This document shows positions 1 through 64,000 of a stretch of 64,000 bases of DNA, piece after piece. The notes beneath the pieces were generated by a model. That model saw only the letters and a list, made by a program, of their open reading frames with translations, ran no database searches and had not been told where the DNA came from. Location: NCBI GenBank assembly GCA_029939505.1, contig JAOZSV010000005.1:477-64476 (forward strand), written 5' to 3'. Both the position numbers and the translations under genes were made by a program. Every line of letters starts with the position of its first letter. The stretch's first letter is position 1. The stretch comes from Thiotrichaceae bacterium. GTDB lineage: Bacteria; Pseudomonadota; Gammaproteobacteria; Beggiatoales; Beggiatoaceae.

Positions 1-81
1 AAACTTGATAGTCGAGTGTCAGGTATTGGCAGGAACTTATCTGGACATCTATATTCAGTCTGCTTTAGTCTCCTTTAGCTT

Positions 82-130
82 TCAGCCTTGAAACGCATCG
101 CGAAGCGAGAACAATTGATTTCAAGGCTGA
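82..130. repeat. Perfect 12-bp inverted repeat (TCAGCCTTGAAA ... TTTCAAGGCTGA) with 25-nt spacer
   Basis: Arms read directly at 82-93 and 119-130. The spacer holds a smaller TCGC-GAA-GCGA hairpin. A stop codon (132-134) and the NRPS relic follow immediately. Confidence 0.7.
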
Positions 131-134
131 GTAG

Positions 135-341
135 TTAGGAACGTGCATGAAATCACTTCGACCACTTTTTATCAAGATAGTGATAATAAGGGTACAAGAT
201 GAAGATGGCGTACCGAATTTTTCTGCCGAGACGCGTCAGCATGAAGTGACCATAGCGTGGATGCAGCAACGTTTTATAGAACCGTTTAAACTCACTGGGA
301 AGCCACTATTTCGTTATGATTTAGTGAAAATGCTATTTTAG
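135..341 (+). pseudogene. Relic of the N-terminal part of an NRPS condensation domain (about 65 codons, truncated at both ends)
   Basis: The translation FSAETRQHEVTIAWMQQRFIEPFKLTGKPLFRYDLVKM aligns by eye with the C2-motif region of intact C domains in this window (for example SEIQRLAIEEANRPFDLVKGPLLRLTLLQL). The frame is closed by TAG at 132-134 and TAG at 339-341. No HHxxxDG motif follows. Confidence 0.45.
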
Positions 342-404
342 TAAGCTGTATAAGAACTGGCGTGGGGCTTTATGGTTTTCATCTTTGACATTTTGAAAAA
401 GTGC

Positions 405-434
405 TTGACATTTTTGGAAAAGCCAGCATATAAT
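405..434 (+). promoter_or_regulatory. Near-consensus sigma70-type promoter in front of the megasynthase operon
   Basis: TTGACA (405-410), 18-nt spacer, TATAAT (429-434). A second TTGACA at 385-390 lies in a roughly 20-nt direct repeat of the -35 region. The promoter sits about 170 nt upstream of the first ATG of the FAAL-PKS gene. Confidence 0.5.
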
Positions 435-602
435 AATGAACATGTATTTTTTCGGGAACATTTCTTAACTAATTACAGGTACTGAAACTCCTAACAACTA
501 TTAATTAAATGGGGGTTGGCAGGTTTCCAAACCACTTGAGCCGATTTTTTGGATGGTGTTTTAGTTGTTCCTATTTTACTAGCGATTAACCAACTGATAT
601 TA

Positions 603-3600
603 ATGATGAAAAATACCATTCGAGCAACCACATGGGTGGAATTACTTCGCGAGAGAGTACAACATTCCCCAGATAATCTCGCTTATACATTTCTTGTTGA
701 TGGTGACATCACAAAGGAAATTAGCTTAACATACCAAGAATTAGAACAAAAAGTCCAAGCTATTGCTGCCAAACTTCAGAGCTTGATCGCCCCTGGTGAT
801 AGGGTATTATTACTCTATCCGCAAGGAATAGATTATGTTGCAGGTTTTTTGGGGTGTCTATATGCGGGAGTTATAGCGATTCCGATTTTTCAGCCTCGGG
901 GTAAACATTCTGATATTCGTATTCAAGCGATTGCTGATGATGCACAGGCCAAGGTTGCCTTAACCACAAACAATATCTTATCTAACGTAGCACATCGCCT
1001 TGATGATGCATCACCTCTTAAAGAATTGCAGTGGTTGGCTACAGATAATATTTCTATTGATCTGGCAGACACTTGGCAACAGCCTGATATAAATAGTGAT
1101 ACACTGGCTTTTCTTCAATATACTTCCGGTTCAACGGGAATCCCCAAAGGGGTAATGGTAAGCCATGGTAATCTGCTGCACAATTCCGCATACACGGCAT
1201 CAATTTGGCAGTACAACTCTAAAAGTATTATGGTGACATGGTTGCCTATTTTCCATGATATGGGGCTAATTTTTGGAATACTACAACCCATATATAAAGG
1301 TTTCCCTTGTTATCTGATGTCACCAGCTACTTTTGTTCAACGCCCTTTTCGATGGCTTCAAGCAATTTCACATTATAAAGCAACTCATAGCGGTGCTCCA
1401 AATTTTGCCTATGATCTGTGTGTGCAAAAAATTTCTGCAGAGCAACGTGCCAGTCTTGATCTAAGCAGTTGGTGTATGAGCTTAAATGCGGCTGAGCCAG
1501 TAAGAGCAGAAACTTTTCAACAGTTTATCAAAGTGTTCAAGCCGTGTGGCCTTCAGCCAACCACGATTTGTCATGGTTATGGCCTGGCCGAAGCAACGCT
1601 TATTGTAGCTGGTGCTTGGAAACAAGATATGCCGGTTTACTATAAAATTCAAAGTGATGCTCTTGAACAACATAAAGTGGTAGCAGCGGGTGATTCTGTT
1701 CTGGAAGTACAAACGCTTGTTGGTTCTGGCTATCCGGCGGTAGATGCCCAAATTGTGATTGCCAATCCAGCCACTTTATCGCAATGTTCAGCGGGTGAAG
1801 TGGGTGAAATTTGGGTTTCAAGTCCCAGTGTTGCTCATGGTTATTGGCAAAGACCGCTTGAAACCGCAGAAACTTTTCAAGCCTATTTGCGTGATACTGG
1901 TGCTGGCCCATTTTTACGCACAGGTGATTTAGGATTTTTACGAGATGGGGAACTTTTTGTCACAGGTCGCATCAAAGATGTGATTATCATCCGTGGTAAC
2001 AACTATTATCCTCAAGATATTGAATTTACGGTAGAAAAAAGTCATCCGATGCTACGGCAGGTTGGATATGGAGCTGCATTTGCGGTAGAAGTGGTAGGCC
2101 AAGAACAATTGGTTGTAACCCAAGAAGTAGAACGTTCTGCATTGAAAAAGTTGAATGGTGATGAAGTAGCCAGTGCTATCCGTCAAGCAGTTTCGGAAGA
2201 ACATGACCTACAAATTTATGCTATATTGTTATTAAAACCAGCAACTATTCCAAGAACCTCCAGTGGCAAAATCCAACGCAGTGCTTGTCGAACTGAATTT
2301 TTAGAAAGTACCCTTAAAACAATAGCAACGTGGCAACAACCGATTATTCACACAGAAGAATCGACTACAAGCCAAGATAATTCCAGCATAGTAACGGCGA
2401 AAACCATTCAAAATTGGTTAGTAAACAAACTTTCTCAACAACTGAAAATTGCGGTATCAAAGATAAATATTTTAGAACCATTTTCTCGTTATGGTTTTGA
2501 TTCAATAACAGCGACGAGTCTATCTGGTGAATTAGAAATTTGGTTAAAACGGTCTTTATCTCCCACGATAGCATATAATTATCCTAATATTCACGCATTA
2601 TCCCAATATTTAGCTGGAGAATCACAACCTTCGCCCAAAAAAAATACGAATCTGCTTGAACCAACTGAAACCATAGCTATTATCGGTATGGCTTGCCGGT
2701 TTCCAAACGGAGCAAATAATCCTGAGGCTTATTGGTCGCTTTTACGCAATGGAATTGATGCTATCAGTGAAATCCCTAAAAATAGATGGGACAAGACTCA
2801 TTATTATGAGCCAGAACATGAAAATCCGGGTAAAATATCTACAAATGCCGGTGGGTTTCTTGATAAAGTTGATCAGTTCGATGCAGCGTTTTTCCGCATT
2901 TCTCCCAGAGAAGCGGAGGGAATGGATCCACAACAACGGTTTTTACTAGAAGTCAACTGGGAAGCACTGGAACAGGCGGGATTATCGCTAGCCACATTGG
3001 AAGGCAGCCAAACGGGTATTTTTACGGGTATTTTTTCGCACGACTACGAAACTCTGCAAATTAAACAAAACACGGACAAAGACTATGATTCCTACTTTGG
3101 TACAGGCAATTCTTCGTCGATTGCAGCTGGTCGCCTCGCCTACTTTTTCGATTTCCAAGGACCCGCAATTTCCATCGACACTGCTTGCTCGTCTTCCCTT
3201 GTTGCAGTACATCTAGCTTGTCAAAGCCTACGCAACAGGGAATGTGATTTGGCACTTGCTTCTGGTGTGAATCTGTTGCTCTCACCGGAACTGAGTATCA
3301 CTTTCTCCAGTGCAGGCATGTTAGCACCTGATGGACGTTGCAAAACTTTTGATGCTTCAGCAAACGGTTATGTGCGCGGTGAAGGTTGTGCGGCGATTGT
3401 ACTGAAACGACTTCCACAGGCATTAGCCGATAATGATAACATTTTAGCAATAATACGTAGTTCAGCCATCAATCAGGACGGCACTAGCAACGGTTTGACC
3501 GCTCCTAACGGACTTGCTCAAGAAGCTGTTATTCGCAAAGCCCTATCTGGAATTCCCCCCGCCGACATATCTTATGTGGAAGCTCACGGCACTGGGACAT

Positions 3601-6600
3601 CATTGGGTGATCCCGTGGAATTCAAAGCACTAGAAGCCGTGTATGGAGAAGATCGGACAGATGATAATCCGCTTTTCATCGGTTCTGTGAAAACTAATAT
3701 AGGCCATACGGAAGCGACGGCCGGATTAGCGGGATTGCTAAAAATTGTGTTAGCCATGCAACACAACTACATTCCACCTCATATAAATTTTAAAACCTTA
3801 AATCCATATATTAGCTTAGATAAAATTCCCGCACGAATCCCGATAAAAGGAATAGCTTGGAAAAAACAGCCAGATAAACAACGTCTAGCCGGCGTGAGTG
3901 CTTTTGGTTTCAGCGGCACCAACGCTCACATTATTTTGCAGGATCCGCCTAGCTCAGTACGGCCTAAACAAATACCTGAACGTTCTCATCATCTATTAAC
4001 GCTGTCTGCTCGGACAAATGAGGCATTGCGAGAACTAGCACAAACTTATGTTACTTATCTCAATGCCGATGAAGTGCCACCGCTTGGAGACTTATGTTTT
4101 ACCGCTCATACCGGACGCACTCACTTTGATCACCGGTTGGCTTTAGTGGCTGAATCGACTGCACAAATCTGTGAAGAATTAGAGACTTTTGTTGCCGAGA
4201 AAGAAAAAAATCCCAGATTGATGTATGGGCAAATACCCGAACAATCTGCTCCAAAAATAGCCTTTCTATTTACCGGACAAGGTGCCCAATATGTTGGCAT
4301 GGGACAACAATTGTATGAAACTCAGCCCCACTTTCGGCAAACGATAGATTTTTGTGATGAAATCCTGCGCCCCTATTTAGGAAAGCCATTGCTTGAAGTT
4401 CTCTATCAAACCTCAGCGACAGAAGAACTGAATGAAACCACTTACACCCAACCGGCCTTATTCGCTATAGAATATGCGTTAGCGGAACTGTGGCAATCAT
4501 GGGGTATACAACCGAATGCAGTGATGGGGCATAGTGTAGGTGAATACGTAGCTGCTTGTATCGCTGGTGTCTTTAGCCTAGAAGATGGCCTGAAACTGAT
4601 TGCAGAACGGGGACGTTTAATGCAGGCTTTGCCACGGTCAGGTGAAATGGTGGTCGTGCGTGCAGATGAAGAAGTGGTGAAGGCAACCATTCAGCCTTAT
4701 GCTAAGGCCGTTTCTATAGCAGCAGTGAATGGGCCAACGAATATCGTGATATCTGGAGAGTCTCAGGCGGTAAAATCTATTGTAGCCGACTTGGAAAAAG
4801 AAGGTATTAAAACTACTTATTTAAAGGTTTCCCATGCGTTTCACTCACCATTGATGGAGCCAATACTCAAATCCTATGCCCAAATTGCTAGTGAAATCAC
4901 GTATGCCGCCCCACAGATTGACTTGATTTCCAATGTAACTGGCAACATGACAACAGCAGTATCAAATCCAGAATATTGGGTTAAGCATATACGTCAGCCA
5001 GTCAGATTTGCCCCTAGTATGGAAACCTTACGGCAATTGGGTTGTCAAATATTTGTGGAAATAGGCCCAAAACCAGTTTTGTTGGGCATGGGCCGTCATT
5101 GTGTGCCTGAAGCAATTGACAATGTTTGGCTTCCCAGTTTGCGTCAAGGCGTATCGGATTGGCAACAATTATTTCAGAGTTTAGGGACATTATATTTGCA
5201 TGACATACAGGTGGACTGGGCCAGTGTCGATCGGGATTATCCACGTCGGCGGGTGTCTCTGCCAACTTACCCTTTCCAACGGCAACGTTATTGGATTAAG
5301 ACCGCCACTATCCCCCGGACACTAGGTGAATCCGGTACGGCTTTGCATCCTTTATGGGAAAGAAAACTACAATCGCCTCTTCTTAAAGAAACCGTATTTG
5401 AAACGCAGTTCAGCGCCACTTATCCGTCTTTTATCGCGGATCATGTTATTTTTGAAAAAATCATTGTACCGGGTGCAAGTCATATCTCCATGTTGCTGGG
5501 AGCCGCTGGACTGAGTTTTGGAGACAAGGGCTGTGTGCTAGAAAATATTATTTTTCTCCAGGCTTTGATAATTCAGCCCGAAGAAACACGCACAGTGCAA
5601 GTGTTGTTGGCACCGGAAAATGAATCTTCCCAACATACAGTTAAGCTTATCAGCTTTGTTGAAAATTCAGTCGAAAACAATATTTGGATAGAGCATGTGA
5701 CTTGCATGATTTTGACAAAAGCACCCCCGCCAGAACCTATATCCATACAAGCACTGCAAGCTCGCTGTCTAAAACAAATGCCTGGTACGACGATTTATCA
5801 AACCATGCAACAGCATCAGTTCCAACTAGGTGCGGATTTCAGGTGGGTAGACTCAATCTGGCAGGGAGATGACGAGATATTATGTCGTATGAAATGGCCA
5901 GAAAGCGTGGAAAATGTAGAAGAATATCAATTGCATCCTGGTCTCATTGACTCCTGCTTCCAACCATTTTTCCTCACGCTATCCGCAGAAGAAGACCTGA
6001 CTTTTGTGCCTTTCAGTGTGGAAAAATTCGCTTATTACCAGCATCCAGACCCTGCGGCGCAATTATGGTGTCACGCAACGTTCAGGAAACCAACAATACC
6101 GAACAAAGAACAACTGCTTATGGACACCTGTTTATGCGATGAAACGGGTCAAGTCCTTGCGGAGGCGATTGGGCTGGAATTAAGAAAAGGCAGTCGTAAT
6201 GCTTTGCTGCGTAGCCTAGAAAAGAATTTCAGTGATTTGCTATATGAAATCACTTGGCAACCCGTAGCTATCGAAAATAAAGAGCAGAATACAAAAACAG
6301 GCCGTTGGCTTATTTTTGCAGATCGTAAGGGTATCGGGGTTAAGCTAGCTGAACGCCTACAAGCACAAGGGGAAAGCTGTGTAGTCATTTCGCACGGTGA
6401 TACATACCAACGCTTGGGAGCAGAACACTATTCTATTAACCCAGTAGTCCCCGAAGATTTTACCCGTTTGCTGCGCGACAGTCTTTTTGCCTCTGACATA
6501 TTACCATGCCGTGGCATTGTACATCTCTGGAGCCTGGATACGGCGTTTACCCAAATCACAAATACTGATGATTTGCAAAACACCCAAATACTTGGTTGTG

Positions 6601-8147
6601 GTAGCGTGTTGCATTTAATTCAGTCTATGGTACAAAGCGAATGGGACAAGCATCCACCCCGCATAAGTTTAATCACTCGCGGCGCACAACCAATAGACAC
6701 CACCGCCTCTTACCCGTTACAAGCACAACAAGCCAGCTTATGGGGATTGGGAGGTATGATCGCACTGGAATATCCAGATTTACATTGTCTGCGGGTCGAT
6801 TTGGATCCATCCGAAAAATCAGATATAATATCAAACTTATTTGAAAGCATTTGGCAAACTGATAAAGAAGATCGGATTGCCTACAGGCAAAATACCCGCT
6901 ATGTCGCCAGACTAGCGCGGACAAATCAGCAAAGTATGCAAGTACTGTCAATAAATGGCAGTTACTTAATTACCGGTGGCTTAGGGGGTTTAGGACTCAA
7001 AGTTGCCGATTGGTTGGCTGGGCAAGGTGCAAAACACCTGTTCTTGATTGGACGCAGCACCACATCAGAAACGGCGCGTAACGAGATTAACCGGTTAGAA
7101 CAAGCAGGCACTCGTGTAACCGTTATGTCAGCGGATGTCTCCAAACCAGATGATATAGCCCAAGTATTTGAAACAATCAAGGCATCTTCCCAACCTCTGC
7201 GGGGGGTCATTCACACAGCCGGGGTGCTTGAAGATGCCCTGCTGCAAAAGCAGAACTGGACACAATTCAGTCGGGTAATGGCACCAAAAGTTGCGGGTGC
7301 GTGGAATTTGCACAACCTGACGCAGGATATCGCGTTAGACTTTTTTGTGTGTTTTTCTTCAAGCACCGCTTTGCTAGGAGCAGCGGGACAAGGGAACTAT
7401 GCTGCCGCTAATGCTTTTATGGATGGTTTGGTACAGCATAGGCGTGATTTGGGGTTACCGGGTTTAAGCATTAACTGGGGGCCTTGGGGAGAAATCGGTA
7501 TGGCCGCGGCGTTGGATACCCGCGATCAAGCACGTTGGTCCGATTTAGGAATTGGCAATATAGCCCCAACACAGGGAGTAAAGATATTAGAACGGTTACT
7601 AACGAAAAATACAGCCCAAATGGCTGTATTGCCTGTCAACTGGTTAAAATTTTTGCAACAATTTCAAAAGGATGCCCAACCGCCGTTTTTCGATGCATTC
7701 AAACAGGTATCTGAAAAACCATCGTCGGCGCAACCGTCGTTTATCAAACAACTTGAAGCAACACCGGCTGCAAAACAACGAGATTTATTGCTTGGGCTTG
7801 TACGTTCTCAAATCGGTAAAGTAGCTAGGCTACGTGCAATCGAACAAATACAGCCTCGGCAAAGATTATTTGATTTCGGATTGGATTCCCTGATGGCGGT
7901 TGAACTGAAAAACAATCTCCAAACAAGCATGGGACAAACACTTCGTGCGACTTTAGTATTTGATTATCCCACCATTGAAGCGTTGGTTAATCATCTATTC
8001 CATGACATTTTAGAATTATCTGAAGAAAAACTAGTTGGAGAAAAAACTGAACCTGTTGAAGAAGAGGACTCAACAAAACTGGAAGAACTGTCAAAAGACG
8101 AAATAGACGCATTGCTGGATGACAAACTGGCCGAATTGGATTTTTGA
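603..8147 (+). CDS. Loading plus first extension PKS: FAAL-ACP-KS-AT-DH-KR-ACP
   Basis: The track ORF starts at TTG 549. The tandem ATGs at 603/606 sit just before the conserved N-terminus and are preferred. Domains read in order:
- FAAL: fatty acyl-AMP ligase core LQYTSGSTGIPKGVMVSHGNL.
- ACP: carrier Ser in GFDSIT (codon 2502-2504).
- KS: IAIIGMACRFP, DTACSSS (Cys codon 3186-3188), EAHGTGT, NIGHTE.
- AT: GHSVGE (Ser codon 4533-4535) plus VSHAFHS (malonyl-type).
- DH: HPLWERK, DHVIFEKIIVPGASH (His codon 5442-5444), LIDSCFQ.
- KR: TGGLGGLG with an LED/LDD-type motif.
- ACP: GLDSLMA, followed by an acidic C-terminal docking tail. Confidence 0.93.
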   Translation: MMKNTIRATTWVELLRERVQHSPDNLAYTFLVDGDITKEISLTYQELEQKVQAIAAKLQSLIAPGDRVLLLYPQGIDYVAGFLGCLYAGVIAIPIFQPRGKHSDIRIQAIADDAQAKVALTTNNILSNVAHRLDDASPLKELQWLATDNISIDLADTWQQPDINSDTLAFLQYTSGSTGIPKGVMVSHGNLLHNSAYTASIWQYNSKSIMVTWLPIFHDMGLIFGILQPIYKGFPCYLMSPATFVQRPFRWLQAISHYKATHSGAPNFAYDLCVQKISAEQRASLDLSSWCMSLNAAEPVRAETFQQFIKVFKPCGLQPTTICHGYGLAEATLIVAGAWKQDMPVYYKIQSDALEQHKVVAAGDSVLEVQTLVGSGYPAVDAQIVIANPATLSQCSAGEVGEIWVSSPSVAHGYWQRPLETAETFQAYLRDTGAGPFLRTGDLGFLRDGELFVTGRIKDVIIIRGNNYYPQDIEFTVEKSHPMLRQVGYGAAFAVEVVGQEQLVVTQEVERSALKKLNGDEVASAIRQAVSEEHDLQIYAILLLKPATIPRTSSGKIQRSACRTEFLESTLKTIATWQQPIIHTEESTTSQDNSSIVTAKTIQNWLVNKLSQQLKIAVSKINILEPFSRYGFDSITATSLSGELEIWLKRSLSPTIAYNYPNIHALSQYLAGESQPSPKKNTNLLEPTETIAIIGMACRFPNGANNPEAYWSLLRNGIDAISEIPKNRWDKTHYYEPEHENPGKISTNAGGFLDKVDQFDAAFFRISPREAEGMDPQQRFLLEVNWEALEQAGLSLATLEGSQTGIFTGIFSHDYETLQIKQNTDKDYDSYFGTGNSSSIAAGRLAYFFDFQGPAISIDTACSSSLVAVHLACQSLRNRECDLALASGVNLLLSPELSITFSSAGMLAPDGRCKTFDASANGYVRGEGCAAIVLKRLPQALADNDNILAIIRSSAINQDGTSNGLTAPNGLAQEAVIRKALSGIPPADISYVEAHGTGTSLGDPVEFKALEAVYGEDRTDDNPLFIGSVKTNIGHTEATAGLAGLLKIVLAMQHNYIPPHINFKTLNPYISLDKIPARIPIKGIAWKKQPDKQRLAGVSAFGFSGTNAHIILQDPPSSVRPKQIPERSHHLLTLSARTNEALRELAQTYVTYLNADEVPPLGDLCFTAHTGRTHFDHRLALVAESTAQICEELETFVAEKEKNPRLMYGQIPEQSAPKIAFLFTGQGAQYVGMGQQLYETQPHFRQTIDFCDEILRPYLGKPLLEVLYQTSATEELNETTYTQPALFAIEYALAELWQSWGIQPNAVMGHSVGEYVAACIAGVFSLEDGLKLIAERGRLMQALPRSGEMVVVRADEEVVKATIQPYAKAVSIAAVNGPTNIVISGESQAVKSIVADLEKEGIKTTYLKVSHAFHSPLMEPILKSYAQIASEITYAAPQIDLISNVTGNMTTAVSNPEYWVKHIRQPVRFAPSMETLRQLGCQIFVEIGPKPVLLGMGRHCVPEAIDNVWLPSLRQGVSDWQQLFQSLGTLYLHDIQVDWASVDRDYPRRRVSLPTYPFQRQRYWIKTATIPRTLGESGTALHPLWERKLQSPLLKETVFETQFSATYPSFIADHVIFEKIIVPGASHISMLLGAAGLSFGDKGCVLENIIFLQALIIQPEETRTVQVLLAPENESSQHTVKLISFVENSVENNIWIEHVTCMILTKAPPPEPISIQALQARCLKQMPGTTIYQTMQQHQFQLGADFRWVDSIWQGDDEILCRMKWPESVENVEEYQLHPGLIDSCFQPFFLTLSAEEDLTFVPFSVEKFAYYQHPDPAAQLWCHATFRKPTIPNKEQLLMDTCLCDETGQVLAEAIGLELRKGSRNALLRSLEKNFSDLLYEITWQPVAIENKEQNTKTGRWLIFADRKGIGVKLAERLQAQGESCVVISHGDTYQRLGAEHYSINPVVPEDFTRLLRDSLFASDILPCRGIVHLWSLDTAFTQITNTDDLQNTQILGCGSVLHLIQSMVQSEWDKHPPRISLITRGAQPIDTTASYPLQAQQASLWGLGGMIALEYPDLHCLRVDLDPSEKSDIISNLFESIWQTDKEDRIAYRQNTRYVARLARTNQQSMQVLSINGSYLITGGLGGLGLKVADWLAGQGAKHLFLIGRSTTSETARNEINRLEQAGTRVTVMSADVSKPDDIAQVFETIKASSQPLRGVIHTAGVLEDALLQKQNWTQFSRVMAPKVAGAWNLHNLTQDIALDFFVCFSSSTALLGAAGQGNYAAANAFMDGLVQHRRDLGLPGLSINWGPWGEIGMAAALDTRDQARWSDLGIGNIAPTQGVKILERLLTKNTAQMAVLPVNWLKFLQQFQKDAQPPFFDAFKQVSEKPSSAQPSFIKQLEATPAAKQRDLLLGLVRSQIGKVARLRAIEQIQPRQRLFDFGLDSLMAVELKNNLQTSMGQTLRATLVFDYPTIEALVNHLFHDILELSEEKLVGEKTEPVEEEDSTKLEELSKDEIDALLDDKLAELDF

Positions 8148-8159
8148 TTTAAGAAAACT

Positions 8160-11100
8160 ATGAAGAAAAACGTTGTGGAAAATATGGACGATACGCAGAG
8201 AATAAAACGTGCGTTTATTGCCATAGAAAAATTGCAATCTAAGCTCAAAGTCTTAGAATACGCAAGAACTGAACCTATTGCTATTATCGGTATCGGTTGC
8301 CGGTTTCCTGGTGGTGCCAATAATCCGGATGCGTATTGGCAATTGCTGCGTGACGGGGTGGATGCTATCAGTGAGGTGCCTACAGACCGTTGGGATGTAG
8401 AAGCTTACTATGATCCTGATTGGACAAAACAAGGCAAAATCAATACTCGCGACAGCGGTTTTCTCAACACAAAAGTTTATGATTTTGACCCGCAATTTTT
8501 TGGTATAGCACCGCGAGAAGCCATGCAACTAGACCCACAGCAACGTTTATTGCTAGAAGTGGCTTGGGAAGCATTAGAATACGCCAATATTGTGCCTGAT
8601 CGATTGTTTAATAGTTCGACCGGCGTATTTATAGGAATTAGTACGGTTGACTATGCTGTGCGTCAATTGGGTATGCAAGAACCCTCCAAAATTGGTGCTT
8701 ATGTGGGTACCGGCGCACTTTTGAGTCCGGCTGCTGGACGGTTGTCCTATATGTTAGGGTTAACGGGGCCGAGTACGATTGTTGACACGGCCTGTTCGTC
8801 ATCATTATTGGCAGTGCATTTTGGTTGTCAGAGTTTGCGTAATAAAGAGTCCGATCTCGTATTGAGCGGCGGTGTAAATCTGATATTGGCACCAGAACTA
8901 TGTAGCTATTTTTCGACTGCTGGTATGTTGTCGCCAGACGGACGTTGTAAGACTTTCGATGCAGCAGCCAACGGCTACGCGCGTTCAGAAGGGTGTGGCG
9001 TTATGGTACTCAAACGCCTTTCAGACGCACTGGCTGATGGGGATAATATTTTAGCTTGTATTCAAGGGTCAGCACTCAACCAAGATGGACCCAGCGGAGG
9101 TTTGACAGTACCTAGTGGGCCATCGCAAGAACAAGTTATCAAGCAAGCTCTAGCCAGAGCGGGTTTAGAACCAAACCAAGTGGATTATATAGAAGCGCAT
9201 GGCACCGGCACCGCGCTGGGTGATCCGATTGAAGTGGGTGCTTTGAGTGCAGTATTTGGTCAGGTTCGCCATCAAGATCGTCCCTTATTGATTGGCTCGG
9301 CAAAAAGCAATGTGGGGCATATGGAAGCCGCCGCCGGGATGGCAGGCTTGATAAAGGTGGTACTGGCCTTACAGCACGAAGAAATTCCGCCTAATTTACA
9401 TTTTTCTCAGCCCAGTCCCCGTATTCCTTGGGATGCCTTCCCAGTCAAGGTGCCAACAGAACGAACTCGTTGGCAGACAGAAACAGATAAGCGGCGGATT
9501 GCGGGCATAAGTTCTTTTGGTTTCAGCGGTACTAACGCGCATGTGATAGTGGAGGAAGCGCCTGAATCACAACAAAATAAAAAACAAAACACGGGAGATA
9601 TTCGTCCACTGCATTTATTAACCTTGTCAGCAAAATCGGATACAGCACTGAAAGAATTGGCTGAACGTTATAAAAAGTCTCTTTCAGACTCTGTTACAAA
9701 CACCAAACAGCACCATGAAAGGGATTTAGGTGATATATGTTTTACGGCTAACACCTGTCGTTCCCATTTTCAACACAGGCTGAGTGTCATCGCGGGTTCG
9801 TCCGCGCAAATGCGTGAAAAACTAACAGCCTTCATTGCTGGAACAGAAACGGGAGGAATATTTGCAGGGAAAGAGGGGACGCAATTTAAAATCGCTTTCC
9901 TATTCACTGGGCAAGGCTCCCAATATGTGAACATGGGGCGCACATTGTATGACACTAACGCCACTTTTCGCCAAAGCATTGTACGTTGCGACGAAATTCT
10001 ACGCCCTTGGCTAAAAAAGCCGTTGCTTGAAGTCTTGTATAACTCAGGGGCGGATAACTCTCTACTCAACGAAACGGTTTATACCCAACCTGCCCTGTTC
10101 GCGCTGGAATACGCCCTAACCCAATTATGGAAATCGTGGGGTATAGAACCTAGCGTTGTCATGGGACATAGTGTAGGAGAATACGTTGCAGCGTGTGTAG
10201 CCGGGGTATTTAGTTTGGAAGATGGCCTCAAACTGATTGCCGAACGTGCCCGTTTGATGTACAATTTACCGCGTGATGGTGAGATGGTGACAGTTTTTGC
10301 CAATGAAGAACGGGTCGCAACTGCCATTCAATCCTATACTCAACAAGTGTCAATTGCGGCCATTAATGGGCCTGAAAGTATTGTGATTTCAGGGCAGCGT
10401 GAGGCCATCAACACTATCGTAACCACGTTTGCAGCTGATGGTGTTAAAACCAAACCGTTAAAGGTCTCTCATGCGTTCCATTCTCCGCTGATAGAACCCA
10501 TGTTGTCAAATTTTGAGCGAGTTGCGAAAGAAATTACTTTTTCACTGCCAAAAATAGATTTAATTTCTAATCTCACTGGTCAACTTGTCACGGAAGATAT
10601 AACCACGCCTGAATATTGGTGTCGTCATATTCGTCAACCAGTGCAATTTGTAGGCAGCATGGAAACACTTTATCAGCTACAAGGGAATGAGGTATTATTT
10701 GTAGAGATAGGCTCAAGACCGGCTTTGCTAAGTATGGGGCGACAATGCCTGCCCGAAAATGTGGGCGTTTGGTTGCCGAGTTTGCGTTATGGACAAGATG
10801 ATTGGCAACAAATTCTATCAAGTTTAGGCGAATTATATGTGCGTGGTACCCCAGTCAACTGGGTCGGCTTTGATCAGAATTACCAGCGGCATCGGGTGAG
10901 ATTGCCAACTTATCCTTTTCAGCGAAAGCGTTATTGCATTGAGAGACCCACCCCCAAAGCGCGTAGAGGTTTTTTGCCGCACGAAGCAAAACTGCATCCT
11001 TTAATTGATAAAAAAATACAATCGCCACTGCTCAAAGAAACTTTATTTGAAAGCTATTTTCATACAGAGAATTTGCCTTTATTAGCAGATCACCTTGTGT

Positions 11101-13721
11101 ATGATAAAGTGGTGGTATCAGGTGCGAGTCATGTTTCTCTGATATTAGGGGCTACTGAGATCACTTTTGGTACCAAAGGCTGTGTATTGGAAGAAATATT
11201 CTTCCAACACGCGCTGCTTGTCCAGGATGAAGGCTGCACGGTTCAATTAGCAATCACCCAAGATGCGGGCGATGCTTCTTTTAAATTGATCAGTTTTGGC
11301 ACGAATACCGAGGATTGGACAACCCATGTCACTGGCAAAATTCTTAGCCCCAAATTACTAACGACTGATAATCCATTGCTGGTTACCAATTCTCAAGCTA
11401 TCTGGGATCGCTGTGAACAGACAATAACAACGACAGAATTTTATCAGACACAACTAGAACGCCATATTTACTTAGGCCCTCGTTACCAATGGGTTGAATC
11501 CATTCGGCGGGGAAATGCGGAGGCCGTTTGTCAAATTCACTTACCAAAAGAGGTGACAAACGCTGGAGAATATCAATTGCCGCCGGGCTTGATTGATGCT
11601 TGTTTTGGATTATTAGCTGTTGCGGTTGAAATGGTTGTGCCGGATACCTTTATTCCCTTCAGCATAGAAAAAATTTACTTCTATCAACGTCCCAGTGATT
11701 TTCAATTACAGGCTCATGTCCAATTGCGCCCAGAATCAGACGATAACCGCTTAGTAGGGGATATACGTTTATTTGAAAAAGCTAATGGACAAGTTATTGC
11801 GGAATTTATGGGTTTTGAGGGAAGAAAAGCGGCTCGTGACAGTTTATTAAGCGAGTATCAAAGCGATTTTAATGATTGGTTTTATGAGATTGCTTGGCAA
11901 CCAAAACCTTTAAAACTGGAACATCAATACAAAACAGGGCAAGGGCATTGGCTAATTTTTGCTGATCAAACGGGTATTGGCTTGGCATTAGCTGAACGCT
12001 TGCAAAAGCATGGCGAGTTTTGTACCATAGTTTATTCAGGTAAAAGTTATGAAAAGGCGGCTGATGGACATTACTACGTAAATCCGGTGGAACCTTTGGA
12101 TTTCCAACGTTTGCTTAAAGAAAATTTTTGTGATAATATACTACGTGGCGTGGTTCACCTTTGGAGCCTTGATGGCACAATTGCCGATTTACACCACGCC
12201 CAACGTCTTGGTTGTGCGAGTGTCATACTTATGGTACAATCATTAGTGGAAAAATCGTGGGAGCCATTTCCCCGTTTGTGGCTAGTCACACAGGGTGGAC
12301 AAGCGGTTGACATCATGCAACCACAACAAACGTCGCTATGGGGGTTAGGGCGTGTCATTGCCTTGGAACATCCTGAATTGGGTTGCGTGTGCCTAGACTT
12401 GGAACCTGCAAATGAAGATAATACCCAAACACTGTTTAATGAATTATGGTATCATAATGATGAAGCACAAATTGTATGGCAGCAGAATATCCGTCATGTT
12501 GCCCGCTGGGAGCAACGTGCCTTGCCACCGTCAGCAAATCCGTTTTCTATTCGTGAAAACAGCAGCTATTTGATAAGCGGCGGTACAGGAGCATTGGGAT
12601 TACAGGTAGCACAGTGGTTGGTTGAGCAGGGTGTACGCCATCTTTTACTACTTAGTCGTAGCGGGATTGCTTCAAACGCTACCCAAGAAATTATCACCCA
12701 AATGGAACAGATTGGGGCTAAAATACGAGTTATTAAGGTGGATATGACAGAGCAACTGGCACTCAACTTAGCCCTTGATAAAGTCCCTGCGACTATGCCA
12801 CCATTAAGAGGTATTATCCATGCTGCTGGGGTGCTTGACGATGGTATGTTAATTGGGCAAAATTGGAACCGCTTTGAAAAGGTGATGGCCGCTAAAGTCT
12901 ACGGCGCGTGGAATCTTCATCAATACACTGCCAACATGAAATTGGATTTCTTTGTCATGTTTTCATCAGCCGCCTCATTACTGGGCAACCAAGGACAAAG
13001 CAACTATGCCGCTGCCAATGCATTCTTAGACGGTTTAGCGCATTACCGAAGAAATCACGGCTTAGTGGCAACCAGTATCAATTGGGGGCCGTGGGAGCAA
13101 GTGGCGGGTATGGCAGCCTCGACCAGTGCTGACGATAGACTGTCCAAACAAGGATTTAAACCTATCCAAAGGAAAGAAGGTTTAGCCGTTTTGGAAAGGA
13201 TATTATCAGCCAATGTGACAAAAATTGCTGTTGTATCTTGTGATTGGCGCAAATACATCTCGCAACTGACCTTGGAACAGAGCATTTTTGCTAATTGGCA
13301 AAAGGAAGAACAACCTATCAAACAGGTTGATCTATTACAAAAAGTGGCAAAAGCACGGCCAGATGAAAAGCACACAATACTGCTAAATTTTGTTGTTGAA
13401 ACCGCACAACAGGTCGTCGGCATTGACACATCAGACACATTGGATATTGATAAACCGCTCATGGAGCTAGGAATGGACTCATTAATGGCGGTTGAAGTTC
13501 GTAACCGCTTAGGTAAAGGGCTTGATACCTCTCTGCCGGTCAGCCTATTGTTCAATTATCCGACGGTTGATGAGGTTGTGAAGTACTTAGAACTGGAAGT
13601 TATCAAGTTTGATGATGAGCATACTGGGAAAACTCAAAGTGATGAAAAATTTGACTACTTAGATGGCTTGAATCAGAACGAATTGGAAAAGTTGATAAAC
13701 AGGGAACTTGAATCAGATTAA
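8160..13721 (+). CDS. PKS module: KS-AT-DH-KR-ACP
   Basis: 1853-aa ORF starting 13 nt after the previous stop, with an N-terminal docking helix. KS: IAIIGIGCRFP, DTACSSS, EAHGTGT, NVGHME. AT: GHSVGE, VSHAFHS (malonyl-type). DH: HPLIDKK, ADHLVYDKVVVSGASH, LIDACFG. KR: SGGTGALG, LDD. ACP: GMDSLMA. No ER or MT domain. Confidence 0.95.
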   Translation: MKKNVVENMDDTQRIKRAFIAIEKLQSKLKVLEYARTEPIAIIGIGCRFPGGANNPDAYWQLLRDGVDAISEVPTDRWDVEAYYDPDWTKQGKINTRDSGFLNTKVYDFDPQFFGIAPREAMQLDPQQRLLLEVAWEALEYANIVPDRLFNSSTGVFIGISTVDYAVRQLGMQEPSKIGAYVGTGALLSPAAGRLSYMLGLTGPSTIVDTACSSSLLAVHFGCQSLRNKESDLVLSGGVNLILAPELCSYFSTAGMLSPDGRCKTFDAAANGYARSEGCGVMVLKRLSDALADGDNILACIQGSALNQDGPSGGLTVPSGPSQEQVIKQALARAGLEPNQVDYIEAHGTGTALGDPIEVGALSAVFGQVRHQDRPLLIGSAKSNVGHMEAAAGMAGLIKVVLALQHEEIPPNLHFSQPSPRIPWDAFPVKVPTERTRWQTETDKRRIAGISSFGFSGTNAHVIVEEAPESQQNKKQNTGDIRPLHLLTLSAKSDTALKELAERYKKSLSDSVTNTKQHHERDLGDICFTANTCRSHFQHRLSVIAGSSAQMREKLTAFIAGTETGGIFAGKEGTQFKIAFLFTGQGSQYVNMGRTLYDTNATFRQSIVRCDEILRPWLKKPLLEVLYNSGADNSLLNETVYTQPALFALEYALTQLWKSWGIEPSVVMGHSVGEYVAACVAGVFSLEDGLKLIAERARLMYNLPRDGEMVTVFANEERVATAIQSYTQQVSIAAINGPESIVISGQREAINTIVTTFAADGVKTKPLKVSHAFHSPLIEPMLSNFERVAKEITFSLPKIDLISNLTGQLVTEDITTPEYWCRHIRQPVQFVGSMETLYQLQGNEVLFVEIGSRPALLSMGRQCLPENVGVWLPSLRYGQDDWQQILSSLGELYVRGTPVNWVGFDQNYQRHRVRLPTYPFQRKRYCIERPTPKARRGFLPHEAKLHPLIDKKIQSPLLKETLFESYFHTENLPLLADHLVYDKVVVSGASHVSLILGATEITFGTKGCVLEEIFFQHALLVQDEGCTVQLAITQDAGDASFKLISFGTNTEDWTTHVTGKILSPKLLTTDNPLLVTNSQAIWDRCEQTITTTEFYQTQLERHIYLGPRYQWVESIRRGNAEAVCQIHLPKEVTNAGEYQLPPGLIDACFGLLAVAVEMVVPDTFIPFSIEKIYFYQRPSDFQLQAHVQLRPESDDNRLVGDIRLFEKANGQVIAEFMGFEGRKAARDSLLSEYQSDFNDWFYEIAWQPKPLKLEHQYKTGQGHWLIFADQTGIGLALAERLQKHGEFCTIVYSGKSYEKAADGHYYVNPVEPLDFQRLLKENFCDNILRGVVHLWSLDGTIADLHHAQRLGCASVILMVQSLVEKSWEPFPRLWLVTQGGQAVDIMQPQQTSLWGLGRVIALEHPELGCVCLDLEPANEDNTQTLFNELWYHNDEAQIVWQQNIRHVARWEQRALPPSANPFSIRENSSYLISGGTGALGLQVAQWLVEQGVRHLLLLSRSGIASNATQEIITQMEQIGAKIRVIKVDMTEQLALNLALDKVPATMPPLRGIIHAAGVLDDGMLIGQNWNRFEKVMAAKVYGAWNLHQYTANMKLDFFVMFSSAASLLGNQGQSNYAAANAFLDGLAHYRRNHGLVATSINWGPWEQVAGMAASTSADDRLSKQGFKPIQRKEGLAVLERILSANVTKIAVVSCDWRKYISQLTLEQSIFANWQKEEQPIKQVDLLQKVAKARPDEKHTILLNFVVETAQQVVGIDTSDTLDIDKPLMELGMDSLMAVEVRNRLGKGLDTSLPVSLLFNYPTVDEVVKYLELEVIKFDDEHTGKTQSDEKFDYLDGLNQNELEKLINRELESD

Positions 13722-13744
13722 TCGCAAGAACTATCAATCTAATC

Positions 13745-16700
13745 ATGACCGAAACAGAAACCTTAAAAAAACTTTATATCGCTCTTAAAAAAGCTCAAGA
13801 TAAAGTCTCAAAATTAGAGGCTGCACAGCATGAGCCAATAGCAATTATTGGGATGGCATGCCGTTTTCCGGGCGGAGCTAATAACCCTGCTCAGTATTGG
13901 GAAATCTTAAAAAACGGAGTTGACACTATTACTGAAGTACCAGCAAGTCGTGGGAACTGGAATGATTATTATGATTCTGATCCAGAAGTGCCGGGTAAAA
14001 TGTACACGACTAAAGGAGGATTTCTTGATATTCCGATCTATGACTTTGATGCCACCTTTTTTAAAATTGCTCCAAAAGAAGCACACAGCTTAGATCCGCA
14101 ACAACGTTTGTTGTTGGAAGTCAGTTGGGAAGCACTAGAAAATGCGGGCATAGATGTGACAAAATTGGATAAAAGTCAAACGGGCGTTTTTGTGGGGATT
14201 TCAGGTGATGATTATACCAATGCACATCGAAAATCCGGTGTTTTAGAAAAGATAAATGCTTACTCTATAACGGGAAGCGTTTTTAGCACAGCATCTGGTC
14301 GTATTTCTTATACTTATGGTTTACAAGGCCCCAACATGCCAATTGATACAGCGTGTTCATCATCATCGGTCGCACTTCATTTGGCGTGCCAAAGTTTACG
14401 TTCAAGAGAATCTGAGGTAGCAATGGTAGGGGGTGTCAATTTAATCTTGGCCCCGGATACACATATTTGTTTCTCTAAGCTACAAGCCATTTCTCCCCAA
14501 GGCAGCAGTAAGAGTTTTGATGCGACAGCAGATGGCTATGTGAGAAGTGAAGGCTGTGGTATGGTGATTCTAAAACGTTTAGCGGATGCCCTTGAGGAAG
14601 GTGATAATATTCTCGCTCTACTAAAAGGTACTGCTGTGAATCAAGATGGAAGAAGCAATGGATTGACAGCTCCTAATGGTATTGCTCAACAGAAAGTCAT
14701 ACATGAAGCACTGAAAAACGCCGATCTTGATGCCGCCAGCCTCGGTTATATAGAAGCACATGGTACGGGCACTCCACTGGGTGATCCCATTGAAATGGAA
14801 GCCATTGGCGAAGTCATAAAAACAAAGCATACTTTCGATTCTCCTCTGCTAATTGGTAGCGTCAAGACTAACATAGGCCATACGGAACCGGTAGCCGGTT
14901 TAGCTGGACTTATTAAAGTAATACTTTCATTGCAACATGAGGTGATACCTCCCAATATACACTTTAATCAGCCCAATCCCTTAATAAATTGGGATGAATT
15001 ACCCGTTAAGATACCTACTCAACTAACAATATGGCCACGTTCAGAAAAGTCCCGTGTTGCTGGTATCAATTCCTTTGGATTCGGTGGAACTAATGCACAC
15101 GTTATTGTTGCAGAATCGCCTCTGGTTGCTCCAAAACAAAAGTCAGAAAGAGAAAGACCCACTCATATATTGACTTTATCAGCTAAGCATGAAAATGCCT
15201 TGACGGAATTGGTTAGCCGCTATGTTGATTATTTATCCCAAAACGAGACAGATGAGATCGCCAATATTTGCTACACTGCCAATGTTGGACGGTGTCATTT
15301 TGAACATCGGTTAGCTGTTGTTGGAAAATCAAAAGCAGAAATTAAAGAGAAATTATCTAAAAGTATTAGTGATAATACTGATGAGAGTGTCTATAAAAGC
15401 CAAAATACCGAACATCAAAATGCCAATAAAATAGCCTTTTTATTTACAGGGCAAGGTTCTCAATATGTTGGTATGGGAGAGCAACTCTACGAAACGCAGC
15501 CTACTTTTCGGAAAACAATTGACCATTGTAATGAAATTTTACGCGATTATCTGAAACAGCCATTGCTTGAGGTACTTTATCCAAAAGACAATCAAAAATC
15601 AGAAATTCAAAATTCAAAATTGGATGAAACTGCCTACACGCAACCGGCCCTCTTTGCACTAGAGTATGCACTTGCTAAATTATGGCAATCGTGGGGTATT
15701 CAACCCACTGTTGTTATGGGTCATAGTGTAGGGGAGTATGTTGCTGCATGTATTGCGGGTGTTTTTAGCTTGGAAGATGGCCTCAAGCTGATTACCGAAC
15801 GTGCCCGTTTGATGCAAGCATTGCCGTGTGGTGGTGAAATGGTATCAGTATTAGCGGATGAAGGACAAGTTAGGACGGCAATTGAACCATATACGCAAAC
15901 AGTTTCTATTGCAGCGATCAATGGCCCCAAGAGCATCGTGTTCTCTGGAAAGGGTACTGCAGTACAAGCAGTGGTGGAACATTTACAATCCCAAGGCATC
16001 AAAACTAAAAAGTTACAGGTTTCCCACGCATTCCACTCTCCATTGATGGAACCAATGCTGGCAGAGTTTGAACGGGTAGCGCAAAAAGTGACTTATGCCA
16101 CTCCAAAAATAAGCATTATTTCTAATCTCACCGGTGGATTTGTTACGGATGAGATGACCTCATCTAAGTATTGGTGTCGTCATATACGGCAACCTGTGAA
16201 ATTTGCTGCGAGTATGGAGACGCTGCATCAACAAAGTGTTGAGATATTTCTAGAAATAGGGCCAAAACCTAATTTGCTGGGAATGGGAAAACAGTGTTTA
16301 CCAGATGATGTGGAGGCTATTTGGCTGCCCAGTTTACGTCCAAACCAAGCAGAATGGCAACAGTTACTCCAAAGTTTAGCCACGTTGTATGTGCAAGGTG
16401 TGTCGGTAGATTGGTCAAGTTTTGACCAAGATTATTCACGTCGCAAGGTAATGTTGCCGACTTATCCATTTCAACGCCAGCGTTATTTTCTGGAAACCCG
16501 TTTTGCTAAAAATAGTCGAGGGCTGGCATTTTCTGGAAGTCATATCTGCGGACTTCATCCTCTGCTAGACCAAAAGTTGCAAACACCACTCCTTAAAGAA
16601 ACCTTGTTTGAATCGTTGTTTAGCCGTTATTCCATGCCATTTCTGGAAGAACACCGCATTTTTGGTAAACTTGTGGTATCGGGAGCAACTCATATTTCTA

Positions 16701-19327
16701 TGCTATTGGGGGCCTCTGAACTGACTTTTGGAACAGGTGGTTGTGTATTGGAAGATATACTATTTCCACAGGCTCTGGCTATTGAAGATGACGGAGAACG
16801 TGTTGTCCAGTTGGCAATCAGCCCTGATGAAAGTGGAAAGGAAGCTTCTTTTAAACTGATCAGTTTTGAAAAAGATAGTAACCATGCATGGATAACCCAT
16901 GCGACTGGTCGTATGATACCCACATCATTTTCAACTACCGATTATCAACTACCAATTATCAATCTGCAAGAAATCAAGGCGCGATGTCAATCGGAAATAA
17001 ACGCCACGGAACTTTATCAAATCCAGCTGCAACGCCAAATTCAATTAGGGCCGGGTTATAAATGGCTTAAATCAATCCAGCAAGGTAATAAAGAGGCGAT
17101 GGCTCAAATAGAGTTGCCAGAAAGTTTAGCTACTAAGGGTATAATTGATAAATATCAACTACATCCGGGGTTGATTGACTCCTGCTTTGGCTTATTGACA
17201 ATGACTATGGATATTGGGGTAGAAAATACTTTTATTCCTTTCAGTATAGAAAAAGTCCATTTTTATCAGCGTCCCAACAGTCATCAGTTATATGCTTATG
17301 CTGCTTTACAACCAGATGCAGATGGTAAGCTAATTGGAGATATACAACTATTTGAAAATGAAAATAAAATTATTGCTGAGTTCATAGGTATGGAAGGTCG
17401 ACAGGCCAGTCCTGAAGCCTTGCTACGCACTCTAAAAACGGATTTTAGTCATTGGTTACATAATATTACTTGGTTGCCCAAGCTACGAAATTCTCAACCC
17501 ATATCCACACAAAAGCTGGGTAATTGGTTAATTTTTGCCGATAAACATGGGGTTGGGGTTGAGCTATCCAAACTTTTAGAAGCGCAGGGTGAGCGTTGCG
17601 TATTGGTTTCAGTTGGTTCTACTTATACTAAGCCTGATGAGGCGCATTATCATATCAACCCGGCTGAGCAGCGTGACTTCCAGCGTCTTTTGCAAGAAAG
17701 TCAAATATCTTACCAAGGAATAATTCACCTCTGGAGTCTTAATGCGACGAAGGAAGAGACTGATATCACGTTATCCGCTTTACAAGATGCACAAGTGCTT
17801 GGCTGCGGTAGCGTATTGCATTTAGTTCAAGCTCTGGCGCTTGCAAACAGTTTTCCCCGTCTGTGGTTAGTCACTCAAGGCAGTCAGCCGGTAAGCGTGG
17901 CTCCTTTGCAAGTACAACAATCTCCATTGTGGGGATTAGGCAAGGTGATAACTCTGGAACATCCTGATCTCCAATGTGTGCGCTTGGATATCGATTCTGA
18001 TGCTGTTAGCAATGATATTAGAGCTTTGTTTGAAGAAATAGTGTCTCCAGATAATAAAGAAGAGCAGGTCGCATGGCGTAAAGGTGAACGTTATGTGCCA
18101 AGATTATCCAAGGCAAATATTGAACTCCAACGTGAAATTAAAATACAGCCTGATTGTAGTTATCTTATTACTGGTGGTTTGGGAGCACTGGGACTTAAAG
18201 TCGTTCACTGGTTGGTAGAGCAAGGTGCCCAACATATCGTTGTCACTGGTCGTGGTGGTGCCTCACAAGAACTTCAAACCACACTTGCTCAATTAAAACT
18301 AGCAGACGTTCAGATTGTCCAAGCAGATGTTTCTCGTCAAGAGGATGTTGAGCGCATACTAGATACCATTAAAAATTCGATGCCACCACTGCGGGGTATT
18401 GTTCATACAGCTGGTGTTTTGGATGATGGGGTGCTGCTACAACAAACTTGGGAGCGTTTTAGCCAAGTCATGGCTCCAAAAGTGGCTGGAAGTTGGAATT
18501 TACATATTTTGACCCAACATATGCCATTAGACTTTTTTGTTTGTTTTTCCTCAATAGTTTCGTTACTTGGTTCATCAGCTCAGGGTAATTATGTGGCTGC
18601 CAATACATTTATGGACACACTGGCCCATCATCGACTAGCTCTAGGGCAGCCGGGATTGAGTATTAATTGGGGTCCATGGGCTGAAACTGGCATGGCGGCT
18701 GATTTGGAAGACCGTGAACAACGTCGTATTGCTAAACAAGGTTTTAGTAGCATAGCCCCAGATGATGGATTACAGGTATTGGGAGAATTGCTGGCTCAAA
18801 ACGTTGCTCAAGTTGGGGTACTACCCATTAACTGGTCGAAATTCTTCCAGCAATCTTTGGAGGAAGCAACATCGCCGTTTTTTGAAGCGATGACAAGAAA
18901 GGTTCAATCATCAAATGAACCACCACAAGCGGCATTGTTGAAACAGTTGGAAGAGGCACCCGTTGCAGCACGTCGAGATATTATGATGACATTCATTCGT
19001 GCTGAAATTGTCCGCGTGTTAGAATTGAGTTCACCTGAACAAATACAGCCTCGTAAAAGGCTATTTGACTTAGGGATAGACTCTCTCATGGCGGTTGATT
19101 TGAGAAATCGTCTCAAAGCCAGCTTGGGACATCCACTTCGTTCAACGTTGTTGTTTGACTATCCAACGCTTGAATCATTAGTTGATTATCTGATTCAGGA
19201 ACTCGCCTTTTCAGATAAGATAGACACCCAACTAGAAAGTGGTCCTGACTCTCGCTTAACAAAATTGGAACAATTGTCGGAATCAGAAGCGGAAGCCTTG
19301 TTACTTAAAGAATTAGAGAAATTATAA
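13745..19327 (+). CDS. PKS module: KS-AT-DH-KR-ACP
   Basis: 1860-aa ORF. KS: IAIIGMACRFP, DTACSSS, EAHGTGT, NIGHTE. AT: GHSVGE, VSHAFHS. DH: HPLLDQK, EEHRIFGKLVVSGATH, LIDSCFG. KR: TGGLGALG, LDD. ACP: GIDSLMA. Acidic docking tail at the C-terminus. Confidence 0.95.
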   Translation: MTETETLKKLYIALKKAQDKVSKLEAAQHEPIAIIGMACRFPGGANNPAQYWEILKNGVDTITEVPASRGNWNDYYDSDPEVPGKMYTTKGGFLDIPIYDFDATFFKIAPKEAHSLDPQQRLLLEVSWEALENAGIDVTKLDKSQTGVFVGISGDDYTNAHRKSGVLEKINAYSITGSVFSTASGRISYTYGLQGPNMPIDTACSSSSVALHLACQSLRSRESEVAMVGGVNLILAPDTHICFSKLQAISPQGSSKSFDATADGYVRSEGCGMVILKRLADALEEGDNILALLKGTAVNQDGRSNGLTAPNGIAQQKVIHEALKNADLDAASLGYIEAHGTGTPLGDPIEMEAIGEVIKTKHTFDSPLLIGSVKTNIGHTEPVAGLAGLIKVILSLQHEVIPPNIHFNQPNPLINWDELPVKIPTQLTIWPRSEKSRVAGINSFGFGGTNAHVIVAESPLVAPKQKSERERPTHILTLSAKHENALTELVSRYVDYLSQNETDEIANICYTANVGRCHFEHRLAVVGKSKAEIKEKLSKSISDNTDESVYKSQNTEHQNANKIAFLFTGQGSQYVGMGEQLYETQPTFRKTIDHCNEILRDYLKQPLLEVLYPKDNQKSEIQNSKLDETAYTQPALFALEYALAKLWQSWGIQPTVVMGHSVGEYVAACIAGVFSLEDGLKLITERARLMQALPCGGEMVSVLADEGQVRTAIEPYTQTVSIAAINGPKSIVFSGKGTAVQAVVEHLQSQGIKTKKLQVSHAFHSPLMEPMLAEFERVAQKVTYATPKISIISNLTGGFVTDEMTSSKYWCRHIRQPVKFAASMETLHQQSVEIFLEIGPKPNLLGMGKQCLPDDVEAIWLPSLRPNQAEWQQLLQSLATLYVQGVSVDWSSFDQDYSRRKVMLPTYPFQRQRYFLETRFAKNSRGLAFSGSHICGLHPLLDQKLQTPLLKETLFESLFSRYSMPFLEEHRIFGKLVVSGATHISMLLGASELTFGTGGCVLEDILFPQALAIEDDGERVVQLAISPDESGKEASFKLISFEKDSNHAWITHATGRMIPTSFSTTDYQLPIINLQEIKARCQSEINATELYQIQLQRQIQLGPGYKWLKSIQQGNKEAMAQIELPESLATKGIIDKYQLHPGLIDSCFGLLTMTMDIGVENTFIPFSIEKVHFYQRPNSHQLYAYAALQPDADGKLIGDIQLFENENKIIAEFIGMEGRQASPEALLRTLKTDFSHWLHNITWLPKLRNSQPISTQKLGNWLIFADKHGVGVELSKLLEAQGERCVLVSVGSTYTKPDEAHYHINPAEQRDFQRLLQESQISYQGIIHLWSLNATKEETDITLSALQDAQVLGCGSVLHLVQALALANSFPRLWLVTQGSQPVSVAPLQVQQSPLWGLGKVITLEHPDLQCVRLDIDSDAVSNDIRALFEEIVSPDNKEEQVAWRKGERYVPRLSKANIELQREIKIQPDCSYLITGGLGALGLKVVHWLVEQGAQHIVVTGRGGASQELQTTLAQLKLADVQIVQADVSRQEDVERILDTIKNSMPPLRGIVHTAGVLDDGVLLQQTWERFSQVMAPKVAGSWNLHILTQHMPLDFFVCFSSIVSLLGSSAQGNYVAANTFMDTLAHHRLALGQPGLSINWGPWAETGMAADLEDREQRRIAKQGFSSIAPDDGLQVLGELLAQNVAQVGVLPINWSKFFQQSLEEATSPFFEAMTRKVQSSNEPPQAALLKQLEEAPVAARRDIMMTFIRAEIVRVLELSSPEQIQPRKRLFDLGIDSLMAVDLRNRLKASLGHPLRSTLLFDYPTLESLVDYLIQELAFSDKIDTQLESGPDSRLTKLEQLSESEAEALLLKELEKL

Positions 19328-19328
19328 C

Positions 19329-22300
19329 ATGACTCAAGATACGACGAACCGTCCGTCACAGTCCAGCGCACTTTCTCCGACTAAGCGTGCTTTGCTGGCA
19401 TTGCAAGAAATGCAAACAAAACTCAATGCGTTGGAACGGGAGAAAAATGAACCCATAGCTATTATTGGTATGGGCTGCCGGTTTCCGGGCGGAGCGGATA
19501 ACCCAGAAGCGTTCTGGCAATTGTTGCGCGAGGGACGGGATGCTATCATTGAAGTTCCCAAAGACCGTTGGGATATTGAAGCATATTATGGTACGGATCC
19601 AGATGCGCCCGGGAAAATGAGCACGCGCTCAGGTGGTTTTTTATCAGGGCCAGTGGACCAATTTGACCCGCAGTTTTTTGGCATTTCACCGCGTGAGGCG
19701 GTGAGTCTTGATCCGCAACAGCGCTTATTATTGGAGGTGAGTTGGGAGGCACTGGAACACGCAAATTTAGTCCCTGAAAAAATCTATGGTAGTTCTACTG
19801 GTGTATTTGTTGGAATGACCAGTTTTGAATATGGTCTTTTACTATTTGGAGAGGATAATATAGAGCGCATTGATGCTTATTTTGGCACGGGTGGTACATT
19901 GGGTGTGGCCGCCGGACGTTTGTCTTACCTATTCGGATTAACTGGTCCTAGTTTTATTGTGGACACTGCTTGCTCGTCGTCTTTGGTAACAGCACACTTG
20001 GCTTGTCAGAGTTTGCGCCTTCGCGAGTGTGATTTGGCTCTGGTTGGCGGAGTTAATTTGATGTTAAGACCAGAAGCTTATATTAATTTTTCTAAAGCAC
20101 GGATGTTGTCGGCTGATGGCCGCTGCAAAACATTTGATGCGGCTGCTGATGGCTATGGACGTGGGGAAGGGTGTGGGGTTATAATCCTCAAACGTCTGTC
20201 AGATGCACTGCGCGACGGGGATAATATTTTAGCCAAAATTCGTGGTTCTGCGCTCAATCAAGATGGTCCCAGCGGAGGCTTAACTGTGCCTAATGGCCCT
20301 GCTCAGGAAAAAGTGATTCGTCAAGCCTTAGCCAATGGCGGAATAGAACCCACCCAAGTGAGTTATATAGAAGCGCATGGTACTGGAACATCGTTGGGCG
20401 ATCCGATAGAAATGGCGGCATTAGGTAACGTTTACGGCCCAGATCGTTCTGTCGATAACCCGTTGATAGTCGGTTCTGTCAAAAGCAACTTTGGGCATAT
20501 GGAATCAGCGGCGAGTGTAGCGGGTATAATCAAAATGGTGTTGTCCTTGCAACACAAAAAAATTCCACCACATCTACATTTCAAACAACCCAATCCCCAT
20601 ATTGATTGGGAGGCATTTCCAGTTACAGTGCCAACAGAGCTAAAACCGTGGTCAGTAGGAAATAAACGGCGAATTGCTGGGGTCAGTTCATTTAGCTTTA
20701 GTGGCACTAACGCACATCTAGTGATAGAAGAAGCTCCCATAACCGAAAATGTTTCCAAAGAAACGTATGCTGAACGTCCACTTCATTTGTTGACATTATC
20801 TGCTAAAACGTCTGAAGCTCTTAAATCATTAGTAAGTCAATATGAAGATTACCTCATCAATTCAGCGATGGCTTTAGCTAATGTTTGTTTTACCGCCAAT
20901 ACTTGTCGTTCTCACTTCAACCATCGTTTGAGTGTGGTAGGTGCATCTGCCGCAGAGATAGGTGAAAAGCTGGCCGCATTCCAAGAAGCTGAACAAGAAT
21001 CAATCGGCATATTCAAAGGAAAGGTACAAGGTGCAGAACCACCCAATGTCGCTTTTTTATTCACTGGGCAAGGATCACAATATGTGAGTATGGGGCGGCA
21101 ACTCTATGAAACTCAACCTATTTTTCGTCAAACGCTTGAACGTTGTCACGAAATTTTGCGCCCCTATTTGGACACGCCGCTGCTTGAAGTTTTATATGCC
21201 AAGGATGCTAAAGACAAAAGTGATCTCCTTAATTCTACCGCCTACACGCAACCAGCACTTTTTGCCTTAGAATACGCGCTTTCCGAGTTATGGCAGTCTT
21301 GGGGCATTAAACCTTCAGTGGTGATGGGACATAGTGTAGGCGAATACGTTGCAGCTTGTGTGGCCGGTGTTTTCAGCCTAGAAGACGGCTTGAAGTTGAT
21401 TGCCAAACGGGCCCAATTGATGCAAACTTTACCCCAAAGCGGTGAAATGGTATCAGTTTCAGCAAATAAGACACGAATAAACGCGGTCATTCAACAATCT
21501 AATCACACTCAAAAAGTTTCTATTGCCGCTCTTAATGGGCCAGAAAGTCTTGTGATATCAGGAGAAAGCCAAGCCATTAAAACCATTGTTGCTATTTTGG
21601 AGGCTGAGGGAATTAAAACGAAACAGTTAAAGGTATCCCACGCCTTCCATTCCCCGTTAATGGAACCGATATTATCTGCTTTTGAAAAAACTGCTAGAAA
21701 GATTACTTTCTCATCGCCACGGCTAAGTTTAGTCTCCAATATCAGTGGTCAGCTTGCTACCGATGAAATAGCAACATCTGAATATTGGTGTCGTCATATA
21801 CGCCAACCGGTCAGCTTTGCTACTAGCATGACGACGCTTTACCAACAAGGATGTGAAATATTTCTAGAAATAGGGCCGAAACCAACCCTTTTAGGTATGG
21901 GCCGTCAGTGTCTGCCTGACAACACCGGCATTTGGCTTCCTAGTCTGCGGCCAACCCAATCCGATTGGCAACAACTACTCCAAAGTTTGGGTGAATTATA
22001 TGTGAATGGAGTCACTGTTGATTGGCTCAATTTTGATAAAAACTATCAGCGTCATCGTGTGGTACTCCCAACTTACCCATTTCAACGCCAGCGTTATTGG
22101 ATTGATAGCGTTGAAAATAAAGCCCAACAAACTGTATCATTATCACCAGACTTTCAAACTTCAATAATGAGTCTTTTGCATCAAGGAAAAACGGAACAAT
22201 TGGCTCAACAATTAACCGCGACTGGAGAACTTTCCGAGGAAGAACGACAACAATTACCTAACCTATTAAAATTATTAGCTAATAAACATCAACAGCAGAT

Positions 22301-31700: not shown

Positions 31701-34409
31701 CAAATACCGCAAATTCAGACGAAGGAAATGATACCCCATGAATCTTATTGGCTGGAAAAGTTCGCTGATTATATGCCGGTTTTAGATTTACCAACTGCTC
31801 GTCCTCGCCCACCGGTAAATACCTATCAAGGTAGCCGGCAAACAGTACGACTTGATGGTGAGCTATGCCGTGATCTCAAGAAGCAAAGTCAAAAACACGG
31901 TTGTACCCTATTTATGATGCTCATGTCCGTTTATACGACTTTACTTCACCGCTTGACAGGGCAGGATGATATCGTTGTGGGCATTCCAGTTTTAGGACGG
32001 CCTGAAGGGGGTGACAAGCTTGTTGGTTATTGTACCCATTTATTGCCCATAATGAGTTCTTTTGATAAAAGACAAAGCTTCTCGGCCTATCTGAAAGTGA
32101 TGCGAAGTACTTTACTAGACGCTTACGAGCATCAAGACTACCCCTTCGCAAACTTAATCAACAAGTTAAATATAGCCAGAAATGCCAACCAAACACCACT
32201 GGTATCGGCACTTTTTAACCTAGATCGGCCGGTTGCAATCCCACCTATGTTTAATTTGGAAACTAGCTGGTTTTCTCAACCTATCAGTTTCATAGCATTT
32301 GATATTGTCTTCAATATCACTGAAATAAGCGATGAATTGGTGGTGGATTGTGATTACGACACCGATGTGTTGGATAAAGCGACTATTGAGCGGTGGCTTG
32401 AACATTTCCAAACGTTGTTGAAAGGAGTCGTGGTCAACTCTGAACAACAGGTTTCCCAATTGCCTCTGCTGAGTGAGCAAGAACGCCATAAAATATTGGT
32501 CGAGTGGAACAATACGTCGGTAGATTATCCAAAGAATAAGACTCTCCATCAATTATTTGAAGAACAGGTGGAGAAAACGCCAGAAAACATTGCGGTCGTC
32601 TTTGAAGAGCAACAATTAACTTACTTTCAATTAAATCAAAAAGCCAATCAATTGGCTCATTATTTACAATCTCTTGGTGTCAAACCCGATGTGTTGGTGG
32701 GGATTTGTTTGGAACGTTCTTTGGAGATGGTTATTGGGCTTTTTGGCATTTTGAAAGCTGGGGGTGCTTATGTGCCACTTGATCCGGCTTATCCGGTGGC
32801 GCGTTTGGCGTTTATGTTGGAAGATTCCCAAGTGCCGGTGTTGTTGACTCAATCCAACTTAATTGATGTGTTACCAGAAACGATGGCACAGCTCGTTTGC
32901 TTAGATACTGAGGCCAAAAAATTCTCACCATTTCGTTCGGAGAATCCTTTAAGTGTGGTAGGGCCCGAAAATTTAGCTTATGTGATTTATACGTCGGGGT
33001 CAACTGGGAAACCGAAAGGCGCGGGTGTTTTTCATCAAGGCGTTACAAATCTAGTCAATTGGTTTATAACCGCATTTCAGCTAGGGGTTGATGATAATGT
33101 TCTCATCATTTCCCCATTTAGCTTTGATTTGACCCAGAAAAATATTTTCGCACCGCTTATCAATGGGGGCCAATTGCACCTATTAGCTTCTACACACTAT
33201 GATCCGAACCAAATTACCAAACTCGTTGCAGAAAAAACGATAACTTGGCTTAATTGCACACCAAGTGCGTTTTATCCTCTTATAGAGCCAAATGATGAAA
33301 ATACATTTCTTAAGTTATCGTCATTGCGCTATTTATTTTTAGGGGGGGAACCTATTGCATTACCCATACTACAATCATGGCTAAACGCCACAGTTTCTCA
33401 AACGAAAATTGTCAACAGCTATGGTCCCACCGAATGCACAGATGTTTGTGCTGCGTATTTATTGGAACAACCTGAGGCCGTTTTAGACCAAACGATACCC
33501 ATAGGTAAGCCTATCTTTAATGCCAAGCTCTTTAATCTAGACAAAAATTTTGAGCTATTACCGGTTGGAGTGGCGGGCGAACTCCACATTGGTGGCGTAG
33601 GTTTAGCTCGCGGCTATCTCAACCGCCCCGACTTGACGGCCGAAAAATTCCTCAAAAATCCCTTTAGCGATGACCCCTATTCACGCCTCTACAAAACTGG
33701 AGACTTAGCCCGCTATCTGCCCGATGGCAACATAGAATACTTAGGTCGCATAGATAACCAGGTTAAAATTCGTGGTTTTCGTATAGAACTGGGCGAAATC
33801 GAAGTTATTTTGACAGAGCACCCGCAGATACGAGAGGCTGTAGTTATAGATCGTGAAGATTCATCTCATTTGAAACAATTGGTAGCCTATATTGTTACTC
33901 CTCCGGGAACGCCCTCATTGGCTGCTAGTGATTTACGCCGATTTCTTCAAGAAAAATTGCCAGAATATATGGTGCCTTCAAATTTTATAGTGCTTGAAAA
34001 AATACCACTTACTCTCAATGGTAAAATAGATCGTCATGCATTGCCGGCACCCTCTGGGAATGAACTAAAAGCGGCTTATGTTGCGCCACGAACGCCTATA
34101 GAAGAACTACTGACAAACGTTTGGAGTGATGTATTAGAACAGCAAAAAATTAGCATCCATGACGATTTTTTTGAACGAGGGGGACATTCCCTGCTAGGTA
34201 CCCAAGTTATTTCCCGAATCCGTGATCTGTTTTCGGTAGAAATATCCTTACGTCAATTATATGAATCACCTACGGTGGTTAGTTTAGCCGAGTCTCTCGT
34301 CAAACAGGAAACTCAACCTGGCCGAATTGAAAAAATTGCTAGATTACGCCAAAGGCTTGACAAAATGTCTGCCAATGAAATTAAAACGCTTCTTCAAAAC
34401 AAAAGGTGA
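28779..34409 (+). CDS. Hybrid PKS/NRPS: ACP, PLP aminotransferase, C-A-PCP
   Basis: 1876-aa ORF.
- N-terminal carrier: LEMGANSLTLME (Ser codon 28950-28952), followed by a long polar linker.
- Aminotransferase (GSA/class-III type): FSNSGTEAVMSALRLAR, EGSYHGH, FDEMITGFR, Lys in ATYGKVIGGG (30498-30500).
- C domain: HHIVVDGFS, starting at 31569.
- A domain: LAYVIYTSGSTGKPKG, NSYGPTE, YKTGDL, GRIDNQVKIRGFRIELGEIE, NGKIDR. The 10-residue code read by eye is DLKNFGSDVK, which I do not recognise.
- PCP: FFERGGHSLL. Confidence 0.93.
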   Translation: MNDAASVTVSDFPVEVSPETGRRTEIISTLCSQMADLLATIPSEEEIHVPFLEMGANSLTLMEIIRTIDNTFSLKVVMRQFFEELTNIDALATYIDQNLPPEGSSTSGQSESEVRPQVKPISTESNMNETITEEAITETSALELTSRLVEKTSSEFKQPNNLNDMLSSGEEASALEQILKQQLELASQGMSQVVSQQLEFLRHSGFSTKPLSSSGPDVHQTTSQTVDFQARPLPVADAYQATRKLTPEKIQAVADVSSTLTNKPKKKSTSQKSGGTTPPHLLKATEVRARGLTPQQQCHLEALIARYTKRTQKSKQMTQTHRAVLADSRASVGFRFTTKEMLYPIIGKRAQGTKIWDIDDNEYIDITMGFGVNLFGHHPPFISKAIKEQPNDTIQLGPRSPEVGEVAELIAELTGMERIAFSNSGTEAVMSALRLARAATGRTKIVLFEGSYHGHSDGTLVAPPIQDGMPGSMPAAPGIPQYIANDIIVLEYGTPQTLELIRTHAHELAAVLVEPVQSRHPDLQPKAFLHELRQLTKSAGIALIFDEMITGFRIHPGGAQAWFGVEADLATYGKVIGGGMPIGVIAGKAAYMDGIDGGMWQYDDASYPQKERTMFGGTFCQHPLAMTTALATLKHLKTHSPALQERLNQRTTQFAETLNAYFEENKVPIQVAHFSSIFHFEFSGNMELLFYHLLEKGVYIWEWRNCFLSSAHTDADIEYIIQAIKESCEELRSGGFLPAHSKSEKGLENVSGITKSQDKDSITELSSKEDQEGNQVELTSRKDVTSIPTVSKASSKQPDKLPLTEAQRQLWVLSQIGQEGSLAYNVYTTLQLQGPFQLLAMCQAVQKVVEQHEALRTIISHNGDFQQILPELKIDIPVLDFSTTSDEGQSEVNAWFISESQKPFNLNQGPLFRASILKLEEQHHLLVLTAHHIVVDGFSIGIVLQEITSFYSAECQGTKTQLDSPMQFSEYVQWQIPQIQTKEMIPHESYWLEKFADYMPVLDLPTARPRPPVNTYQGSRQTVRLDGELCRDLKKQSQKHGCTLFMMLMSVYTTLLHRLTGQDDIVVGIPVLGRPEGGDKLVGYCTHLLPIMSSFDKRQSFSAYLKVMRSTLLDAYEHQDYPFANLINKLNIARNANQTPLVSALFNLDRPVAIPPMFNLETSWFSQPISFIAFDIVFNITEISDELVVDCDYDTDVLDKATIERWLEHFQTLLKGVVVNSEQQVSQLPLLSEQERHKILVEWNNTSVDYPKNKTLHQLFEEQVEKTPENIAVVFEEQQLTYFQLNQKANQLAHYLQSLGVKPDVLVGICLERSLEMVIGLFGILKAGGAYVPLDPAYPVARLAFMLEDSQVPVLLTQSNLIDVLPETMAQLVCLDTEAKKFSPFRSENPLSVVGPENLAYVIYTSGSTGKPKGAGVFHQGVTNLVNWFITAFQLGVDDNVLIISPFSFDLTQKNIFAPLINGGQLHLLASTHYDPNQITKLVAEKTITWLNCTPSAFYPLIEPNDENTFLKLSSLRYLFLGGEPIALPILQSWLNATVSQTKIVNSYGPTECTDVCAAYLLEQPEAVLDQTIPIGKPIFNAKLFNLDKNFELLPVGVAGELHIGGVGLARGYLNRPDLTAEKFLKNPFSDDPYSRLYKTGDLARYLPDGNIEYLGRIDNQVKIRGFRIELGEIEVILTEHPQIREAVVIDREDSSHLKQLVAYIVTPPGTPSLAASDLRRFLQEKLPEYMVPSNFIVLEKIPLTLNGKIDRHALPAPSGNELKAAYVAPRTPIEELLTNVWSDVLEQQKISIHDDFFERGGHSLLGTQVISRIRDLFSVEISLRQLYESPTVVSLAESLVKQETQPGRIEKIARLRQRLDKMSANEIKTLLQNKR
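29650..30990 (+). other. Aminotransferase (AMT) domain embedded in the assembly line; approximate bounds
   Basis: N-terminal extension LTPQQQCHLEALIARYTKRTQKSKQ, then glutamate-1-semialdehyde-aminomutase-like motifs including the PLP lysine at 30498-30500. The same placement (carrier then AMT then C) is known from mycosubtilin/iturin-type and microcystin McyE-type modules. Confidence 0.85.
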
Positions 34410-34419
34410 ATGACTACTA

Positions 34420-37400
34420 ATGACTACTATGGAAAAAACTGATTTAGCGAAAGATGAATTACTAGCACTCTTGTTGGAAGAAGAGGAAGGGCTAAATGTT
34501 CTGGAAGAGGAAGGGCTGAACGTTTATACCGGGCAAGAAGAAATCGTCGCACGGGACAAAACGGTTGGTGAACCCTCACCGGAAAAAACCGAGTTAGTGA
34601 AAGAGGAACTATTAGCACTCTTTTTGGAAGAAGAGGGGCTGGACGTTTCGACTGGAAAAGAGATTATAGCACGCGATAAAACGGTTGGTGAATTACCACT
34701 GTCTTTCGCTCAACAACGTCTTTGGTTTTTAGATCAGCTAATTCCGGAAAGTCCTGCCTATAATATTCCTGTAGCCGTGCGTCTTACAGGTATGCTTAGG
34801 ATAGCCGTGTTGGAACAAACTTTTACTGATATTGTCCGACGCCATGAAGTTTTGCGTACTACTTTTACTGTGGGGCAAGATGACCAACCAGTGCAAATCA
34901 TTGAAACGTCAGATTTAACGATATCGTTGCCAATTATTGATTTACAAGCATTATCTCCAGTAGAACAGCCTAGTGAAATACAGCGTTTAGCGATTGAAGA
35001 GGCTAATCGCCCCTTTGATCTTGTTAAAGGTCCTTTGCTAAGATTAACATTGTTACAGCTAAGTACTGAAACTTATGTGTTGCTTTTAACTATGCACCAC
35101 GTTATATCAGATGGATGGTCAATAGCAATATTTATCCAAGAGGTAGCTGCCCTCTATGAAGCCTTTTCAAAAGGGAAACCTTCCCCTCTATCAGCCTTAC
35201 CTATTCAGTATGCTGATTTTGCGATTTGGCAACGTAAGTGGCTTGAGGAGGAGGGTGTTTTAGAAACCCAAATTAACTATTGGAAGCAACAATTAGCTGG
35301 GGCACCACTGGTATTGGAACTCCCAACTGATCATCCACGCCCGGCTATTCAGAGTTTTAAAGGTAATATCGAAAAATTTGAAATCAATGAGGAACTTACA
35401 AGGCAATTGAACACGCTGAGTCAGCAATCAGGAACAAGTTTTTTTATGACCTTACTAGCAGCCTTTGTGGTTTTGCTTTCCCGTTACAGTAGCCAGAAAG
35501 ATATTGTGATCGGTTCTCCTATTGCCAACCGTAATCGTAGTGAAACGGAATTTTTGATTGGTTTTTTTGTCAATACTCTTTTGATGCGTATAACTTTGTC
35601 TGAAAAGATGACTTTTCGCGATTTGTTAATGCAAACCAAACAAGTCGCCTTAGAAGCCTACGATCACCAAGATATACCATTTGAACAATTAGTAGAAACT
35701 TTGCAACCAGCACGTAACTTGAGCCATTCACCACTATTCCAAGTGATGTTTGCTTTGCAGAATGCGCCCACACGGCCATTGGAAATGTTGGATTTGAACC
35801 TTGAAGTATTGGAAGTAGAAACGACCCTCTCAAAATTTGATCTGACTCTGGATATTGAAGAAAGTGACTCAGTACTCAAGGGCACTTTTGAATATAATAC
35901 TGATTTGTTTGAAGTGGCTACCATTATCCGTATGATAGAACATTTTAAAACATTATTGGCCAGCATTATAGCTCATCCTGAGTGTCAAGTGACCCAATTG
36001 CCACTATTGAATCAAACCGAAAAAGACCAGTTATTGAATAAATGGAATGAGACCCAAGTATCGTACTTACGAGAAGAACAGTGTTTCCCTCAGTTGTTTG
36101 AAGCTCAAGTTGAGCGGACTCCGACCGCAGTGGCAGTGGTATTTCAAGACCAACAAATCACCTATCAAGATTTAAATACGCGGGCCAATCAACTGGCGTA
36201 CTATCTGCAAACATTAGGTGTTCAATCCGAAACGCTCGTTGGCCTCTGTGTCGAACGCTCTTTAGAAATGATCATAGGACTATTAGGTATTTTAAAAGCC
36301 GGGGGGAGTTATATACCCTTAGATCCCAATTTTCCTAAAGAACGCTTGGCTTTCATGTTGGAAGATGCTCAGGTAACGGTCCTGTTAACTCAAGAAAAGT
36401 TAGCGAGGTGGTTTAATGAATATCAAGTACAAGCCGTTTGCTTAGATAAAGATTGGGATAAAATAGCTCAAGAAAACTGGACAAATCCGATTAGTGATTT
36501 AAACAAAAATCACTTAGCATACACTATCTATACATCCGGCTCAACTGGTAAACCAAAAGGCGTACAAATTCAACACCAATCATTAACGAATTTTTTATAT
36601 GCTATTGGTAAACAATTTGATATAAATGAGCAGGACATTCTTCTAGCAGTCACAACTATTTCTTTTGATATTGCTGCATTGGAGCTTTATTTACCACTGA
36701 TAGTTGGAGCCAAAATAATCTTAGCCAATCGTGAAGAATCTTCAGATGGAATCCTGTTATTGGAAAAACTGAATCAGGCAGGCGTGACAGTCATGCAAGC
36801 GACCCCGGCGACGTGGCATTTATTACTTGCGGCTGGCTGGCAAAAGAGCCATCAATTAAAAATTCTTTGCGGTGGTGAAGCTTTACCTTGTGAACTCGCT
36901 AAACAACTACTGGCAAGAGGTCAATCTGTTTGGAACTTATACGGGCCAACTGAAACGACTATCTGGTCTACTCTCTACTTGGTAAAAGAACCGCAAACGA
37001 CTACTCTAGAAGTGCCTGAATTGATAGGTCGTCCTATTAACAACACTCAAGTCTATATTTTAGATGCTCATTTACAATTAGTGCCTATTGGTGTTCATGG
37101 TGAACTCCATATTGGTGGCAAGGGTTTAGCTCGTGGCTATAAGGATCGCCCAGAATTAACGACCGAAAAATTTATCAAGAATCCCTTTAGCGATGATCCC
37201 TATTCACGCCTCTACAAAACTGGTGACTTAACTCGCTATCGACCGGATGGTAATATTGAATACTTGGGCCGCATAGATAACCAGGTTAAAATTCGTGGTT
37301 TTCGGATAGAACTGGGCGAAATCGAAGCGGTATTGGGACAACATGTTCAAGAGAATGCGGTTATTGTCCATGAAACCTCGGCAACGGACAAACGTTTAGT

Positions 37401-40400
37401 CGCCTATATCGTGCCGCATCAAGAGCAAACCCTTGAAAATACAGAATTACGTGCGTTCTTGAAAGAACGGCTGCCCGATTACATGGTTCCATCGGCCTTG
37501 GTTACCTTAGATGCCCTGCCACTCACGCCCAACGGTAAGATAGACCGTCGTGCCTTATCGAGGTTATCAGTAAGCCATGAGCGTTCAGAAGAACAATTTG
37601 TGGCTCCTCGGACCCCAGAAGAGGAACTGTTAGCCGGTATTTTCGCTGAGGTGTTGAGTGCCCCACAAGTCGGTGTCCATGACAATTTCTTTGAACTGGG
37701 CGGCCATTCTCTGCTCGCCACCCAAGTCATGTCACGAATTCGTGACACCTTTGAAGTTGAACTGCCATTGCGTGAATTGTTTGAATCACCGACGATAGGG
37801 GGGTTGAGTGAGCTTTTAAGCACAAAGTGCCGTTCCGCTGCTACGTTACCACCAGTCACACTTGTTGATCGGGAACAACCGTTATCGTTATCTTTTGCCC
37901 AACAGCGTTTATGGTTCTTAAACCAACTGGAGGGTGAAAGTGCGACTTACAATATACCAGTCACACTACGTCTTGAAGGGCCGCTTCACCAAAATGCCCT
38001 GCTCATGAGTTTACAAACCCTCATACAACGTCATGAGAACTTACGAACCGTTTTTCCAACACAAAAAGGGCAACCTGTCGTTCAAATAGTCGAAAAGCCA
38101 TTCCAATTAAGTGTTTTGGATTTAAGCACTTTATCGCTTGTTCTACAACAATCGGAAGTACAACGGTTGGTAAACGAGTATGCTAATCGTCCATTTAATT
38201 TGGAAACGGGGCCATTATTCCGTGCCACTTTGCTGCAATTGGGTAGCAAATCATACGTGTTGTTGTTAAACATGCATCATATCATTGCTGATGGTTGGTC
38301 ACTCTGGGTTTTGCTTCAAGAATTGAGTGTCCTATATGAGGCTTTTTTACTTGAGATCACTTCTCCCTTGCCACCGTTATCAATTCAATATGTTGATTTT
38401 GCTCACTGGCAACGGCAATGGCTCACAGGAGAAGTGCTTGAACAACAACTTTCTTATTGGAAACAACAATTAGTTGGGGTACCGACGTTACTAGAACTGC
38501 CAACTGATCAACCGCGTTCCCCAATACAAAGTTATCAAGGAGCGAATTTACCTTTTTCTCTATCGCCGAAACTGACGGAACAACTCCAACACCTGAGTCA
38601 ACAAGCCGGCACCACCCTTTTTATGACTTTGCTAGCCGCTTTTGCTACCTTATTGTCTCGCTACAGTGGCCAAAGCGATATTGTTATTGGTTCGCCCATC
38701 GCTAATCGTACCCATAGCTTTCTTGAATCCATGATTGGCTTGTTTGTCAATACGCTAGTGTTACGCCTGAGCTTTGAAGACAATCCGCCCTTTATTGATG
38801 TTTTGCAACAAGCACGAAAAGTAACATTAGAAGCGTATGATCATCAAGATATTCCTTTTGAACAGTTAGTTGAGGAACTACAACCAGAACGTTCCCTAAG
38901 TCACTCGCCGCTATTTCAAGTGATGTTTGATTTACAGAGTGTTGAGATGCCTATGGAATTAGCAGAACTGACTGTAACGCCTGTCGAAGTGGAAAGCACT
39001 ATTGCTAAATTTGATCTGACATTGTCAATGGAAGAAACGGCTCAAGGTTTGATTGGGATTTTTGAATACAGCACTGATTTATTTGAACTGGCTACGATAG
39101 AGCGTTTGAAAGGGCATTTTTTAACCTTACTTACGAGCATGGTAGAAAATCCACAGCAGTTAATTCATGAATTACCTTTGCTGACAGAGGCCGAACAACA
39201 ACAATTTTTGGCTTGGAACAAGACGACTGTCGATTATCCTCTTGACAAAACCATTGCCGATTTATTTGAAGAACAAGTTGAACAAACCCCCAATGCTGTT
39301 GCGGTAGTATTTAAAGAGCAACAACTGACCTATAAAAAATTAAATACAAAAGCCAATAAAATTGCACACTATCTGCGTCGCAGTATCATGCGTAATGAAT
39401 TTGTGGGTATTTTAGAAGAGCGTGGTATTGATTTCCTTGCCGCTATGCTTGGCATCCTGAAAGCCGGCGGGGCTTTTTTGCCAATTGATCCGAGTTATCC
39501 CGATGATCGGGTACTGTATATGGTGAACAATAGCCAAATTCATTCCCTAATTACTCGTAGCACATTATTTGCCAAAATTGCTACCGATGTAGAAAAAAGC
39601 GGTTATTTGCGTCAGGTGTTGTACCTTGATGGTGCAAAAGAACTTGGGGAGGGATACCAATTCTATAACAGTACTGAACTTGCCGGCGAACCTAAACACA
39701 ACCCAAGCTGCCTTAATGAATCTATAGATATTGCCTACATGTTATATACATCCGGTTCTACTGGTTTACCAAAAGGGGCAATGGTGAGACACAATGGTGC
39801 GGTCAATCATATTTATGCTCAATTTGACCAATTAGCTTTCCATCAAAACACCGCTTTTTTGCAAAGTGCATCGTCATCGTCAGATATTTCCGTATGGCAA
39901 TTTCTGGCCCCGCTACTCATCGGTGGACGGACTATCATCGTTGATTTTGAGACGGTCTGTGATTCAGCCAAGTTATTTCAGGTCATTAAATCACAACAAG
40001 TCACTTTGATTGAATTGGTACCCGTTGTCATGCAGGGTGTTCTTGAACTGGTTGCACAATTACCACCAGAAGAACAGGCACTACCAGCATTAGAGTGGGC
40101 CATGGTGACGGGTGAGGCAGTTTCAACATCACTTGTTAATCAATGGCTACAAACTTATCCTAATATTAAATTGGTAAATGCTTATGGACCAACTGAAGCC
40201 GCTGATGATATTTGTCAAGCAGTATTAGACAAACCGCTTCCCAAAGAACAAATCAATGTCCCTATTGGTAAACCTTTGGCAAACTTGAGTCTTTATGTAT
40301 TGGATCCGCAGCAACAATTGTTACCTATTGGACTATACGGAGAGATATGCGTGGCGGGTGTTGGCGTGGGTACTGGTTATTGGCGTGATGAAAAGAAAAC

Positions 40401-43400
40401 CAAAGCCAGCTTTGTCAATAATCCTCATGCCAATGACACATATAATAGCGTGATTTATCGAACTGGCGATTTAGGTCGTTGGTTACCAGATGGTTCGTTG
40501 GAATTTATTGGACGGCTTGATGATCAAGTCAAGATTCGTGGTTTCCGCATTGAGTTGGGCGAAATTGAAGCAGTCTTGGGACAATATCCACTGATAGCAC
40601 AAAATTCCGTTATTGTCAAGGAAACATCTCAAACAGATAAACGTTTAGTGGCTTATTTGGTGCCAAATAAAGAACAAGTCCTTGAAAATACAGCATTACG
40701 CACTTTTTTGGAAGAACGATTACCTGTTCATATGATACCATCGGCCTTTATCACGTTAGAAGCTTTGCCACTGACACCTAATGGAAAAGTAGATCGCCGT
40801 GCTTTAGCGAAGTTATCAGTTAGCTATGACCATTTAGAAGAACAATTCATGGCCCCGCGAACCCCGGAAGAGGAATTGTTAGCCACTATTTGGGCTGAGG
40901 TATTAGATGTCTCGCAAGTCGGTGTCCATGATAATTTCTTTGAACTAGGTGGCCATTCTTTACTAGCCACGCAGGTGATATCACGGATCCGTGACACGTT
41001 TGAACTTGAACTTCCCGTGCGCGTATTATTTGAATCGCCAACGATACAAACCCTAAGCGAACACCTTGGAAACGTCCGTCGGGAATCTGCTTTACCACCA
41101 ATAACTCTTGTGAATCGGAACGAGCCATTACCGTTATCTTTTGCCCAACTGCGTTTATGGTTCTTAAACCAACTGGAGGGCAACAGTGCAACTTATAATA
41201 TACCAGCCGCACTACGTCTTGAGGGGCCGCTTCACCAAAATCCCCTTCTCAGAAGTTTACAAACTCTGGTACAGCGTCACGAAAATTTACGAACCGTTTT
41301 CCCAACGTTAAAGGGACAACCTGTTATTAAAATTGTCGATAAGCCTTTCCAAGTAAATACTCTTTCTTTAACGGCCTTATCGCTTGAAAAACAACAACTA
41401 GAAGTACAACGGCTGGTGAACAGCGATGCCAATCGTCCTTTTGACTTAGAAATAGGGCCGTTATTCCGTGCCACCTTGCTTCAACTAAGTGCCGAGTCAC
41501 ACATTTTGTTGTTAAATATGCATCATATCATTTCGGATGATTGGTCCCTTGGTGTTTTGATTCGGGAGTGGCGTGTTCTTTATGAAGCATTTGTGCAAGA
41601 TCAAGCTTCGCCCTTACCACCATTGCCAATCCAATATGTTGACTTTGCTCACTGGCAACGACAATGGTTACGCGATGATGTGCTTGAAAAACAAATCGAT
41701 TATTGGAAACAACAATTGGCTGGTGCCCCGGCATTACTGGGATTGCCGACTGACCATCCACGCCCACCCGTGCAGCGTTTCCAAGGTACGAGTTTACCGA
41801 TTTTCTTCTCAAAAGAATTGTCCGAACAACTGAAACACCTAAGTCAGCAAAGTGGAACGACCCTGTTTATAACACTATTGTCGGCTTTTGCTACTTTATT
41901 ATCTCGCTACAGTGGTCAAAACGATATTGTCATTGGATCGCCTATCGCTAACCGTACTCATAGTCAAACGGAATCCTTGATTGGTTTTTTCGTCAATACA
42001 CTGGTATTACGCCTTAATTTGTCTGATAATCCGCCTTTTGAGACGCTTTTGCAACAAGCTCGACGAGTCGCACTAGAGGCTTACACTCATCAAGATATTC
42101 CTTTTGAGCAGTTGGTTGAGAAACTGCAACCTGCCAGAGATATCAGTCACTCGCCACTGTTCCAAGTGATGTTAGTGTTACAGAATGCACCTCAATCAAG
42201 TTTGGAATTGTCGGGGCTGACTTTAACCCCATTAGAAATGGAAAGCACTATTGCTAAATTTGATCTGACGTTATCAATAGAAGAAACAGATCAAGGAATC
42301 ATGGGTGAATTGAATTATAACACTGATTTATTTGAAGCGACAACAATAGAACGCTTGAGAGAGCATTTATATACTTTACTCACTGGCTTAGTGGCTAATC
42401 CGCAGCAACCGATTCACGAATTACCTTTGCTCACTGAGGCCGAACAAAAACAATTATTGGCTTGGAACGACACCGCCACAGATTATCCGCATGACAAGAC
42501 CATTGTCGACTTGTTTGAAGAACAAGTTGAACAAACCCCTGATGCCGTTGCTGTGATATTTGAAGATCAACAACTGACTTACCAAGATTTAAATAGTAAA
42601 GCCAATCAACTGGCCCATTACATACAAGATTTAGGCGTAAAACCGGAAGTACTGGTGGGGATTTATGTCGAGCGTTCTCCTGAGATGATCATTGGATTGT
42701 TAGGTATTCTCAAGGCTGGTGGTGCTTATGTGCCATTTGATCCGGTTTACCCGACTGCACGTTTGACGTTTATGTTAGAGGATACGAAAGTATTGGTGTT
42801 GTTGACTCAATCAAGTTTAATAGAGAAATTACCAAAAACTCAGGCGCAAGTGGTTTGTTTAGATGTGGAAGCAGATGCACTCTCACATTTAAGTGCGAAA
42901 AATCCCACCAGTGGAGTGGTACCAACTAATTTGGCTTATGTGATTTATACATCGGGTTCGACAGGTCAGCCAAAGGGTGTGATGATTGAGCATTTATCGG
43001 TTATCAATCTCTTGAACGGATTGTATCAAACCCTCTATACTCACTATAAAAATTCCCAACTTCGCGTGAGCATGAATGGGGCGTTAACATTTGATACTTC
43101 AGTGAAACAACTGATTCAACTTTTGCATGGTCATGTTCTTGATATTATACCCGAAGAAGTTCGATTCAATAAGGAAGCCTTATTAGCTTATTTACAAGCA
43201 CATCAAATCAATGTGTTTGACTGTACTCCCTCACATTTGAACTTATTTTTTTCTAAGGAGCTACTCCCCAATACGAGTTCAGTACTTCATTCTATCATCA
43301 TTGGTGGTGAACCTCTTGATGATTTGACTTGGCAATTTTTGCAGAAAACTGAAAAAACTTCCTTTTACAATATTTATGGTCCCACAGAATGCACGGTTGA

Positions 43401-50400: not shown

Positions 50401-53159
50401 ATCCTTTTGAACGTCAGCGTTACTGGATTGAGCCTTCAACAGACATTGCTACCCAAGAGGCTTTATCGGCCTCACAGGCTAAAAAGTCAGACATTGCCGA
50501 TTGGTTTTATCTGCCTTCGTGGAAACGTTCTGTGCTCCGGACTCATCTTTTGAAAACCTCTGAACTCGACCGGTATTTGGTGTTGATGGATGAATGGGGC
50601 CTCGCTAGCCAACTGGTGACTCGATTGGAACAACAAGGCCATGAAGTCATTACAGTAAGAATGGGAACCACATTTACTCAAACGAGTGAACACAACTATA
50701 TTCTTAATCACCAAAACCGTGATGACTATGATGCTTTGTTCAAAGAACTTAGCACACTCGACAAGATGCCACAGAATATTGTTCATTTGTGGACTATCAC
50801 GAATGATTGTTTTAATGCCAGCGGATTTGAAGAGGTTAAAAAAATTCAAGCTTTAGGATTTTATAGTCTGCTGTTTATAGCACAAGCTCTTGGAAAGCTC
50901 AATTTTACTGATGCGCTTCAACTTCTAATCGTGTCAAACTATTTGCTAGCGGTGACTGAAACAGAGATGTTGTGCTCGGCAAAGGCGACTGTACTTGGCC
51001 CACTTAGTGTTATGGGGCAAGAATATCCAAACATTAATTGTCGAAGCATCGATGTTGTTATTTCCTCATCAGAAGAAACAGAGGTTATAGATACATTGCT
51101 AATGGAAATGGCAAGTAAACACGCTGAACGTGTAATTGCTTACCGTGGTAGGCAACGCTGGGTACAAACTTTTGAACCAGTCAGATTGCTTGAACCCGAT
51201 GAAGAAATATCACCGTTAAGAGAAGGAGGAGTCTATCTGATAACTGGTGGATTGGGAAAAATTGGTTTGGTGCTGGCAGAGCATTTGGCAAAAACAGTGC
51301 AAGCCAAATTGATCTTGACTGGGCGTTCAACTTTTATCGCTTCTAAGGACTGGAAGGATTGGCTGAACACTCATGATGAATATGATGATATCAGTCTCAA
51401 AATCAAAAAAATGCAAGCCATTGAAGAACATGGGGCTGAAGTTTTGATAGTCCGTGCTGATGTGGCTAATCTGCAACAAATGCAAGAAGCGATAACAATG
51501 GCAGAGGAACGGTTTGGTCAAATCAATGGAGTCATTCATACTGCCGGCGTTGTTGAAGACAGTTCATTTAGCTCTATTGAAGAAAGTCGAAAAAATCATT
51601 GTGAACGGCAATTTCAGCCAAAAATATACGGTACATTGGTATTAGAAAAGGTTTTGGAAAAGAACAAACTTGACTTTTGTTTCTTAATGTCTTCCTTATC
51701 TTCGGTTTTAGGCGGATTAGGATTTGTAGCCTATTCAGCCGCCAATATCTTTATGGACGCTTTCGCTTACCAACAGAACCGGGTCAAAAAATCTGTGCCT
51801 TGGCAAAGCGTGAACTGGGATGGTTGGCAATTTGACAACAATACGGAGCCAAGTTCCTCTATTGGAACCACAGTGGCTGAATTTGCGTTCCAAGCGGATG
51901 AAGGTGTCAATGCCTTGCGAAGAGTTTTATCCTATCCTCAACTCACTCAGTTAGTTGTCTCAACGGGTGACTTACAAACTCGGTTCGAGCAATGGGTACT
52001 ACTTGAATCCAAACAAAAGGAAAGCGGGAAATCCTCTAGGCGCTATGCTAGGAATTTGACGACCCCTTATGTGGCCCCTAGTAATGAGATAGAGCAGAAG
52101 CTAGCTGAAATCTGGCAAACCCTCTTGGGGATAGAGCAAGTCGGGATACATGATAACTATTTTGATTTGGGCGGACATTCCCTGTTAGCCGTGCGCTTGA
52201 TGGGGCAGATTGGACAGCTGTTTGGAGAACACCTACCTATCGCTACGCTGTTAGAAGGCCAAACCATTGAAAAACTCGCTCATCTACTACTTCGTCAGAA
52301 CACCACAGACTCTTGGTCTTCTTTGGTACCTATTCAGCCAAAGGGTTCAAAACCACCTTTTTTCTGCATCCCAGGGCTGGGTGGTAATGTGATTTATTTA
52401 TATGAGTTAGCACGTTGCTTAGGCATTGAACAACCGTTTTATGGTTTACAAGCGGTAGGATTTGACGGAGAATCTAAACCTCATACGACTATTGAAGAGA
52501 TGGCTACACACTATATTCGAGAAATACAAACCATACAGCCGGAAGGACCTTATCTGATTGGTGGTCATTCTTTTGGTGCTAAAGTGGCTTTTGAGATGGA
52601 TCAACAGTTACAAAAACAGGGGCAAGAAGTGGCACAACTGGTCATTTTTGATACAATCTCACCTCAGTATTCTAACGAACCAATAGGTGTTGATTGGGAT
52701 GACGTTCAATGGTTGATGGCAGCCGCTAAAGTAGTAGAAGAGTGGTTAGAAACACCTCTTGAAGTCACTGAAACGGTACTCCAATCCCTAGAACCAGCAG
52801 AACAATTAAGCTATTTCCATGAACAATTAAAACGAGTAAACCTTTTTCCACTTGATAGCGATATCAAAAAAGTTCGGGGTTTTGTAGAAGTTTACAAGGC
52901 GAATATTCAAATGCATTATCATTATGTACCACTGGAAATTTATCCAACTCGCATTAGCCTCTTTAAGGCGGCCATTGAGGAACCTGAAGAAACTCTCTCT
53001 GACAAATTGTCTGAGATTCTACGCGAGCCAACTTGGGGGTGGAGTCAGTTGTCGACAGAACCTGTGGCTATTCATGTTGTCCCAGGCGATCATATGACTA
53101 TGATGAATCAGCCTCATGTACAAGTTTTAGCAGAACAACTGAATGTTTGTATTGTATGA
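44316..53159 (+). CDS. Hybrid NRPS-PKS termination protein: docking domain, C-A-PCP, KS-AT-KR-CP, TE
   Basis: The track ORF starts at 44298. ATG 44316 is preferred because GGAGGA lies at 44305-44310 and the ATG overlaps the upstream stop (ATGA).
- C: HHIISDGWS.
- A: LAYVNYTSGSTGQPKG, NGYGPTE; code DALWLGGTFK (Val-type).
- PCP: FFEVGGHSLL.
- KS: IAIIGMSGRFP, QTACSTS, ETHGTGT, NVGHLN.
- AT: LFPGLGDHY, GYSIGE (49650-49664), YHAFHS.
- KR: TGGLGKIG, YSAAN.
- PCP-like carrier: YFDLGGHSLLAV.
- TE: GGHSFG, PGDHMTM. Confidence 0.93.
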   Translation: MKTIEAFLSHLNSLKVKLWEDKEELCYKAPKGVITQALFTEIAERKTEIITFLRQATIATRAHLPPIVPLSRDKDLPLSFAQQRLWFLNQFESDSATYNIPAALRLEGPLYQDALIKSLQTLVQRHENLRAAFPTRNGHPVVQVVEKPFQLSVLDLTTLSLEKQQPKVQQLVNLDANRSFDLETGPLFRATLLQLSADSHVLLLNMHHIISDGWSIGVLVREFSAVYEAFVQDQPSPLPPLPIQYADFAHWQRQWLRGEVLEEQIRYWKQQLAGAPALLELPTDYPRPPVQRFRGTSLPVVLKPELTAQLKHLSQQAGTTLFTTLLSAFAILLSRYSGQSDIVIGSPIANRTHSFTESLIGFFVNTLVLRLNLSGNPPFENVLQQARQVALEAYTHQDIPFEQLVEKLKPERKLSHSPLFQVMFVLQNTPMSGLELAGLSLTPLEAESVIAKFDLTLSMEETADGFLVGGLEYNTDLFERLTVERLIGHFKTLLNGLVANPQQPIHEFPLLAEAEQKQLLAWNDTATDYPRDKTIVDLFEEQVEQIPNAVAVVFKDQQLTYRELNIKANQLAHYLQNLGVKLEVLVGICVERSLEMMIGVLGILKAGGAYLPLDPAYPAARLAFMLKDAKIPVLLTHSTLVKGLPSHQAKTICLDTDWKKLSQFSENNLLTEMTPDNLAYVNYTSGSTGQPKGAEIRHRGVTRLLFGVDYIHLDASQVFLQMAPISFDASTLEIWGALLHGSQCILFPSNIPTIKELNEVLQKHHVTILWLTAALFNSIIDKVPDIFSGIRQLLVGGEALSIPHIRRALDALPNTQLINGYGPTESTTFTCCYPIPKLLDNNLSSIPIGYPIGNTQVYILDAWLQSTPIGVPGELHIGGAGLARGYFNRPELTQEKFIPNPFSQEPEAQLYKTGDLVRYRTDGKIEYLGRIDNQVKIRGFRIELGEIEAVLSQHPAIRENAVIVHETSATDKRLVAYLVPSKSKGQLINNTELRGFLKERLPDYMIPSTFVTLDTMPLTPTGKIDRRALPEPDSTARPQLEAAYVMPQTDAEQRIATVWQQLLQIEKVGIYDNFFEVGGHSLLMVQIQSELQKLFKQPLSMIELFQYPTINALATHLTQDKSQKTAGVLKTSALSGDSQDIAIIGMSGRFPGAQDVDTFWQNLRNGIESITFFSEEELLTEGIEPSLLNDPNYVKAFGLLEDIELFDAAFFGYSPGEAEILDPQQRFFLECAVGAIENAGYDVNRIKGQVGVFAGIGVSDYLLNHIFSHQSLIESVGELPLLLANDKDFLSTRISYKLNLTGPSLNVQTACSTSLVAVHLASQSLRNGECDIALAGGVSIQTPQKVGYLYQPNMIVSPDGHCRAFDAKAQGTIGGSGVGIVVLKRLDQALADGDYIHAVIKGSAINNDGALKVGYTAPSVDGQAAAIAKAMREIDPETITYIETHGTGTTLGDPIEVAALTQAYQQRTQKKGFCAIGAVKTNVGHLNAAAGVTGLIKSVLALKHKMLPPSLHFEQPNPKIDFANSPFFVNNTLSEWKSDGVHRCGVSAFGMGGTNAHVVLEEAPPREPASLGRTWQLLTLSAKTDSALKAAAMNLAIYLKEHPEINFADVAYTLQVGRQTFKHRGMVVCQEMNEAIKVLDTFDPKRISIYASEPRERPIVFLFPGLGDHYVNMAKGLYQSEKIFREQIDFCCDWLKPLLGLDLRELLYPNTEATKESESTIVQSQFDLRKMFASQPESADGTSQKLNQTIFTQPTVFMVEYALAKLWMSWGIKPQAMIGYSIGEYVAACIAGVISLEDALRLVAERAKMIDKLPEGSMLAVPLSEEEVLPLLTEELSLAIISTPKQCVVSGRSKAIGEFEIILKEKEIVCRRLQSYHAFHSWMMDGCSEPLGKLIASIPLKSPTIPYISNVTGTWITKEQATNPHYWVQHTTHTVRFADGINTLLQTPDWIFLEVGPGRSLGSFVFQHPSIQKIEERVVLSSLRHRNEQQADEAFLLNILGQLWLAGIQIKSSSFYAEETRYRLPLPSYPFERQRYWIEPSTDIATQEALSASQAKKSDIADWFYLPSWKRSVLRTHLLKTSELDRYLVLMDEWGLASQLVTRLEQQGHEVITVRMGTTFTQTSEHNYILNHQNRDDYDALFKELSTLDKMPQNIVHLWTITNDCFNASGFEEVKKIQALGFYSLLFIAQALGKLNFTDALQLLIVSNYLLAVTETEMLCSAKATVLGPLSVMGQEYPNINCRSIDVVISSSEETEVIDTLLMEMASKHAERVIAYRGRQRWVQTFEPVRLLEPDEEISPLREGGVYLITGGLGKIGLVLAEHLAKTVQAKLILTGRSTFIASKDWKDWLNTHDEYDDISLKIKKMQAIEEHGAEVLIVRADVANLQQMQEAITMAEERFGQINGVIHTAGVVEDSSFSSIEESRKNHCERQFQPKIYGTLVLEKVLEKNKLDFCFLMSSLSSVLGGLGFVAYSAANIFMDAFAYQQNRVKKSVPWQSVNWDGWQFDNNTEPSSSIGTTVAEFAFQADEGVNALRRVLSYPQLTQLVVSTGDLQTRFEQWVLLESKQKESGKSSRRYARNLTTPYVAPSNEIEQKLAEIWQTLLGIEQVGIHDNYFDLGGHSLLAVRLMGQIGQLFGEHLPIATLLEGQTIEKLAHLLLRQNTTDSWSSLVPIQPKGSKPPFFCIPGLGGNVIYLYELARCLGIEQPFYGLQAVGFDGESKPHTTIEEMATHYIREIQTIQPEGPYLIGGHSFGAKVAFEMDQQLQKQGQEVAQLVIFDTISPQYSNEPIGVDWDDVQWLMAAAKVVEEWLETPLEVTETVLQSLEPAEQLSYFHEQLKRVNLFPLDSDIKKVRGFVEVYKANIQMHYHYVPLEIYPTRISLFKAAIEEPEETLSDKLSEILREPTWGWSQLSTEPVAIHVVPGDHMTMMNQPHVQVLAEQLNVCIV
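49283..50426 (+). other. GYSIG-type AT domain of the terminal PKS module; approximate bounds
   Basis: RPIVFLFPGLGDHYVNMAKGLY, MIGYSIGEYVAACIAG, AERAKMI, YHAFHSWMM, YPFERQRYW. Shares long identical peptide runs with the second AT of the 24311-28702 gene. Confidence 0.8.
52300..53156 (+). other. Type I thioesterase domain; approximate bounds
   Basis: PFFCIPGLGGNVIYLYELA, GGHSFGAKVAFEM (GxSxG), and a C-terminal PGDHMTMM histidine motif at the end of the last megasynthase. Confidence 0.85.
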
Positions 53160-53213
53160 ATCATCATCAAAAAGAGTGTAGCCTCCATTTGAGGTAAATA
53201 TTTTTAAAGGTCA

Positions 53214-53443
53214 TACCAATTTGCATTCTCTGAAGTACTAAGTTCTGAAGCATAAGTTTTATTACTTTTTGGAGTCCAAAGCTGATGCGAAGGCAATAAA
53301 CAATTTTGTAACTGCCTACGCTTACGCTTTGGACTCCAAAATATCAGATAATTTGTGCTTCAGTACTTAAATAGAAGCCTAATAAACCAAGTTTCTTAAA
53401 GAAACTTTGTTTTTTAATACTTCTTGGAACGCCAATTGGTATC
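53214..53443. repeat. Roughly 230-nt multi-tier palindromic element (long imperfect hairpin)
   Basis: Four nested inverted-repeat tiers read directly:
- ATACCAATT 53214-53222 with AATTGGTAT 53435-53443.
- TAAGTTCTGAAGCA 53240-53253 with TGCTTCAGTACTTA 53357-53370 (13/14).
- TTGGAGTCCAAAGC 53270-53283 with GCTTTGGACTCCAA 53327-53340 (14/14).
- GCGAAGGCA 53288-53296 with TGCCTACGC 53314-53322 (8/9). Confidence 0.8.
53390..53416 (+). terminator. Candidate intrinsic terminator (AT-rich stem plus T-run)
   Basis: AAGTTTCTT (53390-53398), A, AAGAAACTT (53400-53408), followed by TGTTTTTTAA. The stem is AT-rich and lies inside the right arm of the larger palindromic element, so its function is uncertain. 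Confidence 0.3.
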
Positions 53444-53541
53444 ACACTTATCAAAAACTTGAGCATCAATAAGTAGATAAATCATTGATTTTAAATACCT
53501 ACATGATGAAGTAGGAACTACCAACTACTTGAAAGGACAAT

Positions 53542-54789
53542 ATGTTAGAGATATTCCAACAACAAGAATCTGAAGTCCGTTATTATTCACGAGCCTTCCC
53601 GACTCTTTTTACCACAGCCAAAGAGGCCTATCTTTACGATACGCAGGGCAAACAGTACATTGATTTTCTCAGTGGGGCGGGTACCATGAATTATGGTCAC
53701 AACAATGCTTTGATGAAACAGGCTATTATCGACTATTTACAAGCTGATGGCGTGGTTCATAGTTTGGATATGGCAACGAAAGCCAAGCAACAATTTTTGG
53801 AACAATTTGAGTCTGTTATCCTGAAACCGCGTGGTTTGGATTATAAAATTCAGTTTCCAGGGCCAACCGGTACTAATGCCGTTGAAGCTGCCCTGAAATT
53901 GGCCAGAAAAATAAAAAAGCGATCCAATGTGATCGCTTTTACCAATAGTTTTCATGGCCTATCAACCGGCGCTTTGTCTGTTACTGGTAATGCCTTCTAT
54001 CGTCACGAAGCGTTTGTTAATCGATTAAACGTGTCATTTGTACCTTATGATGACTATTTTGGAAAAAGCGTTAATACGATTGACTATATCAAACGATTTA
54101 TTGAAGACAGCAACAGTGGTGTTGATTTACCTGCTGCTATGATTTTAGAAACAGTCCAAGCCGATGGAGGAATTAATGTTGCGACAGTGTCGTGGCTACA
54201 ACAATTGGAGCAAATTTGTCGAAAGTTTGATATCTTACTGATTGTCGATGATATTCAGGTTGGCAATGGGCGAACAGGGCAGTTTTTTAGCTTTGAGCGT
54301 GCGAATATTCAACCGGATATTGTCACATTGTCAAAGTCTATCGGTGGGTTTGGTTTACCCTTGTCTCTGGTGTTGATAAAACCAGCATTGGATCAATGGC
54401 AACCCGGTGAGCATACAGGTACATTTCGAGGTAATAATCTTGCGCTAGTGACGGCAACAGAGGCCCTTCATTATTGGAAAACTGACAATTTTTCTGATTC
54501 TATCAAACTCAAAAGCCAAATTCTTGAAAAAACGTTACAGGGTATTTTAGCACACTATCCGAAACTTAACGCACAAGTGAGAGGCATTGGTTTGATTTAT
54601 GGGTTAGAGATTTCTGTGCCAGAAATTGCACAGGCCATTGCTCGCGAAGCGTTCAATCAAGGATTGCTCATAGAACGGTGCGGGGCAAAGGATAATGTTT
54701 TAAAGTTTCTGCCGCCTTTAGTCATTGAAGATGAGGTGCTCAAAGCGGGTTTGGAAATAATGGAGCAAAGTATTAAATCAGTCGTCTGA
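53542..54789 (+). CDS. L-2,4-diaminobutyrate:2-oxoglutarate transaminase (EctB/Dat/PvdH family)
   Basis: 415-aa ORF. ESEVRYYSRAFPTLFTTAKEAYLYDTQGKQYIDFLSGAGTMNYGHNN, PGPTGTNAVEAALKLAR, DDIQVGNGRTGQFFSFE and TLSKSIGGFGLP (PLP Lys) match my memory of EctB almost motif for motif. No other ectoine genes (ectA, ectC) are present. Confidence 0.85.
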   Translation: MLEIFQQQESEVRYYSRAFPTLFTTAKEAYLYDTQGKQYIDFLSGAGTMNYGHNNALMKQAIIDYLQADGVVHSLDMATKAKQQFLEQFESVILKPRGLDYKIQFPGPTGTNAVEAALKLARKIKKRSNVIAFTNSFHGLSTGALSVTGNAFYRHEAFVNRLNVSFVPYDDYFGKSVNTIDYIKRFIEDSNSGVDLPAAMILETVQADGGINVATVSWLQQLEQICRKFDILLIVDDIQVGNGRTGQFFSFERANIQPDIVTLSKSIGGFGLPLSLVLIKPALDQWQPGEHTGTFRGNNLALVTATEALHYWKTDNFSDSIKLKSQILEKTLQGILAHYPKLNAQVRGIGLIYGLEISVPEIAQAIAREAFNQGLLIERCGAKDNVLKFLPPLVIEDEVLKAGLEIMEQSIKSVV

Positions 54790-54851
54790 CAGTCTAATTT
54801 TCCACTTGGTAAAGAATGCGAAATTCAGTTATACTAAACAAAGGAGATATT

Positions 54852-55706
54852 ATGGAAATACAAACCGTTGGTGTTATCGGAGCCGGCGTGATGGGAGTTG
54901 GTGTCGCGCAAAATCTGGCTCAAACCGGGCATCAAGTTGTCCTCATTGATATTTCGGAAGATATTTTGGCGCATGCCAAACAAGAAATTAAGAACAACAT
55001 CCGTTTTCAAGGTTTCATGAAGAAAAGTGTTGAGGATCCGGAAAACACTTTGCAGAAAATTACCTTTACCACCGACTACCAATTACTCAATAAGGCCGAC
55101 TTTGTGGTTGAAAATGTGGTAGAAAAGTGGGACATCAAAAAAGATGTCTACGCAAAAATTGATGCAATATGTCCAGAACATTGCATCTTTGCGGCCAATA
55201 CATCCGCCATTTCCATTACACGTATTGGCTCTGCCACTAAACGGCCCGCTAAAGTGATTGGTATGCACTTTATGAATCCGGTGCCGATGAAAAAAACGGT
55301 TGAAACCATTCGCGGCTACCATACTTCTGATGAAACGATTGAAACCTCAAAACGGTTTCTGGCTCAAATGGGTAAGGATTGTATTCTTGTGAATGATTCT
55401 CCCGGTTTTGTCGCAAACCGGTTGTCTCACCTTTTCATGAACGAAGCTGCAAATCTCGTTATGGAAAATATTGCTGATCCGAAAGACATTGATGAAATTT
55501 TCAAAAAATGTTACGGACATACAATGGGGCCTTTGGAAACTGCTGATTTAATCGGACTTGATACGGTTGTCGAGACTCTGCAAGTCTTGTATGAGAGTTA
55601 TCAGGATTCTAAATTCCGCTGTTCTCCGTTATTGACAAAAATGGTTGATGCCGGCTTGTATGGTCGTAAAAGTGGTCAAGGTTTTTACACTTATCAACGG
55701 GTGTAA
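54852..55706 (+). CDS. 3-hydroxyacyl-CoA dehydrogenase family protein (FkbK/ZmaG-like)
   Basis: The track ORF starts at 54816. ATG 54852 is preferred because AAGGAG lies at 54841-54846. Rossmann N-terminus VGVIGAGVMGVGVAQNLAQTGHQVVLIDIS, plus HFMNPVP and SPGFVANR motifs typical of 3-hydroxybutyryl/acyl-CoA dehydrogenases. Confidence 0.85.
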   Translation: MEIQTVGVIGAGVMGVGVAQNLAQTGHQVVLIDISEDILAHAKQEIKNNIRFQGFMKKSVEDPENTLQKITFTTDYQLLNKADFVVENVVEKWDIKKDVYAKIDAICPEHCIFAANTSAISITRIGSATKRPAKVIGMHFMNPVPMKKTVETIRGYHTSDETIETSKRFLAQMGKDCILVNDSPGFVANRLSHLFMNEAANLVMENIADPKDIDEIFKKCYGHTMGPLETADLIGLDTVVETLQVLYESYQDSKFRCSPLLTKMVDAGLYGRKSGQGFYTYQRV

Positions 55707-55730
55707 TTGTACTCCCTTACAACTGCAATG

Positions 55731-55768
55731 AGTGTGACCTCAATTTACATCAAACGGGAGGTCACACT
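55731..55768. repeat. Intergenic hairpin (11-bp perfect stem, 16-nt loop)
   Basis: AGTGTGACCTC (55731-55741) pairs with GAGGTCACACT (55758-55768), and imperfect pairing extends outwards to about 55725-55774. It lies between the dehydrogenase stop and the carrier-protein start. No T-run follows. Confidence 0.6.
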
Positions 55769-55819
55769 TACTGCAATAACTTAAATATTGCGTTTAACTC
55801 GAACTTAAAAGGTAATTAC

Positions 55820-56056
55820 ATGACCACAGATGAAATTCTGGAAAAAACGAAGTCGTTTCTGGCTCAATTTATCAATGTCAACGTGGCGGATGATGAAGAA
55901 CTCTTCGCGTCAGGTTTAGTAAATTCGCTGTTTGCTATGCAACTGGTGTTGTTTATCGAAAAAGAATTTTCCATCAAGGTTGAAAACGAAGATCTTGATT
56001 ATGATAATTTCAGAACCTTGAACGCGATTGTTGGCTTTATTGAAAAAAAAATCTGA
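55820..56056 (+). CDS. Discrete acyl carrier protein (FkbJ/ZmaD-like)
   Basis: 78-aa ORF of carrier-protein size, with the candidate phosphopantetheine Ser in SGLVNSLFAMQLVLFIEKEF. It is embedded between the two dehydrogenase genes, as in (meth)oxymalonyl-ACP cassettes. Confidence 0.75.
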   Translation: MTTDEILEKTKSFLAQFINVNVADDEELFASGLVNSLFAMQLVLFIEKEFSIKVENEDLDYDNFRTLNAIVGFIEKKI

Positions 56057-56065
56057 GAAATACCT

Positions 56066-56088
56066 CCGAGGTTTTCAAAACCTCGGAA
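56066..56088. repeat. Short palindrome TCCGAGGTTTT-C-AAAACCTCGGA directly after the ACP stop codon
   Basis: Read directly, 10 nt after the TGA at 56054-56056. It shares the CGAGG...CCTCG core with the larger palindromes at 60983 and 62818. No T-run follows, so it is not a canonical terminator. Confidence 0.6.
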
Positions 56089-56115
56089 GTCTAGCTCATA
56101 AAAAATGGAGAAAAA

Positions 56116-57288
56116 ATGGAAATTGAACTAACCCCTCAACAAGTACAGGAACAGGACATTTTCAGAGCTTTTGTTTCTGAAGAGATTGCACCTTATGCGG
56201 ATCAATATGATCAAGACGAATGTACGCCCGATGAGGTGATTAAAAAACTCGCGGAGATTGGCTATTTAGGTGCGATAATCCCTAAAGAACATGGTGGACA
56301 GGGGATGGATGCGATCACCTTTGGCCTTCTGTGTGAGGAAATTGGGCGAGGTAGTGCTTCGTTGCTAAGTTTGTTAACTGTTCATGGCATGGTTTGTCAG
56401 GCGATTCTTAAATGGGGGAGTGCTTCTCAAAAAGCAAGTTGGCTCCCTAAATTAGCCACAGGTGAAGCTATCGGGGCTTTTGGTTTAACCGAACCCAATA
56501 TCGGTAGTGATGCTAAAAATGTCGAAAGCACTGCGCTTTATTCCAATAATTCGTATGTTTTAACGGGTGAAAAGAAATGGATTTCTTTTGGACAGCTTGC
56601 CAACTTATTTTTAATTATTGCCCAATGTGATGGCAAACCATCGGCTTTCCTTGTTGAAAGAAATACACCGGGTTTTTCCACCGCTCCAATTACTGGATTG
56701 TTGGGATTTAGATCGGCGATGTTAGCCAAAGTGCATCTGAACAAGTGCCAAGTTCCAGAAGAAAATTTGGTTGGCAAAGTAGGTTTCGGGTTTTCCCATG
56801 TTGCCGGTGCTGCCTTGGATCATGGTCGATATTGTGTGGGTTGGGGTTGTCTGGGACTGGCTCAAGCTTGTTTGAATGCCTGTCTCAGTTACACGAGTGA
56901 GCGAAAACAGTTTGGCTCGTTTTTAAAAGGACACCAGCTAATTCAGCAAATGATAGCGGAGATGATTACTAACATCAAAGCGGCAAGGTTGCTTTGTTAT
57001 CATGCTGGTTATCTGAAAGACAAGGGTGATCCGTCACTAATTATGGAAACTTCGATAGCTAAATATTTTGCTTCTCGAATGGTAAGCAAAGTGGCGGATG
57101 ATGCGGTGCAAATTCACGGTGCTAATGGTTGCAGCAGTGACTACCCAGTGCAAAGGTATCTGCGAGATGCTAAAATCATGGAAATCATCGAAGGCAGCAC
57201 TCAGATGCAACAAATCATCATAGCCAAATCTGGTTATCATAGTTTTGCGTTAGAGAAAAGAAAAGCCCGACAAAAGGAGAAAACATGA
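56116..57288 (+). CDS. Acyl-CoA dehydrogenase family protein (FkbI/ZmaE-like)
   Basis: 390-aa ORF with GGAG upstream of the ATG. Motifs: GLTEPNIGSDA, KKWISFG, and C-terminal HGANGCSSDYPVQRYLRDAKIMEIIEGSTQMQQIIIAK, typical of the ACAD fold. Confidence 0.85.
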   Translation: MEIELTPQQVQEQDIFRAFVSEEIAPYADQYDQDECTPDEVIKKLAEIGYLGAIIPKEHGGQGMDAITFGLLCEEIGRGSASLLSLLTVHGMVCQAILKWGSASQKASWLPKLATGEAIGAFGLTEPNIGSDAKNVESTALYSNNSYVLTGEKKWISFGQLANLFLIIAQCDGKPSAFLVERNTPGFSTAPITGLLGFRSAMLAKVHLNKCQVPEENLVGKVGFGFSHVAGAALDHGRYCVGWGCLGLAQACLNACLSYTSERKQFGSFLKGHQLIQQMIAEMITNIKAARLLCYHAGYLKDKGDPSLIMETSIAKYFASRMVSKVADDAVQIHGANGCSSDYPVQRYLRDAKIMEIIEGSTQMQQIIIAKSGYHSFALEKRKARQKEKT

Positions 57289-58337
57289 CAACTGAAAGTT
57301 CTCCCCAAAAAAGCGAGCAGAAGGTCAAATGCGTCGTTTGGGATTTGGATAACACATTATGGGATGGAGTATTGTTGGAAAGTGATCAGGTTTCTCTACG
57401 TGATGGAGTAACGGACATTATTAAAACGCTGGACAAGCGTGGTATTTTGCAATCAACTGCTAGTAAAAATGAATATGACCATGCCATGACACAACTTAAG
57501 GCGTTTGGTTTGTCAGAGTACTTTATATATCCGCAAATTAATTGGAATTCCAAAGCGCAAAATATTGAGACGATTGCCAGAAAAATCAATATAGGTATTG
57601 ACACTTTTGCCTTTATTGACGATCAACCTTTTGAACGGGAAGAAGTTAATTTTTCACAGCCGGACGTGCTTTGTATTGATGCGGCGGATATTGATAAATT
57701 ACTAGATATGCCGGAAATGAATCCTCGTTTTATCACAGACGATTCCTCCAAACGGCGGTTAATGTATATCAGCGATATAGAGCGTGACAATATAGAAGAG
57801 AATTTTGTCGGCCCGAAAGAAAATTTCCTGGCCACCCTCAATATGGTATTAACCATTGCACCGGCACAGGAAGATGATTTAAAACGGGCCGAAGAATTAA
57901 CGGTACGCACCCATCAATTGAATACCACTGGGGATACTTACTCTTATGAAGAATTGGATCATTTTCGTCAGTCTGATCAGCACATCTTATTGGTTGCCAG
58001 CCTTAACGACAAATATGGAACATACGGCAAAATTGGTTTGACGCTGATAGAATGTAATGAGGATGTGTGGACAATCAAACTCTTGTTAATGTCCTGTCGC
58101 GTCATGTCAAGAGGTGTTGGCAGTGTGATGATTAATCACCTCAGAAATGAAGCGAGAAAAAACAATGTTCGTCTGCAAGCGGAATTCATCTCCAACGACA
58201 GAAATCGGATGATGTATATGACGTATAAATTCGCCCATTTTAAGGAAAAGGAAAAAATCAACGACCGAGTCATTTTAGAAAATGATTTAAGTCAAGTTCA
58301 AAAATTTCCAGAATATTTAACGGTTAATATTTTTTAA
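57285..58337 (+). CDS. FkbH-like HAD-phosphatase/glyceryl-transferase protein
   Basis: 350-aa ORF. Its ATG overlaps the upstream stop (ATGA at 57285-57288), and AAGGAGA lies upstream. Motifs: KCVVWDLDNTLWDGVL (HAD DxDxT), FIDDQPFEREEV, and LLLMSCRVMSRGVGS (conserved Cys region of FkbH-family proteins). Confidence 0.85.
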   Translation: MTTESSPQKSEQKVKCVVWDLDNTLWDGVLLESDQVSLRDGVTDIIKTLDKRGILQSTASKNEYDHAMTQLKAFGLSEYFIYPQINWNSKAQNIETIARKINIGIDTFAFIDDQPFEREEVNFSQPDVLCIDAADIDKLLDMPEMNPRFITDDSSKRRLMYISDIERDNIEENFVGPKENFLATLNMVLTIAPAQEDDLKRAEELTVRTHQLNTTGDTYSYEELDHFRQSDQHILLVASLNDKYGTYGKIGLTLIECNEDVWTIKLLLMSCRVMSRGVGSVMINHLRNEARKNNVRLQAEFISNDRNRMMYMTYKFAHFKEKEKINDRVILENDLSQVQKFPEYLTVNIF

Positions 58338-58422
58338 CGGTTAATCATAGTCCACGTAGCTGGTATTTGATAATCTGTTTTGCGCCAGTGAACGCCCAAT
58401 GTTGAAAATAACAGTTTATGAT

Positions 58423-58518
58423 TAGACTTGTCCCTTAATAAGTAAGCGTAAACCCTTGAAAATACTAAATATAAAAACGATATGAATCAATAACTTAGCT
58501 TATTAAGGGACAAGTCTA
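58423..58518. repeat. Perfect 20-bp inverted repeat with 56-nt spacer
   Basis: TAGACTTGTCCCTTAATAAG (58423-58442) and CTTATTAAGGGACAAGTCTA (58499-58518), read directly. A separate small hairpin, GCGAACA-TAAG-TGTTCGC, lies at 58527-58544. Confidence 0.8.
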
Positions 58519-58620
58519 TTGTAGGAGCGAACATAAGTGTTCGCCCTAAATATAGGATGAAAAATGCTCAAGCTTTTGGCAACATATTTAACACCACACA
58601 ACCAATTGTAAGAATTTCTC

Positions 58621-60705
58621 ATGTTAATTGAATTGACTTTACTCAGCAGTGCTGTGGCTTATTTGTTAACACGTCACAGGGACCAATCTCCTCCAAATAA
58701 AAAGTCGGTATCGGCAGATAGCGTTCAACCGTCACACACAAAGGGCTTCAGTCCCAAACAACTGTTCAAAGATGTGAAAAGTGCCCTGAGCGATGATGAA
58801 CGTCAACAACAGTTAATCTCCAGCACCGGCAAAGAAATGCAAAAAGCCCAACAGGATGTCAACCACGATATCATGATTTCGGCCGGGGCGGTCGCGACGG
58901 CCTTATTGGGAACGGTATCTCCACTGTTTACTGTGCTGAGTGTGATAGGTGTGTTATATTTATCACGCGATGTTTTTCGCTTTATTTGGCGCGATATCAA
59001 ATCCGGACGTATTTTTAGCACGTTTATAATTGGCGGAATTATGACAGTAGGCATGATTGTTAAAGGCCATTTAATATTGGCTGCCATGGGGGGATTGATA
59101 GGTGGATTCCTAGTTAAAATTATTGAGAAAACCGAAGACAATTCCAAAAAACAATTGGTAAATGTTTTTGGCCACCCACCACAGGTATGGATAAAAAAAG
59201 ACGACGTGGAAATACAAGTCGATTTTACCAGCATACAGGCGGGCGATATTGTGATTGTCAACGCCGGAGAAATCATCCCTGTAGATGGTCAGATTCATGA
59301 CGGTTTGGCCACCATCGATCAACATATCCTCACGGGTGAAAGTCAGCCAATGGAAAAAGCTTCCGGGGATAAGGTGTTTGCCGCTACACTGCTGCTGTCC
59401 GGGCGCATTAGCATCTTGGTTGAAACGGCGGGAGAAAAAACAGTTGCAGCCCAAATCGGTAAAGTGCTCAACAATACTCAAAACTATAAGGATCAGCTGG
59501 CTATTCGTGGAAAAGAAATTGCGGATAAATTTTTGCCCATCGAATTAGCTATCAGTGCCGTTACTTGGCCACTGATGGGAACGGATGCAGCTATAACTAT
59601 ACTCTGGTCTGCCCTAGGTAGTAACATGATTTATGCAGGTCCACTCACTGTCCTGTTTTATCTACAAATTCTCTCCCGCCACGGCATTTTGATCAAAGAT
59701 GGGCGAGTGCTGGAATCGCTACGCCAAGTTGATACTGTGATCTTTGACAAAACGGGTACCTTGACTTTGGAACAACCAGCGGTAGGCAAAATTCACAGTT
59801 TGGGTGACTGGGATGAAAACACTTTGTTAGGCTATGCGGCGGCGGCTGAATATCGTCAACCTCACCCGATAGCTAAAGCCATTCTGGATAAAGCTGCCAG
59901 CAGAAACTTAGAACTGCCCAATTTAGATGCAGCCAACTATGAAGTAGGCTACGGCATTAAAGTCACGATTGATGGGCAATTGATTCGGGTCGGTAGTGCC
60001 CGTTTTATGACCCGCGAAGGTATTGAACTATCAGAAGTCGCCCAAAACATCCAAACCCTCGCTTCGGCAGAAGGTTTTTCGCTGATTTATGTTGGTATCA
60101 ATCAACAACTTGGTGGTATCTTGGAAATGCACCCCAGTATCCGTCCTGAAGCTATTGAAATCATTCAGTATCTGAAACAACGCGGTATAAAACTTTACAT
60201 TATTTCCGGAGATCATGAACATCCCACTCGTCGTATGGCAGAAACTTTGGACATCGAGCACTACTTCGCGGAAGTTTTGCCAGAAAACAAGGCTAAATTG
60301 GTTAAAGAACTGTGTGAACAGGGCAAATTTGTTTGTTTTATCGGTGACGGCATCAATGATGCGATTGCTCTTAAATCTGCCCAAGTTTCCATTTCCCTTA
60401 AAGGGGCTTCCAGCGTAGCCACCGATACGGCCCAAATCATCTTGATGGATGGGACCTTGAACCATATTGAATTACTGTTTCACCTTGCCGATGAATTTGA
60501 AAACTCCATGCGCACCAACTTCCTCTTCACCGTTGTACCCGGTATTATCTGCATCGGGGGGGTGTATTTCTTGCACTTTGGCATTGCAACTGGAATGATG
60601 ATATACTATGGAAGCAGTATTGTCGGAATAATTAAGACCATGATGCCACTAGCTTATCATCAGGATGATAAGCCGAAACAACTGCCGCTGCATAGTGCAG
60701 ATTAG
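58621..60705 (+). CDS. P-type ATPase, P1B-like core but without CPx motif or N-terminal metal-binding domain
   Basis: 694-aa ORF. Motifs: TGESQPMEK, DKTGTLT (Asp codon 59746-59748), HP motif in RQPHPIAKAIL, GDGINDAIAL. The helix upstream of DKTGT reads ILWSALGSNMIYAGPL (Pro codon 59641-59643) where P1B pumps have CPC/CPH/SPC. There is no CxxC N-terminal domain. Confidence 0.85.
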   Translation: MLIELTLLSSAVAYLLTRHRDQSPPNKKSVSADSVQPSHTKGFSPKQLFKDVKSALSDDERQQQLISSTGKEMQKAQQDVNHDIMISAGAVATALLGTVSPLFTVLSVIGVLYLSRDVFRFIWRDIKSGRIFSTFIIGGIMTVGMIVKGHLILAAMGGLIGGFLVKIIEKTEDNSKKQLVNVFGHPPQVWIKKDDVEIQVDFTSIQAGDIVIVNAGEIIPVDGQIHDGLATIDQHILTGESQPMEKASGDKVFAATLLLSGRISILVETAGEKTVAAQIGKVLNNTQNYKDQLAIRGKEIADKFLPIELAISAVTWPLMGTDAAITILWSALGSNMIYAGPLTVLFYLQILSRHGILIKDGRVLESLRQVDTVIFDKTGTLTLEQPAVGKIHSLGDWDENTLLGYAAAAEYRQPHPIAKAILDKAASRNLELPNLDAANYEVGYGIKVTIDGQLIRVGSARFMTREGIELSEVAQNIQTLASAEGFSLIYVGINQQLGGILEMHPSIRPEAIEIIQYLKQRGIKLYIISGDHEHPTRRMAETLDIEHYFAEVLPENKAKLVKELCEQGKFVCFIGDGINDAIALKSAQVSISLKGASSVATDTAQIILMDGTLNHIELLFHLADEFENSMRTNFLFTVVPGIICIGGVYFLHFGIATGMMIYYGSSIVGIIKTMMPLAYHQDDKPKQLPLHSAD

Positions 60706-60755
60706 GCGATTTCCAGAAAACAAAGTACCGCTGTCAAGGTAAAATACTCTCTTAT

Positions 60756-60902
60756 CAGCAATTCTAATAGTCTGTAACTATTTGATTTTACAGCTAAAAA
60801 AATTACAATTTTTCCTAAAATCGTCTGATTTAGGAGTGAAAATGGGTGATTGATTGATTTAAGTGATTGATTTAAAAGTGTTTGAGACAATTAGAATTGC
60901 TG
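60756..60902. mobile_element. 147-bp MITE-like element with 13-bp perfect terminal inverted repeats and a 10-bp target-site duplication
   Basis: TIRs are CAGCAATTCTAAT (60756-60768) and ATTAGAATTGCTG (60890-60902). The flanking direct repeats ACTCTCTTAT lie at 60746-60755 and 60903-60912. There is no credible ORF inside. Confidence 0.7.
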
Positions 60903-60982
60903 ACTCTCTTATCCACTTACAGCAATAAGATAAGGAGTTGATTTTGAGTGAATCTAAGGTGATTTCCTGAAAAAAATATACC

Positions 60983-61026
60983 TTCGAGGCTAAAGTTTTT
61001 TCTTTAAAAAAAACTTTAGCCTCGAA
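60983..61026. repeat. Perfect 19-bp-stem palindrome TTCGAGGCTAAAGTTTTTT / AAAAAACTTTAGCCTCGAA
   Basis: Arms at 60983-61001 and 61008-61026, loop CTTTAA. Same termini and T-run/A-run centre as the palindrome at 62818-62858. Confidence 0.8.
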
Positions 61027-61077
61027 AATAATGCGCCACGACGGTTGCGGTTAAATAAAATACCCACAAATCATAAC

Positions 61078-62260
61078 TAGTACATTGTCAAATGAATTTG
61101 GTCTGGTAAAATATTCTCCCCACATATATGAGAAAATCCAATGACTAAAAAATATATTGTCTGTTTGACAACTGATGAACGTTCAGAATTAGAAAATCTG
61201 GTAAATAAAGGAAAAATCGCGGCTTATAAACGTCTTCATGCACAAATTTTACTTAAAGCTGATATAAGTGAAAAAGGGCCAGGATGGACTGATAGTCAAA
61301 TCCGTGAAGCTTTCGATGTCAATATAAAGACAATTGAACGGCTACGGCTACGTCTAGTTGAAAAAGGTTTAGAAGGTGCTATAAATCGAGCGAAATCCCA
61401 AAAAAAAAGTACATTTAAGATAGATGGCGAAGTTGAAGCACATCTTATTGCTTTAAGTTGTAATGAAGCACCAGAGGGAAGGAGTCGTTGGACATTACGC
61501 TTATTAGCAGATAAGATCGTTGAATTGGAATACATAGATAGTATATCTCATGAAAGTAGAAGTCAAGTTTTGAAAAAAAACCAAATCAAGCCATGGCAAA
61601 GAATGGTGTATCCCTCCAGATGAGAATGCAGAATTTGTCCATGGAAATATAAAAAACCTTATGACGAGGCTCATCCAATCGTGTGCATGGATGAAAGTAG
61701 TAAACAACAAATAAAAGAAGTACGAGAACCGATTTATACACCTGGCCACGTCGAACGTTATGATTTTGAATATGAGCGTAATGGGGTAAGTAATTTATTT
61801 CTATTTTTTGAACCTTTAGTTGGTTGGCGGCATGTTGAAGTAACCGATCAGCGAACCGCTATTGATTGGGCATATCAAGTACGTGATTTAGTAGATGTTG
61901 ATTATCCAAAAGCAGAACGTATTACTTTAGTTATGGATAACCTTAATACTCATTGTGCTGCTTCTCTATATAAAGCTTTTGAACCTTCAGAAGCACGTCG
62001 GATTTTTGAACGTTTAGATATCCAATATACACCCAAACATGGTAGTTGGTTAAATATGGCTGAAATAGAATTAAGTATCTTGAGTCGTCAATGTTTGGAT
62101 CGTCGAATTCCAGATCAAGACTTCTTACGAACCGAGGTGGAAGAATGGGTCAATGATCGTAATGCTCATTCTTCCTCTATGAATTGGCAATTTAGGACTG
62201 AGGATGCCAGAATAAAACGACGAAGACTTTACCCGACACTTAATGCTTGACAGTGTACTA
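61078..62260 (+). mobile_element. IS630-family insertion sequence (about 1.18 kb) flanked by TA
   Basis: Terminal inverted repeats are TAGTACATTGTCAA (61078-61091) and TTGACAGTGTACTA (62247-62260), 13/14 complementary, each with the outermost TA typical of IS630/Tc1 target duplication. The transposase frames lie inside. Confidence 0.8.
61141..62250 (+). pseudogene. IS630-family DDE transposase, disrupted
   Basis: An HTH part (61141-61623) and a DDE part (61681-62250; CMDE, VMDNLNTH, WLNMAEIE) are in the same frame. The conserved KEWCIPPDENAEFV segment (61598-61639) is in the +1 frame. A TGA at 61621-61623 closes the main frame. About 6 codons appear to be missing before KKPYDEAHP. Confidence 0.75.
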
Positions 62261-62358
62261 TAGTTCTTCGCAGATGAAAAGGTATTTTTAAAAAAATCAT
62301 ATGTTATAACCTACATTTCGCAGTTATAAAATCGAAAAAATTAAATTGATATTAGTTG

Positions 62359-62386
62359 TTGCAAAAACTTTCAAATCAATTATAAT
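62359..62386 (+). promoter_or_regulatory. Candidate promoter of the IS1634/IS4-like transposase gene
   Basis: TTGCAA (62359-62364), 16-nt spacer, TATAAT (62381-62386), about 40 nt upstream of ATG 62424. Confidence 0.35.
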
Positions 62387-62423
62387 TAAGTACCAAATTA
62401 TTAGTCTAATAGAATAAGGAAAA

Positions 62424-64000
62424 ATGAAAATGCAAAACAACTTAGATGGGTATAAAAAAAACATAGAGACTTTACCCTTAATAAAACATTATCTATCTGA
62501 ATTAGGGGTATATGAACTATTGAAAAAGTACGTCGAAAAAGGACGTAGTCAGGAGGAACCCGCTGAAGGCTTGAGTCTTTTAATTATGAATATCTTGAGT
62601 TCAAACCAACCCCTATATAAAGTTGAAGAATGGTTACAAGCGTATCAAGATGAATCTTTTGATTTCGGGAAAGAGGCATTAGGATTGAATAAAGAAGTGT
62701 TGGCATTTAATGATGACCGGTTTGCTCGAAATTTGGATAAGTTATATCAAGCAGATCGAGGTAGTTTGATGGCGGAATTATCAGCCAAAGCGATCGAAAT
62801 CCACGAACTTGAAACCATTCGAGGTTTCCGTTTTTCTTCAAAAAACGGAAACCTCGAAATTATTCATAATGATACGACTACCGTTACCTTTTCCGGTGAA
62901 TACAATCAGAATGAAGAACTTGGCATACAACTTAAACGGGGATATAACAAAGACGGTCGCCCCGATTGTAAGCAAATCGTATTTGGTTTAAACATCACAG
63001 AAGACGGGAATGTACCTATAAGCTACCAGGTTTATGATGGGAATACCTCAGATAATAATACTCATCAAGTTAATTGGAATGAATTGAGAGAAATGATTCA
63101 AGATGAACAATTTATCTACGTAGCTGATAGTAAGCTGTGTACTCTGGAAACGTTAAATTACCTGGATTCAAAAGGGGGTCAGTTTATAAGCATATTCCCC
63201 AAAAATCGTCAGGAAGTTAAGGCGTTCCATGATAAACTCTGTTGTGGAAAAGTTGTTTGGAAAAATACCCTAGCGGTTCCTAACTCCAGAAAACGAACAG
63301 AAACAGTCAATTATCTCACTTGTGCTGGCGAAACCACTCGTGAAGGGTATCCCATTTTATGGGTCCATAGTGATGCTAAAGCCATTAGTGACTCTCATCA
63401 GCGTCAAAAAAAGGTGACAGCCAGTGAAAAAACTTTAAAAAAACTCGCCGGAAAACTTAACCGTTATCATTTGAAAACCGTTACAGAAATAGAAGCAGCC
63501 GTGCTGAAATATTTAACCGGAACAAAAGAGTATTTTAATTACCAGATCATTGCAGAAACTCAAGTGGTTAGGAAACAAAACCAGCGTGGCCAGCCTGGTA
63601 AAAACACGAAATATGAAGAAAAAACGAAAACGATTTACCGTTTAGAATATCAACTTAACCAAGAGGCTTTAAATAAAGCATCACTTTTGGATGGAATATT
63701 TCCTCTGGTTCATAATGTGATCAATTTGACCGATAAAAAAATACTCGAAACCTATAAGAAACAGCCCTACTTGGAAAAACGTCACTCCACTTTTAAAAGT
63801 GTTAATCAGGTCGCACCGGTGAAGAAAAATACGCGCATTGAAGCAATGTTATTCCTTCATTTCGTGGCACTTATGGTTTTAAGTTTAATGGAACGTAACA
63901 TACGCCTTAGTATGGCTGAACAAAATCTTGAAAAGTTGCCCATTTTGCCACAAGGAATGAATACGAAAACACCAACATGGTCAAATCTGAAATATTTTTT
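62424..64000 (+). CDS. IS1634/IS4-family DDE transposase (3' end beyond the window)
   Basis: I translated the frame from ATG 62424 by hand and found no stop up to nt 64000. It is absent from the ORF track, presumably because it is open-ended. Motifs: IIHNDTTTVTFSGEY, GYNKDGRPDCKQIVFGLNITEDGNVPISYQVYDGNTSDNNTH, YVADSKLCT, YKKQPYLEKRHSTFKS (the Y-R-E-K region), as I remember for IS1634-group IS4 transposases. Confidence 0.8.
   Translation, partial: MKMQNNLDGYKKNIETLPLIKHYLSELGVYELLKKYVEKGRSQEEPAEGLSLLIMNILSSNQPLYKVEEWLQAYQDESFDFGKEALGLNKEVLAFNDDRFARNLDKLYQADRGSLMAELSAKAIEIHELETIRGFRFSSKNGNLEIIHNDTTTVTFSGEYNQNEELGIQLKRGYNKDGRPDCKQIVFGLNITEDGNVPISYQVYDGNTSDNNTHQVNWNELREMIQDEQFIYVADSKLCTLETLNYLDSKGGQFISIFPKNRQEVKAFHDKLCCGKVVWKNTLAVPNSRKRTETVNYLTCAGETTREGYPILWVHSDAKAISDSHQRQKKVTASEKTLKKLAGKLNRYHLKTVTEIEAAVLKYLTGTKEYFNYQIIAETQVVRKQNQRGQPGKNTKYEEKTKTIYRLEYQLNQEALNKASLLDGIFPLVHNVINLTDKKILETYKKQPYLEKRHSTFKSVNQVAPVKKNTRIEAMLFLHFVALMVLSLMERNIRLSMAEQNLEKLPILPQGMNTKTPTWSNLKYF
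62818..62858. repeat. Perfect 18-bp-stem palindrome inside the transposase ORF, in frame
   Basis: TTCGAGGTTTCCGTTTTT (62818-62835), loop CTTCA, AAAAACGGAAACCTCGAA (62841-62858). Codons 62820-62858 (39 nt) encode RGFRFSSKNGNLE, lying between ELETI and IIHNDTTTV. Confidence 0.85.

Follow-up and report, generated by a model that had tools for sequence, protein, structure and literature searches.

The window, a stretch of 64,000 nucleotides from a Thiotrichaceae bacterium, contains eight large ORFs on the plus strand, namely ORF1 (549 from a TTG, or 603 from an ATG, to 8147; loading and module 1), ORF2 (8160-13721; module 2), ORF3 (13745-19327; module 3), ORF4 (19329-24305; module 4), ORF5 (24311-28702; first half of module 5), ORF6 (28779-34409; second half of module 5 and NRPS module 6), ORF7 (34420-44319; NRPS modules 7-9) and ORF8 (44298-53159; modules 10 and 11 and release). 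The ORFs are spaced by gaps of 12, 23, 1, 5, 76 and 10 nt and by one 22-nt overlap, and together span 53 kb of open reading frame without interruption. An initial annotation had described eight co-directional ORFs with small gaps or overlaps, in agreement with these coordinates, and mapping of the listed open reading frames with Pfam and phmmer gave exactly the domain order that it had proposed, with six KS and five A domains in total. All catalytic motifs were intact, with the sole exception of one AT domain in ORF5, and docking elements matched at each gene junction. A trivial difference concerned the start of ORF1: position 603 is the first in-frame ATG, as annotated, whereas the NCBI record has the gene start at TTG 549 and lists the product translated from there. 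Upstream of ORF1 lies a candidate sigma-70 promoter (405..434, plus strand; TTGACA-18 nt-TATAAT, 12/12 consensus match), for which we infer a role in ORF1 transcription from the consensus match only. The extent of the cluster had been set too short, since five further genes (53542-58337) belong to it, and the whole cluster is approximately 58 kb, ending at 58337. IS630 and IS4-type transposase genes are located just downstream. No PPTase, MbtH-like or ABC exporter gene was found in the window, as previously noted, in the 7.7 kb that precede it on the source contig, or on the 72-kb contig as a whole, and a scan of all six frames for an MbtH-like motif found nothing.

The N-terminus of ORF1 comprises AMP-binding, DIP2-like C-terminal and PP-binding domains in Pfam, corresponding to a FAAL (648-2327) and an ACP (2415-2612). 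Priming by a FAAL had been claimed, and the best NCBIfam matches were indeed fatty-acid--AMP ligase families (PRK05850, 458.9 bits; FadD32, 438 bits), both scoring below their equivalog cut-offs; a FAAL-type insertion was seen when ORF1 was aligned with the A domains. The remainder of ORF1 consists of KS (2664-3791), malonyl-type AT with GHSVG and HAFH motifs (4263-5174), DH (5343-6218), B-type KR (6309-7493) and ACP (7779-8018). The same arrangement, KS-AT(malonyl)-DH-KR(B-type)-ACP, occurs in ORF2 and ORF3, whereas ORF4 is KS-AT(malonyl)-KR-ACP and has no DH; lacking an LDD motif and having the SVWG tryptophan, its KR belongs to the A type. The catalytic His and Asp are present in the three DH-KR modules, so that these residues and the KR types bear out the reading of three DH-KR modules and one KR-only module. 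The ATs of modules 1-4 are 65-70% identical among themselves. They have GHSVG, their RXR position is K-T-T or K-T-K, and in this they resemble the malonyl AT ZmaK.

Module 5 extends over two genes, ORF5 and ORF6. ORF5 contains a KS (24416-25549), an AT remnant, AT0 (26042-26782), a low-complexity spacer, a second KS-AT linker (27362-27550) and a ZmaA-like AT, AT2 (27617-28675), with no KR, DH or ACP. In AT0, GNGVG replaces GHSxG and approximately 70 aa, including the HAFH histidine, have been lost; on these residues, AT0 is judged to be dead. ORF6 continues with an ACP (28863-29063), a low-complexity linker of approximately 240 aa, a class III aminotransferase (AMT, 29808-30887), C (31173-32498), A (32550-34025) and PCP (34086-34298). 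The best matches of the AMT were glutamate-1-semialdehyde aminomutase families, and its position at the ACP-AMT junction fits the KS-AT/ACP-AMT module for a beta-amino acid that had been recognized at this site. Neither PF00296 nor any other oxygenase domain was found by Pfam in ORF6, residues 100-340 of which had no Pfam match. A hidden domain in this segment or in residues 825-1100 of ORF5 was considered and rejected, as Pfam shows only the second KS-AT linker there, the rest being of low complexity.

The five A domains bear, in order, the codes DLKNFGSDVK (ORF6), DILQLGLIWK, DIWEMTADDK and DTKDIGIVDK (ORF7, 3 x C-A-PCP) and DALWLGGTFK (ORF8). DILQLGLIWK and DALWLGGTFK match the textbook codes for Gly and Val exactly. 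DIWEMTADDK is presumably a near match to the Dab code, about DIWELTADDK, and DTKDIGIVDK matches what we take to be the Glu code, DAKDLGVVDK, at 7/10 positions, and is read as Glu-like. Neither the Dab nor the Glu string turned up in the papers searched; the Dab assignment at module 8 is supported by an adjoining EctB gene described below. The five codes fit the order X-Gly-Dab-Glu-Val given by the initial annotation, and its X, the substrate of the ORF6 A domain, is read here as homoserine because DLKNFGSDVK is cited as the Hse code (PMC7524897). ORF7 has no E domains, and its third C domain shows HHIISDD in place of HHxxxDG. ORF8 begins with a TubC_N docking domain (44325-44480), followed by C, A (45924-47384), PCP, KS (47730-48857), a ZmaA-like AT with GYSIG (49293-50333), KR (50577-51830), a carrier protein (52089-52289) and a TE (52356-53132) in which GHSFG and the Asp/His are present. 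The five A domains and the terminal reducing PKS module expected from the annotation were thus found, together with an intact TE.

The five downstream genes, all on the plus strand, encode an EctB-type diaminobutyrate--2-oxoglutarate transaminase (53542..54789; Aminotran_3; TIGR02407, 658.7 bits, cut-off 552.2), an FkbK/ZmaG-like 3-hydroxyacyl-CoA dehydrogenase family protein (54816..55706), a stand-alone FkbJ/ZmaD-like ACP as extender-unit carrier (55820..56056), an FkbI/ZmaE-like acyl-CoA dehydrogenase family protein (56116..57288) and an FkbH-family protein, that is, a HAD-IIIC phosphatase/glyceryl-ACP-forming enzyme (57285..58337; TIGR01686, 276.9 bits against a cut-off of 146.65; DLDNT motif). 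The EctB-type gene would supply L-2,4-diaminobutyrate to module 8. The hydroxymalonyl-ACP pathway is complete, with genes for FkbH, ACP, acyl-CoA dehydrogenase and 3-hydroxyacyl-CoA dehydrogenase all present. No methyltransferase gene was found in the window or on the rest of the contig, and so no O-methyltransferase, which would give methoxymalonyl.

The domain content and order, the intact catalytic motifs, the precursor genes and the conservation of the cluster can be read directly from the sequence. On this basis, we consider it likely that the eleven modules form a colinear hybrid PKS/NRPS line, whose precursors are supplied by genes of the same cluster and which operates as follows. The FAAL would adenylate a free fatty acid, whose length is not readable from sequence, and load it onto the first ACP. 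Modules 1-3 would each add malonate, followed by reduction and dehydration by a B-type KR and a DH, giving an all-E 2,4,6-trienoyl chain, and module 4, with its A-type KR, would add malonate and stop at the alcohol. In module 5, where the original malonyl AT is predicted to be dead, the appended ZmaA-like AT would load hydroxymalonyl from the stand-alone ACP, itself charged by FkbH, FkbI and FkbK, and the AMT would turn the beta-keto group into an amine, yielding a 3-amino-2,5-dihydroxy-6,8,10-trienoyl thioester. The five NRPS modules, lacking E domains, would then add L-Hse, Gly, L-Dab (from the EctB homologue), L-Glu and L-Val. In the terminal PKS module, Val would be extended by a second hydroxymalonyl unit and the ketone reduced, forming 4-amino-2,3-dihydroxy-5-methylhexanoate, and the TE would free the chain. 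The predicted product is R-(CH=CH)3-CH(OH)-CH2-CH(NH2)-CH(OH)-CO-Hse-Gly-Dab-Glu-(4-amino-2,3-dihydroxy-5-methylhexanoate), and the TE probably closes it into a ring. If the starter were octanoyl, the cyclic form would be C40H67N7O13, [M+H]+ 854.487, and the linear form would be at 872.498; the triene would be expected to absorb at about 260-280 nm.

For the release step, macrolactamisation on the free beta-amine appears most likely by analogy, as the rings of iturin, puwainaphycin and anabaenolysin close on this amine (PMC4219810, PMC3400675, and established knowledge), the iturin-type closure being discussed in PMC4219810. The chain, however, presents several competing nucleophiles, and the regiochemistry of a TE is not readable from sequence. 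An alternative is therefore that biosynthesis proceeds as proposed and ends in hydrolysis to a linear product, in a lactone formed by the hydroxyl at C5, of Hse or of the diol, or in a lactam formed by the gamma-amine of Dab. We regard this as unlikely, although it deserves the most weight among the alternatives, and prefer closure on the beta-amine.

The choice of extender unit depends on the two ZmaA-like ATs. At 65% identity, the ORF5 AT2 and the ORF8 AT are closer to one another than to the four malonyl ATs, with which they share only about 40%, and for both the best solved-structure match is ZmaA-AT (E about 1e-78). They carry GYSLG and GYSIG, respectively, and GYSxG is common to the ATs for ACP-linked extenders ZmaA and ZmaF. 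In the RXR motif of both, the first residue is hydrophobic (L, V), and the third is Arg rather than hydrophobic. Both also keep HAFH, the motif typical of malonyl-CoA ATs, at the position where the YASH motif reads GAAH in ZmaA and GPFH in ZmaF (PMC4207774). Because HAFH is kept and Arg is third in RXR, the motifs do not settle the extender choice, and it may be that just one of the pair takes hydroxymalonyl. These same features would suit an alternative in which one or both ATs load malonyl-CoA and hydroxymalonyl-ACP is used at only one position, giving a product that lacks the hydroxyl at C2 of the beta-amino acid, the one at position 2 of the terminal gamma-amino acid, or both. Against this, at least one AT must accept the unit made by a complete FkbH cassette, and the other four ATs all belong to the canonical malonyl type; both known ACP-extender ATs have GYSxG as well, and ZmaA-AT is the best PDB match of each ZmaA-like AT. 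GYSxGE ATs and FkbH cassettes co-occur among about 80 loci with AMT-NRPS relatives. In one of these, from an unrelated Deltaproteobacteria MAG (L005), two GYS ATs are likewise paired with a single FkbH cassette in a compact arrangement, KS-AT(GYS) / FkbK-ACP-FkbI-FkbH / ACP-AMT-C-A-PCP-KS-AT(GYS)-KR-ACP. Searching for homologues with nothing but the ORF8 AT as query yielded short stand-alone ATs and not the self match, and gave no information on extender choice. We consider malonyl loading quite improbable and prefer the hypothesis that the ZmaA-like ATs of ORF5 and ORF8 most likely load hydroxymalonyl-ACP. The 'H or OH' previously left at C2 is most likely OH, brought in as hydroxymalonyl-ACP, and the terminal unit, called a gamma-amino-beta-hydroxy acid, keeps its gamma-amine and would probably be 2,3-dihydroxylated rather than 3-hydroxylated.

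The only close relatives of the cluster were an uncultured Candidatus Parabeggiatoa MAG and one metagenome, both uncharacterised environmental sequences. A cyanobacterial origin, suggested at first by a GC content of 42-45% and by CurL-like linkers, was rejected in view of this Parabeggiatoa relative and of the ATPase flanking the cluster, whose best match was from Thioploca; the host is probably an uncultured giant sulfur bacterium of the Beggiatoaceae. The independent metagenome shows 97-99% nucleotide identity with an identical gene order. The Parabeggiatoa copy also has the gene order of the window, and its ORF4-ORF5 PKS scaffold is 93-96% (about 95%) identical; at least three of four comparable A-domain cores, however, differ from those of the window and appear exchanged, and the peptide predicted for this variant reads Dab-Ala-Dab-Thr. 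The dN/dS values against the two relatives were 0.20-0.27. Within the cluster, no internal repeats of 90% identity or more were found, the best reaching 76-81% over 0.7-2.1 kb and 86% over one 229-nt stretch. The concern that the gene order might be an artefact of assembling repeated modules was set aside on two grounds, the same order in two other assemblies and internal repeats below 90%. These data indicate that the cluster is real and under selection. A silent or decaying cluster, or a chimeric mis-assembly, with no product made, would be in keeping with the MAG origin of the sequence, the nearby transposase genes, the lack of a PPTase or exporter gene nearby and the single C domain with HHxxxDD, but is very improbable in view of the ORFs, which run without a break for 53 kb and retain their catalytic residues, the dN/dS values, the gene order repeated in two other assemblies, the absence of internal repeats of at least 90% and the matching docking elements at every gene junction.

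When ORF6 was searched against 5.8 billion proteins, no characterised protein exceeded 52% identity, and the best covered approximately half of the query. By this measure no characterised cluster is close, with PuwE, MicA and the anabaenolysin NRPS at 52% identity or less over about half of ORF6. The locus has the features of the beta-amino-fatty-acid lipopeptide type, to which iturin, puwainaphycin, laxaphycin and anabaenolysin belong, that is, a FAAL with a dedicated ACP and a non-reducing module whose ACP is followed by a class III AMT fused to C-A-PCP. From its sequence, it is a genuine orphan cluster of this PKS/NRPS kind, in which all of the predicted chemistry is of known kinds.

The puwainaphycin/minutissamide system (puw; PuwC/D/B/E-H; PMC4219810) shares FAAL priming, PKS extension, TE release and a class III aminotransferase that is built into the first NRPS module and makes a 3-amino-2-hydroxy acyl unit, and PuwE was among the best named matches to ORF6 (50-52% identity over 58% of the query). 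The 2-OH of puwainaphycin, however, comes from a monooxygenase domain lying between AMT and C in PuwE (PMC4219810), whereas no Ox domain is present here, and the hydroxymalonyl-ACP cassette and the ZmaA-like ATs would take its place. In puw, moreover, a single reducing PKS module acts on a saturated fatty acid and there are ten amino acids, in contrast to the five PKS modules building a triene, the five amino acids and the terminal PKS module of the present line. In chemical logic, the anabaenolysins of Anabaena spp. (PMC3400675) are the closest known compounds to the predicted product, being small macrolactams of a 3-amino-2-hydroxy C18 fatty acid with a conjugated triene, in which the C-terminal amino acid is extended to a 2-hydroxy, 3-oxygenated gamma-amino acid, AOFHA (PMC3400675). 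They differ in having only Gly-Gly between the two unusual units and one extended Asx, as compared with Hse, Gly, Dab, Glu and Val, and in a triene at C5-C10 without the C5 hydroxyl predicted here. The Abl NRPS P0113 of Anabaena sp. XPORK13A reaches only 47% identity, over 51% of ORF6, and contains a luciferase-like oxygenase (PF00296) and an FkbM-type methyltransferase (PF05050), both absent here. Membership in either the puwainaphycin or the anabaenolysin cluster was ruled out by module count, domain content and identity.

Other known systems share parts of the line. Zwittermicin A biosynthesis (ZmaN/D/E/G and ZmaA-AT; PMC4207774) employs the same type of four-gene extender-unit cassette, and its ZmaA shares GYSxG with the special ATs, of which it is the best PDB match; it differs in GAAH against HAFH, in its aminopolyol rather than lipopeptide context, and in that one ZmaA-like AT here comes after a dead AT within a single module. 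Iturin/mycosubtilin (MycA/ItuA), from Bacillus, shares the logic of an acyl ligase-ACP-KS-AMT series that forms a beta-amino fatty acid ahead of the NRPS modules, but has a single PKS condensation and no reductive modules, polyene, hydroxymalonyl or terminal PKS module. In amicoumacin/xenocoumacin biosynthesis, an amino acid is extended with hydroxymalonyl-ACP. The likeness here is an NRPS module followed by KS-AT-KR-ACP that would give a gamma-amino-alpha,beta-dihydroxy acid; the amino acid in the present case would be Val, and the module is terminal and TE-fused. AOFHA also occurs in amicoumacin C, according to the anabaenolysin paper (PMC3400675).

We know of no NRPS/PKS product yet described from giant sulfur bacteria. 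A very large part of the genome in these bacteria is given over to NRPS/PKS clusters, which account for 25.9% in Ca. Thiomargarita magnifica (bioRxiv 10.1101/2022.02.16.480423). The present cluster offers a concrete structure, mass and chromophore to seek in sulfur mats, and the near-identical ORF4-ORF5 scaffold with changed A cores amounts to a clean natural experiment on NRPS specificity swaps. The alpha-hydroxy-beta-amino motif would arise through hydroxymalonyl-ACP, a route unlike the puwainaphycin oxygenase, and the conserved module of one dead and one live AT could be of use in engineering extender units. Against this stands the great frequency of orphan hybrid clusters in MAGs, and each chemical step has precedent. 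Taken together, we tentatively suggest, as a possibility somewhat short of an even chance, that this is the first structurally predictable natural-product family of the Beggiatoaceae, that it derives both an alpha-hydroxy-beta-amino and a dihydroxy-gamma-amino acid from hydroxymalonyl-ACP, that it diversifies by A-core exchange, and that the dead AT with its ZmaA-like partner is an undescribed cis-AT route to an ACP-linked extender.

The eight co-directional plus-strand megasynthase genes (ORF1-ORF8, 549-53159) have gaps of 1-76 nt or a 22-nt overlap between them, with a GC content of 41-46% over the span. ORF1 starts with TTG at 549, the earliest in-frame ATG lying at 603, and a perfect sigma-70 consensus at 405-434 is a candidate promoter as a consensus match only. 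Pfam scans and phmmer mapping with internal exemplars gave FAAL-ACP-KS-AT-DH-KR-ACP for ORF1 (FAAL, fatty acyl-AMP ligase), KS-AT-DH-KR-ACP for each of ORF2 and ORF3, KS-AT-KR-ACP for ORF4, KS-AT-AT for ORF5, ACP-AMT-C-A-PCP for ORF6 (AMT, aminotransferase domain), three C-A-PCP units for ORF7, and TubC_N dock-C-A-PCP-KS-AT-KR-CP-TE for ORF8. The domain order of the initial annotation was thus reproduced exactly, and the ORF listing confirmed its eight co-directional ORFs with 1-76 nt gaps or overlaps; of its extent, 603-53159, the eight ORFs stand but the end does not, since five more plus-strand genes carry the cluster to 58337. No biosynthetic genes were found in the 7.7 kb upstream (JAPOGY010000075.1, GCA_029940435.1; the window is 7711-71710 of that record). 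Docking elements match at the junctions, with acidic C-terminal tails on ORF1-ORF4 and helical N-termini on ORF2-ORF5, and ORF8 carries its TubC_N docking domain at the N-terminal gene junction. Residues 1-95 of ORF7 (34420-34704) hold a stretch of about 45 aa in two internal copies before the first C domain (KDELLALLLEEE...ARDKTVGE), which may be a duplicated docking element.

In all six KS domains the Cys is intact, as are the HGTGT and xGH motifs; the Ser is kept in 12 of 12 integrated carrier domains, and the ORF8 TE has GHSFG with Asp and His. In the three DH domains, the usual HxxxGxxxxP is altered, but the catalytic His is kept, as is the Asp within LIDxCF(Q/G). The catalytic Tyr is kept in every KR; KR1-KR3 are B-type by their LxD pattern, KR4, in which this pattern is missing, has the SVWG tryptophan that marks the A type, and KR11 of ORF8 reads VED. 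HHxxxDG is canonical in four of the five C domains, the third C domain of ORF7 (around 41830) reading HHIISDD instead. No E domain was found in the assembly line, and by Pfam no hidden domain lies in residues 100-340 of ORF6, which form a low-complexity linker. The top family matches were fatty-acid--AMP ligase families for the ORF1 N-terminus and glutamate-1-semialdehyde aminomutase families for the ORF6 AMT, as in MycA-type aminotransferase domains, supporting FAAL priming plus an AMT module as the route to a beta-amino acid, as had been proposed.

An assembly artefact of the repeated modules, considered in the initial annotation, and a pseudogene are both unlikely, since two other assemblies agree in gene order, no repeats of at least 90% identity occur within the window, and dN/dS is 0.20-0.27 in comparisons with enough divergence. 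Two contigs of the independent metagenome JGI 3300039269 share the gene order of the window, one matching 25799-44401 at 98.7% nucleotide identity and the other 47285-58423 at 97.2%; on the latter, ORF8 is joined to ectB and fkbH. In the Guaymas Basin MAG of Candidatus Parabeggiatoa sp. nov. 1 (QNER01000002.1), genes for products of 1658, 1468, 1880, 3300 and 2955 aa follow one another in this order too; ORF4 and ORF5 are 95.6% identical to that MAG in nucleotides, and 96.3% and 93.4%, respectively, in amino acids.

The five genes after ORF8, all on the plus strand, encode an EctB-type diaminobutyrate--2-oxoglutarate transaminase (53542-54789; TIGR02407, 658.7 bits, above cut-off), a 3-hydroxyacyl-CoA dehydrogenase family protein (54816-55706), a 78-aa ACP (55820-56056), an acyl-CoA dehydrogenase family protein (56116-57288) and an FkbH-family protein (57285-58337; TIGR01686, 276.9 bits, cut-off 146.65). 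The four genes at 54816-58337 make up the established hydroxymalonyl-ACP set (FkbH/K/J/I; ZmaN/G/D/E). No O-methyltransferase is present, and methoxymalonyl is therefore not expected.

The ATs of modules 1-4 share 65-70% identity and carry GHSVG and HAFH, as in the malonyl-CoA type. The first AT of ORF5 is a dead remnant, with GNGVG at the active site (Ser replaced by Gly) and a deletion of about 70 residues that removes the HAFH histidine. A long low-complexity spacer and a second KS-AT linker precede the second AT, which shares 65% identity with the ORF8 AT but only about 40% with the malonyl ATs. For both of these ATs, the top solved-structure match is ZmaA-AT (4QBU), the crystallised hydroxymalonyl-ACP-specific AT of the zwittermicin A pathway (E ~1e-78), and both read GYSxG. 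ACP-extender ATs have Tyr at this site (ZmaA GYSFG, ZmaF GYSLG), where malonyl/methylmalonyl ATs have His, and hydrophobic residues at the RXR position (PMC4207774); there, the window's malonyl ATs have K-T-T or K-T-K, like ZmaK, and the two unusual ATs L-H-R and V-C-R. In a set of about 80 loci with AMT-NRPS relatives, GYSxGE ATs were confined to four places, the window's family, the metagenomic cluster L085 (57% identity), a short MAG contig of an Elainellaceae cyanobacterium (L064) and a Deltaproteobacteria MAG (L005), and FkbH homologues to the window's family and L005. Together, the ZmaA-AT match, GYSxG, the RXR residues and this co-occurrence make it fairly probable that modules 5 (split between ORF5 and ORF6) and 11 (in ORF8) both use hydroxymalonyl-ACP, although both ATs keep HAFH, against GAAH in ZmaA, which speaks against hydroxymalonyl loading. 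The L005 locus (513-19897; Deltaproteobacteria bacterium YD0425bin50, PDZT01000002.1) is a compact analogue of this logic, with KS-AT(GYSIGE), then FkbK-ACP-FkbI-FkbH, then ACP-AMT-C-A-PCP-KS-AT(GYSLGE)-KR-ACP in one 3299-aa protein; its predicted product core should be alpha-hydroxy-beta-amino acyl / amino acid / dihydroxy-gamma-amino acid.

The arrangement in which a dead AT is followed by a long spacer, a second KS-AT linker and a GYSxG AT, with no ACP (26042-28675), recurs in the Parabeggiatoa orthologue (locus L002, 5413-9819; GNGVG) and in L085 (5494-9993; JGI 3300021513; 57% identity), which has GHGVG and the same deletion. Being common to all three, this layout is old and stably kept, the AT remnant perhaps as support for the KS. 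A short motif is shared by the inter-AT spacer of ORF5 (~27000-27100; SNVISQQLAFLR) and the low-complexity ACP-AMT linker of ORF6 (~29350-29420; SQVVSQQLEFLR) and is also found in L085 (SQVVSQQLAFLR), hinting that the two share an origin or that a linker or dimerisation element recurs. Nostocales widely carry stand-alone proteins of ~468 aa (P0149-P0193), comprising KS-AT linker and AT, whose ATs share about 50% identity with the ZmaA-like AT of ORF8.

Stachelhaus codes were read by alignment to GrsA-PheA; the published code of this reference, DAWTIAAICK, was recovered, validating the code positions. By comparison with published codes, DILQLGLIWK (ORF7 first A domain) would specify Gly, DIWEMTADDK (second; differing from the Dab code by a single conservative substitution) probably diaminobutyrate (Dab), DTKDIGIVDK (third; 7/10 with the Glu code DAKDLGVVDK) probably Glu, and DALWLGGTFK (ORF8) Val. 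The Dab assignment is independently supported by the EctB-type gene in the cluster. The ORF6 A domain reads DLKNFGSDVK, the code cited for homoserine (Hse) in the laxaphycin/scytocyclamide paper (PMC7524897). The extracted codes support the X-Gly-Dab-Glu-Val reading made earlier and refine X to Hse.

When the window was compared with the Parabeggiatoa loci L002/L003, the C and PCP regions were mostly 83-100% identical, and identity was 29-54% only inside three A domains (32550-34025, 36085-37599 and 42508-44019), the codes changing from Hse/Gly/Dab/Glu-like to Dab/Ala(DLFNNALTYK)/Dab/Thr(DFWNIGMVHK). A-domain cores have been swapped naturally while the rest of the scaffold stayed conserved. 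The top match of the Parabeggiatoa first A domain is the window's own Dab A domain (84.6% nucleotide identity), which suggests an intra-cluster copy as its source. A distinct NRPS fragment with an AMT (L006, QNER01000713.1; 51% identity to ORF6) is also present in this MAG, so beta-amino-acid assembly lines number at least two in the Parabeggiatoa lineage. Giant sulfur bacteria are rich in uncharacterised NRPS/PKS clusters (bioRxiv 10.1101/2022.02.16.480423).

By colinearity, the FAAL would load a fatty acid, modules 1-3 would form an E,E,E-triene, module 4 would leave its hydroxyl in place, and module 5 would add hydroxymalonate, the AMT turning the beta-ketone into an amine. The NRPS modules would add Hse, Gly, Dab, Glu and Val in order, module 11 would join hydroxymalonate to Val with subsequent ketone reduction, and the TE would release the product, probably onto the beta-amine, by likeness to related families. 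The product predicted in this way is R-(CH=CH)3-CH(OH)-CH2-CH(NH2)-CH(OH)-CO-Hse-Gly-Dab-Glu-NH-CH(iPr)-CH(OH)-CH(OH)-CO-; for a C8 starter, the beta-amino acid is computed as C18 and the cyclic product as C40H67N7O13 ([M+H]+ 854.487). The C2 substituent, left as H or OH in the initial annotation, is refined to a probable OH via hydroxymalonyl-ACP (FkbH cassette, ZmaA-like ATs), and the extension of Val holds, its unit now being probably dihydroxylated rather than a gamma-amino-beta-hydroxy acid, given the ZmaA-like ORF8 AT.

The cluster is of a known kind, a FAAL-primed beta-amino-acid lipopeptide PKS/NRPS, and in the comparisons made here it falls into no described compound family. In a search of ORF6 against 5.8 billion proteins, the Parabeggiatoa orthologue reached 71% identity and no other protein exceeded 57%. 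In line with the earlier failure to match a known family, characterised proteins gave at most 52% over at most 58% of ORF6: PuwE of puwainaphycin (50-52%, 58% covered), MicA of microginin (49%, 56%) and the Anabaena XPORK13A NRPS of anabaenolysin (47%, 51%). The 3-amino-2-hydroxy motif is also installed by the puwainaphycin synthetase, there with an oxygenase domain (PMC4219810), a type absent from the window cluster. Anabaenolysin is closest in chemical logic, with a triene-bearing 3-amino-2-hydroxy C18 acid and a hydroxylated gamma-amino acid (PMC3400675), but has just two glycines between these units, in contrast to Hse-Gly-Dab-Glu, and uses other enzyme domains. Precedents exist for every biosynthetic step, and orphan clusters are frequent; follow-up is nevertheless warranted for the host, for the exchange of A domains in nature and for the conserved module that pairs a dead AT with a ZmaA-like AT.

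On the 3' side, 58337 is followed by a P-type metal ATPase, an IS630 transposase in two pieces and a second transposase that continues past the window. The best named relatives of the flanking ATPase are from Thioploca sp. (73% identity), Ca. Electrothrix (65%), Ca. Parabeggiatoa (56-58%) and Thioflexithrix (57%). With these relatives and the Parabeggiatoa match of ORF4 and ORF5, the host probably belongs to the Beggiatoaceae. Mobile elements border the cluster on this side: the IS630-family transposase (61141-62250) is split into two ORFs, an HTH and a DDE part, and the second, a DDE transposase, extends from ~62581 past the window end. Between the ATPase and the IS, a perfect palindrome with a 20-bp stem is found at 60981-61028.

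Follow-up and report, generated by a model that had tools for sequence, protein, structure and literature searches.

A complete FkbH-type extender-unit sub-cluster in its version lacking an O-methyltransferase (OMT) follows a lipopeptide assembly line in the stretch of DNA analyzed here (64 kb, hereafter the window). Its four genes probably form an intact hydroxymalonyl-ACP pathway without O-methylation, which would feed both ZmaA-like cis-acyltransferases (ATs) of the assembly line, one in O5 and one in O8 (Table 1). The initial annotation had proposed that one cis-AT must accept this unit; loading in cis is supported, but the evidence favors both ATs rather than one. The window originates from a sulfur bacterium of the Beggiatoaceae near Candidatus Parabeggiatoa.

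Table 1. Assembly line, acyltransferases and extender-unit cassette, with positions in the window.
Feature	Position	Strand	Basis or remark
O1–O4: FAAL-ACP-KS-AT-DH-KR-ACP, two KS-AT-DH-KR-ACP, one KS-AT-KR-ACP	549..24305	+	Pfam
Four canonical GHSVG/HAFH ATs in O1–O4	4254-5219, 9891-10865, 15431-16414, 21045-22028	+	tblastn, motifs
O5: KS-AT0-AT	24311-28702	+	
AT remnant (AT0) in O5	26030..26830	+	GNGVG replaces GHSVG
O5 ZmaA-like cis-AT, GYSLG and HAFH	27605..28699	+	C-terminus of O5; serves aminotransferase module
O6: ACP (aa 29-95), class-III aminotransferase (aa 344-703), C, A, PCP	28779..34409	+	Pfam
O7: three C-A-PCP modules	34420..44319	+	Pfam; Stachelhaus codes extracted
O8: terminal C-A-PCP-KS-AT-KR-ACP-TE module	44298-53159	+	Pfam domain order
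O8 ZmaA-like cis-AT, GYSIG and HAFH	49284..50363	+	terminal module of O8
EctB-type diaminobutyrate-2-oxoglutarate transaminase	53542..54789	+	TIGR02407, 658.7 bits
hcdh: 3-hydroxyacyl-CoA-dehydrogenase-like	54852..55706	+	Pfam 3HCDH_N and 3HCDH
acp: discrete carrier protein, 78 aa	55820..56056	+	Pfam PP-binding, E 9e-7
acad: acyl-CoA-dehydrogenase-like	56116..57288	+	all four ACAD Pfam domains
fkbh: FkbH-type glyceryl transferase/phosphatase	57285..58337	+	TIGR01686

The order 3HCDH-like, 78-residue ACP, ACAD-like and FkbH-like had first been read from the open reading frames, together with the suggestion of an HMM assignment of the four proteins. This assignment was carried out, and Pfam and TIGR01686 returned the same families in the same order on the forward strand. 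The presumed role equivalents are FkbK/ZmaG for hcdh, FkbJ/ZmaD for acp and FkbI/ZmaE for acad. The longest ORF of hcdh begins at 54816, but the ATG at 54852 is taken as the right start, since it is preceded by an AAGGAG ribosome-binding site and yields a protein of 284 amino acids, the length annotated both for the source record and for relatives. The residues of its catalytic region are kept among 66 cassette homologues. In the ACP, the attachment site Ser36 lies in 'VNSL' rather than 'DSL' and is at least 98% conserved among 77 cassette homologues. The Glu of the 'IIEGS' motif in acad is likewise conserved in the cassette homologues. The match of acad to FkbI (1R2J) reaches 177 bits, whereas generic ACADs score higher (up to 275), so that its orthology to FkbI rests on synteny. 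The last gene, fkbh, scores 276.9 bits against TIGR01686 (cut-off 146.65) and carries the motifs DLDNTLW (aa 20-26) and SCRVMSRG (aa 270-277). On alignment, the Cys and HAD residues, on which the initial annotation had made its reading depend, are present (D20, D22, T24, D112, D113, and C271) and do not vary across 27 homologues that span several phyla. The translational coupling of acad and fkbh noted before is an ATGA overlap at 57285-57288. By its sequence the cassette thus looks complete, intact and functional. IS elements are located immediately downstream of it.

By homology, FkbH would transfer a glycerate unit from 1,3-bisphosphoglycerate onto Ser36 of the 78-residue ACP. The 3HCDH-like and then the ACAD-like enzyme would oxidize C3 of glyceryl-ACP in two steps to hydroxymalonyl-ACP, which is predicted to undergo no subsequent O-methylation, and the two ZmaA-like cis-ATs would collect the unit from this ACP. 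The fatty chain on which it is used would be built from a FAAL-loaded starter by three KS-AT-DH-KR modules and one KS-AT-KR module. O6 completes the module begun by O5. Here, the O5 ZmaA-like AT would load the N-terminal ACP of O6, and after condensation the aminotransferase domain would replace the 3-keto group by an amine. The resulting 3-amino-2-hydroxy acyl chain is predicted to be a 3-amino-2,5-dihydroxy-6,8,10-trienoic fatty acid. An oxygenase domain as an alternative source of the 2-hydroxyl was found by Pfam neither in O6, whose first 345 residues contain only the ACP, nor in the other megasynthases. Judged by published codes, the amino-acid code of O8 is Val-like. The O8 AT would extend this last amino acid, and the KR would give a 4-amino-2,3-dihydroxy acid before release by the TE. 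A lipopeptide is predicted as the product, in which five amino acids separate the two hydroxymalonyl-derived units, and the EctB-type transaminase is the probable supplier of Dab to one NRPS module. The 2-hydroxy-3-amino and 2,3-dihydroxy-4-amino acids that had been envisaged for the aminotransferase and the terminal module, respectively, are thus both favored by AT family and gene neighborhood.

The two GYSxG ATs had been singled out as hydroxymalonyl candidates and the four GHSVG/HAFH ATs as malonyl-type, and both assignments are supported. By sequence, the latter are CurL-like malonyl types; the O4 AT, for example, scores 464 bits to CurL and 212 to ZmaA. For the GYSxG ATs this pattern is reversed: among solved structures, both match ZmaA best (4QBU; 271.7 bits for O5 and 291.5 for O8, which is thus the nearer of the two), ahead of 5YDA (241 and 229) and CurL (200.2 and 194.5). 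Their identity to ZmaA is 41-43%, about equal to that to the canonical ATs of the cluster, and they share 65% identity with each other. The GYSxG motif is common to the ACP-dependent ATs ZmaA (GYSFG) and ZmaF (GYSLG) and absent from malonyl-CoA ATs (PMC4207774, Table 2). The equivalent of FabD R190 is Leu/Val in both GYSxG ATs and Lys in the four canonical ones. Furthermore, the 'RXR' carrier-recognition triads read L-H-R and V-C-R, compared to M-C-M in ZmaA, the first position being hydrophobic as in ZmaA and the third an Arg. At the 'YASH' motif both have HAFH, where ZmaA has GAAH. HAFH is the usual mark of malonyl specificity (PMC4207774); it also occurs in 20 of 32 ATs of the ZmaA-like clade from cassette-bearing loci, and cassette-adjacent ATs mostly show the same A/V/L-x-R...HAFH signature as the two ATs of the window. 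HAFH, the Arg in the triad and the limited identity to ZmaA speak against hydroxymalonyl as substrate. Based on AT family and gene neighborhood, both the O5 and the O8 GYSxG AT nevertheless probably load hydroxymalonyl-ACP.

The ZmaA-like AT of the aminotransferase module had been recognized correctly, but a second, dead AT copy in O5 had been missed. This remnant, AT0, is the seventh AT of the window. About 80 residues of its small subdomain are deleted in the alignment, HAFH included, and its Pfam match covers only profile positions 2-131 of 319. AT0 is dead by these sequence criteria. The same type of loss was found in 12 related loci, and the KS-AT0-AT layout, in which AT0 precedes the ZmaA-like AT, is kept across several bacterial orders.

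The neighborhood was analyzed in both directions. In the forward test, 79 loci from other genomes were fetched by the ZmaA-like AT signature only. Cassette genes lie within 10 kb of the AT in 30 of them, and no cassette is visible in the other 49, many of these contigs being short. In seven of the 30 cassette-bearing loci the cassette directly follows a KS-AT0-AT gene, with an ACP-AMT gene next after it in five of the seven, i.e., where the contig continues, and in 14 it adjoins C-A-KS-AT-KR (only KS-AT-KR being visible where the contig is cut). The reverse test started from 80 metagenome loci selected by the FkbH signature only. An AT is visible in 24 of these and is of the ZmaA-like type in 17 of the 24; some FkbH cassettes have no PKS within 10 kb. 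The order hcdh-acp-acad-fkbh is constant in related loci showing all four genes, with the exception of L070, in which fkbh lies upstream. The association of AT and cassette is therefore strong in both directions, although by itself this is no proof that each AT uses hydroxymalonyl. In Parabeggiatoa relatives with a 93% identical FkbH, the cassette is located beside an NRPS ending in A-TE and adjoined by an EctB-type transaminase homologue. No terminal PKS module was found within the visible 6.7 kb, so that the cassette seems to be retained there without an O8-type module.

These data bear on whether both modules use the unit. It is unlikely, but deserves consideration, that only O8 does so and that the O5 ZmaA-like AT loads malonate, resulting in a 3-amino acid without the 2-hydroxyl. 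The known precedents all combine an amino acid, hydroxymalonyl and a KR (PMC4894447, PMC4207774), the O5 AT retains HAFH, and the cassette adjoins O8 but lies 26 kb from O5. However, the seven genomes with the cassette directly after the KS-AT0-AT gene, five of them continuing with ACP-AMT, argue against this, as do the level of identity and the single signature shared by the O5 and O8 ATs. Moreover, it is hard to see what would be gained by exchanging one malonyl AT for another while keeping the dead copy, and the closest relatives retain the cassette with no terminal PKS module visible. This last observation would suit the converse, in which only the aminotransferase module uses hydroxymalonyl-ACP and the O8 AT, which also retains HAFH, loads malonate to give a statine-like 4-amino-3-hydroxy acid. 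This is clearly less probable, given the 14 loci with the cassette in a KS-AT-KR context, with C-A ahead where the contig allows, and given that ZmaA is matched better by the O8 AT than by the O5 AT.

Use of the unit without O-methylation is suggested by the gene content. A methyltransferase and a free-standing AT had been reported as absent, which was confirmed: Pfam scans of the window ORFs of at least 150 amino acids, including the eight megasynthases, revealed no methyltransferase domain, and the seven AT-like segments found by tblastn in the window are all located within megasynthase ORFs. The closest relatives likewise have no OMT adjacent to the cassette, which supports the earlier view that the pathway stops at hydroxymalonyl-ACP. 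FkbG-type genes are usually located inside the cassette. The absence of both OMT and trans-AT is not in itself unusual, because the OMT-less four-gene module is the commoner form (73 BGCs vs. 28 with the five-gene module; PMC6395733) and ZmaA is a cis-AT accepting hydroxymalonyl-ACP (PMC4207774); OMT-less cassettes and loading in cis are known from zwittermicin and amicoumacin. Methylation to methoxymalonyl-ACP by an OMT from outside the window, whether from the 7.7 kb by which the source contig continues upstream or from elsewhere in the genome, is accordingly improbable, slightly more so than use by the aminotransferase module only, even though a Methyltransf_23 gene separates the AT gene from the NRPS in L006, a related cluster. 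Finally, it is very improbable that the cassette is a relic or serves another pathway while all active ATs load malonyl-CoA, as might be suspected from the IS elements and the FkbH cassettes distant from any PKS, since none of its four genes is disrupted, their catalytic residues are conserved, synteny with a megasynthase and the Dab transaminase is found in relatives, and the two-way association with the ZmaA-like AT clade is strong.

This kind of cassette is already known from several systems; the possibly new aspect is that here it would supply an aminotransferase module. The zwittermicin system of Bacillus cereus (ZmaN/ZmaD/ZmaG/ZmaE with the cis-AT ZmaA) employs the same four enzyme families without O-methylation, and its GYSxG cis-AT draws the unit from a free ACP (PMC4207774), as predicted here. 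It differs from the window in gene order, in the additional use of aminomalonyl-ACP with the trans-AT ZmaF, a type absent here, and in lacking both the aminotransferase module and the fatty acyl start.

Module 3 of amicoumacin/xenocoumacin (AmiI, an NRPS-PKS hybrid supplied by the ami hydroxymalonyl-ACP genes) is internal and uses Asn, whereas the O8 module is terminal with a TE and has a Val-like code. The logic of both is the same, an amino acid and hydroxymalonyl-ACP giving a 4-amino-2,3-dihydroxy acid (PMC4894447, Fig. 3 legend).

The FK520/bafilomycin sub-cluster (FkbG/H/I/J/K) shares the chemistry up to hydroxymalonyl-ACP (PMC3679948) and an identical N-terminal FkbH motif, KC(L/V)VWDLDNTLW. 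It contains the FkbG-type O-methyltransferase that the window lacks, and the acad of the window is no nearer to FkbI than ordinary ACADs are.

The puwainaphycin/iturin-type synthetases resemble the assembly line in architecture, with a FAAL, a PKS module, an aminotransferase domain ahead of a C domain, and a final TE (PMC4219810); all of these are present here, the aminotransferase being an in-line class-III domain. In puwainaphycin, a monooxygenase domain of PuwE is credited with introducing the 2-hydroxyl into the 3-amino-2-hydroxy acid (PMC4219810), whereas the window has AT0, a ZmaA-like AT and the cassette instead of such a domain. The use of hydroxymalonyl beside an amine-forming step appears to be undescribed.

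Closest in predicted chemistry are the anabaenolysins. The abl cluster is described as opening with an ACP, followed by a starter C domain and A(Asp), and as having no FAAL, unlike the window (PMC10088813), and anabaenolysins have four residues compared to the seven units predicted here. Anabaenolysin A from Anabaena combines a 3-amino-2-hydroxy conjugated-triene fatty acid with a lactonised 4-amino-2,3-dihydroxy acid (AOFHA) (PMC3400675), and both kinds of unit are predicted for the product of the window.

All four genes of the cassette (hcdh-acp-acad-fkbh) were identified in the order described in the initial annotation, coding for a 3-hydroxyacyl-CoA dehydrogenase (3HCDH)-like protein, an acyl carrier protein (ACP), an acyl-CoA dehydrogenase (ACAD)-like protein and FkbH. 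They belong to a single plus-strand biosynthetic cluster, which fills nearly the whole window and includes the eight megasynthase ORFs O1-O8.

Features of the biosynthetic cluster and its 3' flank
Feature	Position (nt)	Strand	Content (Pfam for O1-O8) or remark	A-domain code
O1	549-8147	+	FAAL-ACP-KS-AT-DH-KR-ACP	
O2	8160-13721	+	KS-AT-DH-KR-ACP	
O3	13745-19327	+	KS-AT-DH-KR-ACP	
O4	19329-24305	+	KS-AT-KR-ACP	
O5	24311-28702	+	KS, two AT-like regions, without ACP	
AT0 of O5	~26030-26830		between KS and ZmaA-like AT	
O6	28779-34409	+	ACP, class-III aminotransferase domain, C-A-PCP	DLKNFGSVCK
O7	34420-44319	+	three C-A-PCP modules	module 1, DILAICLIWK; module 2 (A domain ~aa 1640-2150), DIWEMTAICK; module 3, DT-DIIIVDK
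O8	44298-53159	+	docking domain, C-A-PCP-KS-AT-KR-ACP-TE	DALWLGGTFK
Inverted repeat	53239-53369		intergenic	
EctB-type diaminobutyrate transaminase	53542-54789		TIGR02407, 659 bits; 3' of O8, 5' of cassette	
3HCDH-like gene	54852-55706		start has a ribosome-binding site and fits 284-aa calls in relatives	
Inverted repeat	55724-55775		intergenic	
ACP	55820-56056		78 aa	
Inverted repeat	56054-56098		intergenic	
ACAD-like gene	56116-57288			
FkbH gene	57285-58337		TIGR01686, 276.9 bits (cut-off 146.65)	
Inverted repeat	58423-58518		intergenic	
P-type metal ATPase, heavy-metal type	within 58621-64000		3' of cassette; cluster end	
IS630 transposase, frameshifted	61141-61623 and 61681-62250		3' of P-type ATPase	
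DDE_Tnp_1 transposase	after IS630		extends past window end	

The ATGA overlap of the ACAD-like and FkbH genes is real. In an alignment of FkbH with 26 homologs from Proteobacteria, Cyanobacteria, Acidobacteriota, Chloroflexota, and Streptomyces, the HAD motif D20-x-D22-x-T24, D112-D113 and Cys271 (LMSCRVM) are all invariant, and the conserved catalytic regions are also retained in the 3HCDH-like and ACAD-like proteins. The cassette ACP lacks the usual DSL motif and carries VNS36L instead, with Ser36 being kept in 77 cassette ACPs. An asparagine before the attachment serine is also found in the ACP of the O6 module (aa 54-59, ANSL), which is the one following the ZmaA-like AT, and the remaining PKS ACPs of the cluster have an aspartate there (DSL). 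The absence of an O-methyltransferase (OMT) and of a free-standing AT was confirmed as well: no methyltransferase gene or domain was detected in the 64-kb window by Pfam scans, and tblastn with both AT types returned seven AT-like segments, every one inside the megasynthases; both results cover the window, and 7.7 kb of the contig upstream falls outside it.

The nearest FkbH homologs are those of Candidatus Parabeggiatoa (93%) and Thioploca (76%), and the species-representative MAG Candidatus Parabeggiatoa sp. nov. 1 encodes the same ATs with 96% identity. The sequence itself was located on contig JAPOGY010000075.1 of the NCBI assembly GCA_029940435.1. An assignment as paenilamicin (Paenibacillus larvae) or amicoumacin (Bacillus) cluster, suggested by the GC content and the 2,4-diaminobutyrate (Dab) and hydroxymalonyl genes, was rejected on the basis of the FkbH homologs and this placement. 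Since transposases were found at its 3' end, the cluster may be located on a mobile or rearranged region. Each intergenic gap around the cassette contains an inverted repeat, one with arms of 57 nt and 79% complementarity and one forming a perfect 20-nt pair with a spacing of 56 nt; these may act as terminators or RNA processing sites or represent small repeat elements. Promoter and terminator scans of the window were uninformative, with promoter-like sites at chance level.

The canonical ATs of O1-O4 (GHSVG and HAFH motifs) share a mutual identity of 64-69% and are closest to the malonyl-specific CurL AT, which is in line with the malonyl type assigned initially; the O4 AT, e.g., scores 464 bits to CurL versus 212 to ZmaA. 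The second AT of O5 (O5 AT2, GYSLG) and the O8 AT (GYSIG) share 65% identity, and either of them is about 40% identical to the canonical ATs. Their best solved relative is ZmaA-AT (4QBU) with 271.7 and 291.5 bits, respectively, versus about 200 for CurL. ZmaA-AT is the cis-AT of zwittermicin biosynthesis and was biochemically proven to be specific for hydroxymalonyl-ACP (PMC4207774). It shares a GYSxG motif and hydrophobic residues within the 'RXR' triad with the aminomalonyl-ACP AT ZmaF, whereas CoA-dependent ATs carry GHSxG (PMC4207774).

For O5 AT2 and the O8 AT the motifs alone are ambiguous, because GYSxG and a hydrophobic first 'RXR' position (Leu or Val, compared to Lys in the canonical ATs) are present, yet the third position stays Arg and HAFH is kept, where ZmaA has GAAH. 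HAFH was found in 20 of the 32 ATs of the GYSxG clade at cassette-carrying loci; it is therefore usual among cassette-linked members and no evidence against hydroxymalonyl use, and its value as a sign of malonyl specificity was down-weighted for the divergent ATs. The signature of the clade consists of GYSxG, a hydrophobic residue at the position of FabD-R190 and usually HAFH.

The linkage between this clade and the cassette was analyzed in both directions. By the AT-clade signature only, 369 relatives were obtained from 185,579 species-representative genomes, and among the best 79 of these, many on short contigs, 30 loci show cassette genes no more than 10 kb away from the AT. Wherever all four genes are visible, their order is hcdh-acp-acad-fkbh, except for L070 with fkbh upstream. 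Two module contexts recur. In Context I, a KS is followed after about 3 kb by the AT, the cassette and ACP-aminotransferase-C-A, as in a Thiotrichaceae MAG (L005/L011), Algibacillus agarilyticus (L018), a Sulfuricellaceae MAG (L026), Thalassomonas sp. RHCl1 (L032) and Propionivibrio (L034); in L047 and L063 the contig ends after the cassette. In Context II, found at 14 loci (e.g., Scytonema hofmanni UTEX 2349, Nostoc sp. KVJ20, Tolypothrix, and Calothrix), C-A-KS-AT-KR adjoins the cassette, with some contigs showing only the KS-AT-KR part. The window combines Context I (O5/O6) and Context II (O8) with one shared cassette. Conversely, among 80 metagenome loci selected by the FkbH signature only, an AT is within reach in 24, and in 17 of these it belongs to the GYSxG clade. 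These gene neighborhoods show a tight linkage between clade and cassette and, together with the ZmaA-like scores, support the two divergent ATs as candidate hydroxymalonyl loaders.

The double use proposed for the window is not unique, since in L009 (Pseudomonadota MAG115) and L025 (Chloroflexia MAG) an aminotransferase module is likewise combined with a second one carrying the GYS-type AT. In the Parabeggiatoa relatives that have the 93% identical FkbH, the cassette and the Dab transaminase gene are retained beside an NRPS ending in A-TE, and no terminal PKS module was found in the 6.7 kb visible beside the cassette.

Other arrangements were also observed. Three to five consecutive KS-AT-KR modules, all with a GYS-type AT, occur in Chloroflexota, Acidobacteriota, and other MAGs (L033, L035, L036, L066, L073, L078, L082), in L036 followed by the cassette; if all these ATs load hydroxymalonyl, the product chains would be hydroxylated at every carbon. 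In L061, L068 (Streptomyces pulveraceus), L083, L085, and L086, a GYS-type AT without an upstream KS lies directly 5' of the cassette, followed by KS-AT-C-A, and resembles a free-standing (trans) form of the clade AT. Five metagenome contigs (L108, L145, L156, L157, L161) carry the four-gene cassette, and no PKS or NRPS domain could be detected over about 7.5-10 kb to both sides of it. The cassette may also serve pathways other than assembly lines.

Furthermore, O5 contains a dead AT (AT0), which had not been noticed initially. In AT0, GNGVG replaces GHSVG, and the small subdomain is shortened by about 80 residues, among them the histidine of HAFH; its Pfam match covers only profile positions 2-131 of 319. 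The KS-AT0-AT layout was also found in four full-length protein homologs and in 12 related loci; relatives from several bacterial orders share it (L005, L006, L008, L009, L011, L018, L019, L026, L032, L034, L047, L063, L074). In these relatives, AT0 has lost the nucleophilic serine or the partner histidine together with the small subdomain, the nucleophile motif reading GHGVG, GGSVG, GWNGG, GAGVG, GEGVA, GWGIG, GVAGG or GCGVG. The ZmaA-like AT of O5 is accompanied by a separate copy of the KS-AT linker. It seems that an ancestral malonyl AT was retained as a scaffold and the ZmaA-like AT was added behind it. Together with the cassette, the pair occurs in Thiotrichales, Alteromonadales, Nitrosomonadales/Rhodocyclales, Desulfobacterales, and Magnetococcales. 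The O5 homolog of L006 ('Planctomycetes' MAG GCA_024223955.1, 14279-18697) is 75% identical, and between this gene and the NRPS lie genes for a GT28/EryCIII-like glycosyltransferase, a separate ACP-less aminotransferase and a Methyltransf_23 protein; no homologs of the glycosyltransferase and the methyltransferase were found in the window.

The intact cassette, the two ZmaA-like ATs, the lack of an OMT in the window and the clade-cassette linkage support the original interpretation as a whole, i.e., a pathway stopping at hydroxymalonyl-ACP with uptake by divergent cis-ATs. The cassette would form hydroxymalonyl-ACP in the way that is established for, e.g., FK520 and zwittermicin (PMC3679948; PMC6395733). 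In the O5/O6 module, this unit would give a 2-hydroxy-3-ketoacyl-ACP, which the aminotransferase domain would convert into a 3-amino-2-hydroxy acyl chain, the upstream modules predicting a conjugated triene and a 5-hydroxyl group. In O8, the unit would extend the last amino acid and ketoreduction would yield a 4-amino-2,3-dihydroxy acid, as was likewise proposed for module 3 of amicoumacin (PMC4894447). We regard it as likely that both divergent ATs load hydroxymalonyl-ACP, and that the cassette itself supplies this assembly line is more certain still. An oxygenase domain as another source of the 2-hydroxyl group was sought in O6, and none was found. We lean slightly toward a double use of hydroxymalonyl-ACP in one line, once in the split KS-AT0-AT/ACP-aminotransferase module, giving an α-hydroxy-β-amino fatty acid by extender choice and not by an oxygenase, with AT0, the ZmaA-like AT and the cassette as a conserved, horizontally spread sub-cluster.

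For the Stachelhaus codes, a GrsA fragment served as the reference, which reproduces the published code DAWTIAAICK. Tentatively, we take the code of O7 module 1 to be Gly-like and that of O8 to specify Val, and the code of O7 module 2 presumably resembles those of Dab-activating domains. The latter fits the transaminase gene beside the cassette, which is also present in the Parabeggiatoa relatives, and the peptide probably contains Dab.

Hydroxymalonyl-ACP is a rare extender unit, which places a free hydroxyl group on the α-carbon of a polyketide, where this group is useful both as a handle and for bioactivity. Its use in engineering needs ATs recognizing an ACP-bound substrate, with ZmaA-AT being the main studied example. 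The 369 relatives with their simple signature and two recurring module contexts define a large, uncharacterized clade of such ZmaA-like ATs. If its use in the aminotransferase module holds true, 3-amino-2-hydroxy acids, which form the pharmacophore of protease inhibitors of the bestatin and microginin types, would have a second biosynthetic route, and the insertion of an AT behind a retained dead one would be a natural AT replacement instructive for PKS engineering. In addition, a concrete product is predicted for large sulfur bacteria, whose secondary metabolism has been little studied.

The OMT-less four-gene module is common, with 73 BGCs compared to 28 with the five-gene methoxymalonyl module (PMC6395733). 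As this module is already known and cis-AT uptake is established for ZmaA, cassette and cis-AT loading as such are not new in kind. Literature searches for hydroxymalonyl with an aminotransferase domain, FAAL, lipopeptide or paenilamicin returned nothing relevant, and no description of the AT0/ZmaA-like AT/cassette arrangement was found in the searchable literature, the primary anabaenolysin cluster paper lying outside that scope; an earlier description of hydroxymalonyl use for anabaenolysin is possible. Anabaenolysin A has both kinds of predicted units, a 3-amino-2-hydroxy triene fatty acid and AOFHA, a lactonized 4-amino-2,3-dihydroxy acid (PMC3400675), but for the start of its cluster an ACP, a starter C domain and A(Asp) are described, with no FAAL (PMC10088813), whereas that of the window starts with FAAL. 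For puwainaphycin, the 2-hydroxyl group of its 3-amino-2-hydroxy fatty acid has been attributed to a monooxygenase domain (PMC4219810), which is missing in the window, where the AT0-AT pair and the cassette are found in its place. The cassette is ordinary, and the notable parts are the conserved aminotransferase module with AT0 and ZmaA-like AT and the size of the AT clade.
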